A stretch of DNA of 64,000 nucleotides, taken from assembly GCA_002506085.1 (NCBI GenBank), contig DAWV01000017.1, positions 2,602 to 66,601 on the forward strand. The letters are read 5' to 3'. Made by a program: the position numbers and the translations under genes. The stretch comes from Methanocorpusculaceae archaeon UBA425 (GTDB lineage: Archaea; Halobacteriota; Methanomicrobia; Methanomicrobiales; Methanocorpusculaceae). Below are positions 1 to 64,000 of the stretch, in pieces. Position 1 is the first letter of the stretch. Each line of letters begins with the position of its first letter. The notes below the pieces were generated by a model. That model was given only the letters and a program-made list of their open reading frames with translations, ran no database searches and had not been told where the DNA came from.

Positions 1-236
1 ACAAGGACGGGGTTCATTCTTCCGTCAGCTTCGATTCCTGCCGCTTCTGCCTGGACCGCCTGCCCAATGCCGATCTGCCCGCCGGCATTCGTTACAAAAG
101 CAGCCGATGAGAGGTTCTGTGGTTTGAACGGGGCGACCCGGCAGCCATCCTGAGCCAGAATCCGGCAAAGCCCGGCTGTTAGGGTGGTTTTCCCGACATT
201 GGACATAGTCCCCATAACCATGAGTGTTTTTGCCAT
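1..236 (-). CDS. cbiP: Cobyric acid synthase, N-terminal part (runs off the window edge)
   Basis: Manual translation from ATG at 236: MAKTLMVMGTMSNVGKTTLTAGLCRILAQDGCRVAPFKPQN...IGIGQAVQAEAAGIEADGRMNPVL. The P-loop and FKPQN / QA..A / MNPVL motifs are those of CobQ/CbiP. Confidence 0.92.
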   Translation of the reverse strand, partial: MAKTLMVMGTMSNVGKTTLTAGLCRILAQDGCRVAPFKPQNLSSAAFVTNAGGQIGIGQAVQAEAAGIEADGRMNPVL

Positions 237-369
237 TTCTGTCTCCATCTCTATGTGATAAAATAGTATTGCTTTACTACTAAATATCTTTATGAGATGT
301 GTTGCTCAGCCTGTATTTACAGAATATAAAATAGGATTAAAATGAGAGGGGGGGTGTCCTGTATCTGTT

Positions 370-951
370 TTATTTTCTCAGACAGGGAATACAGATTCGT
401 CTTCCGTCAATAACCGGAGCAAATGCATCGGCAACCTGCTCACCGCAGACGGAACATATGACATTATTATAGATTTTTGCATGGCTGGGTAAGAGTTCTG
501 CTGTTTCTTTAACCAGGAACAATTTAGCCGCAGGAACTGCCAGAATATCATCGATGAACTTATGGGAAAGATGGTGAAACCGTTCAACTTCAGCAGTTGT
601 TGCTTTTCCTGCATTGATTTTCGGACGGAGGCTGACCATCTCCGGATTGACCGGCATGGCATTCGGATTTGCAACAAGACGGACGGAGGTGTTATTATCA
701 CGCCGGTAAAATGAAAATGCATTTTTTCCCCAGCAGTTGATAATCAAGTTACCCTTTCCTGCAGTACAGCCAAGAACAACCTGGATTGCATCAATTGTGC
801 AGGAATCCGTTTCGGTAATGCAGACAATCTCTTCATCCTCGGAAAAAGTAAGTCCGAGTTTTTCAACAGCAAGTTCACATGCCTTGTAACCCATGGCAAG
901 TCCGCCGCAGGTGTGACCGTGAAAAGCAACCGCCTCGCTAAATTTTTTCAT
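370..951 (-). CDS. FmdE-family protein with C-terminal zinc finger
   Basis: FHGHTCGGLAMG and C..DAIQ...GCT.GKGNL motifs; C-terminal CSVCGE...CIPC. Start moved to MKKF (951). Confidence 0.85.
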   Translation of the reverse strand: MKKFSEAVAFHGHTCGGLAMGYKACELAVEKLGLTFSEDEEIVCITETDSCTIDAIQVVLGCTAGKGNLIINCWGKNAFSFYRRDNNTSVRLVANPNAMPVNPEMVSLRPKINAGKATTAEVERFHHLSHKFIDDILAVPAAKLFLVKETAELLPSHAKIYNNVICSVCGEQVADAFAPVIDGRRICIPCLRK

Positions 952-1072
952 AAGAATATATTTTACATTCAAGCTATAATAATCATACTTATATTATATT
1001 CGTCACCGCATACAACATACAAATTAGATAATTATATTAATTCATATAACTAATTATCAAATTCGTAATACC

Positions 1073-2215
1073 ATGACGCGTATACTGAAATCTGCTGCGA
1101 CCATGCTGCTCTGTTTTTGTGTGGTTGCTCTCTGCCTGTGTGCAGGGTGTATTGGAACAGCTGACGAAACAGGTGATGGAACAATCACCATCACCGACTC
1201 TGCCGGCCGTGTTGTGACCGTGCCTGATAACCCCCAAAGAATCGCCGTCAGCGGTTCCGGTTCATCCAGATACTTTGCCTACCTCAACGTAACGGACCGG
1301 ATGGTAGCAATAGATTATCAGGACAGCAATCTTCTTGCTTTCACGGGTGAAGCCCGCCCTTACATGCTTGCCCATCCGGAAATCAAAGAGCTCCCTGCTC
1401 TTGGAACTGCAAAAGGTGTGGTTGATGCAGAGAAACTTCTTGCACTTAATCCCGATGTTTTGTTCATGGCAGGTTACAGTGACACAGCAATTCAATCCGC
1501 GAACGAGATTCAGGAAAAGACCGGGATACCCGTTGTTCTGTTCTACTCGGGAGATTATGTCACGAACGGGGACAAAGTGGCTGACTCCCTGAGAATCATT
1601 GCAAAAATCCTTCATGCAGAACCCCGCGCTGAAGAAGTGATTAAGTACTTCGCAGACACGCGTGCAGATCTCGAAAGCCGTGTTGCCGGCGTCGCTGAGG
1701 AGGATAAACCAACCGTGTATGTTGGCGGAATCTCCTACAGCGGAGCTCACGGGTTCGACGGGACCGACCCTGCCTATTATCCGTTCACTGTTCTTCATGC
1801 AAAGAATGCTGCCTCTGTCGTGAACACGACCACGAGCACCGGATACGCAGCGGTCTCGAAGGAGCAGATCATTGCATGGGATGCGGACATCATCTTTGTT
1901 GATCTTGGTACCAGAAGTGCCGCCGGCGGAGGAGGTATCTATGAACTCCAGACCGATCCGTCCTATCAGGAACTGAGCGCAGTAAAAGCCGGCGAAGTAT
2001 ATGCTGTCAATCCACACACTTCGATGGGCACAAACCATGAAACAAGTATGGCAAATGCCTACTATATCGGGACAATCCTTTACCCGGAACAGTTTGCCGA
2101 CATTGACCCTGCAGCAAAAGCAGATGAGATTTACACTTTCATTGACGGAGCTCCGGTCTATGAACAGTTGAAGGCGAACATGGACAATCTCTCCTATCAG
2201 AAAATCGTGTTATAA
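1073..2215 (+). CDS. Iron/cobalamin-type ABC transporter substrate-binding lipoprotein (BtuF/FepB class)
   Basis: Lipobox-like LCAGC, TITDSAGRVV.VP..P.RI motif, LSAVKAGEVY motif; followed by permease and ATPase genes. Confidence 0.88.
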   Translation: MTRILKSAATMLLCFCVVALCLCAGCIGTADETGDGTITITDSAGRVVTVPDNPQRIAVSGSGSSRYFAYLNVTDRMVAIDYQDSNLLAFTGEARPYMLAHPEIKELPALGTAKGVVDAEKLLALNPDVLFMAGYSDTAIQSANEIQEKTGIPVVLFYSGDYVTNGDKVADSLRIIAKILHAEPRAEEVIKYFADTRADLESRVAGVAEEDKPTVYVGGISYSGAHGFDGTDPAYYPFTVLHAKNAASVVNTTTSTGYAAVSKEQIIAWDADIIFVDLGTRSAAGGGGIYELQTDPSYQELSAVKAGEVYAVNPHTSMGTNHETSMANAYYIGTILYPEQFADIDPAAKADEIYTFIDGAPVYEQLKANMDNLSYQKIVL

Positions 2216-2217
2216 TT

Positions 2218-2343
2218 ATGCAGGCCAAACTCATCCCTTTATTTTTTGCAGGTCTCTGTGTGCTTGCACTCAGCCTTTGTGCCGGATGTGTCGGCACCCC
2301 TGACGCAGGCGATGGAACGATCAACATCACCCTTATGCCGTGA
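2218..2343 (+). pseudogene. 41-codon N-terminal remnant of a second substrate-binding lipoprotein
   Basis: Manual translation MQAKLIPLFFAGLCVLALSLCAGCVGTPDAGDGTINITLMP* aligns to the upstream SBP N-terminus (FCVVALCLCAGCIGTADETGDGTITIT) and then stops. Confidence 0.75.
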
Positions 2344-2355
2344 AATGGATAAATC

Positions 2356-3423
2356 ATGACAAAAGAAGAGAAAAAACCAACTAACTACAAAGCCTATGTC
2401 AGCAGGAAAGTCTCGGTTATTTTAATCGGAATCGCCGCGACTATCATCATGTTTCTCGTCTCCGTTTCGGTAGGTGCGGTTTCTATTCCGATACCCGACA
2501 TTATAACGACAATTTTCGGCGGCGGAGGAACGAGTCTTTATGAAAGAATCATCTGGAACATCAGAATTCCGCAGGCTTTGACCGCGATTGCTGCCGGAGC
2601 GGGGTTGGCAATTGCCGGTGTTTCCATGCAGTCCGTATTGCGTAACCCGCTTGCCTCTCCGTTTACACTGGGTCTTTCCAGTGCTGCGGCATTCGGCGCC
2701 GCTGTCGGCATTCTGCTTTTTGGTGCAGGAACAACCGGCAGCAGCATTGCCGATGCGGTTGTAATCAACAACCCGTATCTGACAACGCTGTCAGCATTTT
2801 TCTTTGCCATTCTGACAACAGTAATTATTCTGCTCATTGCAAAAATCCGTTCAGCAACTCCTGAAACCATGATTCTGGCAGGCGTTGCCATCAGTTCGCT
2901 ATTTAGCGCAGGCTTAATGGCGATTCAGTACTTCGTTGATGACACACGTCTTGCATCGATTGTTTTCTGGCAGTTTGGCGATGTTGCCAGAGCAAGCTGG
3001 ACAGAACTTGGCCTGATTACCCTGATGACAGTCATCTGCTTAATCTATTTCATCTACAAACGCTGGGACTACAACTCAATTGATGCAGGAGAAGAAACCG
3101 CAAAAGGTCTTGGCGTGAATGTTGAGCGTACGAGAATAATCGGTATGATTGCAGCATCACTGATTAGTGCAACTGTCGTGGCATTTCTCGGCATCATCGG
3201 CTTTGTCGGTCTCGTATGCCCGCATATGATGCGGCGTGTCGTCGGCGACGATCACCGATTTTTGATTCCGGCAAGTTTTGTCTGCGGTGCTGTTCTTCTG
3301 CTTATTTCTGATACGGTTGCAAGGACAGTAATCGCTCCTCACGTTTTACCAGTCGCGGTCCTTACGGCATTCCTCGGAGCACCGGTGTTTCTGTATCTCA
3401 TTATCATGAGGAGACGGGCATGA
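2356..3423 (+). CDS. FecCD/BtuC-family ABC permease
   Basis: IWNIRIPQAL, MQSVLRNPLASPFTLG, EETAKGLGV and IGFVGLVCPH motifs. Confidence 0.92.
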   Translation: MTKEEKKPTNYKAYVSRKVSVILIGIAATIIMFLVSVSVGAVSIPIPDIITTIFGGGGTSLYERIIWNIRIPQALTAIAAGAGLAIAGVSMQSVLRNPLASPFTLGLSSAAAFGAAVGILLFGAGTTGSSIADAVVINNPYLTTLSAFFFAILTTVIILLIAKIRSATPETMILAGVAISSLFSAGLMAIQYFVDDTRLASIVFWQFGDVARASWTELGLITLMTVICLIYFIYKRWDYNSIDAGEETAKGLGVNVERTRIIGMIAASLISATVVAFLGIIGFVGLVCPHMMRRVVGDDHRFLIPASFVCGAVLLLISDTVARTVIAPHVLPVAVLTAFLGAPVFLYLIIMRRRA

Positions 3424-4319
3424 CAGATAAATTATCTCACGAAGAGCACAGCCATGATGAAGAAATGCATATCCATCCTCATGTTCATTCAGAAGGATAT
3501 GTCCACACGCATGAACATCTTCACGGCGTTCCGCATGACCACCACACTGATGCGCCGGCACCTGCTCTGTTGAATGTTGACGGTGTTAATTTCGAGTACA
3601 AGACTGCGAGGGTCCTCAATGAAATCTGTGTCGGTGTTGCCCGCGGCGAAATTCTTGCGATTCTTGGTCCGAACGGCGTTGGAAAATCAACGCTTCTCAA
3701 ATGTATGAATTTGATTCTCCAGCCGAAAACAGGAACTATCATGCTTGGCGAGCTGAATCTGACAAAAATGAGCGGCAATGAAATTGCAAAAAATGTAGGC
3801 TACGTTGCCCAGAGAAATGACTCTGCCCGCATGACGGTTTTCGATTCGGTACTTCTCGGACGAAAACCGCATATCGGCTGGCGGGTCACAGACCATGATT
3901 ATACTATTGTAGAAAATGCAATAGAACAATTTGGTCTTACCGACATGCAGCTCAGGTACATTGACGAACTCTCCGGCGGTGAACTGCAGAGAGTCTGCCT
4001 TTGCCGGGCAATTGTACAGGAACCCTCAGTCCTTCTGCTGGATGAACCGACGAGTTCCCTTGATTTGTGCAGGCAGATGGAAATATTACGGGCCATTCGG
4101 AATGTCGTTGACCATCATGATGTGGCAACCGTAATGACGATGCATGATCTGAATCTGGCTCTCCGGTTTGCCGACCGGTTTTTGTTTATGAAAAATGGAA
4201 GAATTTATGCGATGTGCGATAAATCCGGCGTGACCTCGCAGATAATAGAGGATGTGTACGGGATCAAAGTCGATGTCATCCTGCATAATGAAATGCCTAT
4301 TGTGGTGCCGTGCGGATGA
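3420..4319 (+). CDS. FepC/BtuD-family ABC ATPase with His-rich N-terminal extension
   Basis: GPNGVGKS Walker A, LSGGE signature, LLLDEPT Walker B; 14 His in the first 44 residues. Confidence 0.9.
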   Translation: MTDKLSHEEHSHDEEMHIHPHVHSEGYVHTHEHLHGVPHDHHTDAPAPALLNVDGVNFEYKTARVLNEICVGVARGEILAILGPNGVGKSTLLKCMNLILQPKTGTIMLGELNLTKMSGNEIAKNVGYVAQRNDSARMTVFDSVLLGRKPHIGWRVTDHDYTIVENAIEQFGLTDMQLRYIDELSGGELQRVCLCRAIVQEPSVLLLDEPTSSLDLCRQMEILRAIRNVVDHHDVATVMTMHDLNLALRFADRFLFMKNGRIYAMCDKSGVTSQIIEDVYGIKVDVILHNEMPIVVPCG

Positions 4320-4363
4320 TCAGCCATGCAAACATCTTTGCTCTTCTAAGATCAGGAATTATT

Positions 4364-4801
4364 ATGACCGAACCGTATGTATGTACACCAATCGGCATGG
4401 TGGTCTCATCATTCAAGGAAAGAAGTCCCGCTCCGTTTCAGGACCGGAATACGGAACTCATCAGTAAAATCATCATAGATCCAAAGTATATTCCAGGTCT
4501 TGAAGGACTTTCAGCCGGGGAAGAGATATTTGTTCTTTGCTGGTTTGACCGGTCCGACCGCAGTGTTCTGCGTGTCCACCCGCGCGGTGACAGCAAAAAT
4601 CCTCTCACCGGCGTGTTCAACACCCGGTCACCGGACCGTCCAAACCCGGTGTCCCTGACTCTTGTCACCATCGAGGAGATACATGAAAATATCCTCACCG
4701 TACGCGGTCTGGATGCTCTGGATAACACGCCTGTCATCGATATCAAGCCCTATTCAACAAAGCTCCACGAAGAAAAATATCCCTGCGGGACACAGACATA
4801 A
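4364..4801 (+). CDS. trmO: TrmO/TsaA-like SAM-binding methyltransferase
   Basis: LCWFDR, GVFNTRSPDRPNPV and GLDALDNTPVIDIKPY motifs of the TsaA/TrmO family. Start moved to MTEP (4364). Confidence 0.85.
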   Translation: MTEPYVCTPIGMVVSSFKERSPAPFQDRNTELISKIIIDPKYIPGLEGLSAGEEIFVLCWFDRSDRSVLRVHPRGDSKNPLTGVFNTRSPDRPNPVSLTLVTIEEIHENILTVRGLDALDNTPVIDIKPYSTKLHEEKYPCGTQT

Positions 4802-4896
4802 ATGGTTTGAAGGATACTGGTTCCAGAAGGCCAGTTGCTCATATTATATGGATATAAATCCAATTTATTTTATAGTGAATGTATCATAAATTAATT

Positions 4897-5304
4897 ATGA
4901 GCAAACAAGGTTTACTGCTTATTGGCCATGGAAGCAGACTCAGTTATAATAAAGAACTCGTGACCTCCACTGCAGAACTCATGGGAATAAAAAGTGACGA
5001 GTTCCTGATAAAATCCTGTTTTATGGAACACAGTACCCCGAATGTTTCCGAGGGGATTGCCGGAATGAAAACTGAGGATATCGAACTCTTAGTTGTCGTA
5101 CCGCTATTCCTTGCAAAAGGGATTCATGTTCTTCATGATATACCTGACCTTCTTGGTCTCCCTGCCGGAGAGACGAAAGGGACTTTTACTCTTGACAATG
5201 AAAAAGTAATCCCCCTCATTTATGCAGATCCGATCGGAATTGACCCGCTTCTTGCAGATCTTATGCTGAAAAATGCACGAAAAGCCATTCAGACATATCA
5301 GTAA
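4897..5304 (+). CDS. cbiX: Short (CbiXS-type) sirohydrochlorin chelatase, Co (CbiX) or Ni (CfbA)
   Basis: LLLIGHGSR, VVVPLFLAKGIHV..DIP and YADPIG.DP motifs. Metal specificity cannot be read from sequence. Confidence 0.85.
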   Translation: MSKQGLLLIGHGSRLSYNKELVTSTAELMGIKSDEFLIKSCFMEHSTPNVSEGIAGMKTEDIELLVVVPLFLAKGIHVLHDIPDLLGLPAGETKGTFTLDNEKVIPLIYADPIGIDPLLADLMLKNARKAIQTYQ

Positions 5305-5358
5305 CATTTTTTTCGTCAGAAATACAGCCGGTGAATTCAACAGACGCAAAAGAGTGGT

Positions 5359-6519
5359 TCAGAAGTTTTCAATCACGCGAATATGCTGATCATATTCCTG
5401 ATTGAATGCTTCAACACGTGTGTGAACCCTGGCAAACATCCCGCCCGAGGTAAGAATCAGCGTGTTCTTTTTATTGATGGCTTTCAATACACATTTATCG
5501 ATTACCCCATAGGTGAATTCAGGACAGATATTGCCATTCCCGGCAAATGTTTTTGCTTTCGTCCCCATCGCACCGACGGCGGCAATGCTCCCTGATGCCA
5601 GGAGATTTTGCACGATTTCCGGAGAGGTATGTTCCACATCAGCCAGATAAATATCCCCGCATGTTTTCTCCTCTTTTCTTTGCAGTCCGCAGTTTTCACA
5701 AAGATAGGTAATGAAGTCCAATGCTGATTTCGGAAGTTTTTCAATCTGCGGCATGCCTTTTTCCGAGAGTCCTTCATAGAGCTCCAGGAGGACCGGCATA
5801 GAGAGTTTGCAGGATCTGACGAGGTCTTTGTTGTAAAAGACATCGCCGGGTTTTCCTGCCAGGAGGACAGTGCCGCCTTTGATAAGGAGAACACGGTCTG
5901 CCCAGGGATATGCAAGTTCCACATCATGCGTCGAGATAATGATGGTTTTTCCGTTTACCTGCATTTCATCCAGAAGTTCCATGATATCTTCGGACCCCGC
6001 CGGGTCAAGAGCACTTGTCGGTTCGTCAAAGACCAGAACATCCGGATTCATGGCAAGGATTCCTGCCATCGCAGCACGTTTCTTTTCCCCGCCCGAAAGC
6101 TGATGGATAGGCCGCCGCTCAAACCCGGCGAGACCTGTATCATTAAGAGCATCAAAAACAACGGTCCGTACTTCATCACGCGACATGCCAAGATTCACCG
6201 GACCGAAGGCAACATCCTGATAGACTGTCGGAGCAATTGTCTGCGTATCCGGATTCTGGAATACGAATCCCACTCTTCTCCGGATTTCCCGCAATGCCTC
6301 TCTATCATAGGTGAGCTTTTTTCCATTGAAAAGAATCTCCCCGGAATCTGGTTTGAGCATGCCGTTGAACATCAGAAGCAGTGTCGATTTTCCGGCACCA
6401 TTCGGTCCTACAAGAGCGATCTTCTCACCATGATTGATGGTGAACGATACATTATCCAGTGCTTTGGGCCCATTCGGATATTTATAACTGACATTATGTA
6501 ATTCAATGATTGGTTCCAT
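5359..6519 (-). CDS. cbiO: ECF Co/Ni transporter ATPase with extra C-terminal domain
   Basis: GPNGAGKS, VFQNPD, LSGGEKKR, DEPT; in the cbiMNQO cluster. Confidence 0.9.
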   Translation of the reverse strand: MEPIIELHNVSYKYPNGPKALDNVSFTINHGEKIALVGPNGAGKSTLLLMFNGMLKPDSGEILFNGKKLTYDREALREIRRRVGFVFQNPDTQTIAPTVYQDVAFGPVNLGMSRDEVRTVVFDALNDTGLAGFERRPIHQLSGGEKKRAAMAGILAMNPDVLVFDEPTSALDPAGSEDIMELLDEMQVNGKTIIISTHDVELAYPWADRVLLIKGGTVLLAGKPGDVFYNKDLVRSCKLSMPVLLELYEGLSEKGMPQIEKLPKSALDFITYLCENCGLQRKEEKTCGDIYLADVEHTSPEIVQNLLASGSIAAVGAMGTKAKTFAGNGNICPEFTYGVIDKCVLKAINKKNTLILTSGGMFARVHTRVEAFNQEYDQHIRVIENF

Positions 6520-6522
6520 GTT

Positions 6523-7317
6523 TTAGGCTCCGAATAGGATGAATCCGCGGGTATATACCGCAATTACTATGAGACCGGCCAGAAGTGCGATAACACCGGC
6601 CATGAGTGCCGGAGAAAATCTCAGATCATCAGCATTGAGGGCAAACTTTCCATCGTAACACCGGCAGTCCATTGCCATCATGAGATTTTCTCCTGCAATC
6701 CATGTGTTGATGAACAGGGAACCGGCCATCATACCATAGGAGTTGATTCCCTCTTTTGCCGAGCCGTAACCGAGCCGCATGACCTGGGAGGCATGTATCT
6801 GTGCAGCCTGCTCAATCAGCGTAAAGATAAAACGGTAGATCAGCATTGCAAGATCGATGAACTCATGCGGTATCCTGCATTTTGCCGCAGTCGTAAAAAG
6901 TTCCGTTACCGGTGTTGTGAGTGCTACAAAGAAGAGCGAGCACATACCGGCAAATACCCGTGAAAAAATCAGCAGACCTTCATTCAGACTGCCGGTACTG
7001 ACGACAATATTGAACCAGTCAAATACGGGAATGCTGAGAAGAGTGGTGCCGGAATTCCGGAGAAATATAATTACGAGTACACTGATGACTGCAAAACCGA
7101 GGGGGACCGTGAGGAGCATCAGGTAGAACTTCAGATTGATTTTTGCAAGAACCAGCGTCGCGAACATTGTTATTGCAATAATCAGGAGGGGAACTATGAT
7201 ACTTTGGGAAGAGATTGCAATGAGAATACAACCCAGACCAAAGACAAGTTTGATGACGGAGTGGATATCACGCAGATGATTGTTCTGCGCTACATTCTCC
7301 AGGAATTCATAATACAT
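6523..7317 (-). CDS. cbiQ: ECF Co/Ni transporter T component
   Basis: TTP..ELF, MLIYRFIF, QVMRLGY and MDCRCYDG motifs. Confidence 0.9.
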   Translation of the reverse strand: MYYEFLENVAQNNHLRDIHSVIKLVFGLGCILIAISSQSIIVPLLIIAITMFATLVLAKINLKFYLMLLTVPLGFAVISVLVIIFLRNSGTTLLSIPVFDWFNIVVSTGSLNEGLLIFSRVFAGMCSLFFVALTTPVTELFTTAAKCRIPHEFIDLAMLIYRFIFTLIEQAAQIHASQVMRLGYGSAKEGINSYGMMAGSLFINTWIAGENLMMAMDCRCYDGKFALNADDLRFSPALMAGVIALLAGLIVIAVYTRGFILFGA

Positions 7318-7386
7318 CCGAGTTTTCTCCAGGTCCTTTCCTCAGGTCTCCATCATCTGTGCCGGCCTGATTTTTAGTGAAAACTT

Positions 7387-7409
7387 AATTGATGCTAAAA
7401 CTATTTATA
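7387..7409 (-). promoter_or_regulatory. Putative TATA-box promoter of cbiQO, near-identical to the cbiMN promoter
   Basis: Minus strand TATAAATAGTTTTAGCATCAATT; matches 8736-8759 at 21 of 23 positions with a 1-nt indel. Confidence 0.55.
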
Positions 7410-7575
7410 TTTATCAAAATTAATTTACGTAAAAACTATTTATGTTACATTGCAGCAGGCAGTTTTTTTTCGAATTTTGCCGGAGTATGCAGACCGGATG
7501 TGCCGGCTGGTCTCCTCACTCATCGGCTTCAATAAAACAGTGGGGATATCGGTTACCTTAATTGAATAATCTATT

Positions 7576-7614
7576 AAAAAAAAGTTAGTTTAAAACCCGG
7601 AATTATAGTTCCGG
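7576..7614 (-). terminator. Putative terminator after cbiN
   Basis: Hairpin CCGGAA/TTCCGG (7597-7602 / 7609-7614) followed on the minus strand by T-runs. Confidence 0.5.
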
Positions 7615-7624
7615 ATTTATTCTC

Positions 7625-7951
7625 TCAGTTCTGCTGGTTTGTGTTGTTTTTCTTCATGCGTCTTTCAGTTGTCCAGCCGCCAAAGACCCAGCCAATCAGA
7701 AGACCCCCGAAAGCTGCCTGAAGGGCAAAGAGACAGGACTCAATTTCTCCAGACGGCGGAACAAAGGTATAATCAGCATTGTCAATCCACGGCAGGTAAT
7801 TATTGTTTTCCAGAATCACCGAGGCGCCGACATTATCCGACCCGCTCCAGCCTTCTTCATCACCATTGTACATTACCGAGTTCGTAAAGAGGAATATTCC
7901 AACGAATGCTATGATTCCAATGACCATGAGGATTTCCCAGAAATACTTCAT
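7625..7951 (-). CDS. cbiN: ECF cobalt transporter component CbiN
   Basis: WSGSD, Y.PW, PPSGEIESCLFALQAAFG motifs. Confidence 0.9.
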   Translation of the reverse strand: MKYFWEILMVIGIIAFVGIFLFTNSVMYNGDEEGWSGSDNVGASVILENNNYLPWIDNADYTFVPPSGEIESCLFALQAAFGGLLIGWVFGGWTTERRMKKNNTNQQN

Positions 7952-8646
7952 TCTCCAAACGCCCCCTTTACTTTTGTCACGGCTTCTTCAGAAAGAACAT
8001 TCAGCTTCACCAGAAGATCCGGTTTCAGAATTGTGATGTACTTGAAGATGACGATGAAGACCAGACCTTCCACAATTGCAAGAGGCACCTGGGTGACTGC
8101 GAAGACGCCAAGATAGGTGCCGAATGAAAGCAGGAAACCACCGGCAGTTGCCGGGAATGCAAGTGCAAGCTCAAGGGACGTTGCAACGTACGTCATCAGA
8201 TCACAGAGAACGGCAGCGATGAATACCGACCCGAAGAAGTTGAAGTTCACTTTTCTCAGACCCTTGAAGACAAGATAACCTACAAGAGGACCAATAATTG
8301 CCATCGAGACGACATTTGCTCCAAGTGTGGTAATACCACCGTGAGCAAGGAAGAGCGCCTGAAACACGAGAACGATGAATCCAAGTACAGTTGTGATGAA
8401 CGGGCCGAATGTAATCGATGACAGTGCGGTACCGGTTGGGTGTGAACAACTTCCGGTAACTGAAGGCAACTTCAGTGCTGAAAGAACAAAGATGAAACCT
8501 CCGGCGACACCGAGAAGAGGCAGAGCCTCACGATGTGTCTTAATGAGTTTCCTGAGCTGGTAACATCCGATGATGAGGAACGGGATCATGACAATCCACC
8601 AGAATATCGCCCATTCAATCGGCAGGAAACCTTCCATGATGTGCAT
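7948..8646 (-). CDS. cbiM: ECF cobalt transporter S component
   Basis: N-terminal MHIMEGFLP; LKLPSVTGSCSHPTG; LAHGGITTLGAN; TQVPLAIVEG. Confidence 0.95.
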   Translation of the reverse strand: MHIMEGFLPIEWAIFWWIVMIPFLIIGCYQLRKLIKTHREALPLLGVAGGFIFVLSALKLPSVTGSCSHPTGTALSSITFGPFITTVLGFIVLVFQALFLAHGGITTLGANVVSMAIIGPLVGYLVFKGLRKVNFNFFGSVFIAAVLCDLMTYVATSLELALAFPATAGGFLLSFGTYLGVFAVTQVPLAIVEGLVFIVIFKYITILKPDLLVKLNVLSEEAVTKVKGAFGE

Positions 8647-8735
8647 ATTTAGAACTCCTTTATGTGCATTTTTTTGACTCCATAAACTCTGTGAGAAATG
8701 GTCATGTGAAGTGGTGACGATTCACAGCACAAATA

Positions 8736-8759
8736 AATTGATGTTAAATCTATTTTATA
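8736..8759 (-). promoter_or_regulatory. Putative TATA-box promoter of cbiMN
   Basis: Minus strand TATAAAATAGATTTAACATCAATT, about 90-110 nt upstream of the cbiM ATG. Confidence 0.55.
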
Positions 8760-9034
8760 GTTGTTATGTGATGTTTATATTTTTAAAAAGAAAAATCCTA
8801 AGATTAATAGTATAGACGGAATAATTACCCGGATTCCGCAGAATCGCTGTTTTATGCAGGTCTGCTCTTTTTTTTTCTGATTTTTCCCGAACACGCGCTG
8901 CGCAAAAATGTATGAAGAAAACAACCGGCAGATTACCGGCAGTACCATGAACACCGTTTATTCGGGCAGCTATGATACCGTTCTATCCTGCATATGGTCC
9001 ACACGATTAAATATTTACTCCTACCATTTTATTT

Positions 9035-9760
9035 ATGCACTTTATGGAGGGCTCATTACCCATTGAGTGGTGTATATTCTGGGCCGTTCTTTCGGCTCCG
9101 TTTATCATCTACGGCATCTGGAAACTAACTGGAATGATTAAGGAAAACCGTCGTGTTCTCCCATTGCTGGCAGTATCCGGTGCATTTATATTTGTGATTT
9201 GTGCGTTGCCTGTTGAGACGCCGGTGGGTTGTTCCCATGTTACAGGGACTGGGCTTTCAACAGCATTCTTCGGACCGGGTATTACGTCAGTATTGGGCCT
9301 GATTGTTGTGCTGCTCCAGGCACTTCTGCTTGGACACGGCGGACTGACGACTCTTGGAGCAACCGTATTTTCCCTGGGAATTGCGGGACCGTTTGCGGCA
9401 TGGTTCGTCTTTAAGGGTATGAGAAAAGCCGGGAAAGCAGGTCTTGGAGTATCCATATTCATCGCGGCACTTGTTGCGAACCTTGTTACCTGTATCGTTG
9501 CCTCACTGCAGTTTGCATTAGCTTACTCTGATTTCAGCAGCTTTGCGATGTTCATGTCGTCATGTTCCTCGTTGTTCATCACTTCTCTCTTAGGCTATTC
9601 ATTCATACAGGTTCCGCTCGCATTTATCGATGGTATCATCTGTGCCCTTATTGCAAAATACATCGTGCGGATTAAGCCGGAAATTTTAAAGACGCTTGGC
9701 GTTATTAAAGATGATGAGATTGCAAAAATCCAGGGTGAAGCCGAAAAAGACAGTATGTAA
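9035..9760 (+). CDS. cbiM: Second, orphan CbiM-family S component
   Basis: MHFMEGSLP, GCSHVTG, LLGHGGLTTLGA, QVPLAFIDG; divergent from cbiM and with no adjacent N/Q/O genes. Confidence 0.88.
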   Translation: MHFMEGSLPIEWCIFWAVLSAPFIIYGIWKLTGMIKENRRVLPLLAVSGAFIFVICALPVETPVGCSHVTGTGLSTAFFGPGITSVLGLIVVLLQALLLGHGGLTTLGATVFSLGIAGPFAAWFVFKGMRKAGKAGLGVSIFIAALVANLVTCIVASLQFALAYSDFSSFAMFMSSCSSLFITSLLGYSFIQVPLAFIDGIICALIAKYIVRIKPEILKTLGVIKDDEIAKIQGEAEKDSM

Positions 9761-9820
9761 AAGACAAACAGAAAAAATACTTATAATGAAAAAAATTAAT
9801 CTTTTTTTAGTGTAATTGAT

Positions 9821-10693
9821 TCAGTGTTCGTCATAATTGCCGGGACTATGCACATCCCAGTAAATATGGGCATCCAATCCGGCATCCGGGAAAAAGAGCT
9901 GTCCACCCTCGCCCTTTATCATGATGTCCTGAAGATACTCCCCGATAATTTTCTTCTGCCAATCCTCATGTGCATCCATCCTGTCGGCATAATCGGATGT
10001 TACGGCGGCAATATCCGGATACCCCCGTAAATCATTCATAGGGGAGACTGAAAGATTCGCATAAATTCCCATCTGATACAGACAATTCCACACTATATCA
10101 GCATTGGGTTTTGAACAATATTCCACCCCGTGCAGTTTTTTCCAGAGAGCGGCATACACCACTTCCCAATATGGATCTTTCATAAACCAGAAAATATGAA
10201 CCTGCTTTCGCGCCGCGTTATGCATTTTCCAAAGAGCATCTTCTAGATCCGGCATATTCAGGGAGTATGACGAGATAACATAATCATATTTCATATCCGG
10301 GTCTAAATCCACATTCTCCCAGGTATTCTGCATGACGCCGATATCTGCATCAACCATGCAGTGCAGTTTATATTTCTCCATGGCAAGGTTCATCGGCTCA
10401 GAGGGTTCGACAACCGTTACCCGGCATCCGGATTTTGCAAGCGGCACCGCAAGTGTCCCCGGTCCCGCTCCAATATCCAAAACAGTTGAACCCGGAGGAA
10501 AATCAAGAACCTTCAACTGGTCTCCTGCACGGGAAAGTCTGCCGTCAATTAAGTTTTGTATCATCTTGTCGGCAATTTTCTGCATAGAAAAAAATTCAGC
10601 ACTTGATTTATACATATTCATACCACGTTGTTTTCTGCATCTGGCAGCCCATTCCTGATTTGCGCTGTTCATTTCATCCCGGTGAATACTCAT
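9821..10693 (-). CDS. Class I SAM-dependent methyltransferase
   Basis: VLDIGAGPGTLAVPLA motif I, VVEPS, YDYVISSYSL. Confidence 0.88.
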   Translation of the reverse strand: MSIHRDEMNSANQEWAARCRKQRGMNMYKSSAEFFSMQKIADKMIQNLIDGRLSRAGDQLKVLDFPPGSTVLDIGAGPGTLAVPLAKSGCRVTVVEPSEPMNLAMEKYKLHCMVDADIGVMQNTWENVDLDPDMKYDYVISSYSLNMPDLEDALWKMHNAARKQVHIFWFMKDPYWEVVYAALWKKLHGVEYCSKPNADIVWNCLYQMGIYANLSVSPMNDLRGYPDIAAVTSDYADRMDAHEDWQKKIIGEYLQDIMIKGEGGQLFFPDAGLDAHIYWDVHSPGNYDEH

Positions 10694-10825
10694 AGGGAGG
10701 GAAAATACATATGACTTTCCGCACGCAACGAGTAATACATATTTTTATTTTTATCATATTTTAAACGCACATATTATTTAAACAAACATATTAATAGAAT
10801 ACAAACCAAGAAAATATTAGTAACT

Positions 10826-12415
10826 ATGTACGAGAAAAAACACCTTGCGGCAATTGGAGTCATTCTATTTGCCATTATGCTTGTCTTTTGCAGCGGTTGT
10901 ATTGGAGCGGCAGAAACCAACCAGGATGCAGTAGTAAAAATTGCAACGCCAAACGAGATTACTGAAGCCTCGTATTTTGGCAACTACAACTTCGCTCAGA
11001 TGACACGGGTTACCACTCCCCCTCTCGTTCAGGTCGATGAAAACGGCGACTATACCGGTGCTCTCGCAGAAAGCTGGACAGTATCTTCTGATGGAAAAAC
11101 CTGGACTTTCACCCTGGATTCAGATTATCAGTGGAGTGACGGCACTCCCCTGACTGCCGAGGATGTTACATTCTCCCTTGAGTACACAGCAGAAAAAATC
11201 GCAACATCTCCGGCATGGATGAAAAACGCAACGATTTCCACCAGTGGAAATACCATCATCATCAGTCTTGCAGAACCGGTATACCGTCTTTGCGGCGACC
11301 TGGTTACTATTAACATTATTCCAAAACACATCTGGCAATCAATTGACACCCCGGAAGAGTACATCAGTAACGGACCTTACGTTGGCTCATCTGCCTATTA
11401 CGTAAAATCTGTTGACATCAATTCAGCAACGCTCATACTTGCAGCAAACCCTGAGTGGAAAGGTGAAGCTCCCTATTATGGAACCATTGAAATCCACTGG
11501 TTTGCAACTGAGGATGCAGCAATCTCCGCTATGCTTGGCGGAGAATGCGACACATACTGGAAGTATGGTGCAGCATTCCCGACAACGTCTGTTGCACTCC
11601 TTGAAGCATCTGATAAATTCACTGCTGTACAGACACCCTCTCTCAAAATGTCCTATGTCGGGTTTAACACCATCACCTCTGAGGTCGGACGTAATCTCGC
11701 CTTCCGCAAAGCAGTCGGTTACGCGCTCAACTATGATGAACTCGTTGAGATTTCAGCCTCAGGATATGGCGTAAGCGCTAACTCGGGTTTCATTCCGAAT
11801 GGCGTTCCCTATTACAAGAACACAACTGCAAACACCTACAACGTCGAAACCGCAAAAACCATGCTTGACGCTGCAGGATACAAAGACGTAAACGGTGACG
11901 GAATCCGTGAGGACACACACGGAGATGTATTAACAGTTACTCTTCTGACCCGCGACAAAGTCACAGGCGAGCTCATTAAAGAGTATCTTGAAAAAGTCGG
12001 ACTGAATGTAGACTACAAATTCACTTCAGATATCAATGCCTGGGTCGAGGTAAAGGAAGCCCATGCCTATGACATCGCCTATAATACTATCACGGCCAAA
12101 GGCATGATGATGGATTCGGGATGGGCAACCGGCTACTTCGCAGACAATACCGTCGGCACAGGCAAACTTCAGAATGTTGATGACCCGGCATTCCTCGAAC
12201 TTTGTGCGAAAATAAGTACAACCCCTGAAGGAGACAATCTGAAATCCCTGATTTCAGAGCTGCAGGATTACTATGCCGGGCAGGTTCCCGGAATTGCGCT
12301 TTACTGGTGCACAGATGTTACCCCAATCAATACAGAAATTGACGGCTGGTACATTTCCAAAGCGACGGGCATCTATAACGAGATTAATCTGCTGTCCATT
12401 CACCCGGCAGATTAA
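10826..12415 (+). CDS. Family 5 (peptide/nickel) ABC substrate-binding lipoprotein
   Basis: FCSGC lipobox; LAESWTVSSDGKTWTFTL...WSDGTPLTAEDV.FS signature. Confidence 0.9.
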   Translation: MYEKKHLAAIGVILFAIMLVFCSGCIGAAETNQDAVVKIATPNEITEASYFGNYNFAQMTRVTTPPLVQVDENGDYTGALAESWTVSSDGKTWTFTLDSDYQWSDGTPLTAEDVTFSLEYTAEKIATSPAWMKNATISTSGNTIIISLAEPVYRLCGDLVTINIIPKHIWQSIDTPEEYISNGPYVGSSAYYVKSVDINSATLILAANPEWKGEAPYYGTIEIHWFATEDAAISAMLGGECDTYWKYGAAFPTTSVALLEASDKFTAVQTPSLKMSYVGFNTITSEVGRNLAFRKAVGYALNYDELVEISASGYGVSANSGFIPNGVPYYKNTTANTYNVETAKTMLDAAGYKDVNGDGIREDTHGDVLTVTLLTRDKVTGELIKEYLEKVGLNVDYKFTSDINAWVEVKEAHAYDIAYNTITAKGMMMDSGWATGYFADNTVGTGKLQNVDDPAFLELCAKISTTPEGDNLKSLISELQDYYAGQVPGIALYWCTDVTPINTEIDGWYISKATGIYNEINLLSIHPAD

Positions 12416-12466
12416 TCATCTTTTTTAAACTGTTGTGACAAACAGTATACACAATTGAAAATACGT

Positions 12467-13423
12467 ATGAACAAAGCTGTTTCCAGAAAAATTATCCGCT
12501 ATTCTGTATGTTTGCTGATAGTGGTTCTACTCGTTTTTTTCCTTCCGCGGTGCATGCCCGGAGACCCTGTTCAGTGTCTTGTCGGAGAGGATGTGTATGT
12601 AACCCAGGAAATACTTGACACTCTCACCATTAAGCTCGGACTCGATAAACCACTCTATGAACAGTTTGGCATCTACATCAGAGGTCTCCTCACCGGCGAT
12701 CTCGGTTACTCCTACACCCGCCATCAGACGGTTGCAGATCTTATATGGAGCCGGGTTCCCTGGACACTGCTTCTGACAGGGGTCGCGATGATAATCGGCT
12801 ATGCATTCGGCATTCTCGCCGGCACATGGTCCGGATGGATGAGTGAAACAAAACGTTCAAAAGTTCTCACTGCGTTCGGGGTTGTCGTCTCATGTATTCC
12901 CCCTTATCTTCTCGGGCTTATTTTTTTCTCGGTCTTCGTTTACCAGCTGGGGTGGTTCCCATACAAAGGCTTCTACGAAACTCCTGATCTTTTCAGCGTT
13001 GCCTATCATATGGCTCTGCCGATCCTGACTCTCGCATTGTTTGTTTTTGTCAGAAACCTGATAATTATGCGGGGATCGGTTCTTACTGAAAAGAATCAGC
13101 TCTATCCCCAGTTTGCAAAAAGTCTTGGAATTCCACGGAATAAAATCATCTACGGGCATGTCCTGAAAAATGCGATTCTCCCGATAGTTACGCATTTTGC
13201 CATAGATTTCGGGTTCATCCTCTCCGGTGCACTGTTCATAGAAATTATTTTTTCCTTAAATGGTCTTGGACGCGTCATGTATACCGCGATTCTGAACCTG
13301 GATTATCCTGTACTCTCCGGGCTTTTTCTGGTAATCGCTATTATGGTTATCTGCGCCAATCTGGCTGCTGACATTCTCTATGGTATCATCGACCCTAGAG
13401 TGAAACGGGGTGAGGAAGAATGA
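12467..13423 (+). CDS. DppB/NikB-type permease
   Basis: MPGDPV, LGLDKPLYEQF, GDLGYSY, HVLKNAILP, DYPVL, DILYGIIDPRV. ATG at 12467 (TTG at 12455 is an alternative). Confidence 0.9.
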   Translation: MNKAVSRKIIRYSVCLLIVVLLVFFLPRCMPGDPVQCLVGEDVYVTQEILDTLTIKLGLDKPLYEQFGIYIRGLLTGDLGYSYTRHQTVADLIWSRVPWTLLLTGVAMIIGYAFGILAGTWSGWMSETKRSKVLTAFGVVVSCIPPYLLGLIFFSVFVYQLGWFPYKGFYETPDLFSVAYHMALPILTLALFVFVRNLIIMRGSVLTEKNQLYPQFAKSLGIPRNKIIYGHVLKNAILPIVTHFAIDFGFILSGALFIEIIFSLNGLGRVMYTAILNLDYPVLSGLFLVIAIMVICANLAADILYGIIDPRVKRGEEE

Positions 13424-14229
13424 AGTTCGACCGACGGTATATTCTTCCGCTTCTTCTCATTGCGGTTCTTCTCATCGCTGCAGTGTTTCCGGGAGTTTTT
13501 GCTCCGTATGAAGCCGCCGAACGCGACGCGACCTATCAGGCTCCAAGTGCCGAACATCTTCTCGGCACCGATAACATGGGTAAAGACATCTTCTCTCTTC
13601 TGATTTACGGGGCGAGATGGACACTCATAATCGGATTTTCCTCCGGTATTCTTGCAATTATCATGGGGACCGCGATAGGTCTTCTTGCCGGCTGGCGAAA
13701 AGGTATTCCGGATGAGTTTCTGATGGGGACAACAGATATCGTGTTAATCCTCCCGAAAATACCGCTGGTCATCATCCTTGCCGCATATCTGGGTCCGAGC
13801 CCATGGGTCCTGATTCTTGTGCTCGGGCTCCTTTCGTGGGAGTCCATCGCACGTGTCGTGCGTTCAAAAGTGATACAGATTAGGTCATCCAACTACATTC
13901 TCGCTGCCCGCTGCCTCGGGTTTTCCGACGCGAAAATTATGGTTCGTGAAATTCTTCCCATCGTATTCCCGGTTATTGTGCCGAAGTTTGTTCTCGTTAC
14001 TGCGGCTGCCATGATTTCCGAGGCATCACTTGCATTCCTCGGACTTTCCGACCCGATGATGGTATCCTGGGGCGGGATGATTTCAGATGCCTTCACGTAC
14101 AGCGGGTTCCTCCGGGGAATGTGGTACTGGTGGCTTCCGCCGGCACTGTGCATTATCCTTGGTGTTCTGGCAATTACGAGCCTTGCCTTTATCCATGAAC
14201 GCGGGGTTCGTGAGGTAGTGCAGTTATGA
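13420..14229 (+). CDS. DppC/NikC-type permease
   Basis: HLLGTDNMGKDIFS, EASLAFLGL, SWGGMI, WWWLPP-like motif. Confidence 0.9.
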   Translation: MKFDRRYILPLLLIAVLLIAAVFPGVFAPYEAAERDATYQAPSAEHLLGTDNMGKDIFSLLIYGARWTLIIGFSSGILAIIMGTAIGLLAGWRKGIPDEFLMGTTDIVLILPKIPLVIILAAYLGPSPWVLILVLGLLSWESIARVVRSKVIQIRSSNYILAARCLGFSDAKIMVREILPIVFPVIVPKFVLVTAAAMISEASLAFLGLSDPMMVSWGGMISDAFTYSGFLRGMWYWWLPPALCIILGVLAITSLAFIHERGVREVVQL

Positions 14230-15146
14230 ATTTACTTGAGGTCGCCGACCTGTCGGTTTCTTTCCCGGGTCCGTCCGGACGAATCCCGGCTGTAAGAAAT
14301 ATCTCCCTTTCGCTTGCTCCAGGGGAATGTCTTGCAATTGTCGGAGAATCCGGGTGCGGCAAGTCTGTTATTGCACAGGCAGTAATGCGTCTGTTACCTG
14401 AAGGGACCGAGGTTCTTGGTGACATGTATTATCATGGACAGAATCTGACGCATCTCTCGGAATCCGAGATGAAGCAAATCCGCGGAGAGGAGATTGCGAT
14501 GGTCTTTCAGAGTCCGGAGCGGGCACTGAATCCTGTGATAAAAATAGGGAGACAACTTATTCAGCCGCAGGTTCTGCACAAACTCTGCAATGCAAAGGAT
14601 GCAGAGCTCAGGGCAAAGGGAGTTCTGCAGAGTCTCGGTCTTGACGCTGACTGGGTGATGAATGCTTATCCCTGGATGTGTTCGGGGGGGATGTGTCAGC
14701 GAATTGTGTTTGCGGCGGTCTCTCTTCTTCACCCGTATGTGGTCATAGCCGATGAGCCGACGAAGGGTCTGGATGCTGAGCGTATCGGGGAACTGGAAAC
14801 AATGTTGTCTTCAATTACTTCCAGTGGAAAAACAAGTTTGCTATTGATTACCCATGATATGGAAGTTGCCGCACATCTTGCAGACCGGATTCTCGTTATG
14901 TACTGCGGTATGATTGTCGAAGAAGGAGCGGCTGCCTTACTGCTTGCAGCTCCGAAACATCCCTATACCCGCGGTCTCCTGAATAGTCTGCCGAAGAACG
15001 GTTTTGTCCCGATTCCGGGTATGTCGCCCGCACTTACCGCCCTGCCTGACGGTTGTGTATTTCATCCCCGGTGCCCGATTGCAGATGAAGAATGCCGGAA
15101 AAGTATCCCACAACTACGGAATGGTGTGAGGTGTCATAAATGCTGA
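14226..15146 (+). CDS. DppD-type ATPase with C-terminal Cys cluster
   Basis: GESGCGKS, ADEPTKGLD, HPYTRGLL, GCVFHPRC...C...RCH. Confidence 0.9.
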   Translation: MNLLEVADLSVSFPGPSGRIPAVRNISLSLAPGECLAIVGESGCGKSVIAQAVMRLLPEGTEVLGDMYYHGQNLTHLSESEMKQIRGEEIAMVFQSPERALNPVIKIGRQLIQPQVLHKLCNAKDAELRAKGVLQSLGLDADWVMNAYPWMCSGGMCQRIVFAAVSLLHPYVVIADEPTKGLDAERIGELETMLSSITSSGKTSLLLITHDMEVAAHLADRILVMYCGMIVEEGAAALLLAAPKHPYTRGLLNSLPKNGFVPIPGMSPALTALPDGCVFHPRCPIADEECRKSIPQLRNGVRCHKC

Positions 15147-15793
15147 TTCTGGAAGCAGAGAATATTTCAAAAACCTATGGCGGCACGTATGCTCTCGCTG
15201 ATTTTTCTCTTCAGCTTGCCGAGGGTGAAACAGTCGGTCTGTCGGGTCCGTCGGGGTGCGGAAAAAGTACCTGTGCACGTATTCTGGCAGGGCTCGAGAA
15301 ACCTGATACAGGGGTGGTAAAATTTGCCGAACGGGAGCTTCGTTCTCCAAATTCCGGAATTCAGATGATTTTTCAGGACCCTGCGGGATCTTTTAATCCA
15401 GTACATACTATTTATCAGTCACTTTCCGCAGTGCTGAGTCTGACAGGCGTCTCTAAACCGGATCAGAGAGCAGTGATGAGGGAAAAACTCCTCGCTGCAG
15501 GATTGCAGCCGGAGATTTTATCGAGATATCCTGATCAGATTTCCGGAGGACAGGCTCAGAGGGTTGCAATTCTCCGGGGAATGCTGGTGAACCCGAAGGT
15601 GATGATTCTGGATGAGCCTACGTCCGCTCTGGATGTCTCGGTTCAGGCGCAGATTTTACATCTGCTGAAGAATATACAAGAGGAGAGCCGGATGTCATAT
15701 GTGTTTATATCGCATGATACGGCAGTTGTGGACTTCATGTCGGATCGTGTTGTGAAAATAGAAAAAAAGCAGGAATATTCCCTGCAAAAATAA
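15140..15793 (+). CDS. Short DppF/NikE-type ATPase
   Basis: GPSGCGKS, ISGGQAQR, LDEPTSALD; lacks the C-terminal HPY/Cys domain. Confidence 0.88.
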   Translation: MLILEAENISKTYGGTYALADFSLQLAEGETVGLSGPSGCGKSTCARILAGLEKPDTGVVKFAERELRSPNSGIQMIFQDPAGSFNPVHTIYQSLSAVLSLTGVSKPDQRAVMREKLLAAGLQPEILSRYPDQISGGQAQRVAILRGMLVNPKVMILDEPTSALDVSVQAQILHLLKNIQEESRMSYVFISHDTAVVDFMSDRVVKIEKKQEYSLQK

Positions 15794-15826
15794 GGGGTGA
15801 TTGCGTATTTCTTATGTAAAGACGGG

Positions 15827-16396
15827 TCAATACCCGCAGACCACACAGAAAAGTCTGCTTAAAACCTTCGGAGGAGTCACGGCCGTGCCTTCTGCCACTC
15901 TCTCGTTTTGATACCCGAGATCCTCGCAGACAGCAATCTTCACTGCGGCGGGCATGGCTTTTGCCAGTTCCTCCACCGAAAAGTCCGGGTCCGCGATAAG
16001 AAAAACCGAATGACCAGCGGCGATATCTGATACCGCATGCGAAATGGCATCAGCATGATTTTTTCCATGGGCATTTACCACAGCCACATTCGTCCATGAT
16101 GTATGCAAACGGGCAAACGCTGTCTGCATTGAAGAAATACCCGGAATTACTTCGCCCGGAAGATAGCCGAGACCTGCCATCAGGGGGTCGCCGGTCGAAA
16201 GAATCACAGCGTCCTCCGGAAGAGTGCGAAGAGCCTTGTAATCAGTTATTTCAACAACTACCGCATCTTTTGAAATGAAAGATCTGACCAGCTCGATTGC
16301 ACGCTCCGAGCCGTATATGAAGCGGGCAGCGGTCAGGGCAGTCTCGCCTTCTTTTGTAAGCATTCCGTCTCCGCAGCCGACACCGATTATTTTCAT
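15827..16396 (-). CDS. cbiE: Cobalt-precorrin-7 C5-methyltransferase
   Basis: IGVGCG, STGDP..AG, PGISS.Q.A, EDLGY..E; last gene of the cbi operon. Start MKII overlaps the cbiD stop. Confidence 0.85.
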   Translation of the reverse strand: MKIIGVGCGDGMLTKEGETALTAARFIYGSERAIELVRSFISKDAVVVEITDYKALRTLPEDAVILSTGDPLMAGLGYLPGEVIPGISSMQTAFARLHTSWTNVAVVNAHGKNHADAISHAVSDIAAGHSVFLIADPDFSVEELAKAMPAAVKIAVCEDLGYQNERVAEGTAVTPPKVLSRLFCVVCGY

Positions 16397-17400
16397 AGCG
16401 TATCTCCCAAAACCTGACCGGATCTGTCGATGATTACCATTCGAAGCCATGGATACTTATGCTTTGCCAGGGCAAGCTCCTCCTCGAGGACAGTTTTACC
16501 GTCAGGACCGGCAATCATCTCCTCGACAGTTGCATAACCCCGTGAGGTCGCAGCCTCCTGATTGAAAAACCTGAGAATCAGACCCGGCAGACCGCAGATT
16601 ATTGCGGCATCACAATGCTCTGCTGCCGCCAGCCCCTCCGCAATTTTAGACCCGGCAAGCACGACTTCGTAATCAGGGAACAAAAGCCTAGAGTAACGGA
16701 GCCCGATTCTGCCGGTGGTAATGACGACTTTTTCCGCGTCTCTGATGCGTTCGCCAACCGTTTCCGAGAGATGGTCATCCCACGGCTCAACAAAACCGGT
16801 CGTCCCGACAACCGAGATGCCGCCTTCAACCCCGACCTTTGGATTCAGGGTTAGTGCGCCAATTCGTCTGCCATCCGGAATCGTGAGAAAAACCGAGGCT
16901 CCGCGAATCCCTGCGGCCTTACAGGCTGCAGAGACAGCATCCAGTATCTCTTTTTTTGCGGGAGGGCTGACGGCAGCATCGCCTTTGGCATACCTCGGCG
17001 TATCACGAACGAATCTGCCGACTCCCTCACCGGTTTCCAACACAATTTTGTCTGCCGGCGATGCCTTTGCACAAATCAGGATGCCTGCGGTAATATCCGC
17101 GGGATAATCGCCGGAAAATTTCCTGGCAGAACCTTCACCGTCTCTGCCTGTCGCAGGAATCTCTGCCAGAATTCCGCATGGAAGCATGATAGGAGAAACA
17201 TCACTGGGGAACCCCAGCGAAACTATTGCCGCATAGCACGCAGCTGCAGCTGTTGAACCTGTGGTGAACCCTCTTTGTAAAACAGAACCGTTCGAGGTGA
17301 GCACACCAAAGCCGCTTTTTGCAAGTGCCAGTGCTTTTTCATCACAGCACTTCATCACCCACGACTCAGGATATGCAAAACCTGTAACAGGATCGATCAT
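16393..17400 (-). CDS. cbiD: Cobalt-precorrin-5B C1-methyltransferase
   Basis: GFTTGSTAAAA, GEGVG, NPKVGVEGGISVVGTTGFV.PW. Confidence 0.92.
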   Translation of the reverse strand: MIDPVTGFAYPESWVMKCCDEKALALAKSGFGVLTSNGSVLQRGFTTGSTAAAACYAAIVSLGFPSDVSPIMLPCGILAEIPATGRDGEGSARKFSGDYPADITAGILICAKASPADKIVLETGEGVGRFVRDTPRYAKGDAAVSPPAKKEILDAVSAACKAAGIRGASVFLTIPDGRRIGALTLNPKVGVEGGISVVGTTGFVEPWDDHLSETVGERIRDAEKVVITTGRIGLRYSRLLFPDYEVVLAGSKIAEGLAAAEHCDAAIICGLPGLILRFFNQEAATSRGYATVEEMIAGPDGKTVLEEELALAKHKYPWLRMVIIDRSGQVLGDTL

Positions 17401-18059
17401 TTTTTTAATTCAGTGTACATCGTGATTATTTCATTCAGCGAAGCAACAGCGACAGGTGTTCCTCCGCGGGTCCCGGCATTTGATACAGACGGCACGGGCT
17501 TTGTGCGAAGAATCTCTTTCGACTCAGCCGCATTAACAAAACCGACCGGCGTGCCGATAATTAGAGCGGGACGGATTCCTTCATCCACAAAAGAGCAGAC
17601 CGTGAGCAAAGCACTTGGCGCATTGCCGATAACAATAATCGAGCCGTTCAACCGTTCTTCGAGGGCAGCAAACCCGGCAGAGCTCCGGGTAATCCCTTTT
17701 TCTCTGGAAATATCAGCCCCGAAATCCAGAGCACACCCGACTGTCGATTCATGCCCTTTTTTCTGAATGCCGGTTAAGACCATTCGTATATCAGTGAAAA
17801 TCGGAGCCCCGTTTTTGAGAGCAGCAAGACCAGCATCTATAGGGTTATTGTTGAACCGGAGAAGGTCTGCCATCGCCCAGTCTCCGACCGCAATCGAACA
17901 TCTCTGCCGTATCCGGTCTTCAGGGGTTGTGTTTCCAACAGCAGCACGTGCAAGACTCCGGCTCCGTGAAGAGATGGAAAATCCTTCGGGTGTGTCTGCG
18001 CCGATATCAATATACGTATTTTCGGTCGTAACCGCGGGGTGTAATGATTCCTTTGACAT
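17397..18059 (-). CDS. cbiC: Cobalt-precorrin-8 methylmutase
   Basis: TRS, IGNAPSALL, IGTPVGFVNAAESKE, GGTPVAVA..N. Confidence 0.92.
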   Translation of the reverse strand: MSKESLHPAVTTENTYIDIGADTPEGFSISSRSRSLARAAVGNTTPEDRIRQRCSIAVGDWAMADLLRFNNNPIDAGLAALKNGAPIFTDIRMVLTGIQKKGHESTVGCALDFGADISREKGITRSSAGFAALEERLNGSIIVIGNAPSALLTVCSFVDEGIRPALIIGTPVGFVNAAESKEILRTKPVPSVSNAGTRGGTPVAVASLNEIITMYTELKK

Positions 18060-18768
18060 TTTCTTCCTCCTTCCATATTCTGCTTTCTTCGCCGCCGATA
18101 ATTAAAACCGAGTGCATATCCACAAGGTCGTAGTTTTCGGCAAGAGTGCCGAGAGTCGTTATGAGAACCTCTTCGCCTTCCCGATACACATTCTTTACGA
18201 TACCGACCGGGGTTTCAGGGGCTTTGTATTTCAGCATAATATTCAGAGCTTTGCCGAGATTCAGCGGCCGGCCGCGGCTCTTCGGGTTATAGAGGGAAAT
18301 CGGCGTGCCCATACGGGACGCGAGGTCCAGACGTTTTTCTATTACCTCCCATGGCGTCAGAAGGTCTGAAAGACTTAAGGTCACGTAATCTCCGGATAAA
18401 GGAGAACCGAGACGGCTCGCTGCCGCAGTTGCCGCAGTAACGCCCGGGAGAACGATGACGTCCTGAGTTGGAAACTCATGTTCGATGATTTCCAGGACAA
18501 TGCTCGCCATCCCGTAAACTCCTGCATCTCCGCCGGAAACCATGGATACATTGTGGTCTGCCGCAAGGCGTGCCGCCTCACGGGCACGGTCGACCTCTTT
18601 GCCCATCGAACTTCTGATGACCTGTTTATTATTCAAAAGCGGTTCAAGCATTTCAAGATAGAATGCGTTCCCGATAACGATATCGGATAAGGCAATCGCC
18701 TTTATTGCGGCGGGCGTCATCTGCTGCATGCTGCCCGGTCCTGTACTTACAATCCAAAGAGTTCCCAT
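18007..18768 (-). CDS. cbiH: Precorrin-3B C17-methyltransferase
   Basis: VSGGDAGVYGMA, SLSDLLTPW, LYNPKS, ITPRGY. Confidence 0.93.
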   Translation of the reverse strand: MGTLWIVSTGPGSMQQMTPAAIKAIALSDIVIGNAFYLEMLEPLLNNKQVIRSSMGKEVDRAREAARLAADHNVSMVSGGDAGVYGMASIVLEIIEHEFPTQDVIVLPGVTAATAAASRLGSPLSGDYVTLSLSDLLTPWEVIEKRLDLASRMGTPISLYNPKSRGRPLNLGKALNIMLKYKAPETPVGIVKNVYREGEEVLITTLGTLAENYDLVDMHSVLIIGGEESRIWKEEENVKGIITPRGYDRKYVY

Positions 18769-19638
18769 TTATTTTCCTATTGCGATAGTAACCCGCCCGT
18801 AGACGGTCTTTTTCAGTATGAGAGTGCCGGTTTTCGAGAGAGCGAGGGCACACGGCTCGGCAACCCCGCAAAGTCCGAGCATTTCTGCACGGGACCTGCT
18901 CTCCGGCACTTGTTCATTTATCGTTTCATCATCCAGAAAGATGAGATTGCCGGACAAGGAGGCAATTGCCTCATGGAGTCCGGCTTCATGAAACTTTTTC
19001 ATCGTGGTGGCATACAGTGTCACCGAATTCATCGGGATTTCTGCATCAATGCACGCCGAAGAAACGGCAGAAAGGATTTCACCGGCAGTCGTTCCAAGCC
19101 TGCATCCGATGCCGATTACAAACGGTGATTCGTTTACGAGAACCGAAACACCAGAATTTGCGACAATGATTTTCGGAGGAAGAACGCGGATAATGGGGAC
19201 ATCATTGTCCAAAATGGCCGCGTTCACCTCACGGGTCGAATTACGATTGACAATCGTAAGCCCGCCGGTTTTTGCCGTCTCTTCGACCGAGGGGCGACCC
19301 ATAACCTCGGTCGCGGTGGAAATCACCGGTTCAATGCCCAGACCTGCAAGCTCTTTTGCAACTTCGTTTCCCCCGTGATGACCACCGAGAACCGGAATCG
19401 CGTAACGAAGGTCGGGCGTGACGATAATCACGGCAGGGTCGTGCCATTTGTCTGTTAATAGCGGAGCACAGCCGCGAACAGCAATCCCAGCCGACATGAC
19501 TGCGATAATGACTTCATACTTCCCATACAGCTCGGCGAAAATCCTGTTTGAATAATCGACAAGCTCTGCATTCAGATAATTTGCGATGAGCATCCCGGAT
19601 TCCCGGAATCTCGGCAGAGTGACAACAGCGATTTTCAT
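18769..19638 (-). CDS. cbiG: Cobalt-precorrin-5A hydrolase
   Basis: KWHDPAV, GGHHGGN, VISTATE, GIGCR, GVAEPCAL. Confidence 0.92.
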   Translation of the reverse strand: MKIAVVTLPRFRESGMLIANYLNAELVDYSNRIFAELYGKYEVIIAVMSAGIAVRGCAPLLTDKWHDPAVIIVTPDLRYAIPVLGGHHGGNEVAKELAGLGIEPVISTATEVMGRPSVEETAKTGGLTIVNRNSTREVNAAILDNDVPIIRVLPPKIIVANSGVSVLVNESPFVIGIGCRLGTTAGEILSAVSSACIDAEIPMNSVTLYATTMKKFHEAGLHEAIASLSGNLIFLDDETINEQVPESRSRAEMLGLCGVAEPCALALSKTGTLILKKTVYGRVTIAIGK

Positions 19639-20348
19639 CCGTAGAGGTGGGAGTTTGTGTATGCAGCGTGAATTCCTGCAACGATATCACCGACAATTAT
19701 GAGCGCTGAGCGGGTAATATCCGCATCATGGACCTTGTCCGCGATTGTTTCGATAGTGCCTTTGATAATCTGCTGGTCAGGCCACGAGGCATGATAGACC
19801 ACAGCGACAGGCGTGGTCGGCGGGCGCTGAAGTTTTTTCATCACGGAGTCAATGTGCCCGGTCGAAAGAAAAATGACCATCGTCGTACCATGGGCAGAAA
19901 GTTCTGCAATCTGGTCGGAGTCGAGGGTCTCTCCGGCAGAACGGGTGACAATGACCGATTCGGATACCCCGCGGAGGGTATATTCTGTTTGCAGCGCCGC
20001 CGCCGCCCCGAACATAGATGAAACACCCGGGATTATTTCGGCACGAATCCCTTTTGCTTCAAGGGGCGCCATCTGCTCGACGATGGAGCCGTAGATTGCC
20101 GGGTCGCCGGAGTGAAGACGAACGACGAGGCGGCACCCCCGCACGCCGTCTTCGATTACTTTTGTAATCTCCTCGAGTTTCATGCCCCAGGAATCCAGTT
20201 TCACCGATGCCGGGGATGCATTGACGAGTTCCGGATTTACGAGAGAGCCTGCGTAGATGAGAATATCAGCACGCTTCAGAAGATCCATCCCTTTGACAGT
20301 GATTAATCCGGGATCGCCGCATCCGGCACCGACGATGTAATACTTCAT
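19635..20348 (-). CDS. cbiF: Cobalt-precorrin-4 C11-methyltransferase
   Basis: VGAGCGDPGLITVKG, YAGSLV, RLHSGDP.IYG, PGVSS. Confidence 0.93.
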   Translation of the reverse strand: MKYYIVGAGCGDPGLITVKGMDLLKRADILIYAGSLVNPELVNASPASVKLDSWGMKLEEITKVIEDGVRGCRLVVRLHSGDPAIYGSIVEQMAPLEAKGIRAEIIPGVSSMFGAAAALQTEYTLRGVSESVIVTRSAGETLDSDQIAELSAHGTTMVIFLSTGHIDSVMKKLQRPPTTPVAVVYHASWPDQQIIKGTIETIADKVHDADITRSALIIVGDIVAGIHAAYTNSHLYG

Positions 20349-20956
20349 ACCTTCCTCGCAATCATGATACTGAAGTAGGTGGTCTTTTCAGGAAGAACAT
20401 CCCGATATACTTTCTCGCCTTTCATATACATCCGTTCAACGACGATGAAATCATTGTAGCCTTCTGTTCTCAGAATCTCTGCTTTTTCACGCGGGCGGAC
20501 AATCTTCATCAGAATTTTTGTTGTCGGCATGACAGGACCGTCTGTTACGAGGAATGCACCGTTCACGGGAATTTTCGCCAGGGAGGCAACGGCTGTAATC
20601 GAGCTGATGCCGGGAATCGTCTCGACGACAAGATCCGGAACCAGTTCACGGACCATTTCTGCAAGCCGGGAGAAGGTTGAGTAGTAGTTCGGATCGCCGA
20701 TGAGTCCGAAGACAGCCTTGCCGGATTTTGCCGCAGAAAGGATTTTCGCCGCGTTTCTCTCCATACATCGGGTAATCTCCGCTTCATCCCGGGTCATCGG
20801 GAATTCAAGCATTACAATTTCCTTTGCATAGGGTTTGACTAACTCATGGGCCATACCCCCGGGCACAAAAACGGTGTCAGCATCTCTTAAGATGCGGATG
20901 GCTTTCAGCGTGAGGAGTTCCGGATCGCCGGGACCGAGACCGACCGCAGTCAGCAT
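20345..20956 (-). CDS. cbiL: Cobalt-factor II C20-methyltransferase
   Basis: VGLGPGDPELLTLKA, FPMT, IGDPNYYSTF, IPGISSI. Confidence 0.92.
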   Translation of the reverse strand: MLTAVGLGPGDPELLTLKAIRILRDADTVFVPGGMAHELVKPYAKEIVMLEFPMTRDEAEITRCMERNAAKILSAAKSGKAVFGLIGDPNYYSTFSRLAEMVRELVPDLVVETIPGISSITAVASLAKIPVNGAFLVTDGPVMPTTKILMKIVRPREKAEILRTEGYNDFIVVERMYMKGEKVYRDVLPEKTTYFSIMIARKV

Positions 20957-21480
20957 ATTTTTCCTCCGTGAATGATATAAACAGGATTTATTGGCTGAAA
21001 CATACTACGTTCCGTGAGATTATGTAATCTGGATATCTGGAGATGAACAGCATCAATGAAGATACCCAGCTCTTTCATGATATGAATGGCATCGACTGCC
21101 GTTTCCAGAAGGACGGCATTCACGACAATGCTCCGTGTTCCTTCCTGCTGAAGGCGTGTGAGGACTTCCCTCAGGTCGCGGCTCCCGCCAAGAAATGCAC
21201 AGTCGACCGGTTTGTGCGGTGACGCAAGAAAATCAAGAGCCTCTCCGGAGAAAATCTCCACATTCATTCCCCGGCAGGTAATTTTCGTGCATTCAATGGC
21301 CTCGAGTCTTCTGTCTACTGCGTAAACATGCCCGCTCTTTGCAGCCGCTTTAGCCATCATAACCGTAACCGTGCCTGTCCCGCATCCGATATCTGCCACA
21401 GTGTCGCCAGGACAGATTTCAAGTTTTGCAAGAGATACTGCCATGACTTCCGGCTGAGTTGGTCCTCCGGGTAAATCCAT
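20950..21480 (-). CDS. cbiT: Cobalt-precorrin-6B C15-methyltransferase (decarboxylating)
   Basis: GGPTQPEV, DIGCGTG.V, FLGGS, VVNAV..E; first gene of the operon. Confidence 0.9.
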   Translation of the reverse strand: MDLPGGPTQPEVMAVSLAKLEICPGDTVADIGCGTGTVTVMMAKAAAKSGHVYAVDRRLEAIECTKITCRGMNVEIFSGEALDFLASPHKPVDCAFLGGSRDLREVLTRLQQEGTRSIVVNAVLLETAVDAIHIMKELGIFIDAVHLQISRLHNLTERSMFQPINPVYIIHGGKIC

Positions 21481-21632
21481 CTTCAAATCTCCTAAAATGT
21501 ATTTTCTGTAAAGAAAATTTACTGTTGAATTATTTGTCGTAAGGAGATATAGAATAACTGGTTTGTGACGCAGATGTGAAATGACCCGGAGATTATTTGC
21601 TCAGTGCGGCATACAAACGATGAGAACAACCT

Positions 21633-22499
21633 CTATTCTTGTTCAAAGAATCTGATATTCTTTTCCCGCAGGAATTCCTTGATGATATTTACATGAACAC
21701 AACGTCCCATATGGAAATAGGTGGGAGGTTTCACCGGATTATTTTTGCCCGCAGGCAGAGCCGGAACATTAAATCCGAGATTATAGGTGTATGTGGCATT
21801 CTGCATTCCGTAAATGATTCCGTCCGCATCAAATAACGGTCCTCCGCTCTGACCGGGCAGTCCGGGCGTACTTAACTCAATTCCCTCGATTTTTCCATCC
21901 TTGCCTGCAACATGCCGGGTAAACATACCTTCGATAGGAAAACGCGGTGAACCTGCTTTTCCGGTATTCGTCCATTCAATATCATCTTTATCAGGATTAT
22001 ATGCATAATTTGAATATTCTGCAAAGGGATACCCGAGTCTGCATAAGAAATCGCCCGGCCGGGCCGCATCCCCTTTTTTCGCAAAAATCGCGTGACCTGC
22101 ATAGTGTCTATTGGTATACCCATCCAATTTTACAACTGCAAGATCACAGGTCTCATGAAAAAAACAGGTTACCGATGAAATGGGACTAACACAGTCGATC
22201 AGATTGTTTTTCATCTGAACCATCATGTCAGGATTATAACCGAATCTGGTTTCGATGGCTTTTTTCCTAAAAGACGAGACATCTTTTGTCTCCGCCGTAA
22301 ATTGTTCATACTTTTTATTGATTTCATCCGCCTGACTGAATAACAGGGCAACATGTTTGCAGGTCACTGCATACCCCTCGTCATTCACAAAAAAGAGCGT
22401 GGCAATGCCTGGAAAAACATTGGTATTCGTATATTTTCTGGTAATCGTATAAAGCGGCCGGGTAAACCCGCCTACTTTTTCAATGGCATCGGCAAACAT
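21633..22499 (-). CDS. Trypsin-like serine peptidase, no signal peptide
   Basis: Putative triad TCKH / DLAVVK / PGQSGGPL; AAGGAGG ribosome-binding site upstream. Confidence 0.8.
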   Translation of the reverse strand: MFADAIEKVGGFTRPLYTITRKYTNTNVFPGIATLFFVNDEGYAVTCKHVALLFSQADEINKKYEQFTAETKDVSSFRKKAIETRFGYNPDMMVQMKNNLIDCVSPISSVTCFFHETCDLAVVKLDGYTNRHYAGHAIFAKKGDAARPGDFLCRLGYPFAEYSNYAYNPDKDDIEWTNTGKAGSPRFPIEGMFTRHVAGKDGKIEGIELSTPGLPGQSGGPLFDADGIIYGMQNATYTYNLGFNVPALPAGKNNPVKPPTYFHMGRCVHVNIIKEFLREKNIRFFEQE

Positions 22500-22657
22500 A
22501 ATTCCTCCTTTATTCTAAACGTCCAACAGGCTATACCTGTATAACCTTTACGTCAGTCCGGCTCTCCTTCGCAAACGTTTCCACCCGAAGCTCAACTCAG
22601 CCAGGCATATCGCCGACTGGCAGGCGGGCTCGACATCATGCGCCGGGAATCCCTAAT

Positions 22658-22924
22658 TTATTTTTTGCTCATGAGCATTGAACGCATATTTTTGACCCAT
22701 CGGTAATGAAGAATAAGATGAATCGCAATGAGGATGACAAACAGCGTACTTGTATAGAAGTGAAGATCATACCAGAATTGGTAACTGATATCAAGGAAAT
22801 TCATCGACCCCCGACCCGATTCCAGAGGAAAATAGATCCAGAGAATATACCCGGTCACAATCGAGGCCAAAGCGGTGACGAACGCAGTGAGATCGATCCA
22901 TGCATTGATCTTTGCATATTTCAT
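22658..22924 (-). CDS. Small DUF4405-like membrane protein
   Basis: Two TM segments, WYDLHFYTS and IHLILHYRWV His motifs. Start moved to MKYAK (22924). Confidence 0.7.
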   Translation of the reverse strand: MKYAKINAWIDLTAFVTALASIVTGYILWIYFPLESGRGSMNFLDISYQFWYDLHFYTSTLFVILIAIHLILHYRWVKNMRSMLMSKK

Positions 22925-23055
22925 TAAATCATGCTCCACGTTACCAAGGAGATATTTTTCCAGATGACACTCTCTTTCATGAATTAATGATGGATTTTTT
23001 GCCTCAAATATATTTGTATAACGGCACAATCCATAGTGAAAACATGAAAGCCAGG

Positions 23056-24198
23056 TCAGACTCGCCTGACCTTCACGTCAGTCCTGCTCTCCTTTGCAAA
23101 CATATCCACCCGTGACTCAACCCGTTCAAGCATGCCCCCGCTGGTGAGAATGAGCGAGTCCTCGCCGTTCATCGCCGAAAGAAGACACTTATCCACCACA
23201 CCATGGGTATACTCAAGCATAATACCTGACTGGATACAGAATTTCCGTGACTTCGTTTCCATTGCACCGGTATGCCATGCCGGATGTTCTGCGAGAAGAC
23301 TCCTGCACGATTCTGCTGTCATACCATCCGTATCTGCAAGATATATTTTTCCGATTACAGCCGGGCCCGGACCCTCGATGAGTCTTGTCATCTCAGGAAT
23401 TCCTTTCGGCGGGATGCCTGATTCGAGAATATGTCTTCTGACAAGTTCCTGATACAAATCAAGAAGTACCGGAGGTGTAATCCTCGCCTGCTTCATCAGC
23501 TCATTGTCTGCGAAAACCTCTGCCGGAGCTCCCTCGTGAAGGATGACTCCTTCCGAGAGAAGGATAACCTCGTCTGCCCATCGGTAGGCGAGCTCGACAT
23601 CATGCGTCGAGAGAAGAATCGTCGTGCCTTTTTCATGGAGTTCATCAAGAAGATCCATGATTTCAGCCGCAGTCGCCGGATCTAGGGAGGCTGTCGGTTC
23701 ATCCGCGACTAAAATCTCCGGATGCATGGCAAGAATTCCGGCAATTGCCACACGCTTTTTCTCTCCGCCCGAAAGATGATGGGGCGGGCGTTTTTCATAT
23801 CCGTTCAGCCCGACCGCAAATAATGCATCGCGAACCCTCTCCCGAATCTCATCATCCGGGAGGTGAAGATTTGCCGGTCCGAATGCCACATCGGCAAATA
23901 CGCTCGGTGCGAATATCTGTGAGTCAGAGTTCTGGAACACCATCCCCACCTTGCTTCTCACGCTCCGAAGCCCGGCTCTGTCGTACGTTACCTCCTCGTT
24001 ATTTACGAGAATTTTACCCTCGTCAGGAACGAGAGTCCCATTGCACATCTGAAGAAGCGTTGTCTTTCCGGCTCCATTATGTCCGACCACGGCAACTTTC
24101 CGACCACGCCCGACCATGAATGAGATTCCTTTCAGCGATGCAGGGCAGCCCGGATACGAGAACCGGATATTTTCAAAGGTAAGTACATTATCATTCAT
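23056..24198 (-). CDS. cbiO: Second ECF ATPase with the same C-terminal extension as cbiO
   Basis: GHNGAGKT, VFQNSD, LSGGEKKR, DEPT. Start MNDN overlaps the upstream stop (ATGA). Confidence 0.88.
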   Translation of the reverse strand: MNDNVLTFENIRFSYPGCPASLKGISFMVGRGRKVAVVGHNGAGKTTLLQMCNGTLVPDEGKILVNNEEVTYDRAGLRSVRSKVGMVFQNSDSQIFAPSVFADVAFGPANLHLPDDEIRERVRDALFAVGLNGYEKRPPHHLSGGEKKRVAIAGILAMHPEILVADEPTASLDPATAAEIMDLLDELHEKGTTILLSTHDVELAYRWADEVILLSEGVILHEGAPAEVFADNELMKQARITPPVLLDLYQELVRRHILESGIPPKGIPEMTRLIEGPGPAVIGKIYLADTDGMTAESCRSLLAEHPAWHTGAMETKSRKFCIQSGIMLEYTHGVVDKCLLSAMNGEDSLILTSGGMLERVESRVDMFAKESRTDVKVRRV

Positions 24199-25127
24199 AA
24201 CAAAGCCATCTCCCATACTAAAAGAGAGAGAATCACAAAAATAAACACAATCACGCATGATACAGAAAGCGGGGTGACCCTTCCGTGCTCATCGGGCAGA
24301 ACCATGCAGCCGTCATAACACCGCGAGTCCATTGAGACGACGATATCCTCCCCCCTCTCCCAGGTCCTGATGAAGAGCATGGACAAAAGCATTGAAAATG
24401 CGTTGAGCCCTTCTTTCCATGTGCTGTATCCGCCGCGCATAATCTGTGCATTGTGGATACTTATCGCCTCGGCGATAAAGACAAAGATATACCGGTAGAT
24501 CAGCATCGTGAGGTCGATGAAAGCCTGGGGTATTCTGATTTTCTGCAGAACGGCGAAGAGCGAGGTCATCGGCGTCGTCAGAGCGAGGAAATAGAGAGAA
24601 CACATACCGGCAAAGGTTCTGGCAATAACCAGAACTGCCAGGCTGAGGGATTTTGTGGTAATCTGAACATGAATCGTGCCGATAGTGAAGATATCGACAA
24701 GAGTATCTCCCCCTCCGGAGACGAACAGAAGCACAAGTGCTCCGGTAACCGCAAATACGATTGGAATCGTGAGAAGAGCACCATAGAGACGCGGGCTCGT
24801 CTTCGCGATAAAGAGACTTGCACATATCATTACCACTGCTATGAACAGCGGAAGATAGGGAAGGGGCGACATCACGCTGATGACGATTGCGGAAAGACAG
24901 AACAGAAGTTTCAGCCATGCGGAAACTTTTCTGAGAGGGCTGTGGATTGCCGCATCGTCCAGGATATGTTCATCGAAAAACGCCGGAGGTTTGGCTGCAT
25001 GACGCTTGTTATTCTTCCGGGTTTTCACTTTATATATACAGATTCCCGCACCTGCCAATATACATGCCGCTAAAAGAACCGCCGCAATCTGCCCCCAGGG
25101 GCTTGGGAAACCATCCATAATCTGCAT
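24195..25127 (-). CDS. cbiQ: Second CbiQ with a CbiM-like N-terminal segment fused in frame
   Basis: Body has LTTPM..LF, MLIYRYIF, QIMRGGY, MDSRCYDG; N-terminus MQIMDGFPSPWGQI resembles CbiM MHIMEGFLP. Confidence 0.82.
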   Translation of the reverse strand: MQIMDGFPSPWGQIAAVLLAACILAGAGICIYKVKTRKNNKRHAAKPPAFFDEHILDDAAIHSPLRKVSAWLKLLFCLSAIVISVMSPLPYLPLFIAVVMICASLFIAKTSPRLYGALLTIPIVFAVTGALVLLFVSGGGDTLVDIFTIGTIHVQITTKSLSLAVLVIARTFAGMCSLYFLALTTPMTSLFAVLQKIRIPQAFIDLTMLIYRYIFVFIAEAISIHNAQIMRGGYSTWKEGLNAFSMLLSMLFIRTWERGEDIVVSMDSRCYDGCMVLPDEHGRVTPLSVSCVIVFIFVILSLLVWEMALL

Positions 25128-25225
25128 ATGAGAGAAGCACCAATACATCTGCGATAAGATATAAGTCAATATAATGCAACTCGAAATGATATAAGGTAGG
25201 TATGAGGTAAGCGACAGTGATTAGT

Positions 25226-26518
25226 ATGAAAACAAGCATCCCACGTATAATAATCGCCGGAACGCACAGCGGGTGCGGAAAAACGACCACATCGTCTGGA
25301 ATCATGGCAGCCCTTCGCGCAAGGGGGCTGGTGGTCCAGCCGTTTAAAGTCGGTCCGGATTTCATCGACCCGTCTCATCACTCAGTGGTCTGCGGGAGGG
25401 CGTCGAGAAATCTCGATCCGTTCATGATGGGTGAGGATTCAGTCCGCAGTTCGTTTATTTCCGCCTGTGAAGGAGCGGATATCGCGGTCATCGAGGGAGT
25501 TATGGGTTTGTATGACGGCGTAGACGGCGGGGATATGTCAAGTTCCGCCCATGTCGCAAGAATTCTTGACGCCCCGGTTGTTCTCGTTACCGATATCAAA
25601 GGAATGAGCCGGAGTGTTCTCGCTCTGATTAAAGGGTATAAGGAGTTCGACCCGCGAATCAGATTCGCCGGCGTCATTATGACGAAGGGGGGCGGCGAAA
25701 AGCATAAGGCGATGACGACCGGGGAACTCACCGTCCCGCTTCTCGGCTGGATTCCCAGATGCGACATGCTCGCCGTCGAAAGCCGGCATCTCGGTCTGAT
25801 GATGGGCAGCGAGGATTCCCGCATGAAGGATGCGGGGGCGTTTATTGAAGAGCACTGTTCGCTTGATGAACTCCTTTCCGCCGCTGCAAATACAAGTGAG
25901 ATTTCCGCTGAGTCCGGCTCTGCTCAAAACGAATGCCGGGCGAGAATCGGTGTCGCTATGGACGAGGCTTTCTGTTTCTATTATCGGGACAACTTTGATT
26001 ATCTCAGAAACAAAGGAGCTGAACTGGTGTTTTTTTCTCCAATACATGACCATCTCCCGGAAGCGGATGCATATTATTTCGGCGGGGGCTATCCTGAGCT
26101 GTACGGAGAATCCCTGGCGGACTCGTTCTGCAAAACCGAGATTAAACGTGCAGCCGATTCGGGCAGACCGGTTTTCGGCGAGTGCGGCGGTCTGATGTGG
26201 CTGAATCGTTCGATTACCACACAGGATGGGAACAAATATAAGATGACCGGGCTGCTGGATGCAGACTGTATAATGGAGAAGCGGTTTGTTGCTTTGAATT
26301 ATGTTGTCGGAAAAGTGACGGAGGCGTCAATCATCCCCGCCGGGACGAATTTCCGTGGTCACGAGTTCCATTACTCAAGAACCGTGCCCGACGCGGATGT
26401 CAGATTTTCTTTCACACTTGAGCGGGGCGATGGAATCTGTGACGGAAAAGACGGAATTACGGCAGGTTCTGTTCTTGGCGGGTATACACACATATACTTC
26501 GGTGCAACCCACAGGTAA
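25226..26518 (+). CDS. cbiA: Cobyrinate a,c-diamide synthase (CfbB paralog not excluded)
   Basis: IAGTHSGCGKTT, FKVGPDFIDP, IEGVMGLYDG, GGGYPE, ECGGLM, RGHEFHYS, YTH. Confidence 0.88.
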   Translation: MKTSIPRIIIAGTHSGCGKTTTSSGIMAALRARGLVVQPFKVGPDFIDPSHHSVVCGRASRNLDPFMMGEDSVRSSFISACEGADIAVIEGVMGLYDGVDGGDMSSSAHVARILDAPVVLVTDIKGMSRSVLALIKGYKEFDPRIRFAGVIMTKGGGEKHKAMTTGELTVPLLGWIPRCDMLAVESRHLGLMMGSEDSRMKDAGAFIEEHCSLDELLSAAANTSEISAESGSAQNECRARIGVAMDEAFCFYYRDNFDYLRNKGAELVFFSPIHDHLPEADAYYFGGGYPELYGESLADSFCKTEIKRAADSGRPVFGECGGLMWLNRSITTQDGNKYKMTGLLDADCIMEKRFVALNYVVGKVTEASIIPAGTNFRGHEFHYSRTVPDADVRFSFTLERGDGICDGKDGITAGSVLGGYTHIYFGATHR

Positions 26519-26557
26519 AATAGTTCCAGAACAAAAAGTATAATATCCGGTGTAATA

Positions 26558-27955
26558 GTGAATCCCGAAGAAGAACGAATTTCTATCAAAAAAACCCTGT
26601 TGATTGGGGTGAGTATCGGCATAATATCGGGATTTGGAACACTGCTGTTTTTTATGGGTCTCGAATACGGGACACATCTTATGATGGATGTTCTCTTTGG
26701 TGCGACTTACCCTCTCGAAGGTCAGTCTGCCGTCGAGATTGCCGGATGGACGCCGCCCGCGGTTGTCTGGCTCATTCTTCCGATTATCTGCGGCGGGGCT
26801 CTGCTCTCGGGTCTGATTGTGTATAAATTTGCCCCCGAGGCAGAAGGTCACGGCACGGATGCCGCACTGAAGGCATATCATGGTGACGGGAAAATCCGCT
26901 GGCGGGTTCCGATTGTGAAGGCTGTTGCTTCGATCATCACAATTTCCACCGGAGGAAGTGCCGGACGTGAAGGTCCGACAGCCCAGATTGCCGCAGGGTT
27001 CGGGTCCTTTATCTCTGATGTGTTTCACCTGTCGCCGCGTGAGAGGAAAATCGCGATCGCTACCGGTATCGGAGCCGGTATCGGAACGATTTTCAAAGCC
27101 CCGCTTGGCGGAGCCGTGCTTGCATCGGAGATTCTCTATCTTCGCGATGTTGAGGCGGATGTGCTTATTCCGTCGTTTCTTGCCTCGATTATCAGCTATT
27201 CTATTTTCGGATTCTTTGTGGGATATGATGCGATATTTGGTGCGGCGACTTTGACCTGGTCTATTAATCAGATTCCGTTTTTCCTGATTCTCGGCGCAGT
27301 CAGTGCCGGAGTCGGCATCATGTACATCAAAACATTTTACGGCACCAAAGATGTGTTTGATGCGGTTTCCAAAAAATATTCAATCCCGAAATATCTGAAA
27401 CCCGCGTGCGGGGCATTTCTCATCGGCATTTTAGTTATAGCCCTTGCCTGGATTTCTCCTGAAACGATGATGGCGGCACTTGGAAGCCTTGGTTCAGGAT
27501 ATGGGTTCGTACAACTCGCACTATATAATATGCTGCCCCTCAGCGTTCTGATTCTCCTTCCTTTTGTAAAAACCCTGACGACTGCCCTTACCATAGGTTC
27601 AGGCGGAAGCGGCGGTGTTTTTGCACCGGGTCTTGCAATTGGGGGATTTGCAGGCGGCGCTTTCGGGATGGGGCTTCATCTGCTTCTCCCGGAGATTGTT
27701 CCCATGACGAGCGTTCCGGTGTTTGTAATCGTAGGAATGATAGCTTTGTTTGGCGGTATTTCTCATGCGCCGATTGCAGTGATGATTATGGTTCTTGAGA
27801 TGACGGGGGACTTCGCCATTCTGATTCCGGCGATGGCGGCGATTGTGTTTTCCTGTCTTCTGATGGGGAAGAATACTATCTTCAGGGAGCAGAGGGAGAG
27901 ACGCGGGGATACGGAGGCGGCAGGTGCGGCAGATAAAGGCGAAAAAATAAGCTGA
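26558..27955 (+). CDS. ClC-family chloride channel/antiporter, no CBS domain
   Basis: GHGTD, GGSAGREGP, GGSGGVFAP and APIA...MVLEMTG motifs. Confidence 0.9.
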   Translation: MNPEEERISIKKTLLIGVSIGIISGFGTLLFFMGLEYGTHLMMDVLFGATYPLEGQSAVEIAGWTPPAVVWLILPIICGGALLSGLIVYKFAPEAEGHGTDAALKAYHGDGKIRWRVPIVKAVASIITISTGGSAGREGPTAQIAAGFGSFISDVFHLSPRERKIAIATGIGAGIGTIFKAPLGGAVLASEILYLRDVEADVLIPSFLASIISYSIFGFFVGYDAIFGAATLTWSINQIPFFLILGAVSAGVGIMYIKTFYGTKDVFDAVSKKYSIPKYLKPACGAFLIGILVIALAWISPETMMAALGSLGSGYGFVQLALYNMLPLSVLILLPFVKTLTTALTIGSGGSGGVFAPGLAIGGFAGGAFGMGLHLLLPEIVPMTSVPVFVIVGMIALFGGISHAPIAVMIMVLEMTGDFAILIPAMAAIVFSCLLMGKNTIFREQRERRGDTEAAGAADKGEKIS

Positions 27956-28086
27956 CGTATTTCCTGCTTTGGATACGTATTTTCCAGTTTCGCCTCTCAC
28001 AAATTATAACAGCCGCGGGAACAATTTCTTACTCAACGAATCATTGCTCGTTATCGGAACATACACGCAAACCCGCAGGTCCACCC

Positions 28087-28746
28087 ATGAAGATAATAGA
28101 TTTAACCCATGATCTCGAACCCGGCATGCCCTGCTTCAAAGCAGGCTGGCATGAACCCTTTTCATCGACCACTCTTGGCACAATTGAAACGGTCGGAAGA
28201 AACACAAAAAAACTCGTTATGGGCAGCCATACCGGAACCCATATCGATTCCCCCGCTCACTTCATTCCGGAGGGGAAAAACATCGCCGATATCCCTCTCC
28301 AAGCGCTCTGCGGAGATGTGACGTTACTTGATTTGAGGCATGTCGGTCAGAACACTGCAGTAACCCCTGCCGACCTTAGGGGAATACCATTACATCAGAG
28401 AGTAATCTGCATATTCGGATGGGACGCTCACTGGGATAAGGGCGACTTTTATCAGAATTATCCCTATTTCAGCGAAGAAGCTGCACAATTTCTCATAGAG
28501 TCCGGCGTAAAAATTCTCGCAATGGACACGCCCTCGCCTGACGACAGCAGAACGCCGCTTCATTCATCAAACGACTCGGCAATACACAAACTCTTCCTCA
28601 AAAATGATATAATCCTCATCGAATATCTCGCAAACACTGAGACGATAGATTTTACTAAGGAATATCAGCTGATAGCACTCCCCATGAAAATCAAATCCTG
28701 CGACGGTGCCCCTGCACGAGTAATCCTTATAGAAAAGGAGGAATAA
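28087..28746 (+). CDS. Cyclase-family (kynurenine formamidase-like) metal hydrolase
   Basis: HTGTHIDSPAH, IEYLAN, ALP.KI..CDGAP.R. Confidence 0.88.
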   Translation: MKIIDLTHDLEPGMPCFKAGWHEPFSSTTLGTIETVGRNTKKLVMGSHTGTHIDSPAHFIPEGKNIADIPLQALCGDVTLLDLRHVGQNTAVTPADLRGIPLHQRVICIFGWDAHWDKGDFYQNYPYFSEEAAQFLIESGVKILAMDTPSPDDSRTPLHSSNDSAIHKLFLKNDIILIEYLANTETIDFTKEYQLIALPMKIKSCDGAPARVILIEKEE

Positions 28747-28769
28747 TTAATCTGACAGATAGTATCCGC

Positions 28770-29804
28770 TTATGTCGCACAATTCGAACACAACATAGTG
28801 TCTGAACTTCGCGCCAGGGATATTTTCTTCATCCTCATCGCTATTCTGCACAGTTTTTTATAATCCATATTCGTCTGATCCTGCTTTGCATATTCTATTA
28901 TCAGCCGGTAGGGATTCACCTTGTATTCATCAGCGCACTTTCTGATATATTTCAGGAAACTGGTGTGGAATCCGGCATATCCGCAGACATAATCAAACGG
29001 ATCGGTCAGCGCTTTATCTGTTATGGGGCGAAGGAGATCATATCCGGCGGAAAATAATTCAACGAGATCGATATCGCTCTCATACCCTTTTTTCTCCAGA
29101 ATCGCCATCAGCATTTCGGTACTGGCATTGCCGGAACTTCTTCCAAGCCCCTGTAAGGAACAATCTATGAAGTCAAATCCAAGATGTGCACAATACGCAC
29201 TGTTTGAGACAGCGAGACCAAGATTGTTGTGACCGTGAAATCCAAGCTGTATCTCCGAGACTTCTCTTACTGCGTCATAATATTTTTTAATCTCATCCGG
29301 AAACATACTGCCGGCCGAGTCGACGACATACACGCAGTCAGCCCCGTATTTTTCCGATAGCAAAACATTTTCTGCAAATATTTCCGGTGTGAGAATATAG
29401 GATTTCATGTAATTCGTCATCACCGTCAATCCAAGGTTATCTGCTTCACGAATATACGGCTCGGTCAGCGGAACCCGGTCTGCGTTAATCCCGACACGGA
29501 CAAAGGAGGCACCGTAATCGGCTGCAGTCTCTAAATCCTCCAGCCTCGCAATGCCGGGAATGCAGAACATCCCGAATTTGGATTTCGTTAATGTCTCACC
29601 GGCAGCCTGCAGGTACTCTTCGTCAGTATGTGCACAGACACCGTTTTCCGGCGAGCTGGCGTGCAGCCCCATGCCGTGTCCGATTTCAATCAGTTCTATA
29701 CCCATCTCTTCCAGTTTTGAAGAGATTGTTCTCACGTCGGAACAGGAGAAGTTAAAATCAACAGCATAGCTCCCGTCCCTGATAGTAGTGTCCAATATTT
29801 TCAT
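28770..29804 (-). CDS. DRE-TIM metallolyase, 4-hydroxy-2-oxovalerate aldolase (DmpG)-like
   Basis: DTTIRDGSY, IEIGHG.GL, VVDSAG, GFHGHNNLGLA, GLGRSSGN..TE. Confidence 0.8.
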   Translation of the reverse strand: MKILDTTIRDGSYAVDFNFSCSDVRTISSKLEEMGIELIEIGHGMGLHASSPENGVCAHTDEEYLQAAGETLTKSKFGMFCIPGIARLEDLETAADYGASFVRVGINADRVPLTEPYIREADNLGLTVMTNYMKSYILTPEIFAENVLLSEKYGADCVYVVDSAGSMFPDEIKKYYDAVREVSEIQLGFHGHNNLGLAVSNSAYCAHLGFDFIDCSLQGLGRSSGNASTEMLMAILEKKGYESDIDLVELFSAGYDLLRPITDKALTDPFDYVCGYAGFHTSFLKYIRKCADEYKVNPYRLIIEYAKQDQTNMDYKKLCRIAMRMKKISLARSSDTMLCSNCAT

Positions 29805-30000
29805 GCATCCCTTTCCTATGGGTTCCAGGCTTCCTTACCTGCGAATAACTGTTACGGCAGTCACGCAGAACTTATTCGAGGACGAAACGACCTGGTTTGT
29901 AGTTTTTCAAAATTCCAGCCGGAATTTGACGTATTTATATGTCGTCCTTACTTTGCGTCAGGATAAGTAGATAATTACCAGGAACGACATAAATAATTAG

Positions 30001-30020
30001 TGTTACGTCAAAACGTAACA
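30001..30020. promoter_or_regulatory. Perfect palindrome, candidate operator
   Basis: TGTTACGT-CAAA-ACGTAACA, 27 nt upstream of the TrmB-family gene in a divergent promoter region. Confidence 0.5.
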
Positions 30021-30047
30021 ATGAATTATGGATGATCATGGAGTGAC

Positions 30048-30848
30048 GTGCCAATGCAGGAGATTGTAGAGAAGTTGAAGACAATCGGTATGACCGAGAA
30101 TGAGGCAAAAGTTTATGCGGTTTTATTTGAACTGAAGGTGGCGACGGCCAGGGAAATTCATGAAATTAGCAAGGTTCCGCGGAATAAAGTCTATGAAGCC
30201 CTGTCCCGTCTTGAGGAAAAAGGATTTGTGGGAACTGCCGCGGAGGAGGGGACGTCCAGATATTTCATCCATGACATTTCCAAGACGTTTACTCATCTGA
30301 AACAGGCGAGTCTGGAACGCCTGAATGATGTTGAACAGTATCTTCACTCAAAAATTACCTATCTGCACAACAGACCCATGTTGTCCCATTCCCTGCAAAG
30401 TAACTGGGCGATTGAAAGCCATATCAGGATGATTTTTGCACGGAGCAAAAATGAGATTATTCTGATCTGCCATAATCCGGCATATGTGAAAAAGAATATT
30501 CAGAATCTTCAGAGTCTGTCAAAGAAGATCGACCTGTATCTGATTGTCCCGGATGATCTGAATCCGGGGTATTTTCCGATTCGCTGTTATACTGTTCACC
30601 CGGATCTAAAAGAGTTCATGAATCCGCAAATCAGGGAGGGACCGGGGTCCAATCAGGTACTCGATCTTACCATTCATGCAGACAGAATGGATACACTCAT
30701 CATCGGAAAAACGGAGGGGCATGCTTTTGGCATCTTCTCGGCGGACAATCCGTCAGCCTCGATTCTGGCAAAGTATCTGCTTAAAAATATTAAGCCGCTC
30801 ACGAAAGAGACCGGGGCGGAGATAAAGGATTCATCCGGGGTCGTCTGA
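30048..30848 (+). CDS. TrmB-family transcriptional regulator
   Basis: GMTENEAKVY..L, VPRNKVYEAL..LEEKGFV wHTH, followed by a TrmB-like effector region. Confidence 0.88.
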   Translation: MPMQEIVEKLKTIGMTENEAKVYAVLFELKVATAREIHEISKVPRNKVYEALSRLEEKGFVGTAAEEGTSRYFIHDISKTFTHLKQASLERLNDVEQYLHSKITYLHNRPMLSHSLQSNWAIESHIRMIFARSKNEIILICHNPAYVKKNIQNLQSLSKKIDLYLIVPDDLNPGYFPIRCYTVHPDLKEFMNPQIREGPGSNQVLDLTIHADRMDTLIIGKTEGHAFGIFSADNPSASILAKYLLKNIKPLTKETGAEIKDSSGVV

Positions 30849-30884
30849 CGGCATGCTGATTCGAAAAAAGAGGATTTGCTCTGA

Positions 30885-31631
30885 TTATGTTCTGGCAAGA
30901 CCATCTACATAGAGAATCTGACCGGAAATGTACCGTGCCTCATCGCTCGCAAGGAAAACGAATGCATCGGCAATGTCTTTCGGTTCGCCGAGACGCTTCA
31001 GAGGAATCTGGGATATCAGCGGATTTATCATTTCCTCAGGAACGGCTTTCATCATATCGGTGTTGGTAATCCCCGGACCGACTGCGTTTACCCGGATGCC
31101 CTTCGGTCCCAGTTCTCTTGCGAGAGAGAGCGTAAAGCCGTTGATCGCGGACTTGGATGTCGGATAAGCAATCCCTCCGGACTGACCGTATTTACCGGCG
31201 ATGGAACTTGTATTCAGGATGACGCCCTTCTTTTGTGCAATCATGCTGTCAATTACGGCTCTGGAACAGTTGAACGCACCTTTTAAGTTGATATCAAGGA
31301 TGCTCTGAAAGAGTTCTTCCGTATATTCGACAAACGGCGTGTCCTCCGAAACACCTGCATTGTTGACCAGGATGTCTACTTTTCCATGCGTTTTGATGAC
31401 CTCATCAAAACTCTTCTTAACTGATGCAAATGAAGTCAGGTCAGGATAAATCCCGGATACTTTATACTCAGGATGGCTTGATTTCAAAATGGCGACTGCC
31501 TTATCCGCAGATTCCTTTTGTGAACCGCAGAGGATTACTGTTGCGCCCTCTTCCAGAAATCTCCGAACGGTGGAATTACCAATTCCTCTGCTTCCTCCGG
31601 TAACAATGGCGATTTTGTTTTGCAATCTCAT
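30885..31631 (-). CDS. Classical SDR oxidoreductase (FabG-like)
   Basis: TGGSRGIG, NNAG, YPTSK (YxxxK), IRVNAVGPG. Confidence 0.9.
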   Translation of the reverse strand: MRLQNKIAIVTGGSRGIGNSTVRRFLEEGATVILCGSQKESADKAVAILKSSHPEYKVSGIYPDLTSFASVKKSFDEVIKTHGKVDILVNNAGVSEDTPFVEYTEELFQSILDINLKGAFNCSRAVIDSMIAQKKGVILNTSSIAGKYGQSGGIAYPTSKSAINGFTLSLARELGPKGIRVNAVGPGITNTDMMKAVPEEMINPLISQIPLKRLGEPKDIADAFVFLASDEARYISGQILYVDGLART

Positions 31632-31818
31632 ACAATACTCCCGCCCATGTCAGATTATACAAAACAACATGGTTACGTTATCATTGCTTTGAGGTAAAAT
31701 AAAGATTACCCGCGGATATTTTTAGTTTAGAGTCGGTCCAATCGGGATGTCAATCCGCGGGAGCGAGTGGTTATTGATTGACGAATCAGTTTTGGTTCTG
31801 CTTTTGTTTCGTGTAAGT

Positions 31819-32006
31819 TGCGGGCTGCTCCGAAGGAGCGGCCTCAGCGGAGCAAATCTTTGATTTGCGACTGCGGGGTGAGCCGAAGCAGACGACCTCA
31901 ACTGAGGCGGACTGCCACGAAGGGGCAGGCTTAGCTGAGCAAGGCTTTGCCTTGCGACCAAGTTTTCGAAGGAAACTTGCGACTGCGGGCTGACACGCAG
32001 TGGCGG
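31819..32006 (+). repeat. Modular palindromic intergenic repeat, copy A
   Basis: Modules TGCGG...AGC(G/T)GAG-CAA[hairpin]TTGCGAC; hairpins GCAAATC-TTT-GATTTGC, GCAAGGC-TTT-GCCTTGC, CAAGTTT-TCGAAGG-AAACTTG are shared with the 53.6 kb and 58.1 kb copies. Confidence 0.85.
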
Positions 32007-32091
32007 CATGAGAAGAAATGTATATCACAGAATCCGCGATCGGACAGACTCAGAAATAATAGGGATATCAGTTACTGTATTTTTCCCATTC

Positions 32092-32424
32092 CTACTTTTT
32101 ATAGAGAATAATCCAGCCGACTGCAAGTCCCATGACAGCCACGCATATGTAGATCGGGAGGTAAACAAGGGCTGAGTCATTATAATACAGAAAGATGGCG
32201 GGGAAAAATGCGGCTCCGCATATCAGCGGATGAAGGATTGCTGATTTTTTAATACCTCCGGCTATCCCTGCGGGGATTCCTGTCAGAATGCAGACGACAG
32301 GGTTTACTATGAGGAGAAGGAACCAGGCAAGACCCTCTTCCTGCAGAACCAGAAGCGGGAGGAGGTAGTATACGATTCCCAAGACAAGAAGTGTCCCAAG
32401 CAGTAACGCGGCAAACGGCTTCAT
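32092..32424 (-). CDS. Small 4-TM membrane protein (possibly DUF2651-like)
   Basis: Hydrophobic 110 aa ORF; FFPAIFLYYNDSAL.Y segment. Family call is from memory. Confidence 0.6.
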   Translation of the reverse strand: MKPFAALLLGTLLVLGIVYYLLPLLVLQEEGLAWFLLLIVNPVVCILTGIPAGIAGGIKKSAILHPLICGAAFFPAIFLYYNDSALVYLPIYICVAVMGLAVGWIILYKK

Positions 32425-32426
32425 GA

Positions 32427-32609
32427 TTATTTATTCGGCATCAGAAGAGCGACACCGTATAGGGCTGCACCAAGGGCAAGAAGTGTAATGGCAGAGGCGG
32501 GTTCTATTTTCTGCATGAGGGATAACACGAAAACTGCAATACCCATTGCAAAACCGACTGCAGTGCAGATGAGCTTCGGGTGATTGATTTTATTATTTTC
32601 TTCGGTCAT
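32427..32609 (-). CDS. Small 2-TM membrane protein
   Basis: 60 aa with two hydrophobic helices; 2 nt from the next gene (operon-like); AAGGA upstream. Confidence 0.6.
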   Translation of the reverse strand: MTEENNKINHPKLICTAVGFAMGIAVFVLSLMQKIEPASAITLLALGAALYGVALLMPNK

Positions 32610-32639
32610 GGGAAATCATTTGGTCCTTCTTCCATATGA

Positions 32640-32805
32640 AAAGAGCGGTAGGCAGGGTTCCGTTCCCGCGAAATCAGCAATATCGGATTGTATCGGGCTG
32701 CCGCCTTCTCTGAACCGGTGACTGCGCTCCGTCATCAAACGAAGCCTTTTCACAGATTTTCCGGGTGGTCAGAAAGGGTGCCGGTTGGAAACCGGTTCGT
32801 TTGCT
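32640..32805. ncRNA. Candidate structured RNA or leader (unassigned)
   Basis: GC-rich intergenic stretch with nested inverted repeats; TGATGA and CTGA 64 nt apart on the minus strand. Confidence 0.3.
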
Positions 32806-32884
32806 TTGATTTTAACCTGATGAAAGCGGTGGGTTTATATCATTCAAAGAGCTACTTAGTAGAGCACTTAGTGTGTAAAGCTAA

Positions 32885-32956
32885 GTCCCGGTAGGGTAGA
32901 GGATATCCTAGAAGCCTGCGGAGCTTTTGACCGGGGTTCGAATCCCCGTCGGGACG
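32885..32956 (+). tRNA. tRNA-Arg(GCG), intronless, CCA not encoded
   Basis: Acceptor GTCCCGG/TCGGGAC; anticodon arm GAAGC-CTGCGGA-GCTTT; T-arm with GGTTCGAATCC; TTTATAT box upstream. Confidence 0.95.
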
Positions 32957-33732
32957 TCAATGGTTCAAAACCAATCCCTTTTTAATTAATGTAACCTGTT
33001 TTCACCATTTGTCATAAACCGGCATAAGCGCATCATATTTTCATACCGGAAACCCATGCAAGTATCTTTTCGCCAACCGATGCCCGGAAGAAACGGCGGG
33101 AAGTTTGTCTCTCATATAAATACCTGTGCACGTAAAAACGTCAGAAGTAATGCAGTGTACTTTTTTTAAGTTAATTTACGATACAATGGTATAATTAGAT
33201 TATGCGAAATTATTCCTGAAATATCCCTACTATCGCAGAGAATGGCAACAGATATATACAATAATGAAACGTAACACTATATTCATAGGATATTAGATTC
33301 GTTACCTGTGTATTTGTGTTAATAATTGTGTGGATGGCATGTCATAAATGAATTTTATCGTTACAAATGTATATTTTTCAATGTAGTAACATAGTTTGTG
33401 CTCTATGTCCCCCATATCTCGGCAGAAAATACCTGGTGATGATTGTAATCCGGGATATGTGAGAGATAGACTATGCTGCCAAATCATCATGATGATAACC
33501 GGCTGGATGAACTCCGGAATCAACATTCTTATAGTGAGGAGTGTCCTGTTTTATGCCGTGACAAATCCGGAAAAAATGGGTTTTATCGAAAACCGCAGGA
33601 GATTCCAATCCGAACCGTTCCGCATTATATGGTGAAGCAATGCTGCCTGCACAATTCATCTCAGTCAGGCGATCAATCAAAAGGACAATATGAATGGTTA
33701 CGAGGACACGCAGAATTGACGAGCCATCAGTA

Positions 33733-34884
33733 ATGCTACGTATTCTGCTTACCGACGGGTCATACAAGCAGACTCTTTCTGCGATTCAGCATCTCCCGAA
33801 AGACTACCACATATCAGTGTTAACCGAAGGCAGGAGAGTTCAGACACCAAGCTTCTACTCGCGGTATTGTAATCATGTAATAGTCGTCCCGCCATGTACA
33901 ACTCAGGAAGAACGTCTGTCTTCATTATTGTTATGTCTAAAGGAAGGGAATTATGATATCCTCATACCTGTCGGATTCAAGTATTCAGATGTAGTCTCAC
34001 AATATTCTGCTGAAATTAAAAAGTATGTTCAGGTTCTTGCTCCGGAGTATTCCGATTTTATTATTGCTTCCCATAAGGACCAGACGATGGACCTTGCCCG
34101 TTCTATCGGAGTCCCCATACCGGCAACAATGAAAATCGTCTGCGGGGAGGATCTTACTCATCTTACAGATTATCCTCAGGTGATGAAATCATCGACAGGC
34201 ACTGGCGGTTTCATCAGCTACAATTATTCACAAGATGAGTTGGCATCAGTGTATAAGACCCTCTCGCCGGAAGAAAAAACCCATGTGATATGCCAGGAAT
34301 ACATCTCCGGATTCGGCTGCGGGTATTTCGGCGTATATAATAACGGCGTTGAACTTGCCTATTATATGCATAAGCGGCTAAAGGAATATCCCATATCCGG
34401 GGGTCCGAGTGTTGCTGCCGAATCCTACTATGATGAACGGTTATTATCATACGGAAGAGCGCTATGTACTCAACTCCACTGGACCGGTCCGATCATGTGT
34501 GAATTCAAATATGATGAAAAACACGATGATTACAAACTTATTGAAATCAATCCGAAGTTATGGGGATCCCTTTCACTGACCCTGAATGCCGGAGTCAATA
34601 TTCCCCTGTATATTATTCAATGTCTGTCCGGGATGCCCGTATCTTTTAATAATCATTACAGATTTATTCAGTATCACTGGTTGTTAAACGGTGAATTGCT
34701 GCATGACTATGATTATCATACGCAGAATCACGGTTCCGCGCCCATCATCCCGACTGCAAAATGTTCAGTATCTGATATTAATTTCAGGGATCTGCTCCCG
34801 ACAATCTATCTGATTATATTCTCAGTATTTCAACTGATAGAACATATCCATAATTCCACGGTATATGAAGAAAATGATGAGTGA
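33733..34884 (+). CDS. ATP-grasp carboxylate-amine ligase
   Basis: ILLTDG.Y, PIPAT, QEYISG, HKRLKEYP..GG.S, CEFK, IEINPKLWGSL. Start moved to MLRIL (33733). Confidence 0.82.
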   Translation: MLRILLTDGSYKQTLSAIQHLPKDYHISVLTEGRRVQTPSFYSRYCNHVIVVPPCTTQEERLSSLLLCLKEGNYDILIPVGFKYSDVVSQYSAEIKKYVQVLAPEYSDFIIASHKDQTMDLARSIGVPIPATMKIVCGEDLTHLTDYPQVMKSSTGTGGFISYNYSQDELASVYKTLSPEEKTHVICQEYISGFGCGYFGVYNNGVELAYYMHKRLKEYPISGGPSVAAESYYDERLLSYGRALCTQLHWTGPIMCEFKYDEKHDDYKLIEINPKLWGSLSLTLNAGVNIPLYIIQCLSGMPVSFNNHYRFIQYHWLLNGELLHDYDYHTQNHGSAPIIPTAKCSVSDINFRDLLPTIYLIIFSVFQLIEHIHNSTVYEENDE

Positions 34885-35476
34885 TTTTCACATTCATTCA
34901 TATTATTCTCCGGACTCCTTAAATCCTCCATGTCTGATTCTGAAATTAGCACGAAAATGCGGTCTTGACATTATCGCAATAACGGACCATGACACCATTA
35001 AAGGAGGGCTTGCAGGTAAGAAATATATGCGTAACTCTGGGATTGAGGTGATTGTTGGTGCTGAAATACTCACGGATGCGGGGGATATTATAGGTCTCGA
35101 CCTTACCGACGAAATCCGGTCCCGCCAATATGAGGAAGTCATTATGGAGATTCATAATCAGGGGGGTCTTGTCACTTTCCCTCATCCCTTCCGTGGTCAC
35201 AAGCATATTGAGCAGATTGCTCATCTGGCTGATTTTATTGAAATCTGGAACGGACGTTCAAGTCAGGAACAAAATGAAAAAGCATTAGAACTTTCAAAGG
35301 CGCTTCATTTGAAAAAAATGGTCGGCAGTGATGCCCATCTCCCGACAGAAATCGGAAATACCCGGGCTCTTATATCGGATCAATGGCTTTTGCAGGAATA
35401 TGAAGTGCATCCTTTCCATACATATGAACTGTATATCAGCCAATCGGTAAAACGTATGAGAAAGAAACTTGCATAG
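34865..35476 (+). CDS. PHP-domain phosphoesterase
   Basis: DFHIHS.YS.DS, AITDHDT, HPFR, GSDAH. Confidence 0.85.
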   Translation: MKKMMSDFHIHSYYSPDSLNPPCLILKLARKCGLDIIAITDHDTIKGGLAGKKYMRNSGIEVIVGAEILTDAGDIIGLDLTDEIRSRQYEEVIMEIHNQGGLVTFPHPFRGHKHIEQIAHLADFIEIWNGRSSQEQNEKALELSKALHLKKMVGSDAHLPTEIGNTRALISDQWLLQEYEVHPFHTYELYISQSVKRMRKKLA

Positions 35477-35607
35477 CCGTTTTTCAGCAAAACCAAGAGT
35501 AAACAGCGGTTTTGTAATCCGGTGAATAACCGCGGGTCCGGGCGTTATCCCGATCATCTCGGAACCTGCTGTTAGATTTTCAAATTGAAGCAGTGCCGGG
35601 TTCTAAT

Positions 35608-37533
35608 CTATACCCAATACCCCTGTACACTTCCAATATCATATATAGTGTTGGTCCGGTCCAATTGTTCTTTATATGAACGTTCAACTATCATCGGAAT
35701 GGTGATCGTCTTGTAGTAATTCTCGAGCAGCCAGGTTATCTGGATAGGCCGGGTTTCCATATAATCCCTCCATATCACGATAGTGTTATCATAGTCTGCT
35801 CCTGTATCCTCGTATTTTATCGTATCTCTCTTGGTATATGCTTCCAGAACCCCGAATAACGAGCCTCCGTAGAGTTCATCCGCGGTTATCGTTTCCGTAA
35901 GATAAGGACAGAGTGTTCCAGCTGCACTCATCTCTTCAAACGTATAGGTGGTCGATATCCGGTATTCTTGGGAATATAACGGGCTGTCAAGGTTCGCCAC
36001 ACTTCCTGACATCATAATCAGGGCAAACACCACCATGATGCACGGCAGCACCTTCGCAAAGTGTCTCCATCTGAATGCAAGGAAGAGACACCCGACTGCC
36101 ATCATGACGGAGAAGAAGAGATACATAAAAGCAAACCATCGTGTCGGCATAATATTCCTCAGACCGAACAGCGGAAATACATAGGTCACGAACTGCAGAA
36201 GAAGGAATGCAGTAATAATAGTAAACGTGACTTTCGTGCGGTTTTTCGGGTGAAGCCAGAGATACATGGCAAATATGCAGAACGCAATGATAATCAGGTA
36301 TCCCCCATAGTCGAGGAAGAGAGACATAAACGATTCCCTGTATCCGGAATCTGCTGCAATCGCATCAGCCCTCTTCAGGAGTCCCGTATTCGTGCTGATT
36401 AGTGATAAATACAGTGAGGCAAATGTCTGTCCGAAAAAGTTCGATGAATTATATGCTGCATATGTCCATAGCAGAATAAGTGACACGGCATATGCTATGA
36501 AATAGATGAAATCGTTGACTGGTGTTACTTTTCTTTCCGAGATGAAATAATAGATACAACCTGAAACGAAAAATGCGCAAAGTGTTGTGAAAAGGATAAA
36601 CGAGGATACGGCATGAGTGAATAAGAGCGTGCCGGCGAATATGATAAACAGGATTCCCCAGACATGCTGCCCTTTCTCTTTCCAGACCCTGCCCATAAGA
36701 TAGATACAGAAATAAAACAGACACATGCCGAAGCTGGTTGTCTGCGGTGAAACGGCCCACATAATCGGATAATCACAGACAAGGATAATCAGAGTCGCCA
36801 GAAGCCCTGCTTTTTCTCCAAAAAAAAGACGGGCGAAGAGATATACGCAGACCGCTGAAATAACCAGCGGAAGGAGAACTGCGAGTCCGCTCGCTTCCTT
36901 TATCGGTGTATTGGTGATAATCTGAGTGATTGCTGTTGATATGTGCATTATGGGATAGGATACCTCTTTATTCATAAGTGAGGCAATATCCCCTGAGGCA
37001 ATCAGATACTCATTCATACCCATATGAATCCAGTAATCGATTCCTGATCCGCCGTAGAATAGGTAGACTGAAAGTCTGACCTGCAGCCCAAGCATCAGAA
37101 TTTTTAAAAGATGAAAGATGGAATCCTGTTTTTTTCTTGCTGATAATATGGAGACAACAATCAGTCCTGCACATATGGCAGTTATGATGAAAAATGCGGG
37201 CGGGCGGGTATTCGGGTTTGTTAATAATATCAGGAAGGAGACGGCAGTTAATATCCAGAACACTATGGAGGTTGTTTTCCCGGTTCGTATGCCAAAATAC
37301 GCGTTATGACTGCGATACATCTCATACGGGATTCCGATGTAGTTCTTTTTCCACAGCCTGATAAACAGATATAGCGGAGAAACGATTATCAGGGCGATTC
37401 CTATGATTAATATCATCATTGTTGGAGATATCTGATATAAATATAAGAGAAATATTCCAACCATAACGCCAAATAAAGCTACTGCTATGTCGAGACGGGA
37501 GAGGAGAAATTTGAGAAAGTATTTCGGCTTCAT
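35608..37533 (-). CDS. Polytopic membrane protein of the glycan cluster (GT-C / polymerase-like, unassigned)
   Basis: 641 aa with many TM segments, a D(Y/W).H motif in the first loop and a soluble C-terminal tail. Confidence 0.65.
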   Translation of the reverse strand: MKPKYFLKFLLSRLDIAVALFGVMVGIFLLYLYQISPTMMILIIGIALIIVSPLYLFIRLWKKNYIGIPYEMYRSHNAYFGIRTGKTTSIVFWILTAVSFLILLTNPNTRPPAFFIITAICAGLIVVSILSARKKQDSIFHLLKILMLGLQVRLSVYLFYGGSGIDYWIHMGMNEYLIASGDIASLMNKEVSYPIMHISTAITQIITNTPIKEASGLAVLLPLVISAVCVYLFARLFFGEKAGLLATLIILVCDYPIMWAVSPQTTSFGMCLFYFCIYLMGRVWKEKGQHVWGILFIIFAGTLLFTHAVSSFILFTTLCAFFVSGCIYYFISERKVTPVNDFIYFIAYAVSLILLWTYAAYNSSNFFGQTFASLYLSLISTNTGLLKRADAIAADSGYRESFMSLFLDYGGYLIIIAFCIFAMYLWLHPKNRTKVTFTIITAFLLLQFVTYVFPLFGLRNIMPTRWFAFMYLFFSVMMAVGCLFLAFRWRHFAKVLPCIMVVFALIMMSGSVANLDSPLYSQEYRISTTYTFEEMSAAGTLCPYLTETITADELYGGSLFGVLEAYTKRDTIKYEDTGADYDNTIVIWRDYMETRPIQITWLLENYYKTITIPMIVERSYKEQLDRTNTIYDIGSVQGYWV

Positions 37534-37850
37534 TTACACTCTATCTCTGGCAGCAGATATTATTGACCGGGTAACTGGCGATTAGCATCACAAAAGGTAA
37601 TAATTGCGACTGTCCAAAGGATATATTTGCAGTTCTAGAATAAATACCGTTGCTTTGTCCGGAACAATTCAAGTTGATAATGCTCGTAATTATAAGGAGA
37701 TTTTAACGATATTTACCGGATATATCCGATTTCTTCACAAGATTTGCAATAGGTTTCCCTGTGGAATAATCCTGTTTTTCGCCGCCCACTCCATAGTCAT
37801 GTTTTTTTTGGAGGCTGGTTTTGTCCCGGCGCTCTCCGGTCAAGAAAAGT

Positions 37851-38981
37851 TCAGATACTTATCAGGAATTCTTTCAGGACTTTCATCTTTGCGAGCCAGT
37901 CCAGATGTGTCTCTGCATATTCACGCATCTTTTTGTGATGGTTTGAATCCTCCATTACTCTTTCTGCAAATGCAAGCACGAGATTCATATCAATCGGTTC
38001 TTCAGTTGCGGGAACCATCTGAATATATTCCCAGTTTTCAGGGAAATCCGAGTCTTTGGATGCCATCATGAAAGGAATCCCCCGTGCACAATATTCCCTG
38101 GATTTGAGAGAGGATAATTCATTTAAGTTTACTCTGAATCCTGCCAGAGATCCAATGGCTATATGACACTGATTAAACATAGTGTCAAGTTCTTTGCCGG
38201 ACCTGAACCCGTAGAAGGTAACCTTTGATTCAAGATGAAGTGCGGCGGCGAGGGATTTAATATTGGGAAGTTCCTCTCCGTCGCCAACGATATGGAGATG
38301 GATTTTTCTATGACCTGTGTAATCCTTCAGACTCATAATGAAACGGTCGAGACCGTGCCAATAGGCGACTCCGGCAACGCAAAGCACATGGCACTCATCC
38401 TGCAGTCCCGGCGGATGCCTCATTGGTATCGATGACACCTCAACCCCGTTTCCAAGAGTAAGATACCGGAGTCTGTTCCCGGTAACTGTACGATTGTGAT
38501 CGGTTATTTCATTCGTAACAGAAACAACGGCATTCGCACGGGATTTAATAAATTTTTCCAAAAGGATTACGCAGGCTGTCTGAAATGCCTTGTGTAGTTT
38601 ATATTTGAAATATATCTGCCGGGATGGACGAAGTTCATCCTTTTCAATAGCCTGTATCTCAAAAACGACTTTCGGGGTTCTCTGCATCGACAGGAGAAAT
38701 GCATCAAGCAGGTAAATCGACACCCCGCGGATATAAATGCAGTCATCTTCGGTATATTCACGCAGGGCTTTTTTGTAGGCGGTGAACGTATTATATGCCA
38801 GGTCTATTCGTCCGGGGATTCCTCCGCGTTCTGATGAGCAGCCCGCGAGCTCTACATTCACGCCAAGTGTTCTCAAACAGCGAACCTGAGCCAATATCTT
38901 TTTTTCTATGCCGGTTCTATCACGTTTTTCCTTGTTCTTATAATAATCACCGGCAATATAACATACTCGCATGATTTTCAA
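37851..38981 (-). CDS. GT4 glycosyltransferase
   Basis: GNGV, WHGLDR, VGDGEE, SSLKSREYCARG.P. Confidence 0.85.
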   Translation of the reverse strand: MKIMRVCYIAGDYYKNKEKRDRTGIEKKILAQVRCLRTLGVNVELAGCSSERGGIPGRIDLAYNTFTAYKKALREYTEDDCIYIRGVSIYLLDAFLLSMQRTPKVVFEIQAIEKDELRPSRQIYFKYKLHKAFQTACVILLEKFIKSRANAVVSVTNEITDHNRTVTGNRLRYLTLGNGVEVSSIPMRHPPGLQDECHVLCVAGVAYWHGLDRFIMSLKDYTGHRKIHLHIVGDGEELPNIKSLAAALHLESKVTFYGFRSGKELDTMFNQCHIAIGSLAGFRVNLNELSSLKSREYCARGIPFMMASKDSDFPENWEYIQMVPATEEPIDMNLVLAFAERVMEDSNHHKKMREYAETHLDWLAKMKVLKEFLISI

Positions 38982-39051
38982 TTACTATGCATCTCCTGTA
39001 TGCCTGATTTTATCTGAAAAACCGGCTGTATCGAATAAGAGAACAGAGGAT

Positions 39052-40239
39052 TCATAGATATTTCCCATATACTGCAAGAATTTCCTTAGTTACTGTGTCC
39101 AAGGTAAAGTGTTGAGCATATTCATGTATCGCCTGACTGTCCCATTCAGTATTCAGTGCCAGAATAATCTTTTTGGATAAGTCAGCCGGATTTTCCGGCT
39201 CACACAGCAATCCATAGGCATCATCAATCAGAATTTCGGGAATTCCTCCCGCATTTGACGCAACAACCGGTTTCCCGCATGCCAGTGCCTCGATATTCAC
39301 GACGCCGAAGCTTTCATTCAGACTGGGCAGCACAAATATATCGCATGCATTCATCCACAAGGGAATTTCCGCATGCGGTTTCGCCCCGGGCATTATAACA
39401 GAGCCCTGCAGTCCAAGGTCGGCTATCTTCTTCTGCAATGCAGGATACAACTCCCCGCTGCCGACAATAACACACAAAACATCGGGATGCATACGTTTTA
39501 TCTCCATCATCGCCTCAATAAGAATCCATTGTCCCTTATCCCTGTTACAGTTCCCGACGGTCAGAATTATTTTTCTATCCGCCGGAAGCCCGAGGGTATT
39601 TCTGCTCTCTTCCCGGGAAGTCGGATGAAACTGCCTGGCATTGAACCCGTTCGGAATAACGGATACGGGCGTCTCAACACCCAGTTTCTGCAGGCATTCC
39701 AGATTCGTCCTGCTCACAGTAATGATATGGTCGGCTGCATTCAGAACCTGACAGATCCGTTTTTTCCAGGCAGCACTTCTGAACGGGATGTCATACACAT
39801 CATATCCGTGACCGGTAACAATGAACGGAACACCATACTTCTCTTTCAGTCTCATACCCGCATATCCTGAAGACCAGATAAAGTGGGCATGCATCAATGA
39901 AGGAGGTGCGATTTTTTCATCTCTGATCACTTTCCCGACTGCCCGGAAATGGCGTTCACCCATCCGCTGATAATCAAAATCGAGCGGGAGATAGGTAACC
40001 GGAGTCTGATACACATGACAATTCCGGGGCAGGCTGACGCGGTTTATTTTCGCATCGGGTGCTATGTTTCTGAATCTCCCAGGAGAGATACGGGATGCCG
40101 CCGCGAACAGAGGATTTGTTCTGACAAAGGTATGAATTTCGGATTTCTGAAGCGGGATATTCTCGATTTGATCCTTCTGGAATGCTGTATAAGAATGGCA
40201 AATATAATATATCGGGGATAAATCCGTCACTGAACTCAT
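39052..40239 (-). CDS. GT4 glycosyltransferase (TuaC-like)
   Basis: HAHF..SG, VTGHGYD, IPNG, LPSLNESFGVVNIEALACG. Start moved to MSSV (40239). Confidence 0.88.
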   Translation of the reverse strand: MSSVTDLSPIYYICHSYTAFQKDQIENIPLQKSEIHTFVRTNPLFAAASRISPGRFRNIAPDAKINRVSLPRNCHVYQTPVTYLPLDFDYQRMGERHFRAVGKVIRDEKIAPPSLMHAHFIWSSGYAGMRLKEKYGVPFIVTGHGYDVYDIPFRSAAWKKRICQVLNAADHIITVSRTNLECLQKLGVETPVSVIPNGFNARQFHPTSREESRNTLGLPADRKIILTVGNCNRDKGQWILIEAMMEIKRMHPDVLCVIVGSGELYPALQKKIADLGLQGSVIMPGAKPHAEIPLWMNACDIFVLPSLNESFGVVNIEALACGKPVVASNAGGIPEILIDDAYGLLCEPENPADLSKKIILALNTEWDSQAIHEYAQHFTLDTVTKEILAVYGKYL

Positions 40240-40332
40240 ATGATTCACCGCTATCCTCTGAAATATGAATCTGTAATGCACGGGATTACATTCAATCGTG
40301 TCCGCCGCACGGATACCCTGAATCTCATTGTA

Positions 40333-42144
40333 TCACACCGGTTCCGGAGAAACATTCCTCAGCCACAACTCCAGATTCACCCATTTCCAGATAGTATCTC
40401 CGATATTTATCGTACCTGCTTTATGCTTGTCATACATTTCTCTCACAATCGCATATTTCCAGTAGGGACGGCCCTTAAATGAATTCGAAGAGATGATTTC
40501 ATCACAGAAAGCAGTCACACCGCGATCACGGAAAATTGCATCCGACGGCCCTTCAAATCCCACTTTATCCGTCCGTGCGGATATTTTTTCAGGAAGGATG
40601 TCCTTCATCGCCTGTTTAAAGCAATATTTTGTCTCTCCGGCATGAATCATTTCTTTGGACGAGAGAGAGAGGGAATACTCATAGAGGTCCCTGTCGAGAA
40701 ACGGGGGGCGGCTTTCGATACCCCATCTCATGGAGTTTTTATCTTCCCATGAAAGAAGATGAGGAATTGCCGTATTCTTCATGGTCAGATTAAGAATATC
40801 CCGAAGCGTCTGTTTTTTCCATCGCGGGTCTTTGGGATCATTTGTAATGCTCAGATGATAGGAGGAGTTGACCCAGGGTACAAACCTGTTATAACAGATG
40901 GAACGCTGGATGCCGGCAGGCAGGTTCTGGAATAAAAACAGGGCATGCGGATACAATGATTTTTTCTGGCGGTAATATTCTGCCATTTCTGAGATGAGCG
41001 TTCCTATTTTCAATGAATGTGCTAACTCGTGGAAATAATTCGCAAAGTAATAGACATACCCTCCGAACAATTCATCTCCCCCCTGTCCGTCAAGAAGCAC
41101 TTTTATACCATGTTCAGCTGCCAGCTGCATAACACGATACTGGCAGTAGACACTGATTCCGGTAACCGGCTCCTCCTGTGTTTTGATAAAATCTTCCATT
41201 GATGCAAGAAATGTCTCCGGGGAAATTGTCGTTGTGTACTGGAACGTGCGGGTATGTTTTCCAACTTCCCTGATGTACGTACTTTCATCATTGACAAATC
41301 CGGGCACTATCAGGGAAAAAGTCGGGAACTCCCCGGGCAGGTGCTTATTCAGCATACAGACAATAGCCGATGAATCAGTGCCGCCGCTCAGGCAGCTGCC
41401 TACTGCAACATCAGCGATTGTTCTGTTTTGAACACTTTTTTCAAATAAATCATGAATATCTTTCAGGGTTTCATTGCCAGTTCCTGGTTTCGGCTGATAC
41501 CAGCGCCGAATGTCAAATGATTTCTTCAGCAGATCATACTCCATCAGACATCCGGGTTCCAGACGGAGAATATTGGAGAAGAATGTTTCATTGGTGTGAT
41601 TTAGGAGGTTGAAGGACAGATACTCCATAATCATTCTGTTGTTCGGCGGTGCCGGAATATCATGACATCTGACGGCATCAATCATCGACGAGAAGATAAA
41701 CCGGTCTTTATCTGCATAATAATACAGAGGTTTGATACCGAACTGATCTCTGGAGATTACCAGGTTCTTCTTTTTCCTGTCATATATGCAGAATGCCCAC
41801 ATCCCGTCAAACAGGGAAAAACAGTCGGGACCCCAGGCATCATAGGCTTTCAGAACGACTTCCGTATCACAGTCGCTTGAGAAGTCATATCCTTTTTTAA
41901 TCAGATCATCACGTATCTGCTGATAATTATACACTTCTCCATTATACGTGATAACCAGATCCCCGTATTCCATCGGCTGATGCCCTCTTTCTGAGAGATC
42001 AAGTATAGCGAGACGGGTGTGACCGAGCGACACGGATTCGTCCAGATAAATATCATTTCCATCTGGTCCGCGATGCCGGTTGCAGTAATTCATCTTTTTA
42101 ATTAATACCTCATTTTTTCCGGTAAATCCTGAAATTCCACACAT
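40333..42144 (-). CDS. asnB: Asparagine synthase (glutamine-hydrolysing)-family amidotransferase
   Basis: N-terminal MCG, HRGPD, YNGE.YN, RD.FGIKPLYY, LSGGTDSS, LDGQGGDE. In a glycan cluster, so probably a sugar amidotransferase. Confidence 0.9.
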   Translation of the reverse strand: MCGISGFTGKNEVLIKKMNYCNRHRGPDGNDIYLDESVSLGHTRLAILDLSERGHQPMEYGDLVITYNGEVYNYQQIRDDLIKKGYDFSSDCDTEVVLKAYDAWGPDCFSLFDGMWAFCIYDRKKKNLVISRDQFGIKPLYYYADKDRFIFSSMIDAVRCHDIPAPPNNRMIMEYLSFNLLNHTNETFFSNILRLEPGCLMEYDLLKKSFDIRRWYQPKPGTGNETLKDIHDLFEKSVQNRTIADVAVGSCLSGGTDSSAIVCMLNKHLPGEFPTFSLIVPGFVNDESTYIREVGKHTRTFQYTTTISPETFLASMEDFIKTQEEPVTGISVYCQYRVMQLAAEHGIKVLLDGQGGDELFGGYVYYFANYFHELAHSLKIGTLISEMAEYYRQKKSLYPHALFLFQNLPAGIQRSICYNRFVPWVNSSYHLSITNDPKDPRWKKQTLRDILNLTMKNTAIPHLLSWEDKNSMRWGIESRPPFLDRDLYEYSLSLSSKEMIHAGETKYCFKQAMKDILPEKISARTDKVGFEGPSDAIFRDRGVTAFCDEIISSNSFKGRPYWKYAIVREMYDKHKAGTINIGDTIWKWVNLELWLRNVSPEPV

Positions 42145-42153
42145 TTTATTCTC

Positions 42154-42786
42154 CTAAATAATCATCTGAATGCACTCAAAGGACTCTGCATATTCTGAAT
42201 TCACATTAAGTCCATGGGTTCTCGCTAATGCCGTTACATATTCTTTGGAAAAATATGCTTTTTTAGACTGGGACACATATCTCTCCAGGGCCTTCATTTT
42301 CAAGTCAAGACATTTCTGTGACAAAACAACATTGATGTCATTCTTAAAACCCAGATTATTCCAGGGATGCTCCATGCCGAGAATGGTGGCGCTCTTCTTG
42401 AATGCCCGAAGAGATTCCATATATATCACCCGGTGGTCCTGGTGAACGTCAAATGAAGAGGGGGTGAAGATTATATCAGGCTGAATTTCTTTTTTCAGCA
42501 CAAGCATATTTTCGAGAATCTGCTGCCGGTATTCCGGGAAATTCCTGACTTCATATCTGAGTAAGGCTACATTATTTTTCGGGATTCCGAGAACCTTTGT
42601 TGCTGCCAGACATTCATGCTGTAAAACATCAGGCGGATACCCGGCAGGAACGGATTTTTCACAAATGGAAAATGCTGTATAAAAAATCTCATTCCCTTCC
42701 TCAAGCAGCCGTGCAAGAGTCCCGCCGGCAGACAATTCCCCATCGTCGGTGTGAGGTGAAAGAACTAATATGCGTATTTTAGTCAT
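42154..42786 (-). CDS. PIG-L/LmbE-family N-deacetylase
   Basis: SPHTDDGELSAGG and DVHQDH motifs. Confidence 0.88.
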   Translation of the reverse strand: MTKIRILVLSPHTDDGELSAGGTLARLLEEGNEIFYTAFSICEKSVPAGYPPDVLQHECLAATKVLGIPKNNVALLRYEVRNFPEYRQQILENMLVLKKEIQPDIIFTPSSFDVHQDHRVIYMESLRAFKKSATILGMEHPWNNLGFKNDINVVLSQKCLDLKMKALERYVSQSKKAYFSKEYVTALARTHGLNVNSEYAESFECIQMII

Positions 42787-43825
42787 GGATACCACACTTT
42801 TCTACAAAAATCATGAGCTCACCGGCAGCATCCCGGTTATCAGCCATAATTCTCTCCCGGATCTCTTTTCCTTCCTGCTTCAGGCGGGGATTTTTCAGAA
42901 GAGCATCCACACGGTCAAGAATCTCCTTTTCATTATTATATGCCCATAATATGCCGTATCCGCACAGATATTTGAGGACGCCGTTTACATGACTCCCGTC
43001 TTTTCGTATGACCTCCGGGTCCATTAATACCGATTGTGTTCCAAGACACGCTGCTTCCGTTGCCATTGTCGGGCTCTCCCCGACAAACAGTGTTGCATAA
43101 TACATCAGATCATGGATTTTTTCCGGAGAAACCGTAATCTGATATTTTTTCAGCGAATTAGGAAGCTCATTTTCTGCGGTGATGAATATTCTGCCGTAAC
43201 GCTCCATTTTCCGGATAAAAGCAGTCCGGTCGGAAATCCCCGTATGCCCGGCATCATGGACAGCATCCCAGGAGGTGAACCTCACGATAAAAAACTCCTC
43301 CCCGGGTGAGAGTCCCAATTGTTTTAATATATCCGGATTTGGTTTGAAACGGTCCGGATGAAGATACAGTAAATCTGTGGTCCCCTGAAATCGATACTGT
43401 TTTTTGCCGAAATCTGTTTGAAATGCGGCAGGTGTGAGAATCGCCGAGGCAAAATGCTTATAGAGCATCTGTCCCAGAACTGCCTGTTCGGTGTCATCAA
43501 GAATAACGGATTTTTTCCCCAGGAGCCATCCGGCATGTGCAGCACGAACGGACCCGAATCCAATGAAGAGATCAGGGTGAAAATCTCTCACGGCTTTCAG
43601 CATTCTCCAGTCAAGTACCGGCAGATACAGTATTTTCCTGATGATACCTTTCCCGTAACTACCAAGCAGAACATAGGGTATATCATAGGCATCTAACAAC
43701 TGTCGTGCTATATCCTTGTCGCTTACTGTCACCAGGATGGTGTGCCCCTTCTTTTCCATCTCCCGTATAAAATATTTGAAGTAATGGACATGCGCAGGAT
43801 GATTAATATCTACAACAATCCGCAT
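42779..43825 (-). CDS. DUF354-family (GT-B-like) protein
   Basis: DINHPAHVHYFK, DDTE, VRF..WDA.HD, GESPTMATEAA.LG. Confidence 0.8.
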   Translation of the reverse strand: MRIVVDINHPAHVHYFKYFIREMEKKGHTILVTVSDKDIARQLLDAYDIPYVLLGSYGKGIIRKILYLPVLDWRMLKAVRDFHPDLFIGFGSVRAAHAGWLLGKKSVILDDTEQAVLGQMLYKHFASAILTPAAFQTDFGKKQYRFQGTTDLLYLHPDRFKPNPDILKQLGLSPGEEFFIVRFTSWDAVHDAGHTGISDRTAFIRKMERYGRIFITAENELPNSLKKYQITVSPEKIHDLMYYATLFVGESPTMATEAACLGTQSVLMDPEVIRKDGSHVNGVLKYLCGYGILWAYNNEKEILDRVDALLKNPRLKQEGKEIRERIMADNRDAAGELMIFVEKCGIHD

Positions 43826-43841
43826 AGGAGACCTCCGGTTA

Positions 43842-44798
43842 TTAATACCATCCATAGTCTCCATTCTCTGCCTGCATATCGAACAGCATCGCAAAGAACA
43901 GGAACATCAGTCCGAGCGTGAATATAATCAGGGAAAGCATGCCGTGATCGAATAGCACATTCTCACCAAGGGCAATCTTCTCAACGAGTGTGATAATGCC
44001 GCCGGCTAAGCCGATCAGACAGAATATCACGCCGAAAAGGTAGTAAAACACCAGAGGATGGAAGCCGTGAACGATATATTTCATTTTCAGACGCCACAGA
44101 AAATCCCTGATCAGAAGATAGGATACTTTCCGGATATATGTCATATATTTTATGCCGGATTTTTCCCGGCCGTACCGTGCCGGATGCGGGACATTCCGCA
44201 TTCGAAAACCATAGACATTCAGCCGTACCATAAGATCATTACAGTACCCGTATCTGGGATATATCGCATCTAACGAGACTGTCTCCAGCGCTCTTCTGGT
44301 AATCGCCGTATAGCCATTCTGCGGGTCAGACATCTGCCAGTATCCGGATGCAATTTTCGTCAGGAAGGTGAGAACTGCATTGCCGAAAAAACGCCACTTG
44401 CTCATACCATGACGATAATTCGGGTTGGTCAGACGGTTCCCGACCGTATAATCCACTTTTCCGGCAATAATGGGATCCAGAAGTTTCGGGAGGAAAGCAG
44501 GATCCATCTGATTGTCTCCTGCCATTACAGCCGTTATCATCATACAGTCCGCAAGCGATGCACGATATCCGGTAACGATTGCAGCCCCGACTCCCCGATT
44601 CACTTCATGAGATAATGAAACGACCCGGGAATCCTTTGGGATATAAGCATCAATCCGTTCCTGTGTTTTGTCTTTGGAACAGTCATTTACCACATATATT
44701 TTATCGATGAAATCCGGTATCGATTCCAGTGTCTCAACGATTAACAGTTCTTCGTTATAGGCAGGAACAACAACGGATACCGTATGCTCTTTATACAT
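43842..44798 (-). CDS. GT2 glycosyltransferase with two C-terminal TM helices
   Basis: VVVPAYNEE, VVNDCSKD, MAGDNQMDP, DPQNGYTA. Confidence 0.9.
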   Translation of the reverse strand: MYKEHTVSVVVPAYNEELLIVETLESIPDFIDKIYVVNDCSKDKTQERIDAYIPKDSRVVSLSHEVNRGVGAAIVTGYRASLADCMMITAVMAGDNQMDPAFLPKLLDPIIAGKVDYTVGNRLTNPNYRHGMSKWRFFGNAVLTFLTKIASGYWQMSDPQNGYTAITRRALETVSLDAIYPRYGYCNDLMVRLNVYGFRMRNVPHPARYGREKSGIKYMTYIRKVSYLLIRDFLWRLKMKYIVHGFHPLVFYYLFGVIFCLIGLAGGIITLVEKIALGENVLFDHGMLSLIIFTLGLMFLFFAMLFDMQAENGDYGWY

Positions 44799-45206
44799 TA
44801 CTACACACCATACCACACCTATTGGTGTTTTCTAATCTGTCTGCACATGACTTATAGATTGTCCCGGAAGAGAGGACGACCGTCCGCTGTTTTCCTGGAA
44901 TTTCTGCGCGAAATTCCGGGAGTAAACTGGTCTTCACCGGCAGAACACCAAATAACCTACAAATAGTTCAATTACATGAACAACTATAACTACTATTCGA
45001 GTATGATTCCTATTTTCGGTCTATCGCAGATAATAAAGAGGTCTCCGTCACACGGAACAGCCGCACTCTGTATGAGGTCAAATCAGGAACGGTTGAATCG
45101 GTTCGCGGGTATGACCGTATTACATATGCGCGATGCAGAACATCAGGGTAAACGCGTCCATGCAGTATGAATCTCATTTTCCCCGATTGTCCCTATGGAG
45201 TCTCTC

Positions 45207-46286
45207 ATGAAATTTGTCACAATCGTAGGTGCCCGGCCGCAGTTCATCAAGTGTGCTGCGGTATCCCGTGTTTTGAGAAAAAAACACACCGAAATCCTCG
45301 TACATACCGGTCAGCATTATGATTATGGGATGTCCGAGGTATTTTTCAAAGAGCTGGACATTCCGACCCCGGATTATAATCTTGGAATAGGTTCCGGGTC
45401 GCATGGTCATCAGACCGGGGCGATGCTCGCAGCAATTGAAGATATTCTGATACATGAAGAGCCTGATATGCTTCTTGTGTACGGAGATACCAACTCGACT
45501 GTTGCAGGAGCCTTGGCCGCGGCCAAGCTTCATATTCCGGTTGTGCATGTCGAAGCCGGGCTTCGTTCATTCGATCGGAGAATGCCTGAAGAAATCAACC
45601 GGGTAATAACGGATCACCTATCCGGCATTTTGTTCTGTCCGACCCTGACCGCTGTCAGGAATCTGAAATCAGAGGGAATAGTCGACGGGGTTTATCATGT
45701 GGGCGATGTCATGACGGATGCCGTATTATTCAACCGGCAGCGGGCAGAAAAGCAGTCACGCATTCTCGATGAGGCGGGGCTGCTCCCGAAAAACTATGTT
45801 ACAGCAACAATTCACCGGCCGTCTAATACCGATTCCGCGGATAACATGCGGGCTATCTTAGCTGCCTTTGGATCCTGCGGCAAAACAGTCGTCTTCCCGA
45901 TTCATCCGAGAACACGCAAATATTTACATGAATACAATCTGACCGTCCCGGAAAGTGTTATTCTCACAGATCCTCTGGGATATCTCGATATGCTGCAGGT
46001 TATGGCAAATGCGGAAAGAATTATTACTGATTCCGGGGGTATACAAAAAGAAGCTTACCTGCTCAGAGTGCCTTGCGTTACTTTGCGTGAGAATACCGAA
46101 TGGATTGAAACCCTTGACGGCGGCTGGAACATCCTGATTCATTCAGCCAGCACATCAGAGATTACCAAAGCCCTCACTGAGCCAAGACATCCGGATTCAT
46201 GGATTCCGGTTTTTGGCGAGGGAGGCGGGGCTGAAAATATTGTCGAGTGCCTGGAAAAGCAGGAGAAAACATCTTTGTCAGCCTGA
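45207..46286 (+). CDS. wecB: UDP-N-acetylglucosamine 2-epimerase (non-hydrolysing)
   Basis: GARPQFIK, HTGQHYD, GDTNST, HVEAGLRS, TDSGGIQKEA. Confidence 0.93.
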   Translation: MKFVTIVGARPQFIKCAAVSRVLRKKHTEILVHTGQHYDYGMSEVFFKELDIPTPDYNLGIGSGSHGHQTGAMLAAIEDILIHEEPDMLLVYGDTNSTVAGALAAAKLHIPVVHVEAGLRSFDRRMPEEINRVITDHLSGILFCPTLTAVRNLKSEGIVDGVYHVGDVMTDAVLFNRQRAEKQSRILDEAGLLPKNYVTATIHRPSNTDSADNMRAILAAFGSCGKTVVFPIHPRTRKYLHEYNLTVPESVILTDPLGYLDMLQVMANAERIITDSGGIQKEAYLLRVPCVTLRENTEWIETLDGGWNILIHSASTSEITKALTEPRHPDSWIPVFGEGGGAENIVECLEKQEKTSLSA

Positions 46287-46301
46287 TGCCGGTCTGATTT
46301 T

Positions 46302-46337
46302 CACCTGTTTTCGGAGAGAGGAATCTGAAAACAGGTG
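46302..46337. terminator. Inverted repeat between convergent genes
   Basis: 11-bp perfect stem CACCTGTTTTC / GAAAACAGGTG between the wecB and deacetylase stops. Confidence 0.55.
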
Positions 46338-46346
46338 CCGTATCCC

Positions 46347-47390
46347 TCATTTTTCGGTAGTAAACCATTCATGGATATTTTTACCGCTTGTCATCCAGGC
46401 ATTCTTTTCATTGCAGTATGCGAGAATCTTTTCATACATCACCTGGTTTTCTGAATCTTTCACTAAGGACGAGTTGTGCCACAGGAGGGTAAAAACACCG
46501 TGCAGTTCTGCCGCCGTGTCAATCAGCCGGGTCATTAAAGAAAATGCATCTTCATTTGACAGGCGCATATATGTGTCCCATAAGGTCCCGTCCATTACCA
46601 CAAGGGGAATCTCCATGATGTCAATAAACTCCTCTGTTTTCAGATTATAGGGATAATACGGATGACACATGCCGTTTCGAAACCCTGCACAATCTGCATA
46701 TCCGATGGTTGCATCATATTTGAATCCGGCTTTTGCGAGATATTCCCAGGTATCCGGAACTTTGAATCTGAGGAAATGATTTCTATACCCTGTCACTGAT
46801 TTTCCAAAAGTCTCCTCCAGACGCTTTTTTTCCTCGGCTATTACGTCAAAGGAGTTCCATGCAGTATGACCTCCGTGAAGTCCCACCTCATACCCTCTCT
46901 GATCGATTTCTTTGAGTTCGTCCCGGACATCACGAATATCATACGAATAATCCGGGTCACCGGGTTTCAGAGCGAAAAAATAGAATGAGGAACGGGCGTT
47001 ATATTTTTCCTCCAGATCCATTATTTCCCGGAAGTTGAAATAGGGCTTCTTTTTCCGCGGGATGGCGGCGATGCCTGCCGCCAGCTTTGTCCAGTTTTTA
47101 TGTCTTACGAATTTCGCACAGGAAGAAAGACGGGAAATCAGCGGATTGTATATGACATCGATATCATGAGTCAGACAAACGGCAAAGTCCCTGTTATCCG
47201 GGTATTTTGGAGAATAACCCTGATTTACCAGGTACTCCGATACCCTGGCCGAGAAAATGTCCCGATGTCTGCTCTGGTAAAACATGAATCTCCCGAACTT
47301 GTCATGATTCAAAGCTGAATATTCCTCTGCGCGGGTATAATGGTCCCATAATTCATCCGGCAGCATCTTATCTAAATAATCCGGCAGCAT
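46347..47390 (-). CDS. Polysaccharide deacetylase-family protein
   Basis: LTHDID, SSFYF, EVGLHG, GYRNHFLRF, YDATIG, GFRNG.C.PY, LLWHN. Confidence 0.85.
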   Translation of the reverse strand: MLPDYLDKMLPDELWDHYTRAEEYSALNHDKFGRFMFYQSRHRDIFSARVSEYLVNQGYSPKYPDNRDFAVCLTHDIDVIYNPLISRLSSCAKFVRHKNWTKLAAGIAAIPRKKKPYFNFREIMDLEEKYNARSSFYFFALKPGDPDYSYDIRDVRDELKEIDQRGYEVGLHGGHTAWNSFDVIAEEKKRLEETFGKSVTGYRNHFLRFKVPDTWEYLAKAGFKYDATIGYADCAGFRNGMCHPYYPYNLKTEEFIDIMEIPLVVMDGTLWDTYMRLSNEDAFSLMTRLIDTAAELHGVFTLLWHNSSLVKDSENQVMYEKILAYCNEKNAWMTSGKNIHEWFTTEK

Positions 47391-48247
47391 TTTTCCTCAC
47401 AAAATTATGACCAATAATCCCGGGATTCTGCAGAAAAATATCTGATTGCATGGTATACACAAATCATACAGTCAAAGACACTGCTCCGTAACGATACATA
47501 GTATTCATGAAAATTCTCCACACCATAATTTACACCGCCATACAGATTCCGAATTGAAATCCAATAGCAATCGTATATTACGTTTTACCATTGAATATAT
47601 CTGTTGTCTGTTGGAACTGACAGGTTTCATTTGAAAAAAATTCATTGCAGTGGTAAAATGATTGTAAGACATTTTTGGAGCCGGAATCTCCCAAACAGCC
47701 GGGAAACCCGCCATCAAAAAATGATTTGATGCATTGTATAATATAGTGATAAATCTTTTACTTACATATAAGGGCAGTGCAGGTGTGTCATTAAAAGCGG
47801 AATAAAGTTGTCAGATTAAAACCAGAGTAATCGATTCTGATAAACCTGATGATGGTATTTTCATCAGTTATCATAATTGCACAGAGATTTATTCTCAGTC
47901 CTCATGCGTTCTTTTGAGCAGTTTGGATATATTGCAGCGTCAAATGCGGAGATTAGAAGAATTTCATTGAATCAGCCAGAGAAAACCATGCCTTTAATAC
48001 TTATCGAAATCAATCAGATTATTATCAAATCAGTCCTGTCGTTAATCCCTTTGCGTGAATATACGAATAAAATGAATGGAGCACATGTCTCCGTATGTAG
48101 TGACTGCTTTATCAAATCCTGTTCCTATGTGTGCCGCGGTCTGACGGGAGGAATGATTACTGCGGGAAACCCTGCATGGGCATGTAATCTTCCCGAATAT
48201 AAACAGAAAATGGGGATGAATTCGCCTTAAATCATCGGTGTCCTGGC

Positions 48248-49456
48248 ATGAATATTTGTGTAATTACCGGTCTGTATCCTACAGAACAATCTACATCAGG
48301 GGGTGTGTTTGTCCATGAACGTCTGATGCAGCTTCGAAAACAGGGTATCCCATATAAAATCTATGCAATTGAGAAAAGATATTCCCCGGGGGCTGCATTG
48401 ATATACCGGCTTGCAAAAAGGAAATCTTTTCAGGTATCGACGATCGTTTCCTGGGATCAGTCTGATACGATTATTCCGGTATTCTATTATGTGAACATTT
48501 TTGACATGATTCTGTCCCATCTGCATCCCCGGCTCTATCATGAAAAAATGCTGGAGTATCTGTCCGATAAGCTTGATGTCCGGGCGGACACCATAATTCA
48601 TGTTCACTGGGTATACCCTCAGGGATATTATGGAGTCAGGATTGCAAAGCACTATGGCGTTCCATGTGTTATTACAGCTCATGGGTCTGATATACACACA
48701 GATCCGCAGCAGAATCGGCTTATACGAAAAACCACTCTCGCCGCTCTTTCATCTGCAGACCGGGTGATTTTCGTGAGTCAGGCTCTGTTGAATTCTGCCA
48801 AAACATTAGGATATGAGGGAAATAATGCCATAGTAATCCCGAACGGCATAGATTCGGTATTTCTTTTACCAGTGAATCGAAAAACTGCTGTCAAAAAAAC
48901 AGGCTGGCAAAGATCACATAAGTATGTCGTTGGTTTTGTCGGGAATCTGGTCCCGGTAAAAAGAGCGGATGCGTTTCCAAAAATATTCCATTATATTCAT
49001 GAAACCATGAATGATGTGGAGTTTATTCTGGTCGGGAAAGGGATTCTGGAAAGCTCTATCAAAGAGCAGTGCGGGGATCTGCAGGTGACGTTTACGGGGA
49101 TGGTTCCGCACGATGATGTTTTGTATTGGATGAATTTATTTGATGTTCTGATTCTTCCGAGCAGAAATGAAGGATGGGGGTGTGTTATTTCTGAAGCATA
49201 TGCGTGTGGAATTCCGGTTGTGGGGAGTGATGCAGGGGGAATACCCGAGGCAATGGGCGGGCTCGGAGTTGTTGTGCCGGAAGGAGATGATTTTGAGAAG
49301 AGATTTGCCGGGGCTGTATGTGAGGTTCTGAACAAAAACCATGTTTCCGAAAAGCAGAACCTGATTGATACAGCGTCAAGGAATACATGGGAACAGTGTA
49401 TCATGAAGGAAATCGGGGTGTATAAATCCCTCCTTGACGGTAAAGAAAAATCCTGA
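48248..49456 (+). CDS. GT4 glycosyltransferase
   Basis: HVHWVYP.G, TAHGSD, IPNG, LPSRNEGWG...EA..CG.P. Confidence 0.88.
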   Translation: MNICVITGLYPTEQSTSGGVFVHERLMQLRKQGIPYKIYAIEKRYSPGAALIYRLAKRKSFQVSTIVSWDQSDTIIPVFYYVNIFDMILSHLHPRLYHEKMLEYLSDKLDVRADTIIHVHWVYPQGYYGVRIAKHYGVPCVITAHGSDIHTDPQQNRLIRKTTLAALSSADRVIFVSQALLNSAKTLGYEGNNAIVIPNGIDSVFLLPVNRKTAVKKTGWQRSHKYVVGFVGNLVPVKRADAFPKIFHYIHETMNDVEFILVGKGILESSIKEQCGDLQVTFTGMVPHDDVLYWMNLFDVLILPSRNEGWGCVISEAYACGIPVVGSDAGGIPEAMGGLGVVVPEGDDFEKRFAGAVCEVLNKNHVSEKQNLIDTASRNTWEQCIMKEIGVYKSLLDGKEKS

Positions 49457-49651
49457 AATCAGTATTCTGCCCGCCGCCTGCAGGCCCGGGATAGCAGAGT
49501 CATACAACTATTCCCGTCCCGGACGACAGCAGTCATTATGACAATTTTACGAATTTCTTCAGCACTTAAGACCACGACATATGGTTGATGGGAAGGACGT
49601 AAACGGCAACTAAATCTTTTCGTGTTAGTACAAATCAGCTGTGTGATTTCC

Positions 49652-49739
49652 GGATGTACTTCGGTTTCGTGTACGGGATTCTTTTTGATGGTCGTATCAT
49701 CACACGGAAACTCGGAAAATAAAAAAGAATCGTCTGGAT
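49652..49739 (+). repeat. Second intergenic repeat family, uninterrupted copy
   Basis: GGATGTACTTCGGTTTCGTGTACGGGATTCTTTTTG...CGTATC|ATCACACGGAAA...AAAGAATCG.CTGGAT; homologous to 53966-54121. Confidence 0.8.
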
Positions 49740-49822
49740 ATCTGCAAAAGACTCAGTGAACCTCTATAATGGTGAGGACTCTATCACAGAATTCGCGAGC
49801 GGGCAGCCTCCATGTAAAAAAA

Positions 49823-50623
49823 TCAGACTTTTTTATAATATGTCTTAAATTGCTGCCAGCCGGGATTCATTGTCCTCCGTCCCGGCGCATACTCCCAGGA
49901 ATATTTGATAGCGCCGCTCACGAACTTCTTTGCCTCGCAAACTGCGTCCCGCACAGGATAGCCGAGAGCGATATGGGCCGCGATTGCGGAAGCATAGCAG
50001 CACCCCGAGCCATGAACATTCGTAAACGGCGAGACCTCGCCTTCGACGAGCATCAGACCGTCTTTGTCGGCATAGACATCGGTCCCGAGACGGAAAAACG
50101 CATGACCCCCTTTAACGACTGCGGATTTTGCTCCATTATCGATGAACCAGAATGCCGCCTGCTCCATTGATTCGGCATCCGTTATTTTTATGCCGGAGAG
50201 GGCGGCCGCTTCCGGGAGGTTAGGGGTTACGACGGTTGTTATGGGGAGAAGGTCCGAGACGAGTTTTTCCTGACCCGCCTCATCGAGAAGCCGGTATTCT
50301 TTTGTCGCAAGAAGGACCGGGTCGACAACGAGATTTCGTCCTTTCGGCAGAGCCTGAACGACGGCATCCACCGTCTCTCCATTTTTCAGCATCCCTGTCT
50401 TATAGCAGCCGATTTCAAAATCCTCCTCGAGCGCGTCAATCTGCTCTTTGATAAAGAAGGCAGGTACACTTGCCGTGTCCACTACATGACTGGCATTTTG
50501 CGCGGTAAGCGCCGCAACGACGGTCATCCCCCAGACCCCGCAGGCGGTCATAGTTTTCAAATCGACCTGAAGACCTGCTCCGCCGGACGGGTCGGAACCG
50601 GCAATTGATGCGGCGAAAGCCAT
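49823..50623 (-). CDS. thiD: Hydroxymethylpyrimidine/phosphomethylpyrimidine kinase
   Basis: IAGSDPSGGAGLQ.D, KTGML, VVDPV, TPNLPEA, KGGH, HGSGC. Confidence 0.92.
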   Translation of the reverse strand: MAFAASIAGSDPSGGAGLQVDLKTMTACGVWGMTVVAALTAQNASHVVDTASVPAFFIKEQIDALEEDFEIGCYKTGMLKNGETVDAVVQALPKGRNLVVDPVLLATKEYRLLDEAGQEKLVSDLLPITTVVTPNLPEAAALSGIKITDAESMEQAAFWFIDNGAKSAVVKGGHAFFRLGTDVYADKDGLMLVEGEVSPFTNVHGSGCCYASAIAAHIALGYPVRDAVCEAKKFVSGAIKYSWEYAPGRRTMNPGWQQFKTYYKKV

Positions 50624-50735
50624 TTTCGTATGTATCGAACTCATAATTCCTATAATGGGATGACAACTCAAAAAATACTTCGCCACGCGGTATAATCCCG
50701 TATCTTTATAGTCTGTCCCTTCACATGTATTTTGT

Positions 50736-52052
50736 ATGGATGTGGAAGGCTTCGTTCGCCGGAGCATGACAAAGAACATACCTGAAGAAAAGATAGAGAA
50801 ACTTCTTCAGGAACGTATTCAGGAAATGAAAGATATCGATGACGGCTATGCTGAAGATTTTGCCAGAGCCGTAATCGAGGAAGTGAAAGTAACAAGCGGC
50901 CTTACGGGCGATTTGTTTGAATATGAGCACGCCGGCGTTACGATGGGCGAGTTCGGCGTGGGTTCGCGTGGTTCGGGGGACTTTTACGCCCACAGAAAAA
51001 TCGCCCGTGTTATCGGTAAGACCTCGGCGAAGGTCGGGGTCGACCAGATGGACGACGGCGGCGTGGTCCAGGCGAACGGTCAGTATATAATAACGACCGT
51101 GGACGGGATGCATTCCCGGTTATCAGATTTTCCGTATCTTGCGGGATTTCATGCGACTCGGGCAACGCTCCGTGATGTTTACGTGATGGGTGCACGGCCG
51201 GTCGCTCTGATTTCCGATGTGCACATCGCGGATGACGGCGATGTGGCGAAACTTTTCGATTACACGGCAGGAATTACGACGGTGGCGGATGCTTTGGGCG
51301 TTCCGCTGAATGCGGGTTCAACGCTTCGTATCGGCGGGGATATGGTTCTCGGCGACCGGATGACGGGATGTGTCGGCGTGGTCGGCGTTGCCAATCATAT
51401 TACCGCCCGCCGCTCATCGGTTCCGGGTGATGTGCTTCTGATGACGGAAGGCTCAGGTGGAGGGACGATTGCGACGACTGCTCTTTATTCGGGCAATGCC
51501 GATGTGGTCGAGGAGACGATTAATCTGCAGTTCCTGAAAGCCTGCGATGCTCTGATTAATTCTGAGGTGTTCCCGCATATTCATGCGATGACTGATATCA
51601 CGAACGGGGGTCTTCGCGGGGATGTGTTCGAGATTGCGGAAACGGCAGATTCCACGGTGGTTGTGGATGATGCGCCGCTCCGTGGTCTTATCGCCCCGAA
51701 GGTACTTGCCCTTCTGGACAAACTCGGTATCGATTATCTTGGTGTGAGTCTGGATGCTCTTCTGGTTATTGCGCCGCCGGAGTATGCGGATGAGATTATC
51801 CGGGTCGTCGCGACGGCAGGTGTGAGAATGGAGAGAATCGGGTGCGTCCGTGAAGGTCCGGGTGTGTCCCGCCTGGTGAAAAACGGGGTCGAAGGACCGT
51901 TCCAGCCGAAGTTCCGTGAAGCTCCCTATACGCCTCTTAAGAAAGTTGTTGACCGACCTGGTCGGGACTTTGATGAGATGAAGAGGGGTATCGATCGGGC
52001 GGCAGAGGCGGCACTCGCGAAGAAACAGCGGATGCTGAAGAAATTATTGTGA
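50736..52052 (+). CDS. Archaeal AIR synthase (PurM/HypE/ThiL-fold)-related protein
   Basis: DDGG, TVDGMHSRLS.FP, LRDVYVMGA.P, MTDITNGG. Function not assignable. Confidence 0.75.
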   Translation: MDVEGFVRRSMTKNIPEEKIEKLLQERIQEMKDIDDGYAEDFARAVIEEVKVTSGLTGDLFEYEHAGVTMGEFGVGSRGSGDFYAHRKIARVIGKTSAKVGVDQMDDGGVVQANGQYIITTVDGMHSRLSDFPYLAGFHATRATLRDVYVMGARPVALISDVHIADDGDVAKLFDYTAGITTVADALGVPLNAGSTLRIGGDMVLGDRMTGCVGVVGVANHITARRSSVPGDVLLMTEGSGGGTIATTALYSGNADVVEETINLQFLKACDALINSEVFPHIHAMTDITNGGLRGDVFEIAETADSTVVVDDAPLRGLIAPKVLALLDKLGIDYLGVSLDALLVIAPPEYADEIIRVVATAGVRMERIGCVREGPGVSRLVKNGVEGPFQPKFREAPYTPLKKVVDRPGRDFDEMKRGIDRAAEAALAKKQRMLKKLL

Positions 52053-52161
52053 GCCAGACCTCTTCCTTTTTTTAACAGATTAATGCTGAATCTATCCTGC
52101 GTGCCGAACAGAGAGCGGCGTGATATATATCCCCGCGTAAACCAATATATTTCCGCATTCA

Positions 52162-53568
52162 ATGACTGAGATTATCCATAATCCGCTTTACCAGAAACTC
52201 CTGCTGTTAGCTGTGGGTGTCGCCGTATTCATGGATGCTCTTGACGGTTCGGTTGTTAATATCTCTCTCCCGGTCATTGCCGCGGATTTTGGAACCGACG
52301 CAGGGACAGTTGCCTGGGTGAGTGTCTCCTATCTTCTGGTTATTGCGGGTCTCCTTCTTACATTTGGAAAACTCTCTGACTGCGGGTATGTCAGAATTAT
52401 TTTTATCGCAGGGTTTGTTGTATTCACTCTCGGGTCGGTCGTCTGCGGGTTATCACCAAACCTCACGGTCCTTATCGCCTCACGGGTTTTTCAGGGAGTA
52501 GGAGCTGCGATGATTGCTGCCTCGGCCCCGATGCTCTGTGTAAAATTCCTGCCTATGAATATGCTCGGCGTTTCCCTGGGTGTATTGACAGCGGCAAGTT
52601 CAATCGGATTTGCCGTGGGTCCTGCGATTGGCGGCGTTATTACCGCATTTCTCTCCTGGCACTGGATATTTTTCCTCAATATTCCGATCGGCATTTTCGC
52701 GGTGCTGTTTGCCGTAAAAATAATCCCGCGGTCTGTCTCAGTGGATAAATGTGCTTTCGATTTCGCCGGGGCATTCGCTTTATTCTGTATGATGGCATCT
52801 GGTGTTTTTGCGCTGGAACGTCTCCCTCACCTCGGGTTTTTGAGTCCGGTAATTATTTTTTCAGCTGGTATCTGTGTGGTCTCGCTGATTCTGTTTATCC
52901 GGTTCGAACTGAGAAGCAGGCATCCTATTCTGAATATCAGGGTGTTTGCAAAATGGCCGCTTACGTTGACGATTACGGCATTTTTAATTCTTCAGCTTAC
53001 GAATGCAGGGCTGGTTTATCTTCTTCCGTTCTATCTGTCGGCAGGTATGAATTTTGATGCAGCGGTTAGCGGTATTTTCCTCATTCTGCCTCCGGTTATT
53101 ACCGCAATTCTCAGCATTCCTTTCGGGAAATGGTCTGATAATACCGGGCGGCGCGGATTTGCTGTCGCGGCATGTGTTTTTCTCGCTCTGACGAATGGAG
53201 TTTATGCGCTGATTGTTCCGGAATGGGGAATTATTCCGCTGATTCTTTCTCTCGTTATGATGGGTCTTATCTGGGGTATTGGCGGCGGACCTGTTTCCAG
53301 CAGAATTGTTGAGCAGATGCCGGACGATGAGAGGGGGACCGGGTCTTCGCTGATGATTACCTGTATGTATTTTGGAGCCTGCGTAGGAACTGCTCTTTAT
53401 GCCTCGATATTCACGGTTCTGACGTCGGGTGCCGGGGGTATTCTCTCGTTTGCGGATCTGGATTATGCGGTGTTTATGTACGGGTTCCATATATCGAATG
53501 GAATTGGCGCAGTTCTCGCGATTATCGCGGTGATTCTTTCTGCAGTCGTTAAAGACCCGGCGAAATGA
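52162..53568 (+). CDS. 14-TM MFS transporter (DHA2/EmrB-QacA type)
   Basis: FMDALDGSVVNISLP, GKLSD..G, SRVFQGVG, GPAIGG, W.WIFFLNIPIG. Confidence 0.9.
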   Translation: MTEIIHNPLYQKLLLLAVGVAVFMDALDGSVVNISLPVIAADFGTDAGTVAWVSVSYLLVIAGLLLTFGKLSDCGYVRIIFIAGFVVFTLGSVVCGLSPNLTVLIASRVFQGVGAAMIAASAPMLCVKFLPMNMLGVSLGVLTAASSIGFAVGPAIGGVITAFLSWHWIFFLNIPIGIFAVLFAVKIIPRSVSVDKCAFDFAGAFALFCMMASGVFALERLPHLGFLSPVIIFSAGICVVSLILFIRFELRSRHPILNIRVFAKWPLTLTITAFLILQLTNAGLVYLLPFYLSAGMNFDAAVSGIFLILPPVITAILSIPFGKWSDNTGRRGFAVAACVFLALTNGVYALIVPEWGIIPLILSLVMMGLIWGIGGGPVSSRIVEQMPDDERGTGSSLMITCMYFGACVGTALYASIFTVLTSGAGGILSFADLDYAVFMYGFHISNGIGAVLAIIAVILSAVVKDPAK

Positions 53569-53571
53569 TGA

Positions 53572-53770
53572 TGCGGGTTGGATGCGGAACGCAGACGACC
53601 TCAGCGGAGCAAGTTTTCGAAGGAAACTTGTGACTGCGGACTGCTCAATAAGAGCGGTCTTAGCTGAGGCGGGGACCTTTAGGTCCCTCAGCCGAGCAAG
53701 GCTTTGCCTTGCGACTGCGGGTTGGCGACGAAGGCGACGGTCTTAGCCGAGCAAGTCGATAGACTTGCGA
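53572..53770 (+). repeat. Modular palindromic intergenic repeat, copy B (three modules)
   Basis: Modules 53572-53634, 53635-53715 and 53716-53770; starts 4 nt after the MFS stop; hairpins shared with copy A. Confidence 0.85.
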
Positions 53771-53965
53771 GTGGTGCGGGATGTCCCTCGCGGAGAGCCG
53801 GCGGGCGATTTACCGGGAGTGGCTGCTTTCGTTGATTCGGGAAGAGTTTGGGGAGGACGGGTTGAAGGAGTTTGGGATCGGGCGTTAGCCCGGGTAGACT
53901 AACGTGCGATTAGCGTTCCCCTTCCCCCGGGGAACAGAATTGGATTTGCCCAAGCGGGATTCTTT

Positions 53966-54121
53966 GGATGTACTTTGGTTTCGTGTACGGGATTCTTTTT
54001 GCTGACCGTATCCCCGCAAGGCATTTGCCTTGCTCGGCTGAGGTCGTCCGCGTTCCGCGTCCAACCCGCCATCACACGGAAATCACACAGAAACACGGAA
54101 AATCTAAAGAATCGGCTGGAT
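53966..54121 (+). repeat. Second repeat family copy carrying an inverted 58-bp palindromic module (54013-54070)
   Basis: Flanks match 49652-49739; the insert is the reverse complement of a copy-B-type module. Confidence 0.8.
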
Positions 54122-54403
54122 GGAGCCCATGTAGTTCCCTCCCCCGTCCCCCCCCCTTTGCGCGAGCACGGGGCGAAGCCTTCGCGTACATCCGCGGTCG
54201 TATTGCGCCCCCCCCTTCTCTCCCCTTGCGCAAGCCCCCCGGGGGGGGGTGATTCCGGAATGAACGTGGTGGTTATTGACCGGGCATGAATATTTTCTGG
54301 ATAGGTACTACGCTCACCTATTTAGGTAAGAACGAAAGCCGGGTCTCTATTTTTCATCTATCCGGTCAGTCCTTCGCGCCTTTACCCGAAACACCCGGCA
54401 TCC

Positions 54404-54432
54404 GGTTAACTATATAAAAACATCTCTTAACC
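54404..54432 (+). promoter_or_regulatory. grpE-dnaK-dnaJ promoter: TATA box bracketed by an inverted repeat
   Basis: GGTTAA (54404-54409), TATATAAA (54411-54418), TTAACC (54427-54432). Confidence 0.55.
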
Positions 54433-54509
54433 ATTATATGCTCAGATAAAAACAAATATATAGAACTGCAATACAACAAATATGTGCAACAAGCGAAACA
54501 GGAATTTAC

Positions 54510-55043
54510 ATGGACAAAAACACCGAGCAGGCTGACGTTCCCCAAAACGACGCCAAACCTGCAGAAAACCAGACACCGGATGAAAAAACCGTTCCTGAAA
54601 CCACTGTTGTTGACGAACTCACTAAAAAATACGACGAACTCAATGACAAACATCTTCGTCTCGCCGCCGAATTCGAAAATTACAAAAAGCGTGTCAAACG
54701 CGACCAGGACACCGCTGTCAAATACGCAACCGAAAAGTTTGCGCTCGACATGCTCGACATACTGGACAACTTCGAACGTGCACTAAAAAGTGACGACGAC
54801 AAACTTCGCGACGGACTGGAGCAGATTCATAAACTCTACCAGTCCATCCTCTCCAGAAACGGTATCGAAGTGATCAAAATCACCAAAGGAACGCAATTCG
54901 ACCCCAACATTCATGAAGCGATTGTCAGCATCAAAGCCGACGTCCCCGAAGGGGAAATCATCGACATTGCAGCTCCCGGATACACAATCCGCGACAAAGT
55001 ACTACGTCACGCAAAAGTCGCAGTGGCGCAGAAAAAAGAATAA
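54510..55043 (+). CDS. grpE: Nucleotide exchange factor GrpE
   Basis: [31 protein letters not shown]....KVLR.AKV.V. Confidence 0.95.
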
Positions 55044-55056
55044 AAAGGTAATAAAA

Positions 55057-56925
55057 ATGGCATCAAACAAAGTAATCGGCATTGACCTTGGAACCACCAA
55101 CTCCTGCCTTGCTATCATGGAAGGCGGAAGTCCGATCGTTATCGCAAACTCGGAAGGATTCAGAACAACCCCGTCTGTCGTCGGCTTCTCCAAAGACGGA
55201 GAGAGACTCATCGGAAACGTTGCAAAACGTCAGGCAATCACAAACCCGACCCGGACCATCAGCTCAATCAAACGGTTCATGGGAACCGACCACACCGTTG
55301 ACATCGACGGGAAAAAATACTCCCCGCAGGAAATCTCCGCAATGATTCTGCAGAAACTCAAAGTTGATGCAGAAGCATACCTCGGCGAAAAAGTAGACAA
55401 GGCAGTAATCACCGTCCCCGCATATTTCAACGATGCCCAGCGTCAGGCAACCAAAGATGCAGGCAAAATCGCAGGACTTGAGGTTCTTCGTATCATCAAC
55501 GAGCCCACCGCCTCTGCCCTCGCCTACGGACTTGAAAAGGAAAAGGAACTCACCGTCCTTGTCTACGACCTCGGCGGCGGAACATTCGATGTCTCCATCC
55601 TGACCCTTGACGACGGACTCTTCGAAGTCAAATCAACCGCAGGAAACAACCGTCTCGGCGGAGATGACTTCGATGCACGTGTCGTCGACTTCCTTGCCGA
55701 CGAATTCAAGAAGAAAGAAGGTGTCGACCTGAGAAAGGACCCGGTTGCACACCAGCGGCTGAAGGATGCTGCAGAGAAGGCAAAAATCGAGCTTTCCTCA
55801 CTTCAAAAGGCAAACATCAACCTCCCCTATATTACTGCGACCGCAGACGGACCCAAACACCTGGATTTCGACCTGACCCGTTCGAAATTCGAGCAGCTCA
55901 TCGACGACCTTGTCCAGAAGACCGTCGACCCGGTCAAGCAGGCATTAAAGGATGCAGGACTCACCGCGGCAGATATCAACCATGTCCTCTTAGTCGGCGG
56001 TTCGACCCGTGTACCGGTGGTAATCGATACCGTGAGAAACCTCCTCGGCAAAGAGCCGGACAAGAACCTGAACCCTGACGAGTGCGTCGCTCTCGGAGCA
56101 GCTATTCAGGGAGCAGTCCTCACCGGTGAAACAAAGGATGTCGTCTTACTGGATGTCACCCCGCTGACACTCGGTATCGAGACCCTTGGCGGCATCGCCA
56201 CCAAACTCATTGAGAGGAATACCACCATCCCGACCAGAAAGAGCCAGATCTTCTCAACCGCCGCAGACAACCAGACCTCAGTCGAGATTCACGTTGTCCA
56301 GGGAGAACGCCAGTTCGCCCGTGATGATTTCAGCCTGGGTAAATTCCAGCTTACCGGCATCCCGTCGGCACCCCGCGGAATGCCCCAGATTGAAGTCACC
56401 TTTGATATCGATGCAAACGGAATCGTCCATGTCTCCGCAAAGGACCTTGGAACCGGTCATGAACAATCCATGACGATCTCCGGCAGAAAAGACCTCAAGG
56501 ACGACGAAATCGACAAGATGGTCAAAGACGCCAAGCAGTTCGAGGAAGAGGATAAGAAACGCCGTGAAGAGGTCGAACTCCGTAACAACGCAGACAATGC
56601 TGTTTACGCCGCAGAGAAACTCGTAAACGACAAAGAGACCACGGACAAAATCGACGCCGAAGACAAGGAAAAGATCAAGACCGGCGCCGGGGAACTGAAA
56701 GAAATCCTCGCAAAAGAGGATGCATCCTCCGAGGCTATCAAAGAGAAGATGGATTCCCTCCAGGAAGCGGTCTTTGCAGCCACTTCCAAGATGTATCAGA
56801 AGATTCAGGAAGAGCAGAAGGCAGCCGAAGCCGCAAAAGCCGGTTCCGGAACTGATGCCAAATCCGACTCATCCAAATCCGATGATAATGTAGTAGATGC
56901 AGACTACGAAGTGAAAAAGGACTAA
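55057..56925 (+). CDS. dnaK: Hsp70 chaperone
   Basis: [40 protein letters not shown]. Start moved to MASNK (55057). Confidence 0.98.
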
Positions 56926-56947
56926 ACTCCTTTTTGGGATGTAAGAA

Positions 56948-58078
56948 ATGGGTTCTGAATCGTACTATGATGTCTTAGGTATTCCCCGTAATGCTACAGA
57001 GACGGACATTAAAAAGGCTTACCGGAACCTCGCCAAGAAGTATCACCCCGATGTCTGCAAAGAGCCCGGGGCTGAGGAGAAGTTCAAGTCTATCAACGAG
57101 GCGTATAGTATTTTGTCGGATGAGACGAAACGCCGCCAGTATGATCAGCTTGGACATGATAACTTCACGAATGCGTCGAAGGGTAACTATTCCGGGTCAG
57201 GCGGCGCCGGATTCAATGCGGACTTCTCGGGATTCGGAGATATTTTCGATTTCTTCGGCGGAGGAGGGCGCAGACAGAGCGGCCCGCAGGAAGGCGACGA
57301 CCTCTTAATGCGTATCCAGATTACCCTTGAAGATGCGGTGTTCGGTGCGCAGAAAGAGATTGAGGTCATGCATACGGAAAGCTGCCCTGATTGTGAAGGG
57401 ACCGGCAGTTCTACGAAGAAGACGGTAAAATGCAGTAAATGTAATGGTACCGGTCAGATTAAGCAGGTGAAAAACTCTATCTTCGGTCAGATGGTGACCC
57501 AGAGTCCGTGTCCGGAGTGCGGAGGGCGGGGAAAGATTCCCGAGTCTCCGTGCCGGAAATGTAACGGGACCGGCAGGACGAAGATTCGCCGTAAGGTGAC
57601 GGTGAATGTGCCGCCGGGCATTGATTCCGGGATGCGCCTTCGGATGGAAGGATACGGCGAGGCGGGAGACTTTGGAGCGAAAAACGGTGACCTCTATATT
57701 GAGGTCTATGTTATTTCGAATCCGAAGTTCGACCGTGAAGATGATAATCTGATTACGCAGTATGAAATCTCGCCTGCCCAGGCGGTGCTCGGCTGCGAGG
57801 TGGAGATTGAGACAATCGACAGAAAGAAGGTTGCGCTGAAGATTCCGGCTGGAATTTCGTATGGGACACGCCTCCGTATTCCAGGCGAAGGAGTCCGCAG
57901 GCGCGGAAACTACGGGAATCTCCTGGTCAGAGTTGTTATCGCTACGCCTAAGAAAATATCCCCGGCTGAACGGGAGCTTTATGAGCAGCTTCTGAAGGCA
58001 GAGGGAAATCCGGTTCATTCCTCGTCATCGAAGAGTGATGAGAAAGACGGCAGAAAAAAACGCGGGATCTTTAAATAA
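56948..58078 (+). CDS. dnaJ: Hsp40 co-chaperone
   Basis: J domain with HPD, G/F region, four CxxCxGxG repeats. Confidence 0.97.
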
Positions 58079-58082
58079 GTGA

Positions 58083-58282
58083 GGATGGAGTGAAGGTTTC
58101 CTTCACTCCATCCGAAGCGGGGAGCAAATCTCTGATTTGCGACCAAGTAAGTGCGAAGCGGGAAGCAAAACCGTGCGACTCGCGACCAAGTGAGTGCGAA
58201 ACGGGGAGCAAATCTCTGATTTGCGACCAAGCGAGTGAAGCGGGAAACAAAGCCATAAGGTTTTGCGAGTACGAAACGGGAG
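58083..58282 (+). repeat. 14-bp perfect hairpin followed by tandem 41-43 bp palindromic units (variant of the repeat family)
   Basis: Stem 58083-58096 / 58100-58113; units 58113-58153, 58154-58196, 58197-58237, degenerate 58238-58271; GAGCAAATCT.TGATTTGCGAC is shared with copy A. Confidence 0.85.
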
Positions 58283-58426
58283 TAGGTGACCTCACCGAAA
58301 CTTCCGGGAAATCTATACGAAATCAATACAATGACAATGAGACCCCTCTCATTATCCTTTTTTAAGAGCCTGTCAAAAGGAAACATTGCTACCCTTAATT
58401 AATCAAAACATCCATAGTAATACATA

Positions 58427-59920
58427 ATGACTCTAGCATTGCTGTCAGTCTGGGACAAGACGGGAATTCTTGATCTCGCCCGTGCCCTGGATGCAAAAAA
58501 CATTGGTATTTTAAGTTCCGGCGGAACGGCAAAAGCTCTGCGTGAAGCCGGTATTCCGGCAAAAGATGTCTCTGAATACACCGGATTTCCTGAGATGATG
58601 GACGGCCGGGTCAAGACACTTCACCCGAAAGTCCATGGCGGTCTTCTTGGAAGAAGAGGCACCGATGACGGCGTTATGGCAAAATACGGCATCGACGCAA
58701 TCGACATTCTCTGTGTCAACCTCTACCCGTTCGAGGAGATGTCGAAAAAGAACCTCCCTCTCAATGAACTCATTGAGTTCGTCGACATCGGCGGACCTGC
58801 CATGATTCGTGCCGCATCCAAGAACTTCAAGGATGTTGCCGTTTTAACCGACCCGGCGGATTATCCTGCGGCAATCAAAGCAATAAACAACGGCGGATTT
58901 ACTCAGGAAGAGAAACTCCGCCTTGCAGCAAAAGCCTTCACCCGGACGGCAGCCTACGATGCAGCCATTTCCAACTACCTCAACGGTCTCGAAAATGAGT
59001 TCCCGGATGTCTACACCGTTCAGTTTGCAAACGGCAGAAAACTCCGATACGGTGAAAACCCGCATCAGCTTGCCGCAGTCTACGGAACCTCCGGCATCGC
59101 CGGTCAGACCACTCTCCAAGGCAAGGAGATGTCCTACAACAATTATCTCGATGTAAACGCTGCAGTCGGACTCTGCAGAGAATTCACCGGATTTGCGACC
59201 GTAATTGTAAAACACAACAATCCGTGCGGAGTTGCTCTCGGAAAGACTCAGTTGGAATCCTATCTCAAGGCACGGGATGTCGACCCGGTATCTGCCTACG
59301 GCTCGGTTGTTGCAATGAACACACCCGTTGACGCGGAAATCGCCAAAGAAATCTGTTCAACCTTCGTTGAAGTCCTGATTGCCCCGTCGTTCAGTAACGA
59401 GGCACTCGAGATGATGAAGTCAAAACAGAACATGCGTCTTCTGATTCTCCCGCCTGCCGTTCCCGCAGATGAAATCCGCACTATAGACGGCGGAGTTCTC
59501 GTGCAGAGAACACCGGAACACAAAGAAGACTGGAAAGTCGTTTCGAAACGCGCACCGACTGAAGATGAAATCATCGCACTCAAACTTGCCTGGAAGGTAG
59601 TAAAATACGCTAAAAGTAATGCCATCATCTATGCAAACAAGACGGAGACCGTGGGAATCGGCGTTGGTCAGATGAACCGGGTCGACTCTGCAAAAATCGC
59701 CGTCATGAAGGCTGCGGAGTTCGGCAGGACAATGAAAGGAACCGTCATCGGATCTGATGCTTTCCTGCCGTTTTCCGACACGCTTGAAGTCGCGGCTCAA
59801 GCCGGAGCAACTGCCCTTATCCAGCCCGGAGGCTCGATTCGCGATAATGAGGTTCTCGCAAAAGCCGACGAACTTGGCGTCGCGGTCGTATTCACCGGAA
59901 CCAGACACTTCAGACACTAA
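58427..59920 (+). CDS. purH: Bifunctional AICAR transformylase / IMP cyclohydrolase (bacterial type)
   Basis: [53 protein letters not shown]. Confidence 0.96.
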
Positions 59921-59937
59921 AAATATATATTCAAAAG

Positions 59938-59970
59938 CAGGGTGAAAGCAAACCCCTGACTTTTTTTTTT
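59938..59970 (+). terminator. Hairpin plus T10 terminator after purH
   Basis: CAGGG...CCCTG stem followed by 10 T. Confidence 0.65.
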
Positions 59971-60028
59971 CGGTCGGGATTACCTGAATCATCTGACCGG
60001 GAGAATTCCGGACGAAAAAAATGAAAAA

Positions 60029-60994
60029 TCAGGGAAGAATGACAGTTCCCATAACCCGAAGTTTTCCGCCGTCGAGATAATGTAAAACCGCTGAATCGCC
60101 CGGTTTATACACGAGCGGGGTTTCCATCTCAATCGTCAGCTTCGGATTATGCCAGTCGGCGCCGTTATCAACTGCGGTGACACGGGCGGAGACAAACTGC
60201 ATCCAGTGTCCGAGAGAAACCACCATCTGTTCCTTAATATCAGACGGCCAGTATTTCACGAGATGTGCCTGACCCGTAATCACCGTCGTATGAGTTACCT
60301 TCGGATCGGTCGTCAGAACATAGCCTCTCTCAAGTTCTTCAGCCTCGATATCCTTCAAAGCGCATCCCACCCGGTCTCCTTCATAAGCCCAGGCAAAATC
60401 ATCATCATGCTTCTGGACAGAACGAATCTGGGCAGTCTTTCCGGTTGGTTCGACCCGCATCTTATCATGCTTACGAATCCAGCCTTCAGCGACACACCCG
60501 AGAATAACCGTTCCGACCCCTTTCACATTAAAGTGATGATCAATCGGGACCGACCCGGTCGCTCCGTCTTTCGGCTCGAGATCCGGCTGTTTTGCGGCAC
60601 GGTCAAGCAGATCTGCCGAAAGTCCGATGAAATCCTCTTCAGCAATCGTATAGTTCTCAAGAACCGTTCCCTTGATAAGGGGAGCGATCTGCTTGGGCTG
60701 AATATAGTTTTTCAGAATAATCGTCCCGTTTCTGACCCCGGCACAGTCCAGCATTAAAATCCACTCGGCTGTCATCGGGGTAATTTCAGAAATTACCACA
60801 ATCGCTTCATGGGCCATAGAAACAACATAATACAGCGGAGCGAGCCGGTCAGGATATCGGGTCGGTTCCAGCAAAGTCACGGTAATATGACCTTTTTTCA
60901 GATTATAGAAAGTGATATCCGTACTGGTTCCCTTTTTACCAAGATCCTTGGCATATCCGTTGGGAGCGAGTACTGCGACGGTTAAGTTTGGCAT
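60029..60994 (-). CDS. EF-Tu/SelB domain II-III-like protein with degenerate G domain
   Basis: PIDHHFNVKGVGTVILG, IRS.Q.HD, GDRVG.ALK; no GxxxxGKS/T P-loop. Confidence 0.8.
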   Translation of the reverse strand: MPNLTVAVLAPNGYAKDLGKKGTSTDITFYNLKKGHITVTLLEPTRYPDRLAPLYYVVSMAHEAIVVISEITPMTAEWILMLDCAGVRNGTIILKNYIQPKQIAPLIKGTVLENYTIAEEDFIGLSADLLDRAAKQPDLEPKDGATGSVPIDHHFNVKGVGTVILGCVAEGWIRKHDKMRVEPTGKTAQIRSVQKHDDDFAWAYEGDRVGCALKDIEAEELERGYVLTTDPKVTHTTVITGQAHLVKYWPSDIKEQMVVSLGHWMQFVSARVTAVDNGADWHNPKLTIEMETPLVYKPGDSAVLHYLDGGKLRVMGTVILP

Positions 60995-61151
60995 GATACT
61001 ACTCATTGGTGTTTTTGGGTGATTAGAGTTGTGGATTTTCTATCCCGGGTTTTTATGCCCCGGCAGCAAAGTTATAGAACAACCCGAATAGTACCTTTTT
61101 AAGTAAAAAAAGCCCAAAACATTTAATACTCATTCATGCACATTAACAAAT

Positions 61152-61334
61152 ATGAAAAATGTGAAAATGTCTGTTGATGGTGACATACTAACTATCAAAG
61201 TGAATCTTACAGAGGAAAATGGACCTTCATCTTCCGGTAAGACCATGATGATTGGTTCGAGCATGGGGAACAAACCGGATTCACGTAAGTTCCCTGATAT
61301 TAGAGTCGGTGTCAACGTATACAAGAAGATTTAA
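61152..61334 (+). CDS. Conserved small hypothetical protein
   Basis: MKNV.M.V.G.ILTI.V.L...GPSSSGKT..I.S..GN...I.VG.NVY.K pattern, recalled from methanogen and bacterial small proteins; TATA-like region upstream. Confidence 0.7.
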   Translation: MKNVKMSVDGDILTIKVNLTEENGPSSSGKTMMIGSSMGNKPDSRKFPDIRVGVNVYKKI

Positions 61335-61398
61335 TTCTTCCCATCTCCTCAGTGTTGTGTGTGTGTGTAATACGCTAACGTTTGACTAAGGTTATCCC

Positions 61399-62076
61399 AT
61401 GCATCCCTATGTAATTATCAATGCGGCCATAAGTGCTGACGGCAAACTTGCCACGAAAGAGCGGAAGCAGACAAAAATCTCCGGTACGGATGATTTTTTT
61501 CGTGTTGATGCATTACGTGCACAGTCCGACGCAATAATGGTTGGAATTGGTACTGTCCTCTCGGATGATCCCTCGCTTCGTGTAAAAAGCGAGGAGTATG
61601 CCGCGGAACGCAGGGCGAGCGGGAAAGACCCCCATCCGATGAGAATTGTGATTGACAGCATGGCACGGATGCCTGCCGATGGCGATATGTTCAAAAAAGG
61701 ACTTGGCCGCGTGGTCATTTTCGTCTCGGAAAAAGCTCCAAAGGACAGATGTGATGCCCTTAGGGAAAAGGCAGCCGTAATCTGTGCCGGTAAAGATTCA
61801 GTTGATCTGGGCCTTGTCCTGGATGAACTGGGAACTCTTGGAGTAAAACAGCTCATGGTCGAAGGCGGTGCTACGCTTTTGTGGTCGTTATTGAGCAGCG
61901 GTCTTTTTGATGAAATCAGAACCTACATTGGTGCCCTGATTATCGGCGGAAAGGATGCTCCGACCCTCGCAGACGGTGAAGGCTTTACGAATCCTGATGA
62001 GTTCCCCCGTCTTACGCTGAAAAACATCGAGCGGATTGATGACGGCGTCCTTCTTACGTGGATGAAAAAAACGTGA
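61399..62076 (+). CDS. arfC: 2,5-diamino-6-ribosylamino-4(3H)-pyrimidinone 5'-phosphate reductase
   Basis: NAAISADGK, DAIMVGIGTV..D.P.L, LMVEGG, GGKDAPTL.DG.G. Confidence 0.92.
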   Translation: MHPYVIINAAISADGKLATKERKQTKISGTDDFFRVDALRAQSDAIMVGIGTVLSDDPSLRVKSEEYAAERRASGKDPHPMRIVIDSMARMPADGDMFKKGLGRVVIFVSEKAPKDRCDALREKAAVICAGKDSVDLGLVLDELGTLGVKQLMVEGGATLLWSLLSSGLFDEIRTYIGALIIGGKDAPTLADGEGFTNPDEFPRLTLKNIERIDDGVLLTWMKKT

Positions 62077-62082
62077 GTCTCT

Positions 62083-63642
62083 CTATTTTATCAGCCGCTT
62101 TTTTCTGAGTAATCTGTTATAATCAATGGCGAACCGGTGAGCCTCGTCACGGATTTCCTGCAGATACATGTTCGCCTTTGTCTTTTTATCGAACGGAAGC
62201 GGGAACGGAACGCCGGTTACAAACACTTCCTCCTCCGACTTCGCAAGGGAGATGAGCGGGATATCCGCATCCAGAGCATCCAGCACCTTTTTCGCTGATG
62301 AAAGCTGCCCTTTTCCGCCATCGACCAGAATCAGGTCGGGGAGGGGGTTTTCCTCGTCGATCAGCCGGCTGTATCTCCGGCGGATAACTTCCGCCATTGA
62401 CGCAAAATCATCGATTCCCTCAACGGTTTTTATCCGGAACCGCCGATAGTTTTTCTTATCAGGTTTGCCCCCGCGGAACTGAACCATGGATGCCACCGTG
62501 TCCGTGCCGGATAAATGCGAGATATCGAAACATTCCACGACATTCGGGGGTGTCTTCATATGAAGTGCCGCCTGGAGCTCCATCACTTTGAGTTCCTCGC
62601 CGAAATGCACGGTCTCGATGTTTTTCCCGGCAAGTTCCAGCAGTTTCTTTTTTGCTCCCTGCTGCGGAACCGTGATTTTAACCACATGCCCGGCAGTCTT
62701 TCCGAGATATGCCGCTAGTCCCTCATCGAGTTCCTCTTCCACGATGACTTCCTTTGGTACGGGATTTTCCGTATAATACCGGGAGACAAACTCCTCGAAG
62801 AACCCATCGGTCATGTCGAATATGAACTCTTCCCTGCCTCCGAGCGTTCCCTTGTATACATGGAACACCATGAGATATACGGTCTCATCCGCCACGCGGT
62901 AGGCGATGACGTCTTCGTCATGATCGGTTTTTCTCGCAACATACTGGCGGGAGGAGAGGTTTTCGACTGCCGTTATCATGTCACGGCAAAGAAGGGCTGC
63001 TTCGAACTCGGCGTTCTTCGAGTAGGCCGCCATCTCCTCTTCGAGTTTGTTTTTGATTTCCCGGGTGTTTCCTTTCAGAACATCTGCGGCGTAGGCACAT
63101 TGTTTTGCGTATTCATCCCGGGAAATATGCCCCCCGCATGGTCCGGGACAATGCCCGATGTGGTATCTGAGGCACGGCCGGTTCTTCGGCATCTTTTTGC
63201 AGGACCGGAGTCTGAAGGTTTTTTTCACGACCGAAAGGACATAGTCCCGCTCTTTTGCCGAGACGAACGGTCCGAAAAACTGCCCGCTGCCCCGGGTATT
63301 TCGTGCGATGGTGATTCTTGGAAACGGCTCTTTGGTGAGCTCGATGTATGCATAGGATTTGGCGTCTTTGAGGTCGATGTTGTATTTCGGCTGATGATGT
63401 TTGATGAGGGTATTTTCGAGAAGGTATGCCTCTTCATTGGTTCCGGTTACGATGTATTCGAACGAGCGGATTGTTTCGACGAGTTTCCGTGTCTTTGGGT
63501 CATGGTCTTTTTTCTGAAAATAGGATGAGACGCGTTTTCGGAGATCCTTTGCCTTTCCTACATAAATTATCGTGCCTTCAAGGTCTTTGTAAAGGTAGCA
63601 GCCCGGCGAGTGGGGGATATCGTTTAGGTCAAAAGGCGGCAT
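62083..63642 (-). CDS. uvrC: Excinuclease ABC subunit C
   Basis: PGCYLY, YVGKAKDLRKRVSSYF (GIY-YIG), ECFDISH, PDLILVDGGKGQL, RDEAHRFAI. Confidence 0.96.
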   Translation of the reverse strand: MPPFDLNDIPHSPGCYLYKDLEGTIIYVGKAKDLRKRVSSYFQKKDHDPKTRKLVETIRSFEYIVTGTNEEAYLLENTLIKHHQPKYNIDLKDAKSYAYIELTKEPFPRITIARNTRGSGQFFGPFVSAKERDYVLSVVKKTFRLRSCKKMPKNRPCLRYHIGHCPGPCGGHISRDEYAKQCAYAADVLKGNTREIKNKLEEEMAAYSKNAEFEAALLCRDMITAVENLSSRQYVARKTDHDEDVIAYRVADETVYLMVFHVYKGTLGGREEFIFDMTDGFFEEFVSRYYTENPVPKEVIVEEELDEGLAAYLGKTAGHVVKITVPQQGAKKKLLELAGKNIETVHFGEELKVMELQAALHMKTPPNVVECFDISHLSGTDTVASMVQFRGGKPDKKNYRRFRIKTVEGIDDFASMAEVIRRRYSRLIDEENPLPDLILVDGGKGQLSSAKKVLDALDADIPLISLAKSEEEVFVTGVPFPLPFDKKTKANMYLQEIRDEAHRFAIDYNRLLRKKRLIK

Positions 63643-63655
63643 TTCCGGCAGCTTA

Positions 63656-63910
63656 ATGTATGGACGAAACTATCTTAAATACATGGTTGTTCCTTGTTTA
63701 TCATGTTCCCGGATGGCTACCCACGAATATACTTATGACAAAGAACGGGATTTCTATAATTACCGCATTACCTGTAAACTGGGAATCAGTATTCCGGATC
63801 CTGTGCCGAAAGACGGATTCACCTGCGATAAATATGAGAACAGACTTGCATCGATGCCGCGTACGGTTCGAAGCCAGTGTACAATAGAACTTGATGAGAA
63901 ACGAACCTGA
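63656..63910 (+). CDS. Small Cys-rich hypothetical protein
   Basis: 84 aa ORF divergent from uvrC with CLSC and further Cys; start uncertain (63683 possible). Confidence 0.4.
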   Translation: MYGRNYLKYMVVPCLSCSRMATHEYTYDKERDFYNYRITCKLGISIPDPVPKDGFTCDKYENRLASMPRTVRSQCTIELDEKRT

Positions 63911-64000
63911 TTTCCGGGTTTGATAAAGAGTTCCCCCTGTTTTTCCTGATTTATTTTCTCCGTCCGTAAGGAGATTCATGATACAATACGGTTCATGATA

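Follow-up and report, generated by a model that had tools for sequence, protein, structure and literature searches.

The window, a stretch of 64,000 nucleotides from Methanocorpusculaceae archaeon UBA425, contains four hairpin-repeat sites. In the repeat family, the A module is GCGG, a 9-11-bp hairpin and CTYAGCNGAG, and the B module is CAA-stem-loop-stem-TTG followed by CGAC. The elementary unit is one hairpin of each kind (A+B) and spans 53-60 nt. All four sites of the original prediction (31819-32006, 53572-53770, 54013-54070 and 58113-58282) are found when the window sequence is read. An unfiltered scan of the whole window with R1, a covariance model for the A+B unit, gives matches at these sites and nowhere else. 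The features are as follows:

31819-31871, + strand: canonical A+B unit (R1 74.2 bits, E 7e-16; sequence read)
31872-31958, + strand: A-A-B block (R1 66.3 bits at 31906-31958; second A and B canonical)
31872-31905, + strand: chimeric A hairpin (read directly against the vocabulary of A types)
31959-31983, + strand: additional B module CAAGTTTTCGAAGGAAACTTGCGAC (exact 21-mer, 14 copies genome-wide)
31984-32045, + strand: truncated or degenerate A module (weak R1 match, 14.6 bits)
49652-49739, + strand: empty-site paralog of the repeat that hosts 54013-54070, not a member of the hairpin family (paralog comparison, CGTATC / ATCACACGG)
53572-53771, + strand: array A-B-A-A-B-A-B (R1 matches 53572-53634, 53635-53667, 53668-53715 and 53716-53771)
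54013-54070, - strand: solo 58-nt A+B unit inside a copy of a second repeat family (R1 50.6 bits)
58081-58282, + strand: locus-specific tandem array, 41/84-nt period (TRF period 41, 3.4 copies)

In the first unit, A reads GCGG + GGCTGCTCC-GAA-GGAGCGGCC + CTCAGCGGAG and B reads CAAATC-TTT-GATTTG + CGAC. The hairpin at 31872-31905 has a GGGTGAGCC-type 5' arm with a loop and 3' arm from the GCAGACGACC type; because it is a chimera of two A types, its arms cannot pair. The B module at 31959-31983 has a GAA loop and a 9-bp stem that includes one T·G pair. The degenerate A is followed by GGCGGCATGAGAAG...AGAATCCGCGATCGG, which by eye resembles the decayed outer end of a PDDEXK_3-cassette arm. At 53.6 kb, the first, third and fourth matches score 42-51 bits. 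The hairpins named in the original prediction lie where they were placed, with one small difference: at 54.02 kb the loop of GCAAGGC/GCCTTGC is 4 nt long (ATTT) rather than 3. A position just downstream of a stop codon, claimed for three copies, holds for two. The 53572 copy begins 3 nt past the stop of ORF 52162-53568, and the 58.1-kb array begins 3-35 nt past the one at 58078. The copy at 31.8 kb also follows the stop of an ORF, at a distance of 86 nt, but this ORF is on the minus strand and the copy is antisense.

The 58.1-kb site, read earlier as a fourth copy of the family, is a different, locus-specific tandem array, a distinction that had been overlooked. It is composed of a long hairpin (GGATGGAGTGAAGG/CCTTCACTCCATCC), a linker (GAAGCGGGGAG) and B modules (GCAAATCTCTGATTTGC GAC CAAG), and its R1 matches are weaker (20-23 bits at 58080-58143 and 58174-58227). 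The B module is common to the family and is the only link to it; the CGAAGCGGGGAG scaffold occurs at this site alone in a genome-wide search. Five aligned carrier species have 1-3 units at the orthologous locus, with an identical B hairpin and flanking genes that are approximately 80% identical, and G003 has one extra inserted A+B unit. In six further carriers the gene pair is conserved, and its spacer is 129-218 nt long.

Genome-wide, the family comprises at least about 122 arrays, 237 A junctions (~240 A hairpins) and 230 B hairpins, or approximately 0.9% of the 1.81-Mb draft genome; these counts are lower bounds because N-runs adjoin 37 arrays. The family is thus not limited to the four predicted copies, and it does not match a catalogued one. 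Rfam 15 at the gathering threshold finds one tRNA only in the window, and at E <= 1 in three array regions it gives one chance-level match, outside the arrays. The literature searched contains no paper on the family, in agreement with the view that it has no described equivalent. The junction pattern CTYAGCNGAGCAAN{8,12}TTGCGAC has 65 matches in the genome and 0 for a backwards-read control, which excludes a chance origin. Arrays follow the grammar (A)n(B)m and repeat it. The shuffling of modules between copies is evident from the 131 A+B units, which include 121 distinct sequences, and from the chimeric A. Most arrays are embedded within larger composite repeats, which had escaped the original prediction. 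The two arrays of a convergent pair (15 such pairs, as against 5 divergent) are separated by 140-840 nt, with other repeat families between them. Higher-order tandem amplification occurs in the complete genome G042, with periods of 80-132 nt. A CRISPR array is ruled out, as the modules abut without spacers and vary from copy to copy.

Hairpins A and B covary strongly and are maintained by compensatory change. In the alignment, 94% of cells are paired, compared with 29-45% in slid controls, and there are 127 double-change cells versus 33 ± 5 after shuffling (none of 500 shuffles reached that number). For example, among 44 sequences pair 8-26 is U·G in 25, C-G in 13 and U-A in 6. A T·G wobble is retained at one fixed position in the stem of the A hairpin, next to a pair that covaries, and a tandem G·A internal loop is frequent; therefore one strand folds better than its complement. 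The mean fold energy is -12.55 kcal/mol for the top strand and -9.85 kcal/mol for the complement (183 to 59; p 1.6e-27), with 159 versus 41 G·T pairs. Among the loops, GAA and GATA predominate and some are GNRA-type.

The proposal that the element is mobile is supported by presence/absence differences between species and by 15 precise filled/empty paralog pairs, which show that discrete units have inserted. The inserts are 53, 57, 59, 59, 59 and 60 nt long, the remainder being 70-206 nt; they start with (G)GCGGG and finish with TTGCG(AC/AG/CG). Target-site duplication is absent from all 15 pairs, which have just 0-6 nt of microhomology. In the window, the 58-nt insertion at 54013-54070 has its empty counterpart at 49652-49739, and other copies of its host repeat contain longer arrays at the identical insertion point. 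The host repeat CGAAAAGGGGGACAGGGGCGG / AGGAATGGGA has approximately 15 empty copies and at least 3 filled. Units have often gone into G-rich spots, into other repeats (in either orientation) or to where an existing module begins or ends. One 57-nt insertion is in frame within a small ORF; judged by its paralog flanks, which are 95% identical, at least one insertion is recent. The element may be active at present, the nearest genome compared being approximately 89% identical. Comparison of orthologous intergenic regions also reveals differences: carriers vary in unit number at the 58.1-kb locus, including the extra unit in G003, and 8 carriers lack the 31.8-kb array at the orthologous gene end.

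Of 21 Methanocorpusculum genomes, 14 carry the family, and all of the 130 genomes from 32 other genera of Methanomicrobiales lack it. It is confined to one subclade of Methanocorpusculum and is, as predicted, a lineage-specific intergenic hairpin mosaic. Identical 29-mers are common to species whose flanking genes are only ~80% identical. None of the long ORFs called after array masking spans an array; 18 unmasked stop-to-stop frames cross arrays, most of them short and one of 557 codons.

A REP-RAYT mechanism, implied by the original prediction, is not supported. A profile search for the Y1 HUH transposase (PF01797) gives no match in the genome itself or in 10 congeners, including 4 complete carriers, while control genomes gave matches. 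TnpB (PF07282) has no match over the cut-off, only sub-threshold matches to a conserved single-copy protein. The genome contains no transposase-like multi-copy ORFs; the multi-copy ORFs found are housekeeping genes.

The sites are probably copies of a RAYT-independent, non-autonomous, modular REP/BIME-like hairpin family of one Methanocorpusculum subclade, handled as a folded single strand. This would be a REP/BIME-like element in an archaeon, in which the carrier genomes tested lack the enzyme that moves bacterial REP/BIME. An A+B unit or a short string of units has inserted at many places with defined ends and without target-site duplication. Head-to-tail arrays build up in this way and are altered later through module gain, loss and recombination. 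Recognition or processing would act on a folded single strand. Single-stranded DNA at replication or repair is the most likely substrate, because orientation to transcription is random. The catalyst would be an enzyme other than a Y1 HUH protein (RAYT or IS200-type TnpA), either of the host or selfish, and a PDDEXK_3 (GxxExxY) nuclease is the sole candidate seen.

G·U wobbles and loops of the GAA/GNRA-like kind are just as characteristic of functional RNA, which counts against a DNA-level reading. It is conceivable, though unlikely, that the hairpins are RNA structures (3'-UTR stabilisers, processing or termination signals, protein-binding sites) under RNA-level selection and that their dispersal is secondary. 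The fixed wobble beside a covarying neighbour and the dominant loop types fit this reading, as do the two sense-strand window copies that begin a few bases past a stop codon. So do the retention of the 58.1-kb array in the five aligned carriers, with its identical B hairpin between flanks of ~80% identity, and the similar-sized spacer in six more. Arrays are also enriched between convergent genes (35% of arrays versus 17% background). However, with crude ORF calls used as genes, arrays in same-direction intergenic regions are 23 sense and 21 antisense, and 21% of arrays are flanked by divergent gene pairs. This random orientation argues against a sense-RNA role, and the suggested function in termination or mRNA stability is accordingly not favoured. 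Units are also found in either orientation inside other repeats, one unit is in frame within an ORF, and Rfam has no match to the units even at E <= 1. Archaeal termination depends on oligo-T tracts rather than hairpins, which weighs against a termination role in particular.

The genus has multiple copies of PDDEXK_3 (PF13366) genes, which occur in 18 of 18 high-quality genomes searched. Inverted arms of 27-215 nt bracket 15 of the 16 loci examined. In the UBA425 genome, three of four copies are at contig ends and one forms a complete cassette (C25:5604-6448); the window contains none. Apart from these cassettes, no coding element seen in the genome looks selfish. In 6 of 18 cases the terminus of an arm is no more than 400 nt from a hairpin array (5% expected), and in G042 four of five PF13366 genes are within 1.3 kb of a junction motif (~7% expected). 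GCAA...TTGC hairpins occur in the cassette arms of carriers, as does one inserted A+B unit. The nuclease might act on the hairpins as RAYT does on REPs or as Ssn GIY-YIG nucleases do on Neisseria NTS repeats, although unlike Ssn (PMC11893778) it has a PD-(D/E)XK fold and is linked to the repeats by co-location only. The cassettes are a candidate mobiliser only, because the evidence is their more-than-chance proximity to arrays. It seems improbable that the units are dispersed targets or passengers of the cassettes, with the nuclease cutting or nicking folded hairpins and so driving copy-in. The non-carriers G002, G007 and G012 have more nuclease copies (15-20), and more than 100 arrays, the majority, are far from every cassette. 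Cassette outer ends (GTGTGGA.GCATGAGAA + CGCGAAT arrays) are dissimilar to the unit ends GCGGG...TTGCGAC, and arrays and cassettes may simply be tolerated in the same intergenic regions. The literature searched describes no biochemical activity for the nuclease family. The units are not themselves PDDEXK_3 cassettes, with which they have location but not ends in common.

An inert relic of an ancient burst, altered since by recombination, slippage and gene conversion alone and with no transposition-like process or function today, would fit the many distinct units, the chimeric module, the tandem amplifications (including the 41-nt period at 58.1 kb) and the negative enzyme searches, but is very improbable given letter-identical modules between species with ~20% diverged coding flanks, the compensatory change at paired positions, the recent insertion and the clean, recurrent ends of all fifteen insertions.

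Proteobacterial REP, BIME and REPIN elements are short imperfect palindromes that form mosaics at hundreds of intergenic sites and are associated with RAYT (TnpA-REP, Y1 HUH) transposases (PMC3116915, PMC3337134). The archaeal family resembles them in its short, high-copy palindromes, mostly outside genes and in mosaics (122 arrays), its enrichment between convergent genes and its strand-asymmetric hairpins. It is likewise lineage-restricted, with long vertical persistence and no target-site duplication. Unlike REP-RAYT systems, it has an archaeal host and no Y1 HUH gene in the 11 genomes tested. The unit alignment lacks a 5' GTAG or CGTC tag, and each unit always pairs two different hairpins across a constant linker. 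In contrast to REPINs, arrays are mainly head-to-tail and inserts are single-orientation A+B pairs rather than inverted doublets. Nearly all units are distinct module combinations, unlike an active REPIN population of a master sequence and its variants, and the family could be an old one reshuffled by recombination.

The CGTC-tagged REPs (Neisseria dRS3/NIME, some Rickettsia RPEs) are a palindromic superfamily with no dedicated transposase known, reported from five bacterial phyla; methanogens are not named (Di Nocera et al. 2013, PMC3733652). The archaeal family is similar in having no known transposase and in its mosaic clustering (as in NIME) or in-frame gene insertion (as in RPE). Their structure is different, with CGTC, an 8-9-bp stem, a 4-5-nt loop and a CCA tail (PMC3733652). 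The archaeal family has GCGG...CTYAGCNGAG and CAA...TTGCGAC.

Elements of two further kinds are also comparable. Archaeal MITEs and IS200/IS605-derived PATEs are small, non-coding, dispersed, structured and non-autonomous, as is the hairpin family. A DDE-derived MITE is ruled out by the lack of unit-level terminal inverted repeats, target-site duplication and a parent IS; an IS200/IS605-derived PATE is ruled out because PF01797 is missing from the genome and PF07282 matches are sub-threshold only. The BOX elements of Streptococcus pneumoniae have the form boxA-boxB(n)-boxC. They are similar to the archaeal family in being modular and variable in internal module number, with a predicted stable secondary structure and no known transposase. 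Their sequence is unrelated and their terminal modules are fixed, whereas the archaeal arrays have any number of A modules and then of B modules, repeating.

The dispersed two-hairpin repeat is a real family in the genome of Methanocorpusculaceae archaeon UBA425 (the host genome) and is apparently undescribed so far. It consists of palindromic mosaic repeats that, in this archaeon, insert as a two-hairpin unit and lack an HUH partner. When the window sites are set side by side with other genomic copies, two modules are seen. Module A is [T/G]GCGG, a hairpin of 9–11 bp and the linker CTYAGCNGAG. Module B is CAA-stem-loop-stem-TTG followed by CGAC or, less frequently, by CGAG, CGAT or CGCG. Arrays have the form (A)n(B)m, possibly repeated. 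Read directly, the sequence holds all four window sites where the original prediction had placed them:

31.8 kb: module order A-B / A-A-B / B / truncated A
53.6 kb: module order A-B-A-A-B-A-B, the largest array in the window
54.0 kb, opposite strand: lone A-B
58.1 kb: local tandem array with a 41/84-nt period, built round a B module

For a covariance model, 44 distinct A+B units were taken from the genome. Scanned over all 64 kb with filters off, the model matches these four sites and no others. The 58.1-kb site scores weakly (20–23 bits). It has a B module in common with the family it was assigned to, but its "scaffold" CGAAGCGGGGAG is unique to the locus, with no copy found elsewhere in the whole genome, and the site is not a canonical member. 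The GCAAGGC hairpin at 54.02 kb, described with a 3-nt loop, has a loop of 4 nt.

The host genome is a 28-contig draft of 1.81 Mb, in which the window is C3:2602-66601 (C-numbers are contigs). The repeat map was made at k = 13, k = 11 being far too permissive, and an array was counted if it held at least two module marks. The copy number far exceeds the four sites first seen.

Census of the hairpin family in the host genome
Arrays: 122
A junctions: 237
B hairpins: 230
Summed array length: ~16.8 kb (0.9% of the genome)
Junction pattern (exact A-to-B pattern ending TTGCGAC): 65 matches
Junction pattern reversed (control): 0 matches
Arrays adjoining N-runs: 37
Arrays ≤600 nt from a contig end: 18

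Because of the arrays by N-runs and near contig ends, these counts are lower bounds; the hairpin repeats break short-read Methanocorpusculum assemblies. Across the whole genome, no array lies inside a called long ORF, arrays having been masked before ORF calling. According to crude ORF calls, convergent intergenic regions hold 35% of the arrays, compared to a background of 17%, and divergent regions hold 21%. Where the flanking genes run the same way, these calls give 23 sense and 21 antisense arrays. Neighbouring arrays are convergent in 15 pairs and divergent in five.

The arrays are frequently nested in larger composites, such as window 53572-54213. The spacers of 140–840 nt between neighbours are other repeat families, which carry terminal inverted repeats (e.g., ...CACGAAAAGGGGGACAGGGGCGG). 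A second dispersed family (GGATGTACTTCGGTTTCGTGTACGGGATTCTTTTTG..., then CACGGAAA-type short repeats) is present at window 49652-49739 and 53966-54121 and is a host for hairpin-unit insertions; its core 11-mers occur ~74 times in the genome. A third (GGGGCGAAGCCTTCG[A/C]GTACATCCGCGGTCG...), at window 54150-54200, often adjoins hairpin arrays and forms composites with them, and no 11-mers in the genome are more frequent than those of its core (~85 copies). The ATCCGCG motif of this family is shared with an inverted repeat (CCCGCGGAT ... ATCCGCGGG) at window 31700-31761, immediately upstream of the 31.8-kb array, and resembles the arm unit of a nuclease cassette. Outside the window, 11-mers of TTTCGTGAATTGAAATTCACGTGCCCACGT occur ~55 times each genome-wide and could belong to a CRISPR repeat or to a further dispersed family.

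In the alignment of the 44 units, the hairpins are under structural constraint. Standard pairs are present in 94% of cells, and slid controls give only 29–45% pairing. Both-side changes occur in 127 cells, compared to 33 ± 5 in shuffles, and none of 500 shuffles is as high. A T·G wobble occupies stem position 8-26 in 25 of the 44 units, and the adjacent pair covaries (C-G, U-A, G-C). In the commonest A types, the stem is interrupted by a tandem G·A / A·G internal loop (e.g., GGTTG-GA-CGCG-GAA-CGCG-GA-CGACC). For all 242 A hairpins taken together, folding is more favourable in the written strand than in its complement (-12.55 versus -9.85 kcal/mol; 183 versus 59 hairpins; p 1.6e-27), and the written strand has more G·T pairs (159 versus 41). 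The constrained object is therefore a single strand in its folded form rather than a symmetric duplex site.

The shuffling of modules that the original prediction had described is seen in the family. The 131 A+B units include 121 distinct sequences, and one 52-nt unit is found in three arrays with differing neighbours. In the A module at 31872-31905, two A types are fused at the loop into a chimera.

Insertion of the unit with defined ends, without duplication, is seen in filled and empty copies of the same sequence. At the 54.0-kb site, a 58-nt unit is the exact difference between the host repeat at 53966-54121 and the paralog at 49652-49739. A systematic search for paralogs in which both array flanks are contiguous yielded 15 clean filled/empty pairs. 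Inserts with a single A+B are 53, 57, 59, 59, 59 and 60 nt long, and strings of units are 70–206 nt long. In the 15 pairs, inserts start with (G)GCGGG and finish with TTGCG(AC/AG/CG), at times with one extra T or G. The flanks are mainly G, microhomology is 0–6 nt, and no pair has a target-site duplication. For the host repeat CGAAAAGGGGGACAGGGGCGG|AGGAATGGGA, there are ~15 empty copies and at least three filled copies. On C19 (~13900-14290), a 57-nt unit lies in frame in an ORF of ~110 codons, to which it adds 19 codons. The C9 paralog (C9:22339-22504) contains no unit, and its flanks are 95% identical round the insertion point. Without the insert, this small ORF has ~93 codons and begins MNDIPPTLQERLKPLFF.... 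Of the mechanism, the insertion itself is shown, and handling of the unit as a folded single strand is inferred.

Arrays also differ between species at orthologous intergenic regions, a comparison that the original prediction had proposed. At the locus orthologous to the 58.1-kb site, the alignment uses only five plus-strand loci (G023, G017, G024, G003 and G046, all relatives that carry the family), and these contain one to three units. An additional canonical A+B is inserted in G003 directly after a TTGCGAC. In another six carriers the gene pair is retained, with 129–218 nt between the two genes. The synteny of this locus is common to carriers and is not shared by non-carriers. In eight carriers, the 31.8-kb array is absent at the orthologous gene end and a different gene abuts there, so this site is also a synteny breakpoint. 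Hairpin arrays mark synteny breakpoints.

No clean empty site exists for the array at 53.5 kb: the transporter gene upstream of it has a single close relative in the genus, and synteny stops at the stop codon. This membrane-transporter-like gene (window 52162-53568, 468 aa) ends 3 nt before the 53.6-kb array. Its close relative is 84% identical, and the next matches (≤~35%) are from Methanoregula and bacteria. The gene may have been horizontally acquired.

The family is lineage-specific, as was first suggested. The covariance model detects it in 14 of 21 Methanocorpusculum genomes. Across 32 other genera of the order, including the sister genus, 130 genomes were scanned and none has it. The exact junction pattern is present in nine of 25 genomes of the genus (host genome included) and in none of 16 genomes from other genera. 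Identical 29-mers recur across species in which the flanking genes are only ~80% identical, which argues for either continuing activity of the family or constraint on it. Cultured strains with complete genomes exist in the genus, so the family is testable.

The carrier G042 has a complete, single-contig genome of 1,804,962 bp with 85 A/B junctions, half of which lie within 650–930 kb. Array orientation is in blocks, mainly minus at 660–840 kb and plus at 861–930 kb. No simple two-replichore pattern of orientation is apparent in this genome. Higher-order tandem amplifications of hairpin arrays are present in G042 at C1:69529-70199, 871971-872223 and 711799-712178, with periods of 132 nt (x5), 80 nt (x4) and 109 nt (x3). 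They give rise to long, spurious ORFs in which peptide motifs recur.

A HUH Y1/RAYT gene flanked by the repeats had been put forward as a possible partner. Neither the host genome nor any of ten congeners, four of them complete carriers, contains PF01797 (Y1 HUH, RAYT/IS200 type); control genomes are positive. A TnpB/IS605 partner is rejected; PF07282 gives only sub-threshold matches to a conserved single-copy protein. A search for IS elements by multi-copy ORFs in the assembled host genome found only housekeeping paralogs. In the host genome and G042, the genes between inverted arrays encode pentapeptide/channel-like, MsrAB, PIN-like, S-layer-like and Schlafen/AlbA-like proteins; none is transposase-like and none is recurrent.

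It is conceivable, if rather improbable, that a non-HUH enzyme, either the PDDEXK_3 (GxxExxY) nuclease or an unrecognised hairpin-specific recombinase, moves the A+B pair in the form of a folded single strand, with the T·G wobble and the tandem G·A loop as recognition marks. The unit would then be among the smallest autonomous-looking insertion units and the family the first REP-like system of Archaea. The nuclease gene (PF13366) is found in all 18 high-quality genomes searched; it occurs in multiple copies across the genus, as many as 20 in one genome. Inverted arms bracket 15 of 16 loci; on the outside these arms end in CGCGAAT arrays, with GTGTGGA.GCATGAGAA before them. The host genome contains the following loci:

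C25:5604-6448: complete cassette, with the PDDEXK_3 protein encoded at 5856-6254
C7:9-110, C10:153413-153529 and C19:25472-25561: gene fragments at contig ends
C19:6186-6675 and C8:5410-5856: gene-less arm pairs

Six of 18 arm termini are within 400 nt of a hairpin array (5% expected), and in G042 four of five PF13366 genes are within 1.3 kb of a junction motif (~7% expected). Two findings count against a mobiliser role: PF13366 reaches an even higher abundance in species that lack the hairpin family, and its arm ends are unrelated to the ends of the A+B unit. The nuclease is therefore a candidate at most. If it were the mover, a very large family of orphan nucleases would gain its first function, and a non-HUH enzyme would mean that palindromic repeats spread by a new mechanism. 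An enzyme search could start from the defined ends of the unit, its strand asymmetry and the orphan nuclease cassettes nearby.

The original prediction knew of no described equivalent in Methanomicrobiales, and none was found. The family has no match in Rfam, and a full-text search of the published literature found no paper on Methanocorpusculum repeats. Two surveys of REP elements include no archaeal REP family of this kind, no Methanocorpusculum and nothing resembling the hairpin family (PMC3733652, PMC12306157). The closest kinds are REP/BIME/REPIN elements with RAYT, transposase-less CGTC REPs and NIMEs, BOX elements, and Ssn/NTS pairing. The hairpin family behaves like a REP/BIME mosaic, but it lacks the defining features of REP/REPIN-RAYT systems: a RAYT, a GTAG or CGTC tag, and a REPIN doublet. 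REP-type elements are understood by way of RAYT transposases. The hairpin family combines structural constraint, clean junctions and persistence through speciation in genomes without RAYT, TnpB or a recognisable IS, which indicates that palindromic mosaic repeats can arise and spread another way.

Two pairs of diverged direct repeats are also present in the window, 17.7 kb apart and with 71–78% identity (5881-6127 and 23557-23803; 6823-6954 and 24483-24614). These look like paralogous genes rather than mobile repeats.

Follow-up and report, generated by a model that had tools for sequence, protein, structure and literature searches.

The window that we analyzed is a stretch of 64,000 nucleotides (C3:2602-66601) from a 1.81 Mb Methanocorpusculum assembly, which has 28 contigs, 48% G+C, and runs of N within its repeats. 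Between the genes for an MFS transporter and for GrpE, the first protein of the grpE-dnaK-dnaJ operon, lies a cluster of short repeats (Table 1). The cluster includes a copy of a repeat, which we call H, that is interrupted by 58 bp. Another copy in the window, copy A, is empty at that position.

Copy A occupies 49652-49739 and reads ...CGTATC^ATCACACGG (here and below, a caret marks a junction), and 53966-54121 has identical flanks that enclose the 58 bp. In copy A, GGATGTAC...GATGGTCGTATC joins directly to ATCACACGGAAA (from 49699 onward). In the filled copy, GGATGTAC...GCTGACCGTATC is followed by the 58 bp CCCGCAAGGCATTTGCCTTGCTCGGCTGAGGTCGTCCGCGTTCCGCGTCCAACCCGCC and then by ATCACACGGAAA (from 54071 onward). 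Over the whole left part (GGATGTACTTCGGTTTCGTGTACGGGATTCTTTTTGATGGTCGTATC in copy A), the two copies differ at 4 positions. A preliminary description of this DNA had proposed that the two copies form an empty-site/filled-site pair without a clear target duplication, and we confirm both points. ATC does flank the insert on either side, yet the empty site already reads ATCATC.

Table 1. Repeats and neighboring genes, by position in the window
Feature	Position	Strand	Remark
Two more K/U arrays of the K(n)U(m) family	31819..31992	-	C3:34471 and C3:34583
H-left of copy A (outer part of the H arm)	49652..49698	+	Ends ...GATGGTCGTATC; site 1, between 49698/49699, is empty
H-middle of copy A	49699..49739	+	ATCACACGGAAACTCGGAAAATAAAAAAGAATCGTCTGGAT; truncated, without the C-rich box and the inner end
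MFS transporter gene	52162..53568	+	Left neighbor of the repeat cluster
Array B (K/U hairpin array)	53573..53770	-	Reads KUKUU and onward (C3:56371)
Recurrent module	53907..53965	+	Ends ...CCCCGGGGAACAGAATTGGATTTGCCCAAGCGGGATTCTTT; usual predecessor of H-left
H-left of the filled copy	53966..54012	+	Ends ...GCTGACCGTATC
K1U1 module at site 1 of H	54013..54070	+	Minimal member of the K(n)U(m) hairpin arrays
K hairpin of the module	54016..54033	+	GCAAGGC-ATTT-GCCTTGC; stem positions 5-7 covary among copies
U unit of the module	54034..54070	+	TCGGCTGAGG, inner hairpin CGCG-TTC-CGCG, CCAACCCGCC; inner stem covaries
H-middle of the filled copy	54071..54156	+	Phased CACGGAAA and CACAGAAA words through the C-rich box CCCTCCCCCGTCCCCC
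Second recurrent module	54157..54237	+	GGGGCGAAGCCTTCGCGTACATCCGCGGTCGTATTGCGCCCCCC...; sequence common to other strains starts just beyond, at about 54238
grpE	54510..55043	+	Right neighbor of the repeat cluster

The assembly is a scaffolded MAG, and many of its contigs end in repeats. Because 10.7 kb of N lies inside repeats, all of our repeat counts are lower bounds. The segment at 53907-54235 occurs at least 5 more times elsewhere in the assembly, and 49645-49718 was flagged as repeated sequence by genome-wide repeat mapping. When we searched species genomes with the pattern of the host repeat, the sole match was the Methanocorpusculum MAG that is the closest relative (G015). The long multi-copy repeats of this genome are paralogous genes for surface proteins and not insertion sequences. 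There is also a multi-copy secreted protein of 874 amino acids.

Hairpin modules and their junctions

The 58 bp is the minimal form, with one K hairpin and one U hairpin (K1U1), of a family of polar arrays of the form K(1-4)U(1-3). The K unit is about 19 nt long, (T/C)CGCAA-nnn-loop-nnn-TTGC, and has eight stem classes. There are about 280 perfect K hairpins in the genome, versus about 8 in a shuffled genome. In the U unit, TCAGCTRAGG is followed by a GC-rich hairpin and then by CCGC(C), and the commonest last unit ends with CCAACCCGC (105 occurrences). We found at least 134 arrays. Most of these (122/134) begin with K, and there are 128 transitions from K to U versus only 18 from U to K. Array B begins 4 nt past the stop codon of the MFS gene. 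The preliminary description took the 58 bp to be nearly the reverse complement of the first module of this array. That is correct for the 41-nt U half, which matches at 38/41 positions (53573-53613), but the K halves differ.

Both stems of the module covary. We aligned 29 distinct copies of K1U1, which were extracted without enforcing complementarity. In the stems, 89% of cells are paired, versus 77% in shuffles and 25-40% with a slid partner, and 72 cells have double changes, versus 26 expected. In the inner stem of the U unit, 16/29 and 11/29 copies have changes on both sides. One position of the outer stem is C/A on the + strand in 20/29 copies, which corresponds to a G.T wobble on the other strand. 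As single-stranded DNA, the module at 54013..54070 has a folding energy of -13.2 kcal/mol on the + strand (z = -2.7) and of -16.4 kcal/mol on the - strand (z = -3.1). The wobble position and the better folding are a weak hint that the strand that folds is the GCGGGTTGG strand.

We scanned the whole assembly with exact patterns for the site of H that is filled at 54013 (site 1). We counted 18-21 filled copies of site 1, whose junctions are identical, and 51 empty ones: there are 21 copies of the left junction (RTC^CCCGCAAGG), 18 copies of the right junction (CCCGCC^ATCACAC), and 51 copies of the empty junction (ATCATCACAC). The inserts are 55, 56, 58, 107, 108, or 127 bp long, with two ends common to all, and every one reads GYATC^CCCGCAAGG...CCAACCCGCC^ATCACAC. 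This pattern of filled and empty copies is far beyond chance. The idea in the preliminary description that the module is a discrete unit with defined ends has held up: in all filled copies, the unit runs from (C/T)CGCAA... to ...CCCGC(C). The junctions are homogeneous, and most copies of H are empty at site 1. The preliminary description had named heterogeneous junctions, or a majority of filled copies, as grounds against its interpretation, and we see neither. The exact set of filled and empty junctions defines what any insertion mechanism must explain.

The host repeat and its nuclease cassette

On a strain contig from another locus, a PDDEXK_3 gene lies beside H repeats, so we searched for this family (PF13366) across the genus. 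It is present in 1-20 copies per genome, and copies or remnants of it adjoin H elements. In G036 (L088), an H arm (498-740) is followed by an intact gene for 140 amino acids (815-1237) and by an inverted H arm (1290-1530). The layout is the same in G040 (L079) and G011 (L080), except that the gene has decayed. L059, from a strain of the window's species, also has the gene (358-777, - strand; 139 amino acids) between inverted H arms, and K/U arrays separate arm and gene. The gene sits between inverted arms in all four of these. H is therefore the terminal inverted arm, about 240 bp long, of a cassette of about 1 kb, whose sole gene encodes a GxxExxY / PDDEXK_3 nuclease of 139-142 amino acids. 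(The protein belongs to TIGR04256, GxxExxY.) The function of PF13366 is listed as unknown, and the family has undergone multiple transfers between Bacteria and Archaea (PMC3424549). We found no description of repeat arms around PF13366 genes in the literature that we searched.

H begins at its outer end with GGATGTACTTCGG..., continues with CACGAAA words in phase and with a C-rich box, and finishes at its inner end with CACGAAAAGGGGGACAGGGG. In low-copy relatives, where H has its full length of about 240 bp, the outermost part is GGWTGTACTTCGGTTTCGTGTA, followed by a variable tail and by ATCACACG. Then come several CACGAAA(A) words at a spacing of 9-12 nt, GAATCGGCTGGATGG, the C-rich box, more CACGAAA-like words, and the inner end (CACGAAAAGGGGGACAGGGGCGGAGG). 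By inspection, CACGAAA(A) or CACGGAAA occurs about 8 times per arm with this spacing, which is roughly helical phasing.

Most of the copies of H in this assembly (over 100) have no gene, and often only the outer part is present. There are 134 occurrences of the 18-mer core of H-left (with up to 3 mismatches) versus 52 inner ends. Copy A, at 49.7 kb, is one such truncated outer part. The inner end is missing from the filled copy as well, and its H-middle is one 9-nt word short of the consensus. In a multiple alignment, the long flanks of H copies are mosaic.

The nuclease gene is multi-copy in this assembly as well, and it breaks the assembly: we found at least 3 fragments of the matching gene, located where four contigs terminate (at the start of C12 and at the ends of C16, C27, and C28). 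Arms of a different family, which begin with CATGAGAAAAAGCCAACCGCGAATC, surround a second subtype, of 150 amino acids (C25:5802-6254), and a third subtype is found at the ends of C10 and C19. In total, short repeats that match in at least 5 other places add up to 58.6 kb (3.3% of the bases assembled), which is a lower bound for the share of this small methanogen genome that such repeats make up. Their largest component is the arm of the nuclease cassette.

Outside of this genome, the K-U family has many matches in G003, G011, G015, and G017, and few in G007 and G010. It has no matches in other genera of the order, so it is restricted to part of Methanocorpusculum.

Polarity and age of the probable insertion

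The relatives of this genome are at most 91% identical to it in dnaK, and none of them is syntenic at the 54013 locus. In the closest relative (G015, 91% identical), the dnaK operon is preceded by another gene and lacks a repeat cluster, and homology extends only from 54305 in the window. At the locus of copy A, thiD alone is conserved in relatives. In other samples, we found two types of contig with an identical GrpE, one of which is the same as the window. The other type has only the last 270 nt or so upstream of grpE in common with the window; beyond that, the gene is a different one, and there is an inverted H-left that bears a KKU array. Thus, repeat clusters are replaced between strains whose neighboring proteins are identical. 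Look-ups of exact proteins gave contigs that have the same haplotype or else a cluster that differs throughout, and no empty allele of the 54013 site. A pattern scan of metagenomes found two other copies of H, from a strain that is 98-99% identical, and site 1 is empty in both.

At a second filled locus (on C12, upstream of a gene for a NTP-transferase), most strains match this genome, with two exceptions. In L062, 76 nt are missing (17 nt from the tail of H, then the module and ATC); the resulting junction is GGGATTC^ACACGG, with TC as microhomology. The number of K units is also lower in L062, at one versus three in the others. In L065, the whole filled H is absent between CATGAGATGAA direct repeats. 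These comparisons show that current turnover is by imprecise deletion, by changes in the number of K units (slippage), and by repeat-mediated recombination. Because we saw no clean gain or loss of K1U1 at site 1 among the strains compared, our conclusions about mobility and mechanism rest on the comparison of paralogous copies.

K-U units fill at least five positions in H, and each has an exact empty counterpart. Besides site 1, these are site 2 (GGAAA^...^AAATCACAC; 5 filled, 10 empty), site 3a (CGAAAA^...^AAATCAACG; 9 filled), site 3b, which is 3-5 nt beyond 3a (...CCGCC^AACGAAA; 4 filled; 63 copies are empty for 3a and 3b together), and site 4 (GTCCCCC^TCGCAA...; 6 filled, 28 empty). The two arms of the L079 cassette differ from each other at site 3b. 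K1U1 is also found in the unrelated arm of the 150-aa type (ACGCTC^TCGCAA...CCCGC^TCCCGAT, versus ACGGTCCCGAT when empty) and within a K-hairpin loop, and members of the family occur in other intergenic contexts.

Insertion into H is the better-supported polarity. Site 1 is empty in all six arms that flank nuclease genes (in G036, G040, and G011), in solo H elements where H is low-copy (in G036, G040, and G048), and in the majority of copies in this genome (51 versus 18-21). The spread of K-U units over at least five positions, and the presence of K1U1 in an unrelated arm and in a hairpin loop, argue for insertion as well. The opposite polarity, in which the ancestral H was filled and the empty form, including copy A, arose by deletion, seems to us very unlikely. 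Deletions that remove the module do happen, as in L062, and filled H is old, as it is present in four species. However, the sole deletion that we saw is imprecise and removes 17 + 3 flanking bases as well. A precise deletion at site 1 would have just 1 nt of microhomology, yet 51/51 empty copies have the identical junction. The deletion scenario would also demand an ancestor that was filled at five sites.

The insertion at site 1 is probably older than the 54013 locus, because filled copies are also found in three other species (G011, G003, and G015). G011 and G003 are about 85% identical to this genome in dnaK, and their filled junction reads ...ATT^CTCGCAAGGCATTTGCCTTGC...CCCGCTC^ATCACAC. 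Either the filled and empty forms are both old, or else site 1 was struck repeatedly. Within this genome, filled copies are present in all three subfamilies of H (two types of right flank and a left-end variant, GTAAACATC), so a single ancient insertion would require later exchange between the subfamilies. Recurrent site-specific insertion would account for the filled copies equally well. The module at 54013 was most likely inherited when that copy of H arose, rather than received at the locus. For comparison, the module at C10:20867 differs from the window's module at 1/58 bases, and their H-left parts differ at 5/47; this could point to a younger module, but the difference is not significant.

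Possible mechanisms and related systems

Our preferred explanation, which we think is probably correct, is that these are nested repeats: K-U arrays sit inside the H arms of the GxxExxY cassette, due to one or a few old insertions per site that were not HUH transposition, and the module at 54013 was inherited. In this scenario, an ancestral H would have acquired a K-U unit at site 1 in a single event or in a few. As copies of H multiplied and exchanged sequence, both forms, filled and empty, would then have been propagated. The insertion step might most plausibly be break repair or template switching at DNA that is stalled at a hairpin, and the nuclease of the cassette may supply the breaks. 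The K-U family has colonized the arms at five or more positions, as well as a second, unrelated family of arms and other intergenic contexts.

The preliminary description interpreted the missing target duplication as a sign of HUH-type transposition. A Y1 enzyme would move K-U as a non-autonomous element of single-stranded DNA (as with REP/REPIN and RAYT, or PATEs and IS200/IS605) and place it beside a short target word that is not duplicated. The unit indeed lacks the features of a DDE-type MITE (terminal inverted repeats and a target-site duplication of fixed length): neither of its ends (CCCGCAAGG and CCAACCCGCC) is an inverted copy of the other, and no duplication is seen at site 1. There is also a hairpin near either end. 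ATCA lies to the right of the ...CCCGC end at sites 1, 2, and 3a and at array B, by the MFS stop codon. On the other strand this is TGAT^, which resembles TTGAT, the target of ISDra2. The G.T wobble, which is on the - strand only, could also be a hint of a single-stranded form. However, we found no Y1_Tnp (PF01797) in this genome or across the 45 Methanocorpusculum genomes searched, which included single-contig or complete ones; as controls, 6/14 known genomes had matches. We did not find TnpB either. (The single weak match to PF07282, a zinc-ribbon family, is transcription factor TFB, so we rejected it.) The flanks of the insertions (ATCAC, AAATCAC, AACGAAA at site 3b, CACAC at site 4, TCCCGAT in the other arm family, and diverse unique sequence) have no fixed target word in common, the duplications at the junctions vary from 0 to 3 nt (C, AAA, AAA, none, and TC), and the strain-level changes are imprecise. 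So, although several filled/empty pairs do define the ends of the unit, as the preliminary description suggested that they might, they do not define a target motif. Without Y1_Tnp in the genus genomes searched, a fixed target, or a constant duplication, HUH transposition is not supported, and we view it as very improbable. More broadly, the absence of target duplications is not, by itself, grounds for inferring HUH transposition.

Another possibility is that the GxxExxY nuclease is itself the mobilizing enzyme. It would recognize and cut the arms, or the K and U hairpins, and repair from filled copies would spread the arms along with the modules nested in them. Such a partnership would resemble homing or REP/RAYT, but with an enzyme of the PD-(D/E)XK fold. 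The linkage is tight, with the gene between H arms in four lineages, and the second subtype of the gene lies between arms of another family that also holds K1U1 inserts. The gene is multi-copy and breaks assemblies, the repeat clusters are hot spots of rearrangement between strains, and there is a published analogy in the Ssn nucleases and their NTS repeats (PMC11893778). On the other hand, the copy number of the gene does not track H or K-U: matches to H or K-U are absent or nearly absent in G002, G007, and G012, although these have 15-20 genes. Also, several of the cassette genes are decayed, and we saw no movement between the strains compared. We therefore think that this explanation is unlikely, albeit the strongest competitor to nested repeats of old origin. 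Alternatively, the hairpins might be functional elements of the host (a structured RNA, a protein-binding site, or a terminator or stabilizer like the REPs of 3' UTRs), so that selection rather than mobility sets their distribution. The compensatory changes in both stems, the position of array B just beyond a stop codon, and the conserved base of the stem (GCAA with TTGC), which suggests a protein or structural reader, are consistent with this. However, complementarity in palindromes can persist without selection. The U units show no orientation bias relative to the flanking genes (19/15/13/12 across four gene arrangements, from crude ORF-based gene calls), and a comparison of the K and U units to Rfam gave no family match and just one sub-threshold chance match. 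A family that is confined to part of one genus, in loci that are replaced wholesale between strains with identical neighboring proteins, is not what we would expect of a host element either, and we give little credence to this idea.

The system as a whole might also involve the nuclease. Somewhat speculatively, it could be an archaeal counterpart of REP/RAYT or Ssn/NTS, in which the 140-aa PD-(D/E)XK nuclease reads the CACGAAA words of its own arms, or the hairpins, and its cuts multiply arms that have no gene. The K-U arrays would then be a second-order parasite that is copied, without a transposase, by break repair into preferred places in the arms. We consider this unlikely; if it is true, the filled and empty pairs in the window are snapshots of a three-layer nested selfish system. 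The arms and the nuclease are a concrete and testable protein-DNA pair for PF13366.

Mosaic hairpin repeats of the REP/BIME type are well known in bacteria. We found no description of such repeats in Methanocorpusculum, or tied to a GxxExxY nuclease, in the literature that we searched. The REP/BIME and REPIN-RAYT systems of Proteobacteria (PMC2817692, PMC3116915, PMC3733652) are similar in that hundreds of short, GC-rich, intergenic hairpin repeats form mosaic composites with other motifs, the stems have compensatory changes, and a small linked enzyme gene is flanked by the repeats. In contrast, the host here is an archaeon, the genus genomes that we searched lack RAYT/Y1, and the linked gene encodes a PD-(D/E)XK nuclease instead. 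REPINs and BIMEs are inverted doublets or alternating REPs, whereas K-U units are arranged head to tail in a fixed order, K then U. The U unit does resemble a CGTC-type REP, with a CGTC word 5' of the inner hairpin (GGTCGTC) and CCA after it. We did not adopt this resemblance because CGTC-type REPs have stems of 8-9 bp whose first pairs are A-T (PMC3733652), while the stems of K-U are 4-7 bp (4-5 bp for U) and lack such pairs.

The PATEs and archaeal MITEs of Haloquadratum walsbyi (PMC3119063) are also small, non-coding repeats with palindromic ends, are sometimes nested in other repeats, and lack classical terminal inverted repeats and target duplications. However, PATEs share their ends with IS1341/IS605-type elements of the same genomes, and here we found neither TnpA nor TnpB nor a fixed target word. 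In the NIMEs of Neisseria, where dRS3 hairpins flank RS segments, a kit of hairpins and modules likewise forms large intergenic clusters, which are recombination hot spots beside genes for surface proteins (cited in PMC3733652). dRS3 is an integration site for phage and for IS110-type elements, and we did not see such integration here. The sequences of the modules and their grammar are unrelated to ours, and the host here is an archaeon.

The Ssn nucleases with their NTS/SRM repeats (PMC11893778) also have a small nuclease gene that is framed by a short repeat, hundreds of copies of the repeat without the gene, and repeat sites that shape genome dynamics. Ssn has the GIY-YIG fold and acts on single-stranded DNA, whereas the nuclease here is predicted, from its sequence, to be of the PD-(D/E)XK type. 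The arms described here are about 240 bp long, with phased CACGAAA words and hairpin modules nested within them.

Possible recombination at repeat clusters

We compared the region upstream of grpE in the window with loci from other samples (L048-L055). Strains that encode an identical GrpE fall into two types, and upstream of grpE these have only the adjoining ~270 nt in common (window 54238-54510). On the far side of GGGGGGGTGATTCCGG, window-type strains have the MFS transporter gene and the repeat cluster, while strains of the other type carry a gene of 81 aa, together with an H-left (the outer part of H, the ~240-bp inverted arm of the GxxExxY nuclease cassette) in inverted orientation with a KKU array of hairpin units. 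Because SNPs are concentrated just inside the shared part, its edge looks like a recombination breakpoint.

In the closest relative (G015), an array of membrane-protein genes is the direct upstream neighbor of the dnaK operon, but in UBA425, this array adjoins a second H-left with a module on another contig (see table). This suggests that a repeat-mediated rearrangement separated the two regions in this genome. Also, all three copies of a gene for a signal-peptide protein directly adjoin H or K-U clusters, and the clusters may be markers of recombination-prone surface-protein loci.

Features beside H and K-U repeats in the UBA425 assembly (G000)
Feature	Location	Comment
Second H-left with 58-bp module	C10:20820-20924	Module near-identical to that of the window (1 mismatch)
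Paralogous membrane-protein gene array	C10:21632-25076	Adjoins second H-left and module
Gene for 874-aa signal-peptide protein	C10:3566-6190	Three copies ~87% identical
Same, another copy	C14:13005-14844
Same, another copy	C9:721-2695

Nesting, expansion and assembly gaps

At C25:5686-5760, a K1U1 unit lies within the loop of a further K-type hairpin (GCAAGTC TC[TCGCAAGG...CCCGCC]CTC GACTTGC), which is itself inside the arm of a 150-aa GxxExxY cassette, so there is nesting within nesting. At C8:740-870, the outer part of H (GGATGTACTTCGGTTTCGTGTATGGGATTCTGTATGGATTTCC) is repeated in tandem about every 43 nt, so tandem duplication can be a further route of local H-left expansion.

Almost all of the 10.7 kb of N runs in the assembly are inside these repeats, as are many contig ends. 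Two contigs from a 98-99% identical strain (L012 and L013, metagenome Ga0265294) span two of the gaps and reveal more repeat modules inside.

GxxExxY genes across the genus, and a conserved stretch

Within this one genus, a genus-wide search found 0 to 20 copies of the GxxExxY gene per species. Three Methanocorpusculum genomes (G002, G007, and G012) have 15-20 copies each, with H or K-U repeats absent or almost absent; in other species, the arms probably belong to different families.

A short distance upstream of the truncated H at 49652-49739, a stretch of ~100 nt (window 49527-49630) is 88% identical to G003:C13:54040-54143, although the flanking glycosyltransferase gene shows no DNA-level conservation. 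The stretch may represent a small gene or an RNA; we did not find an Rfam match for it.
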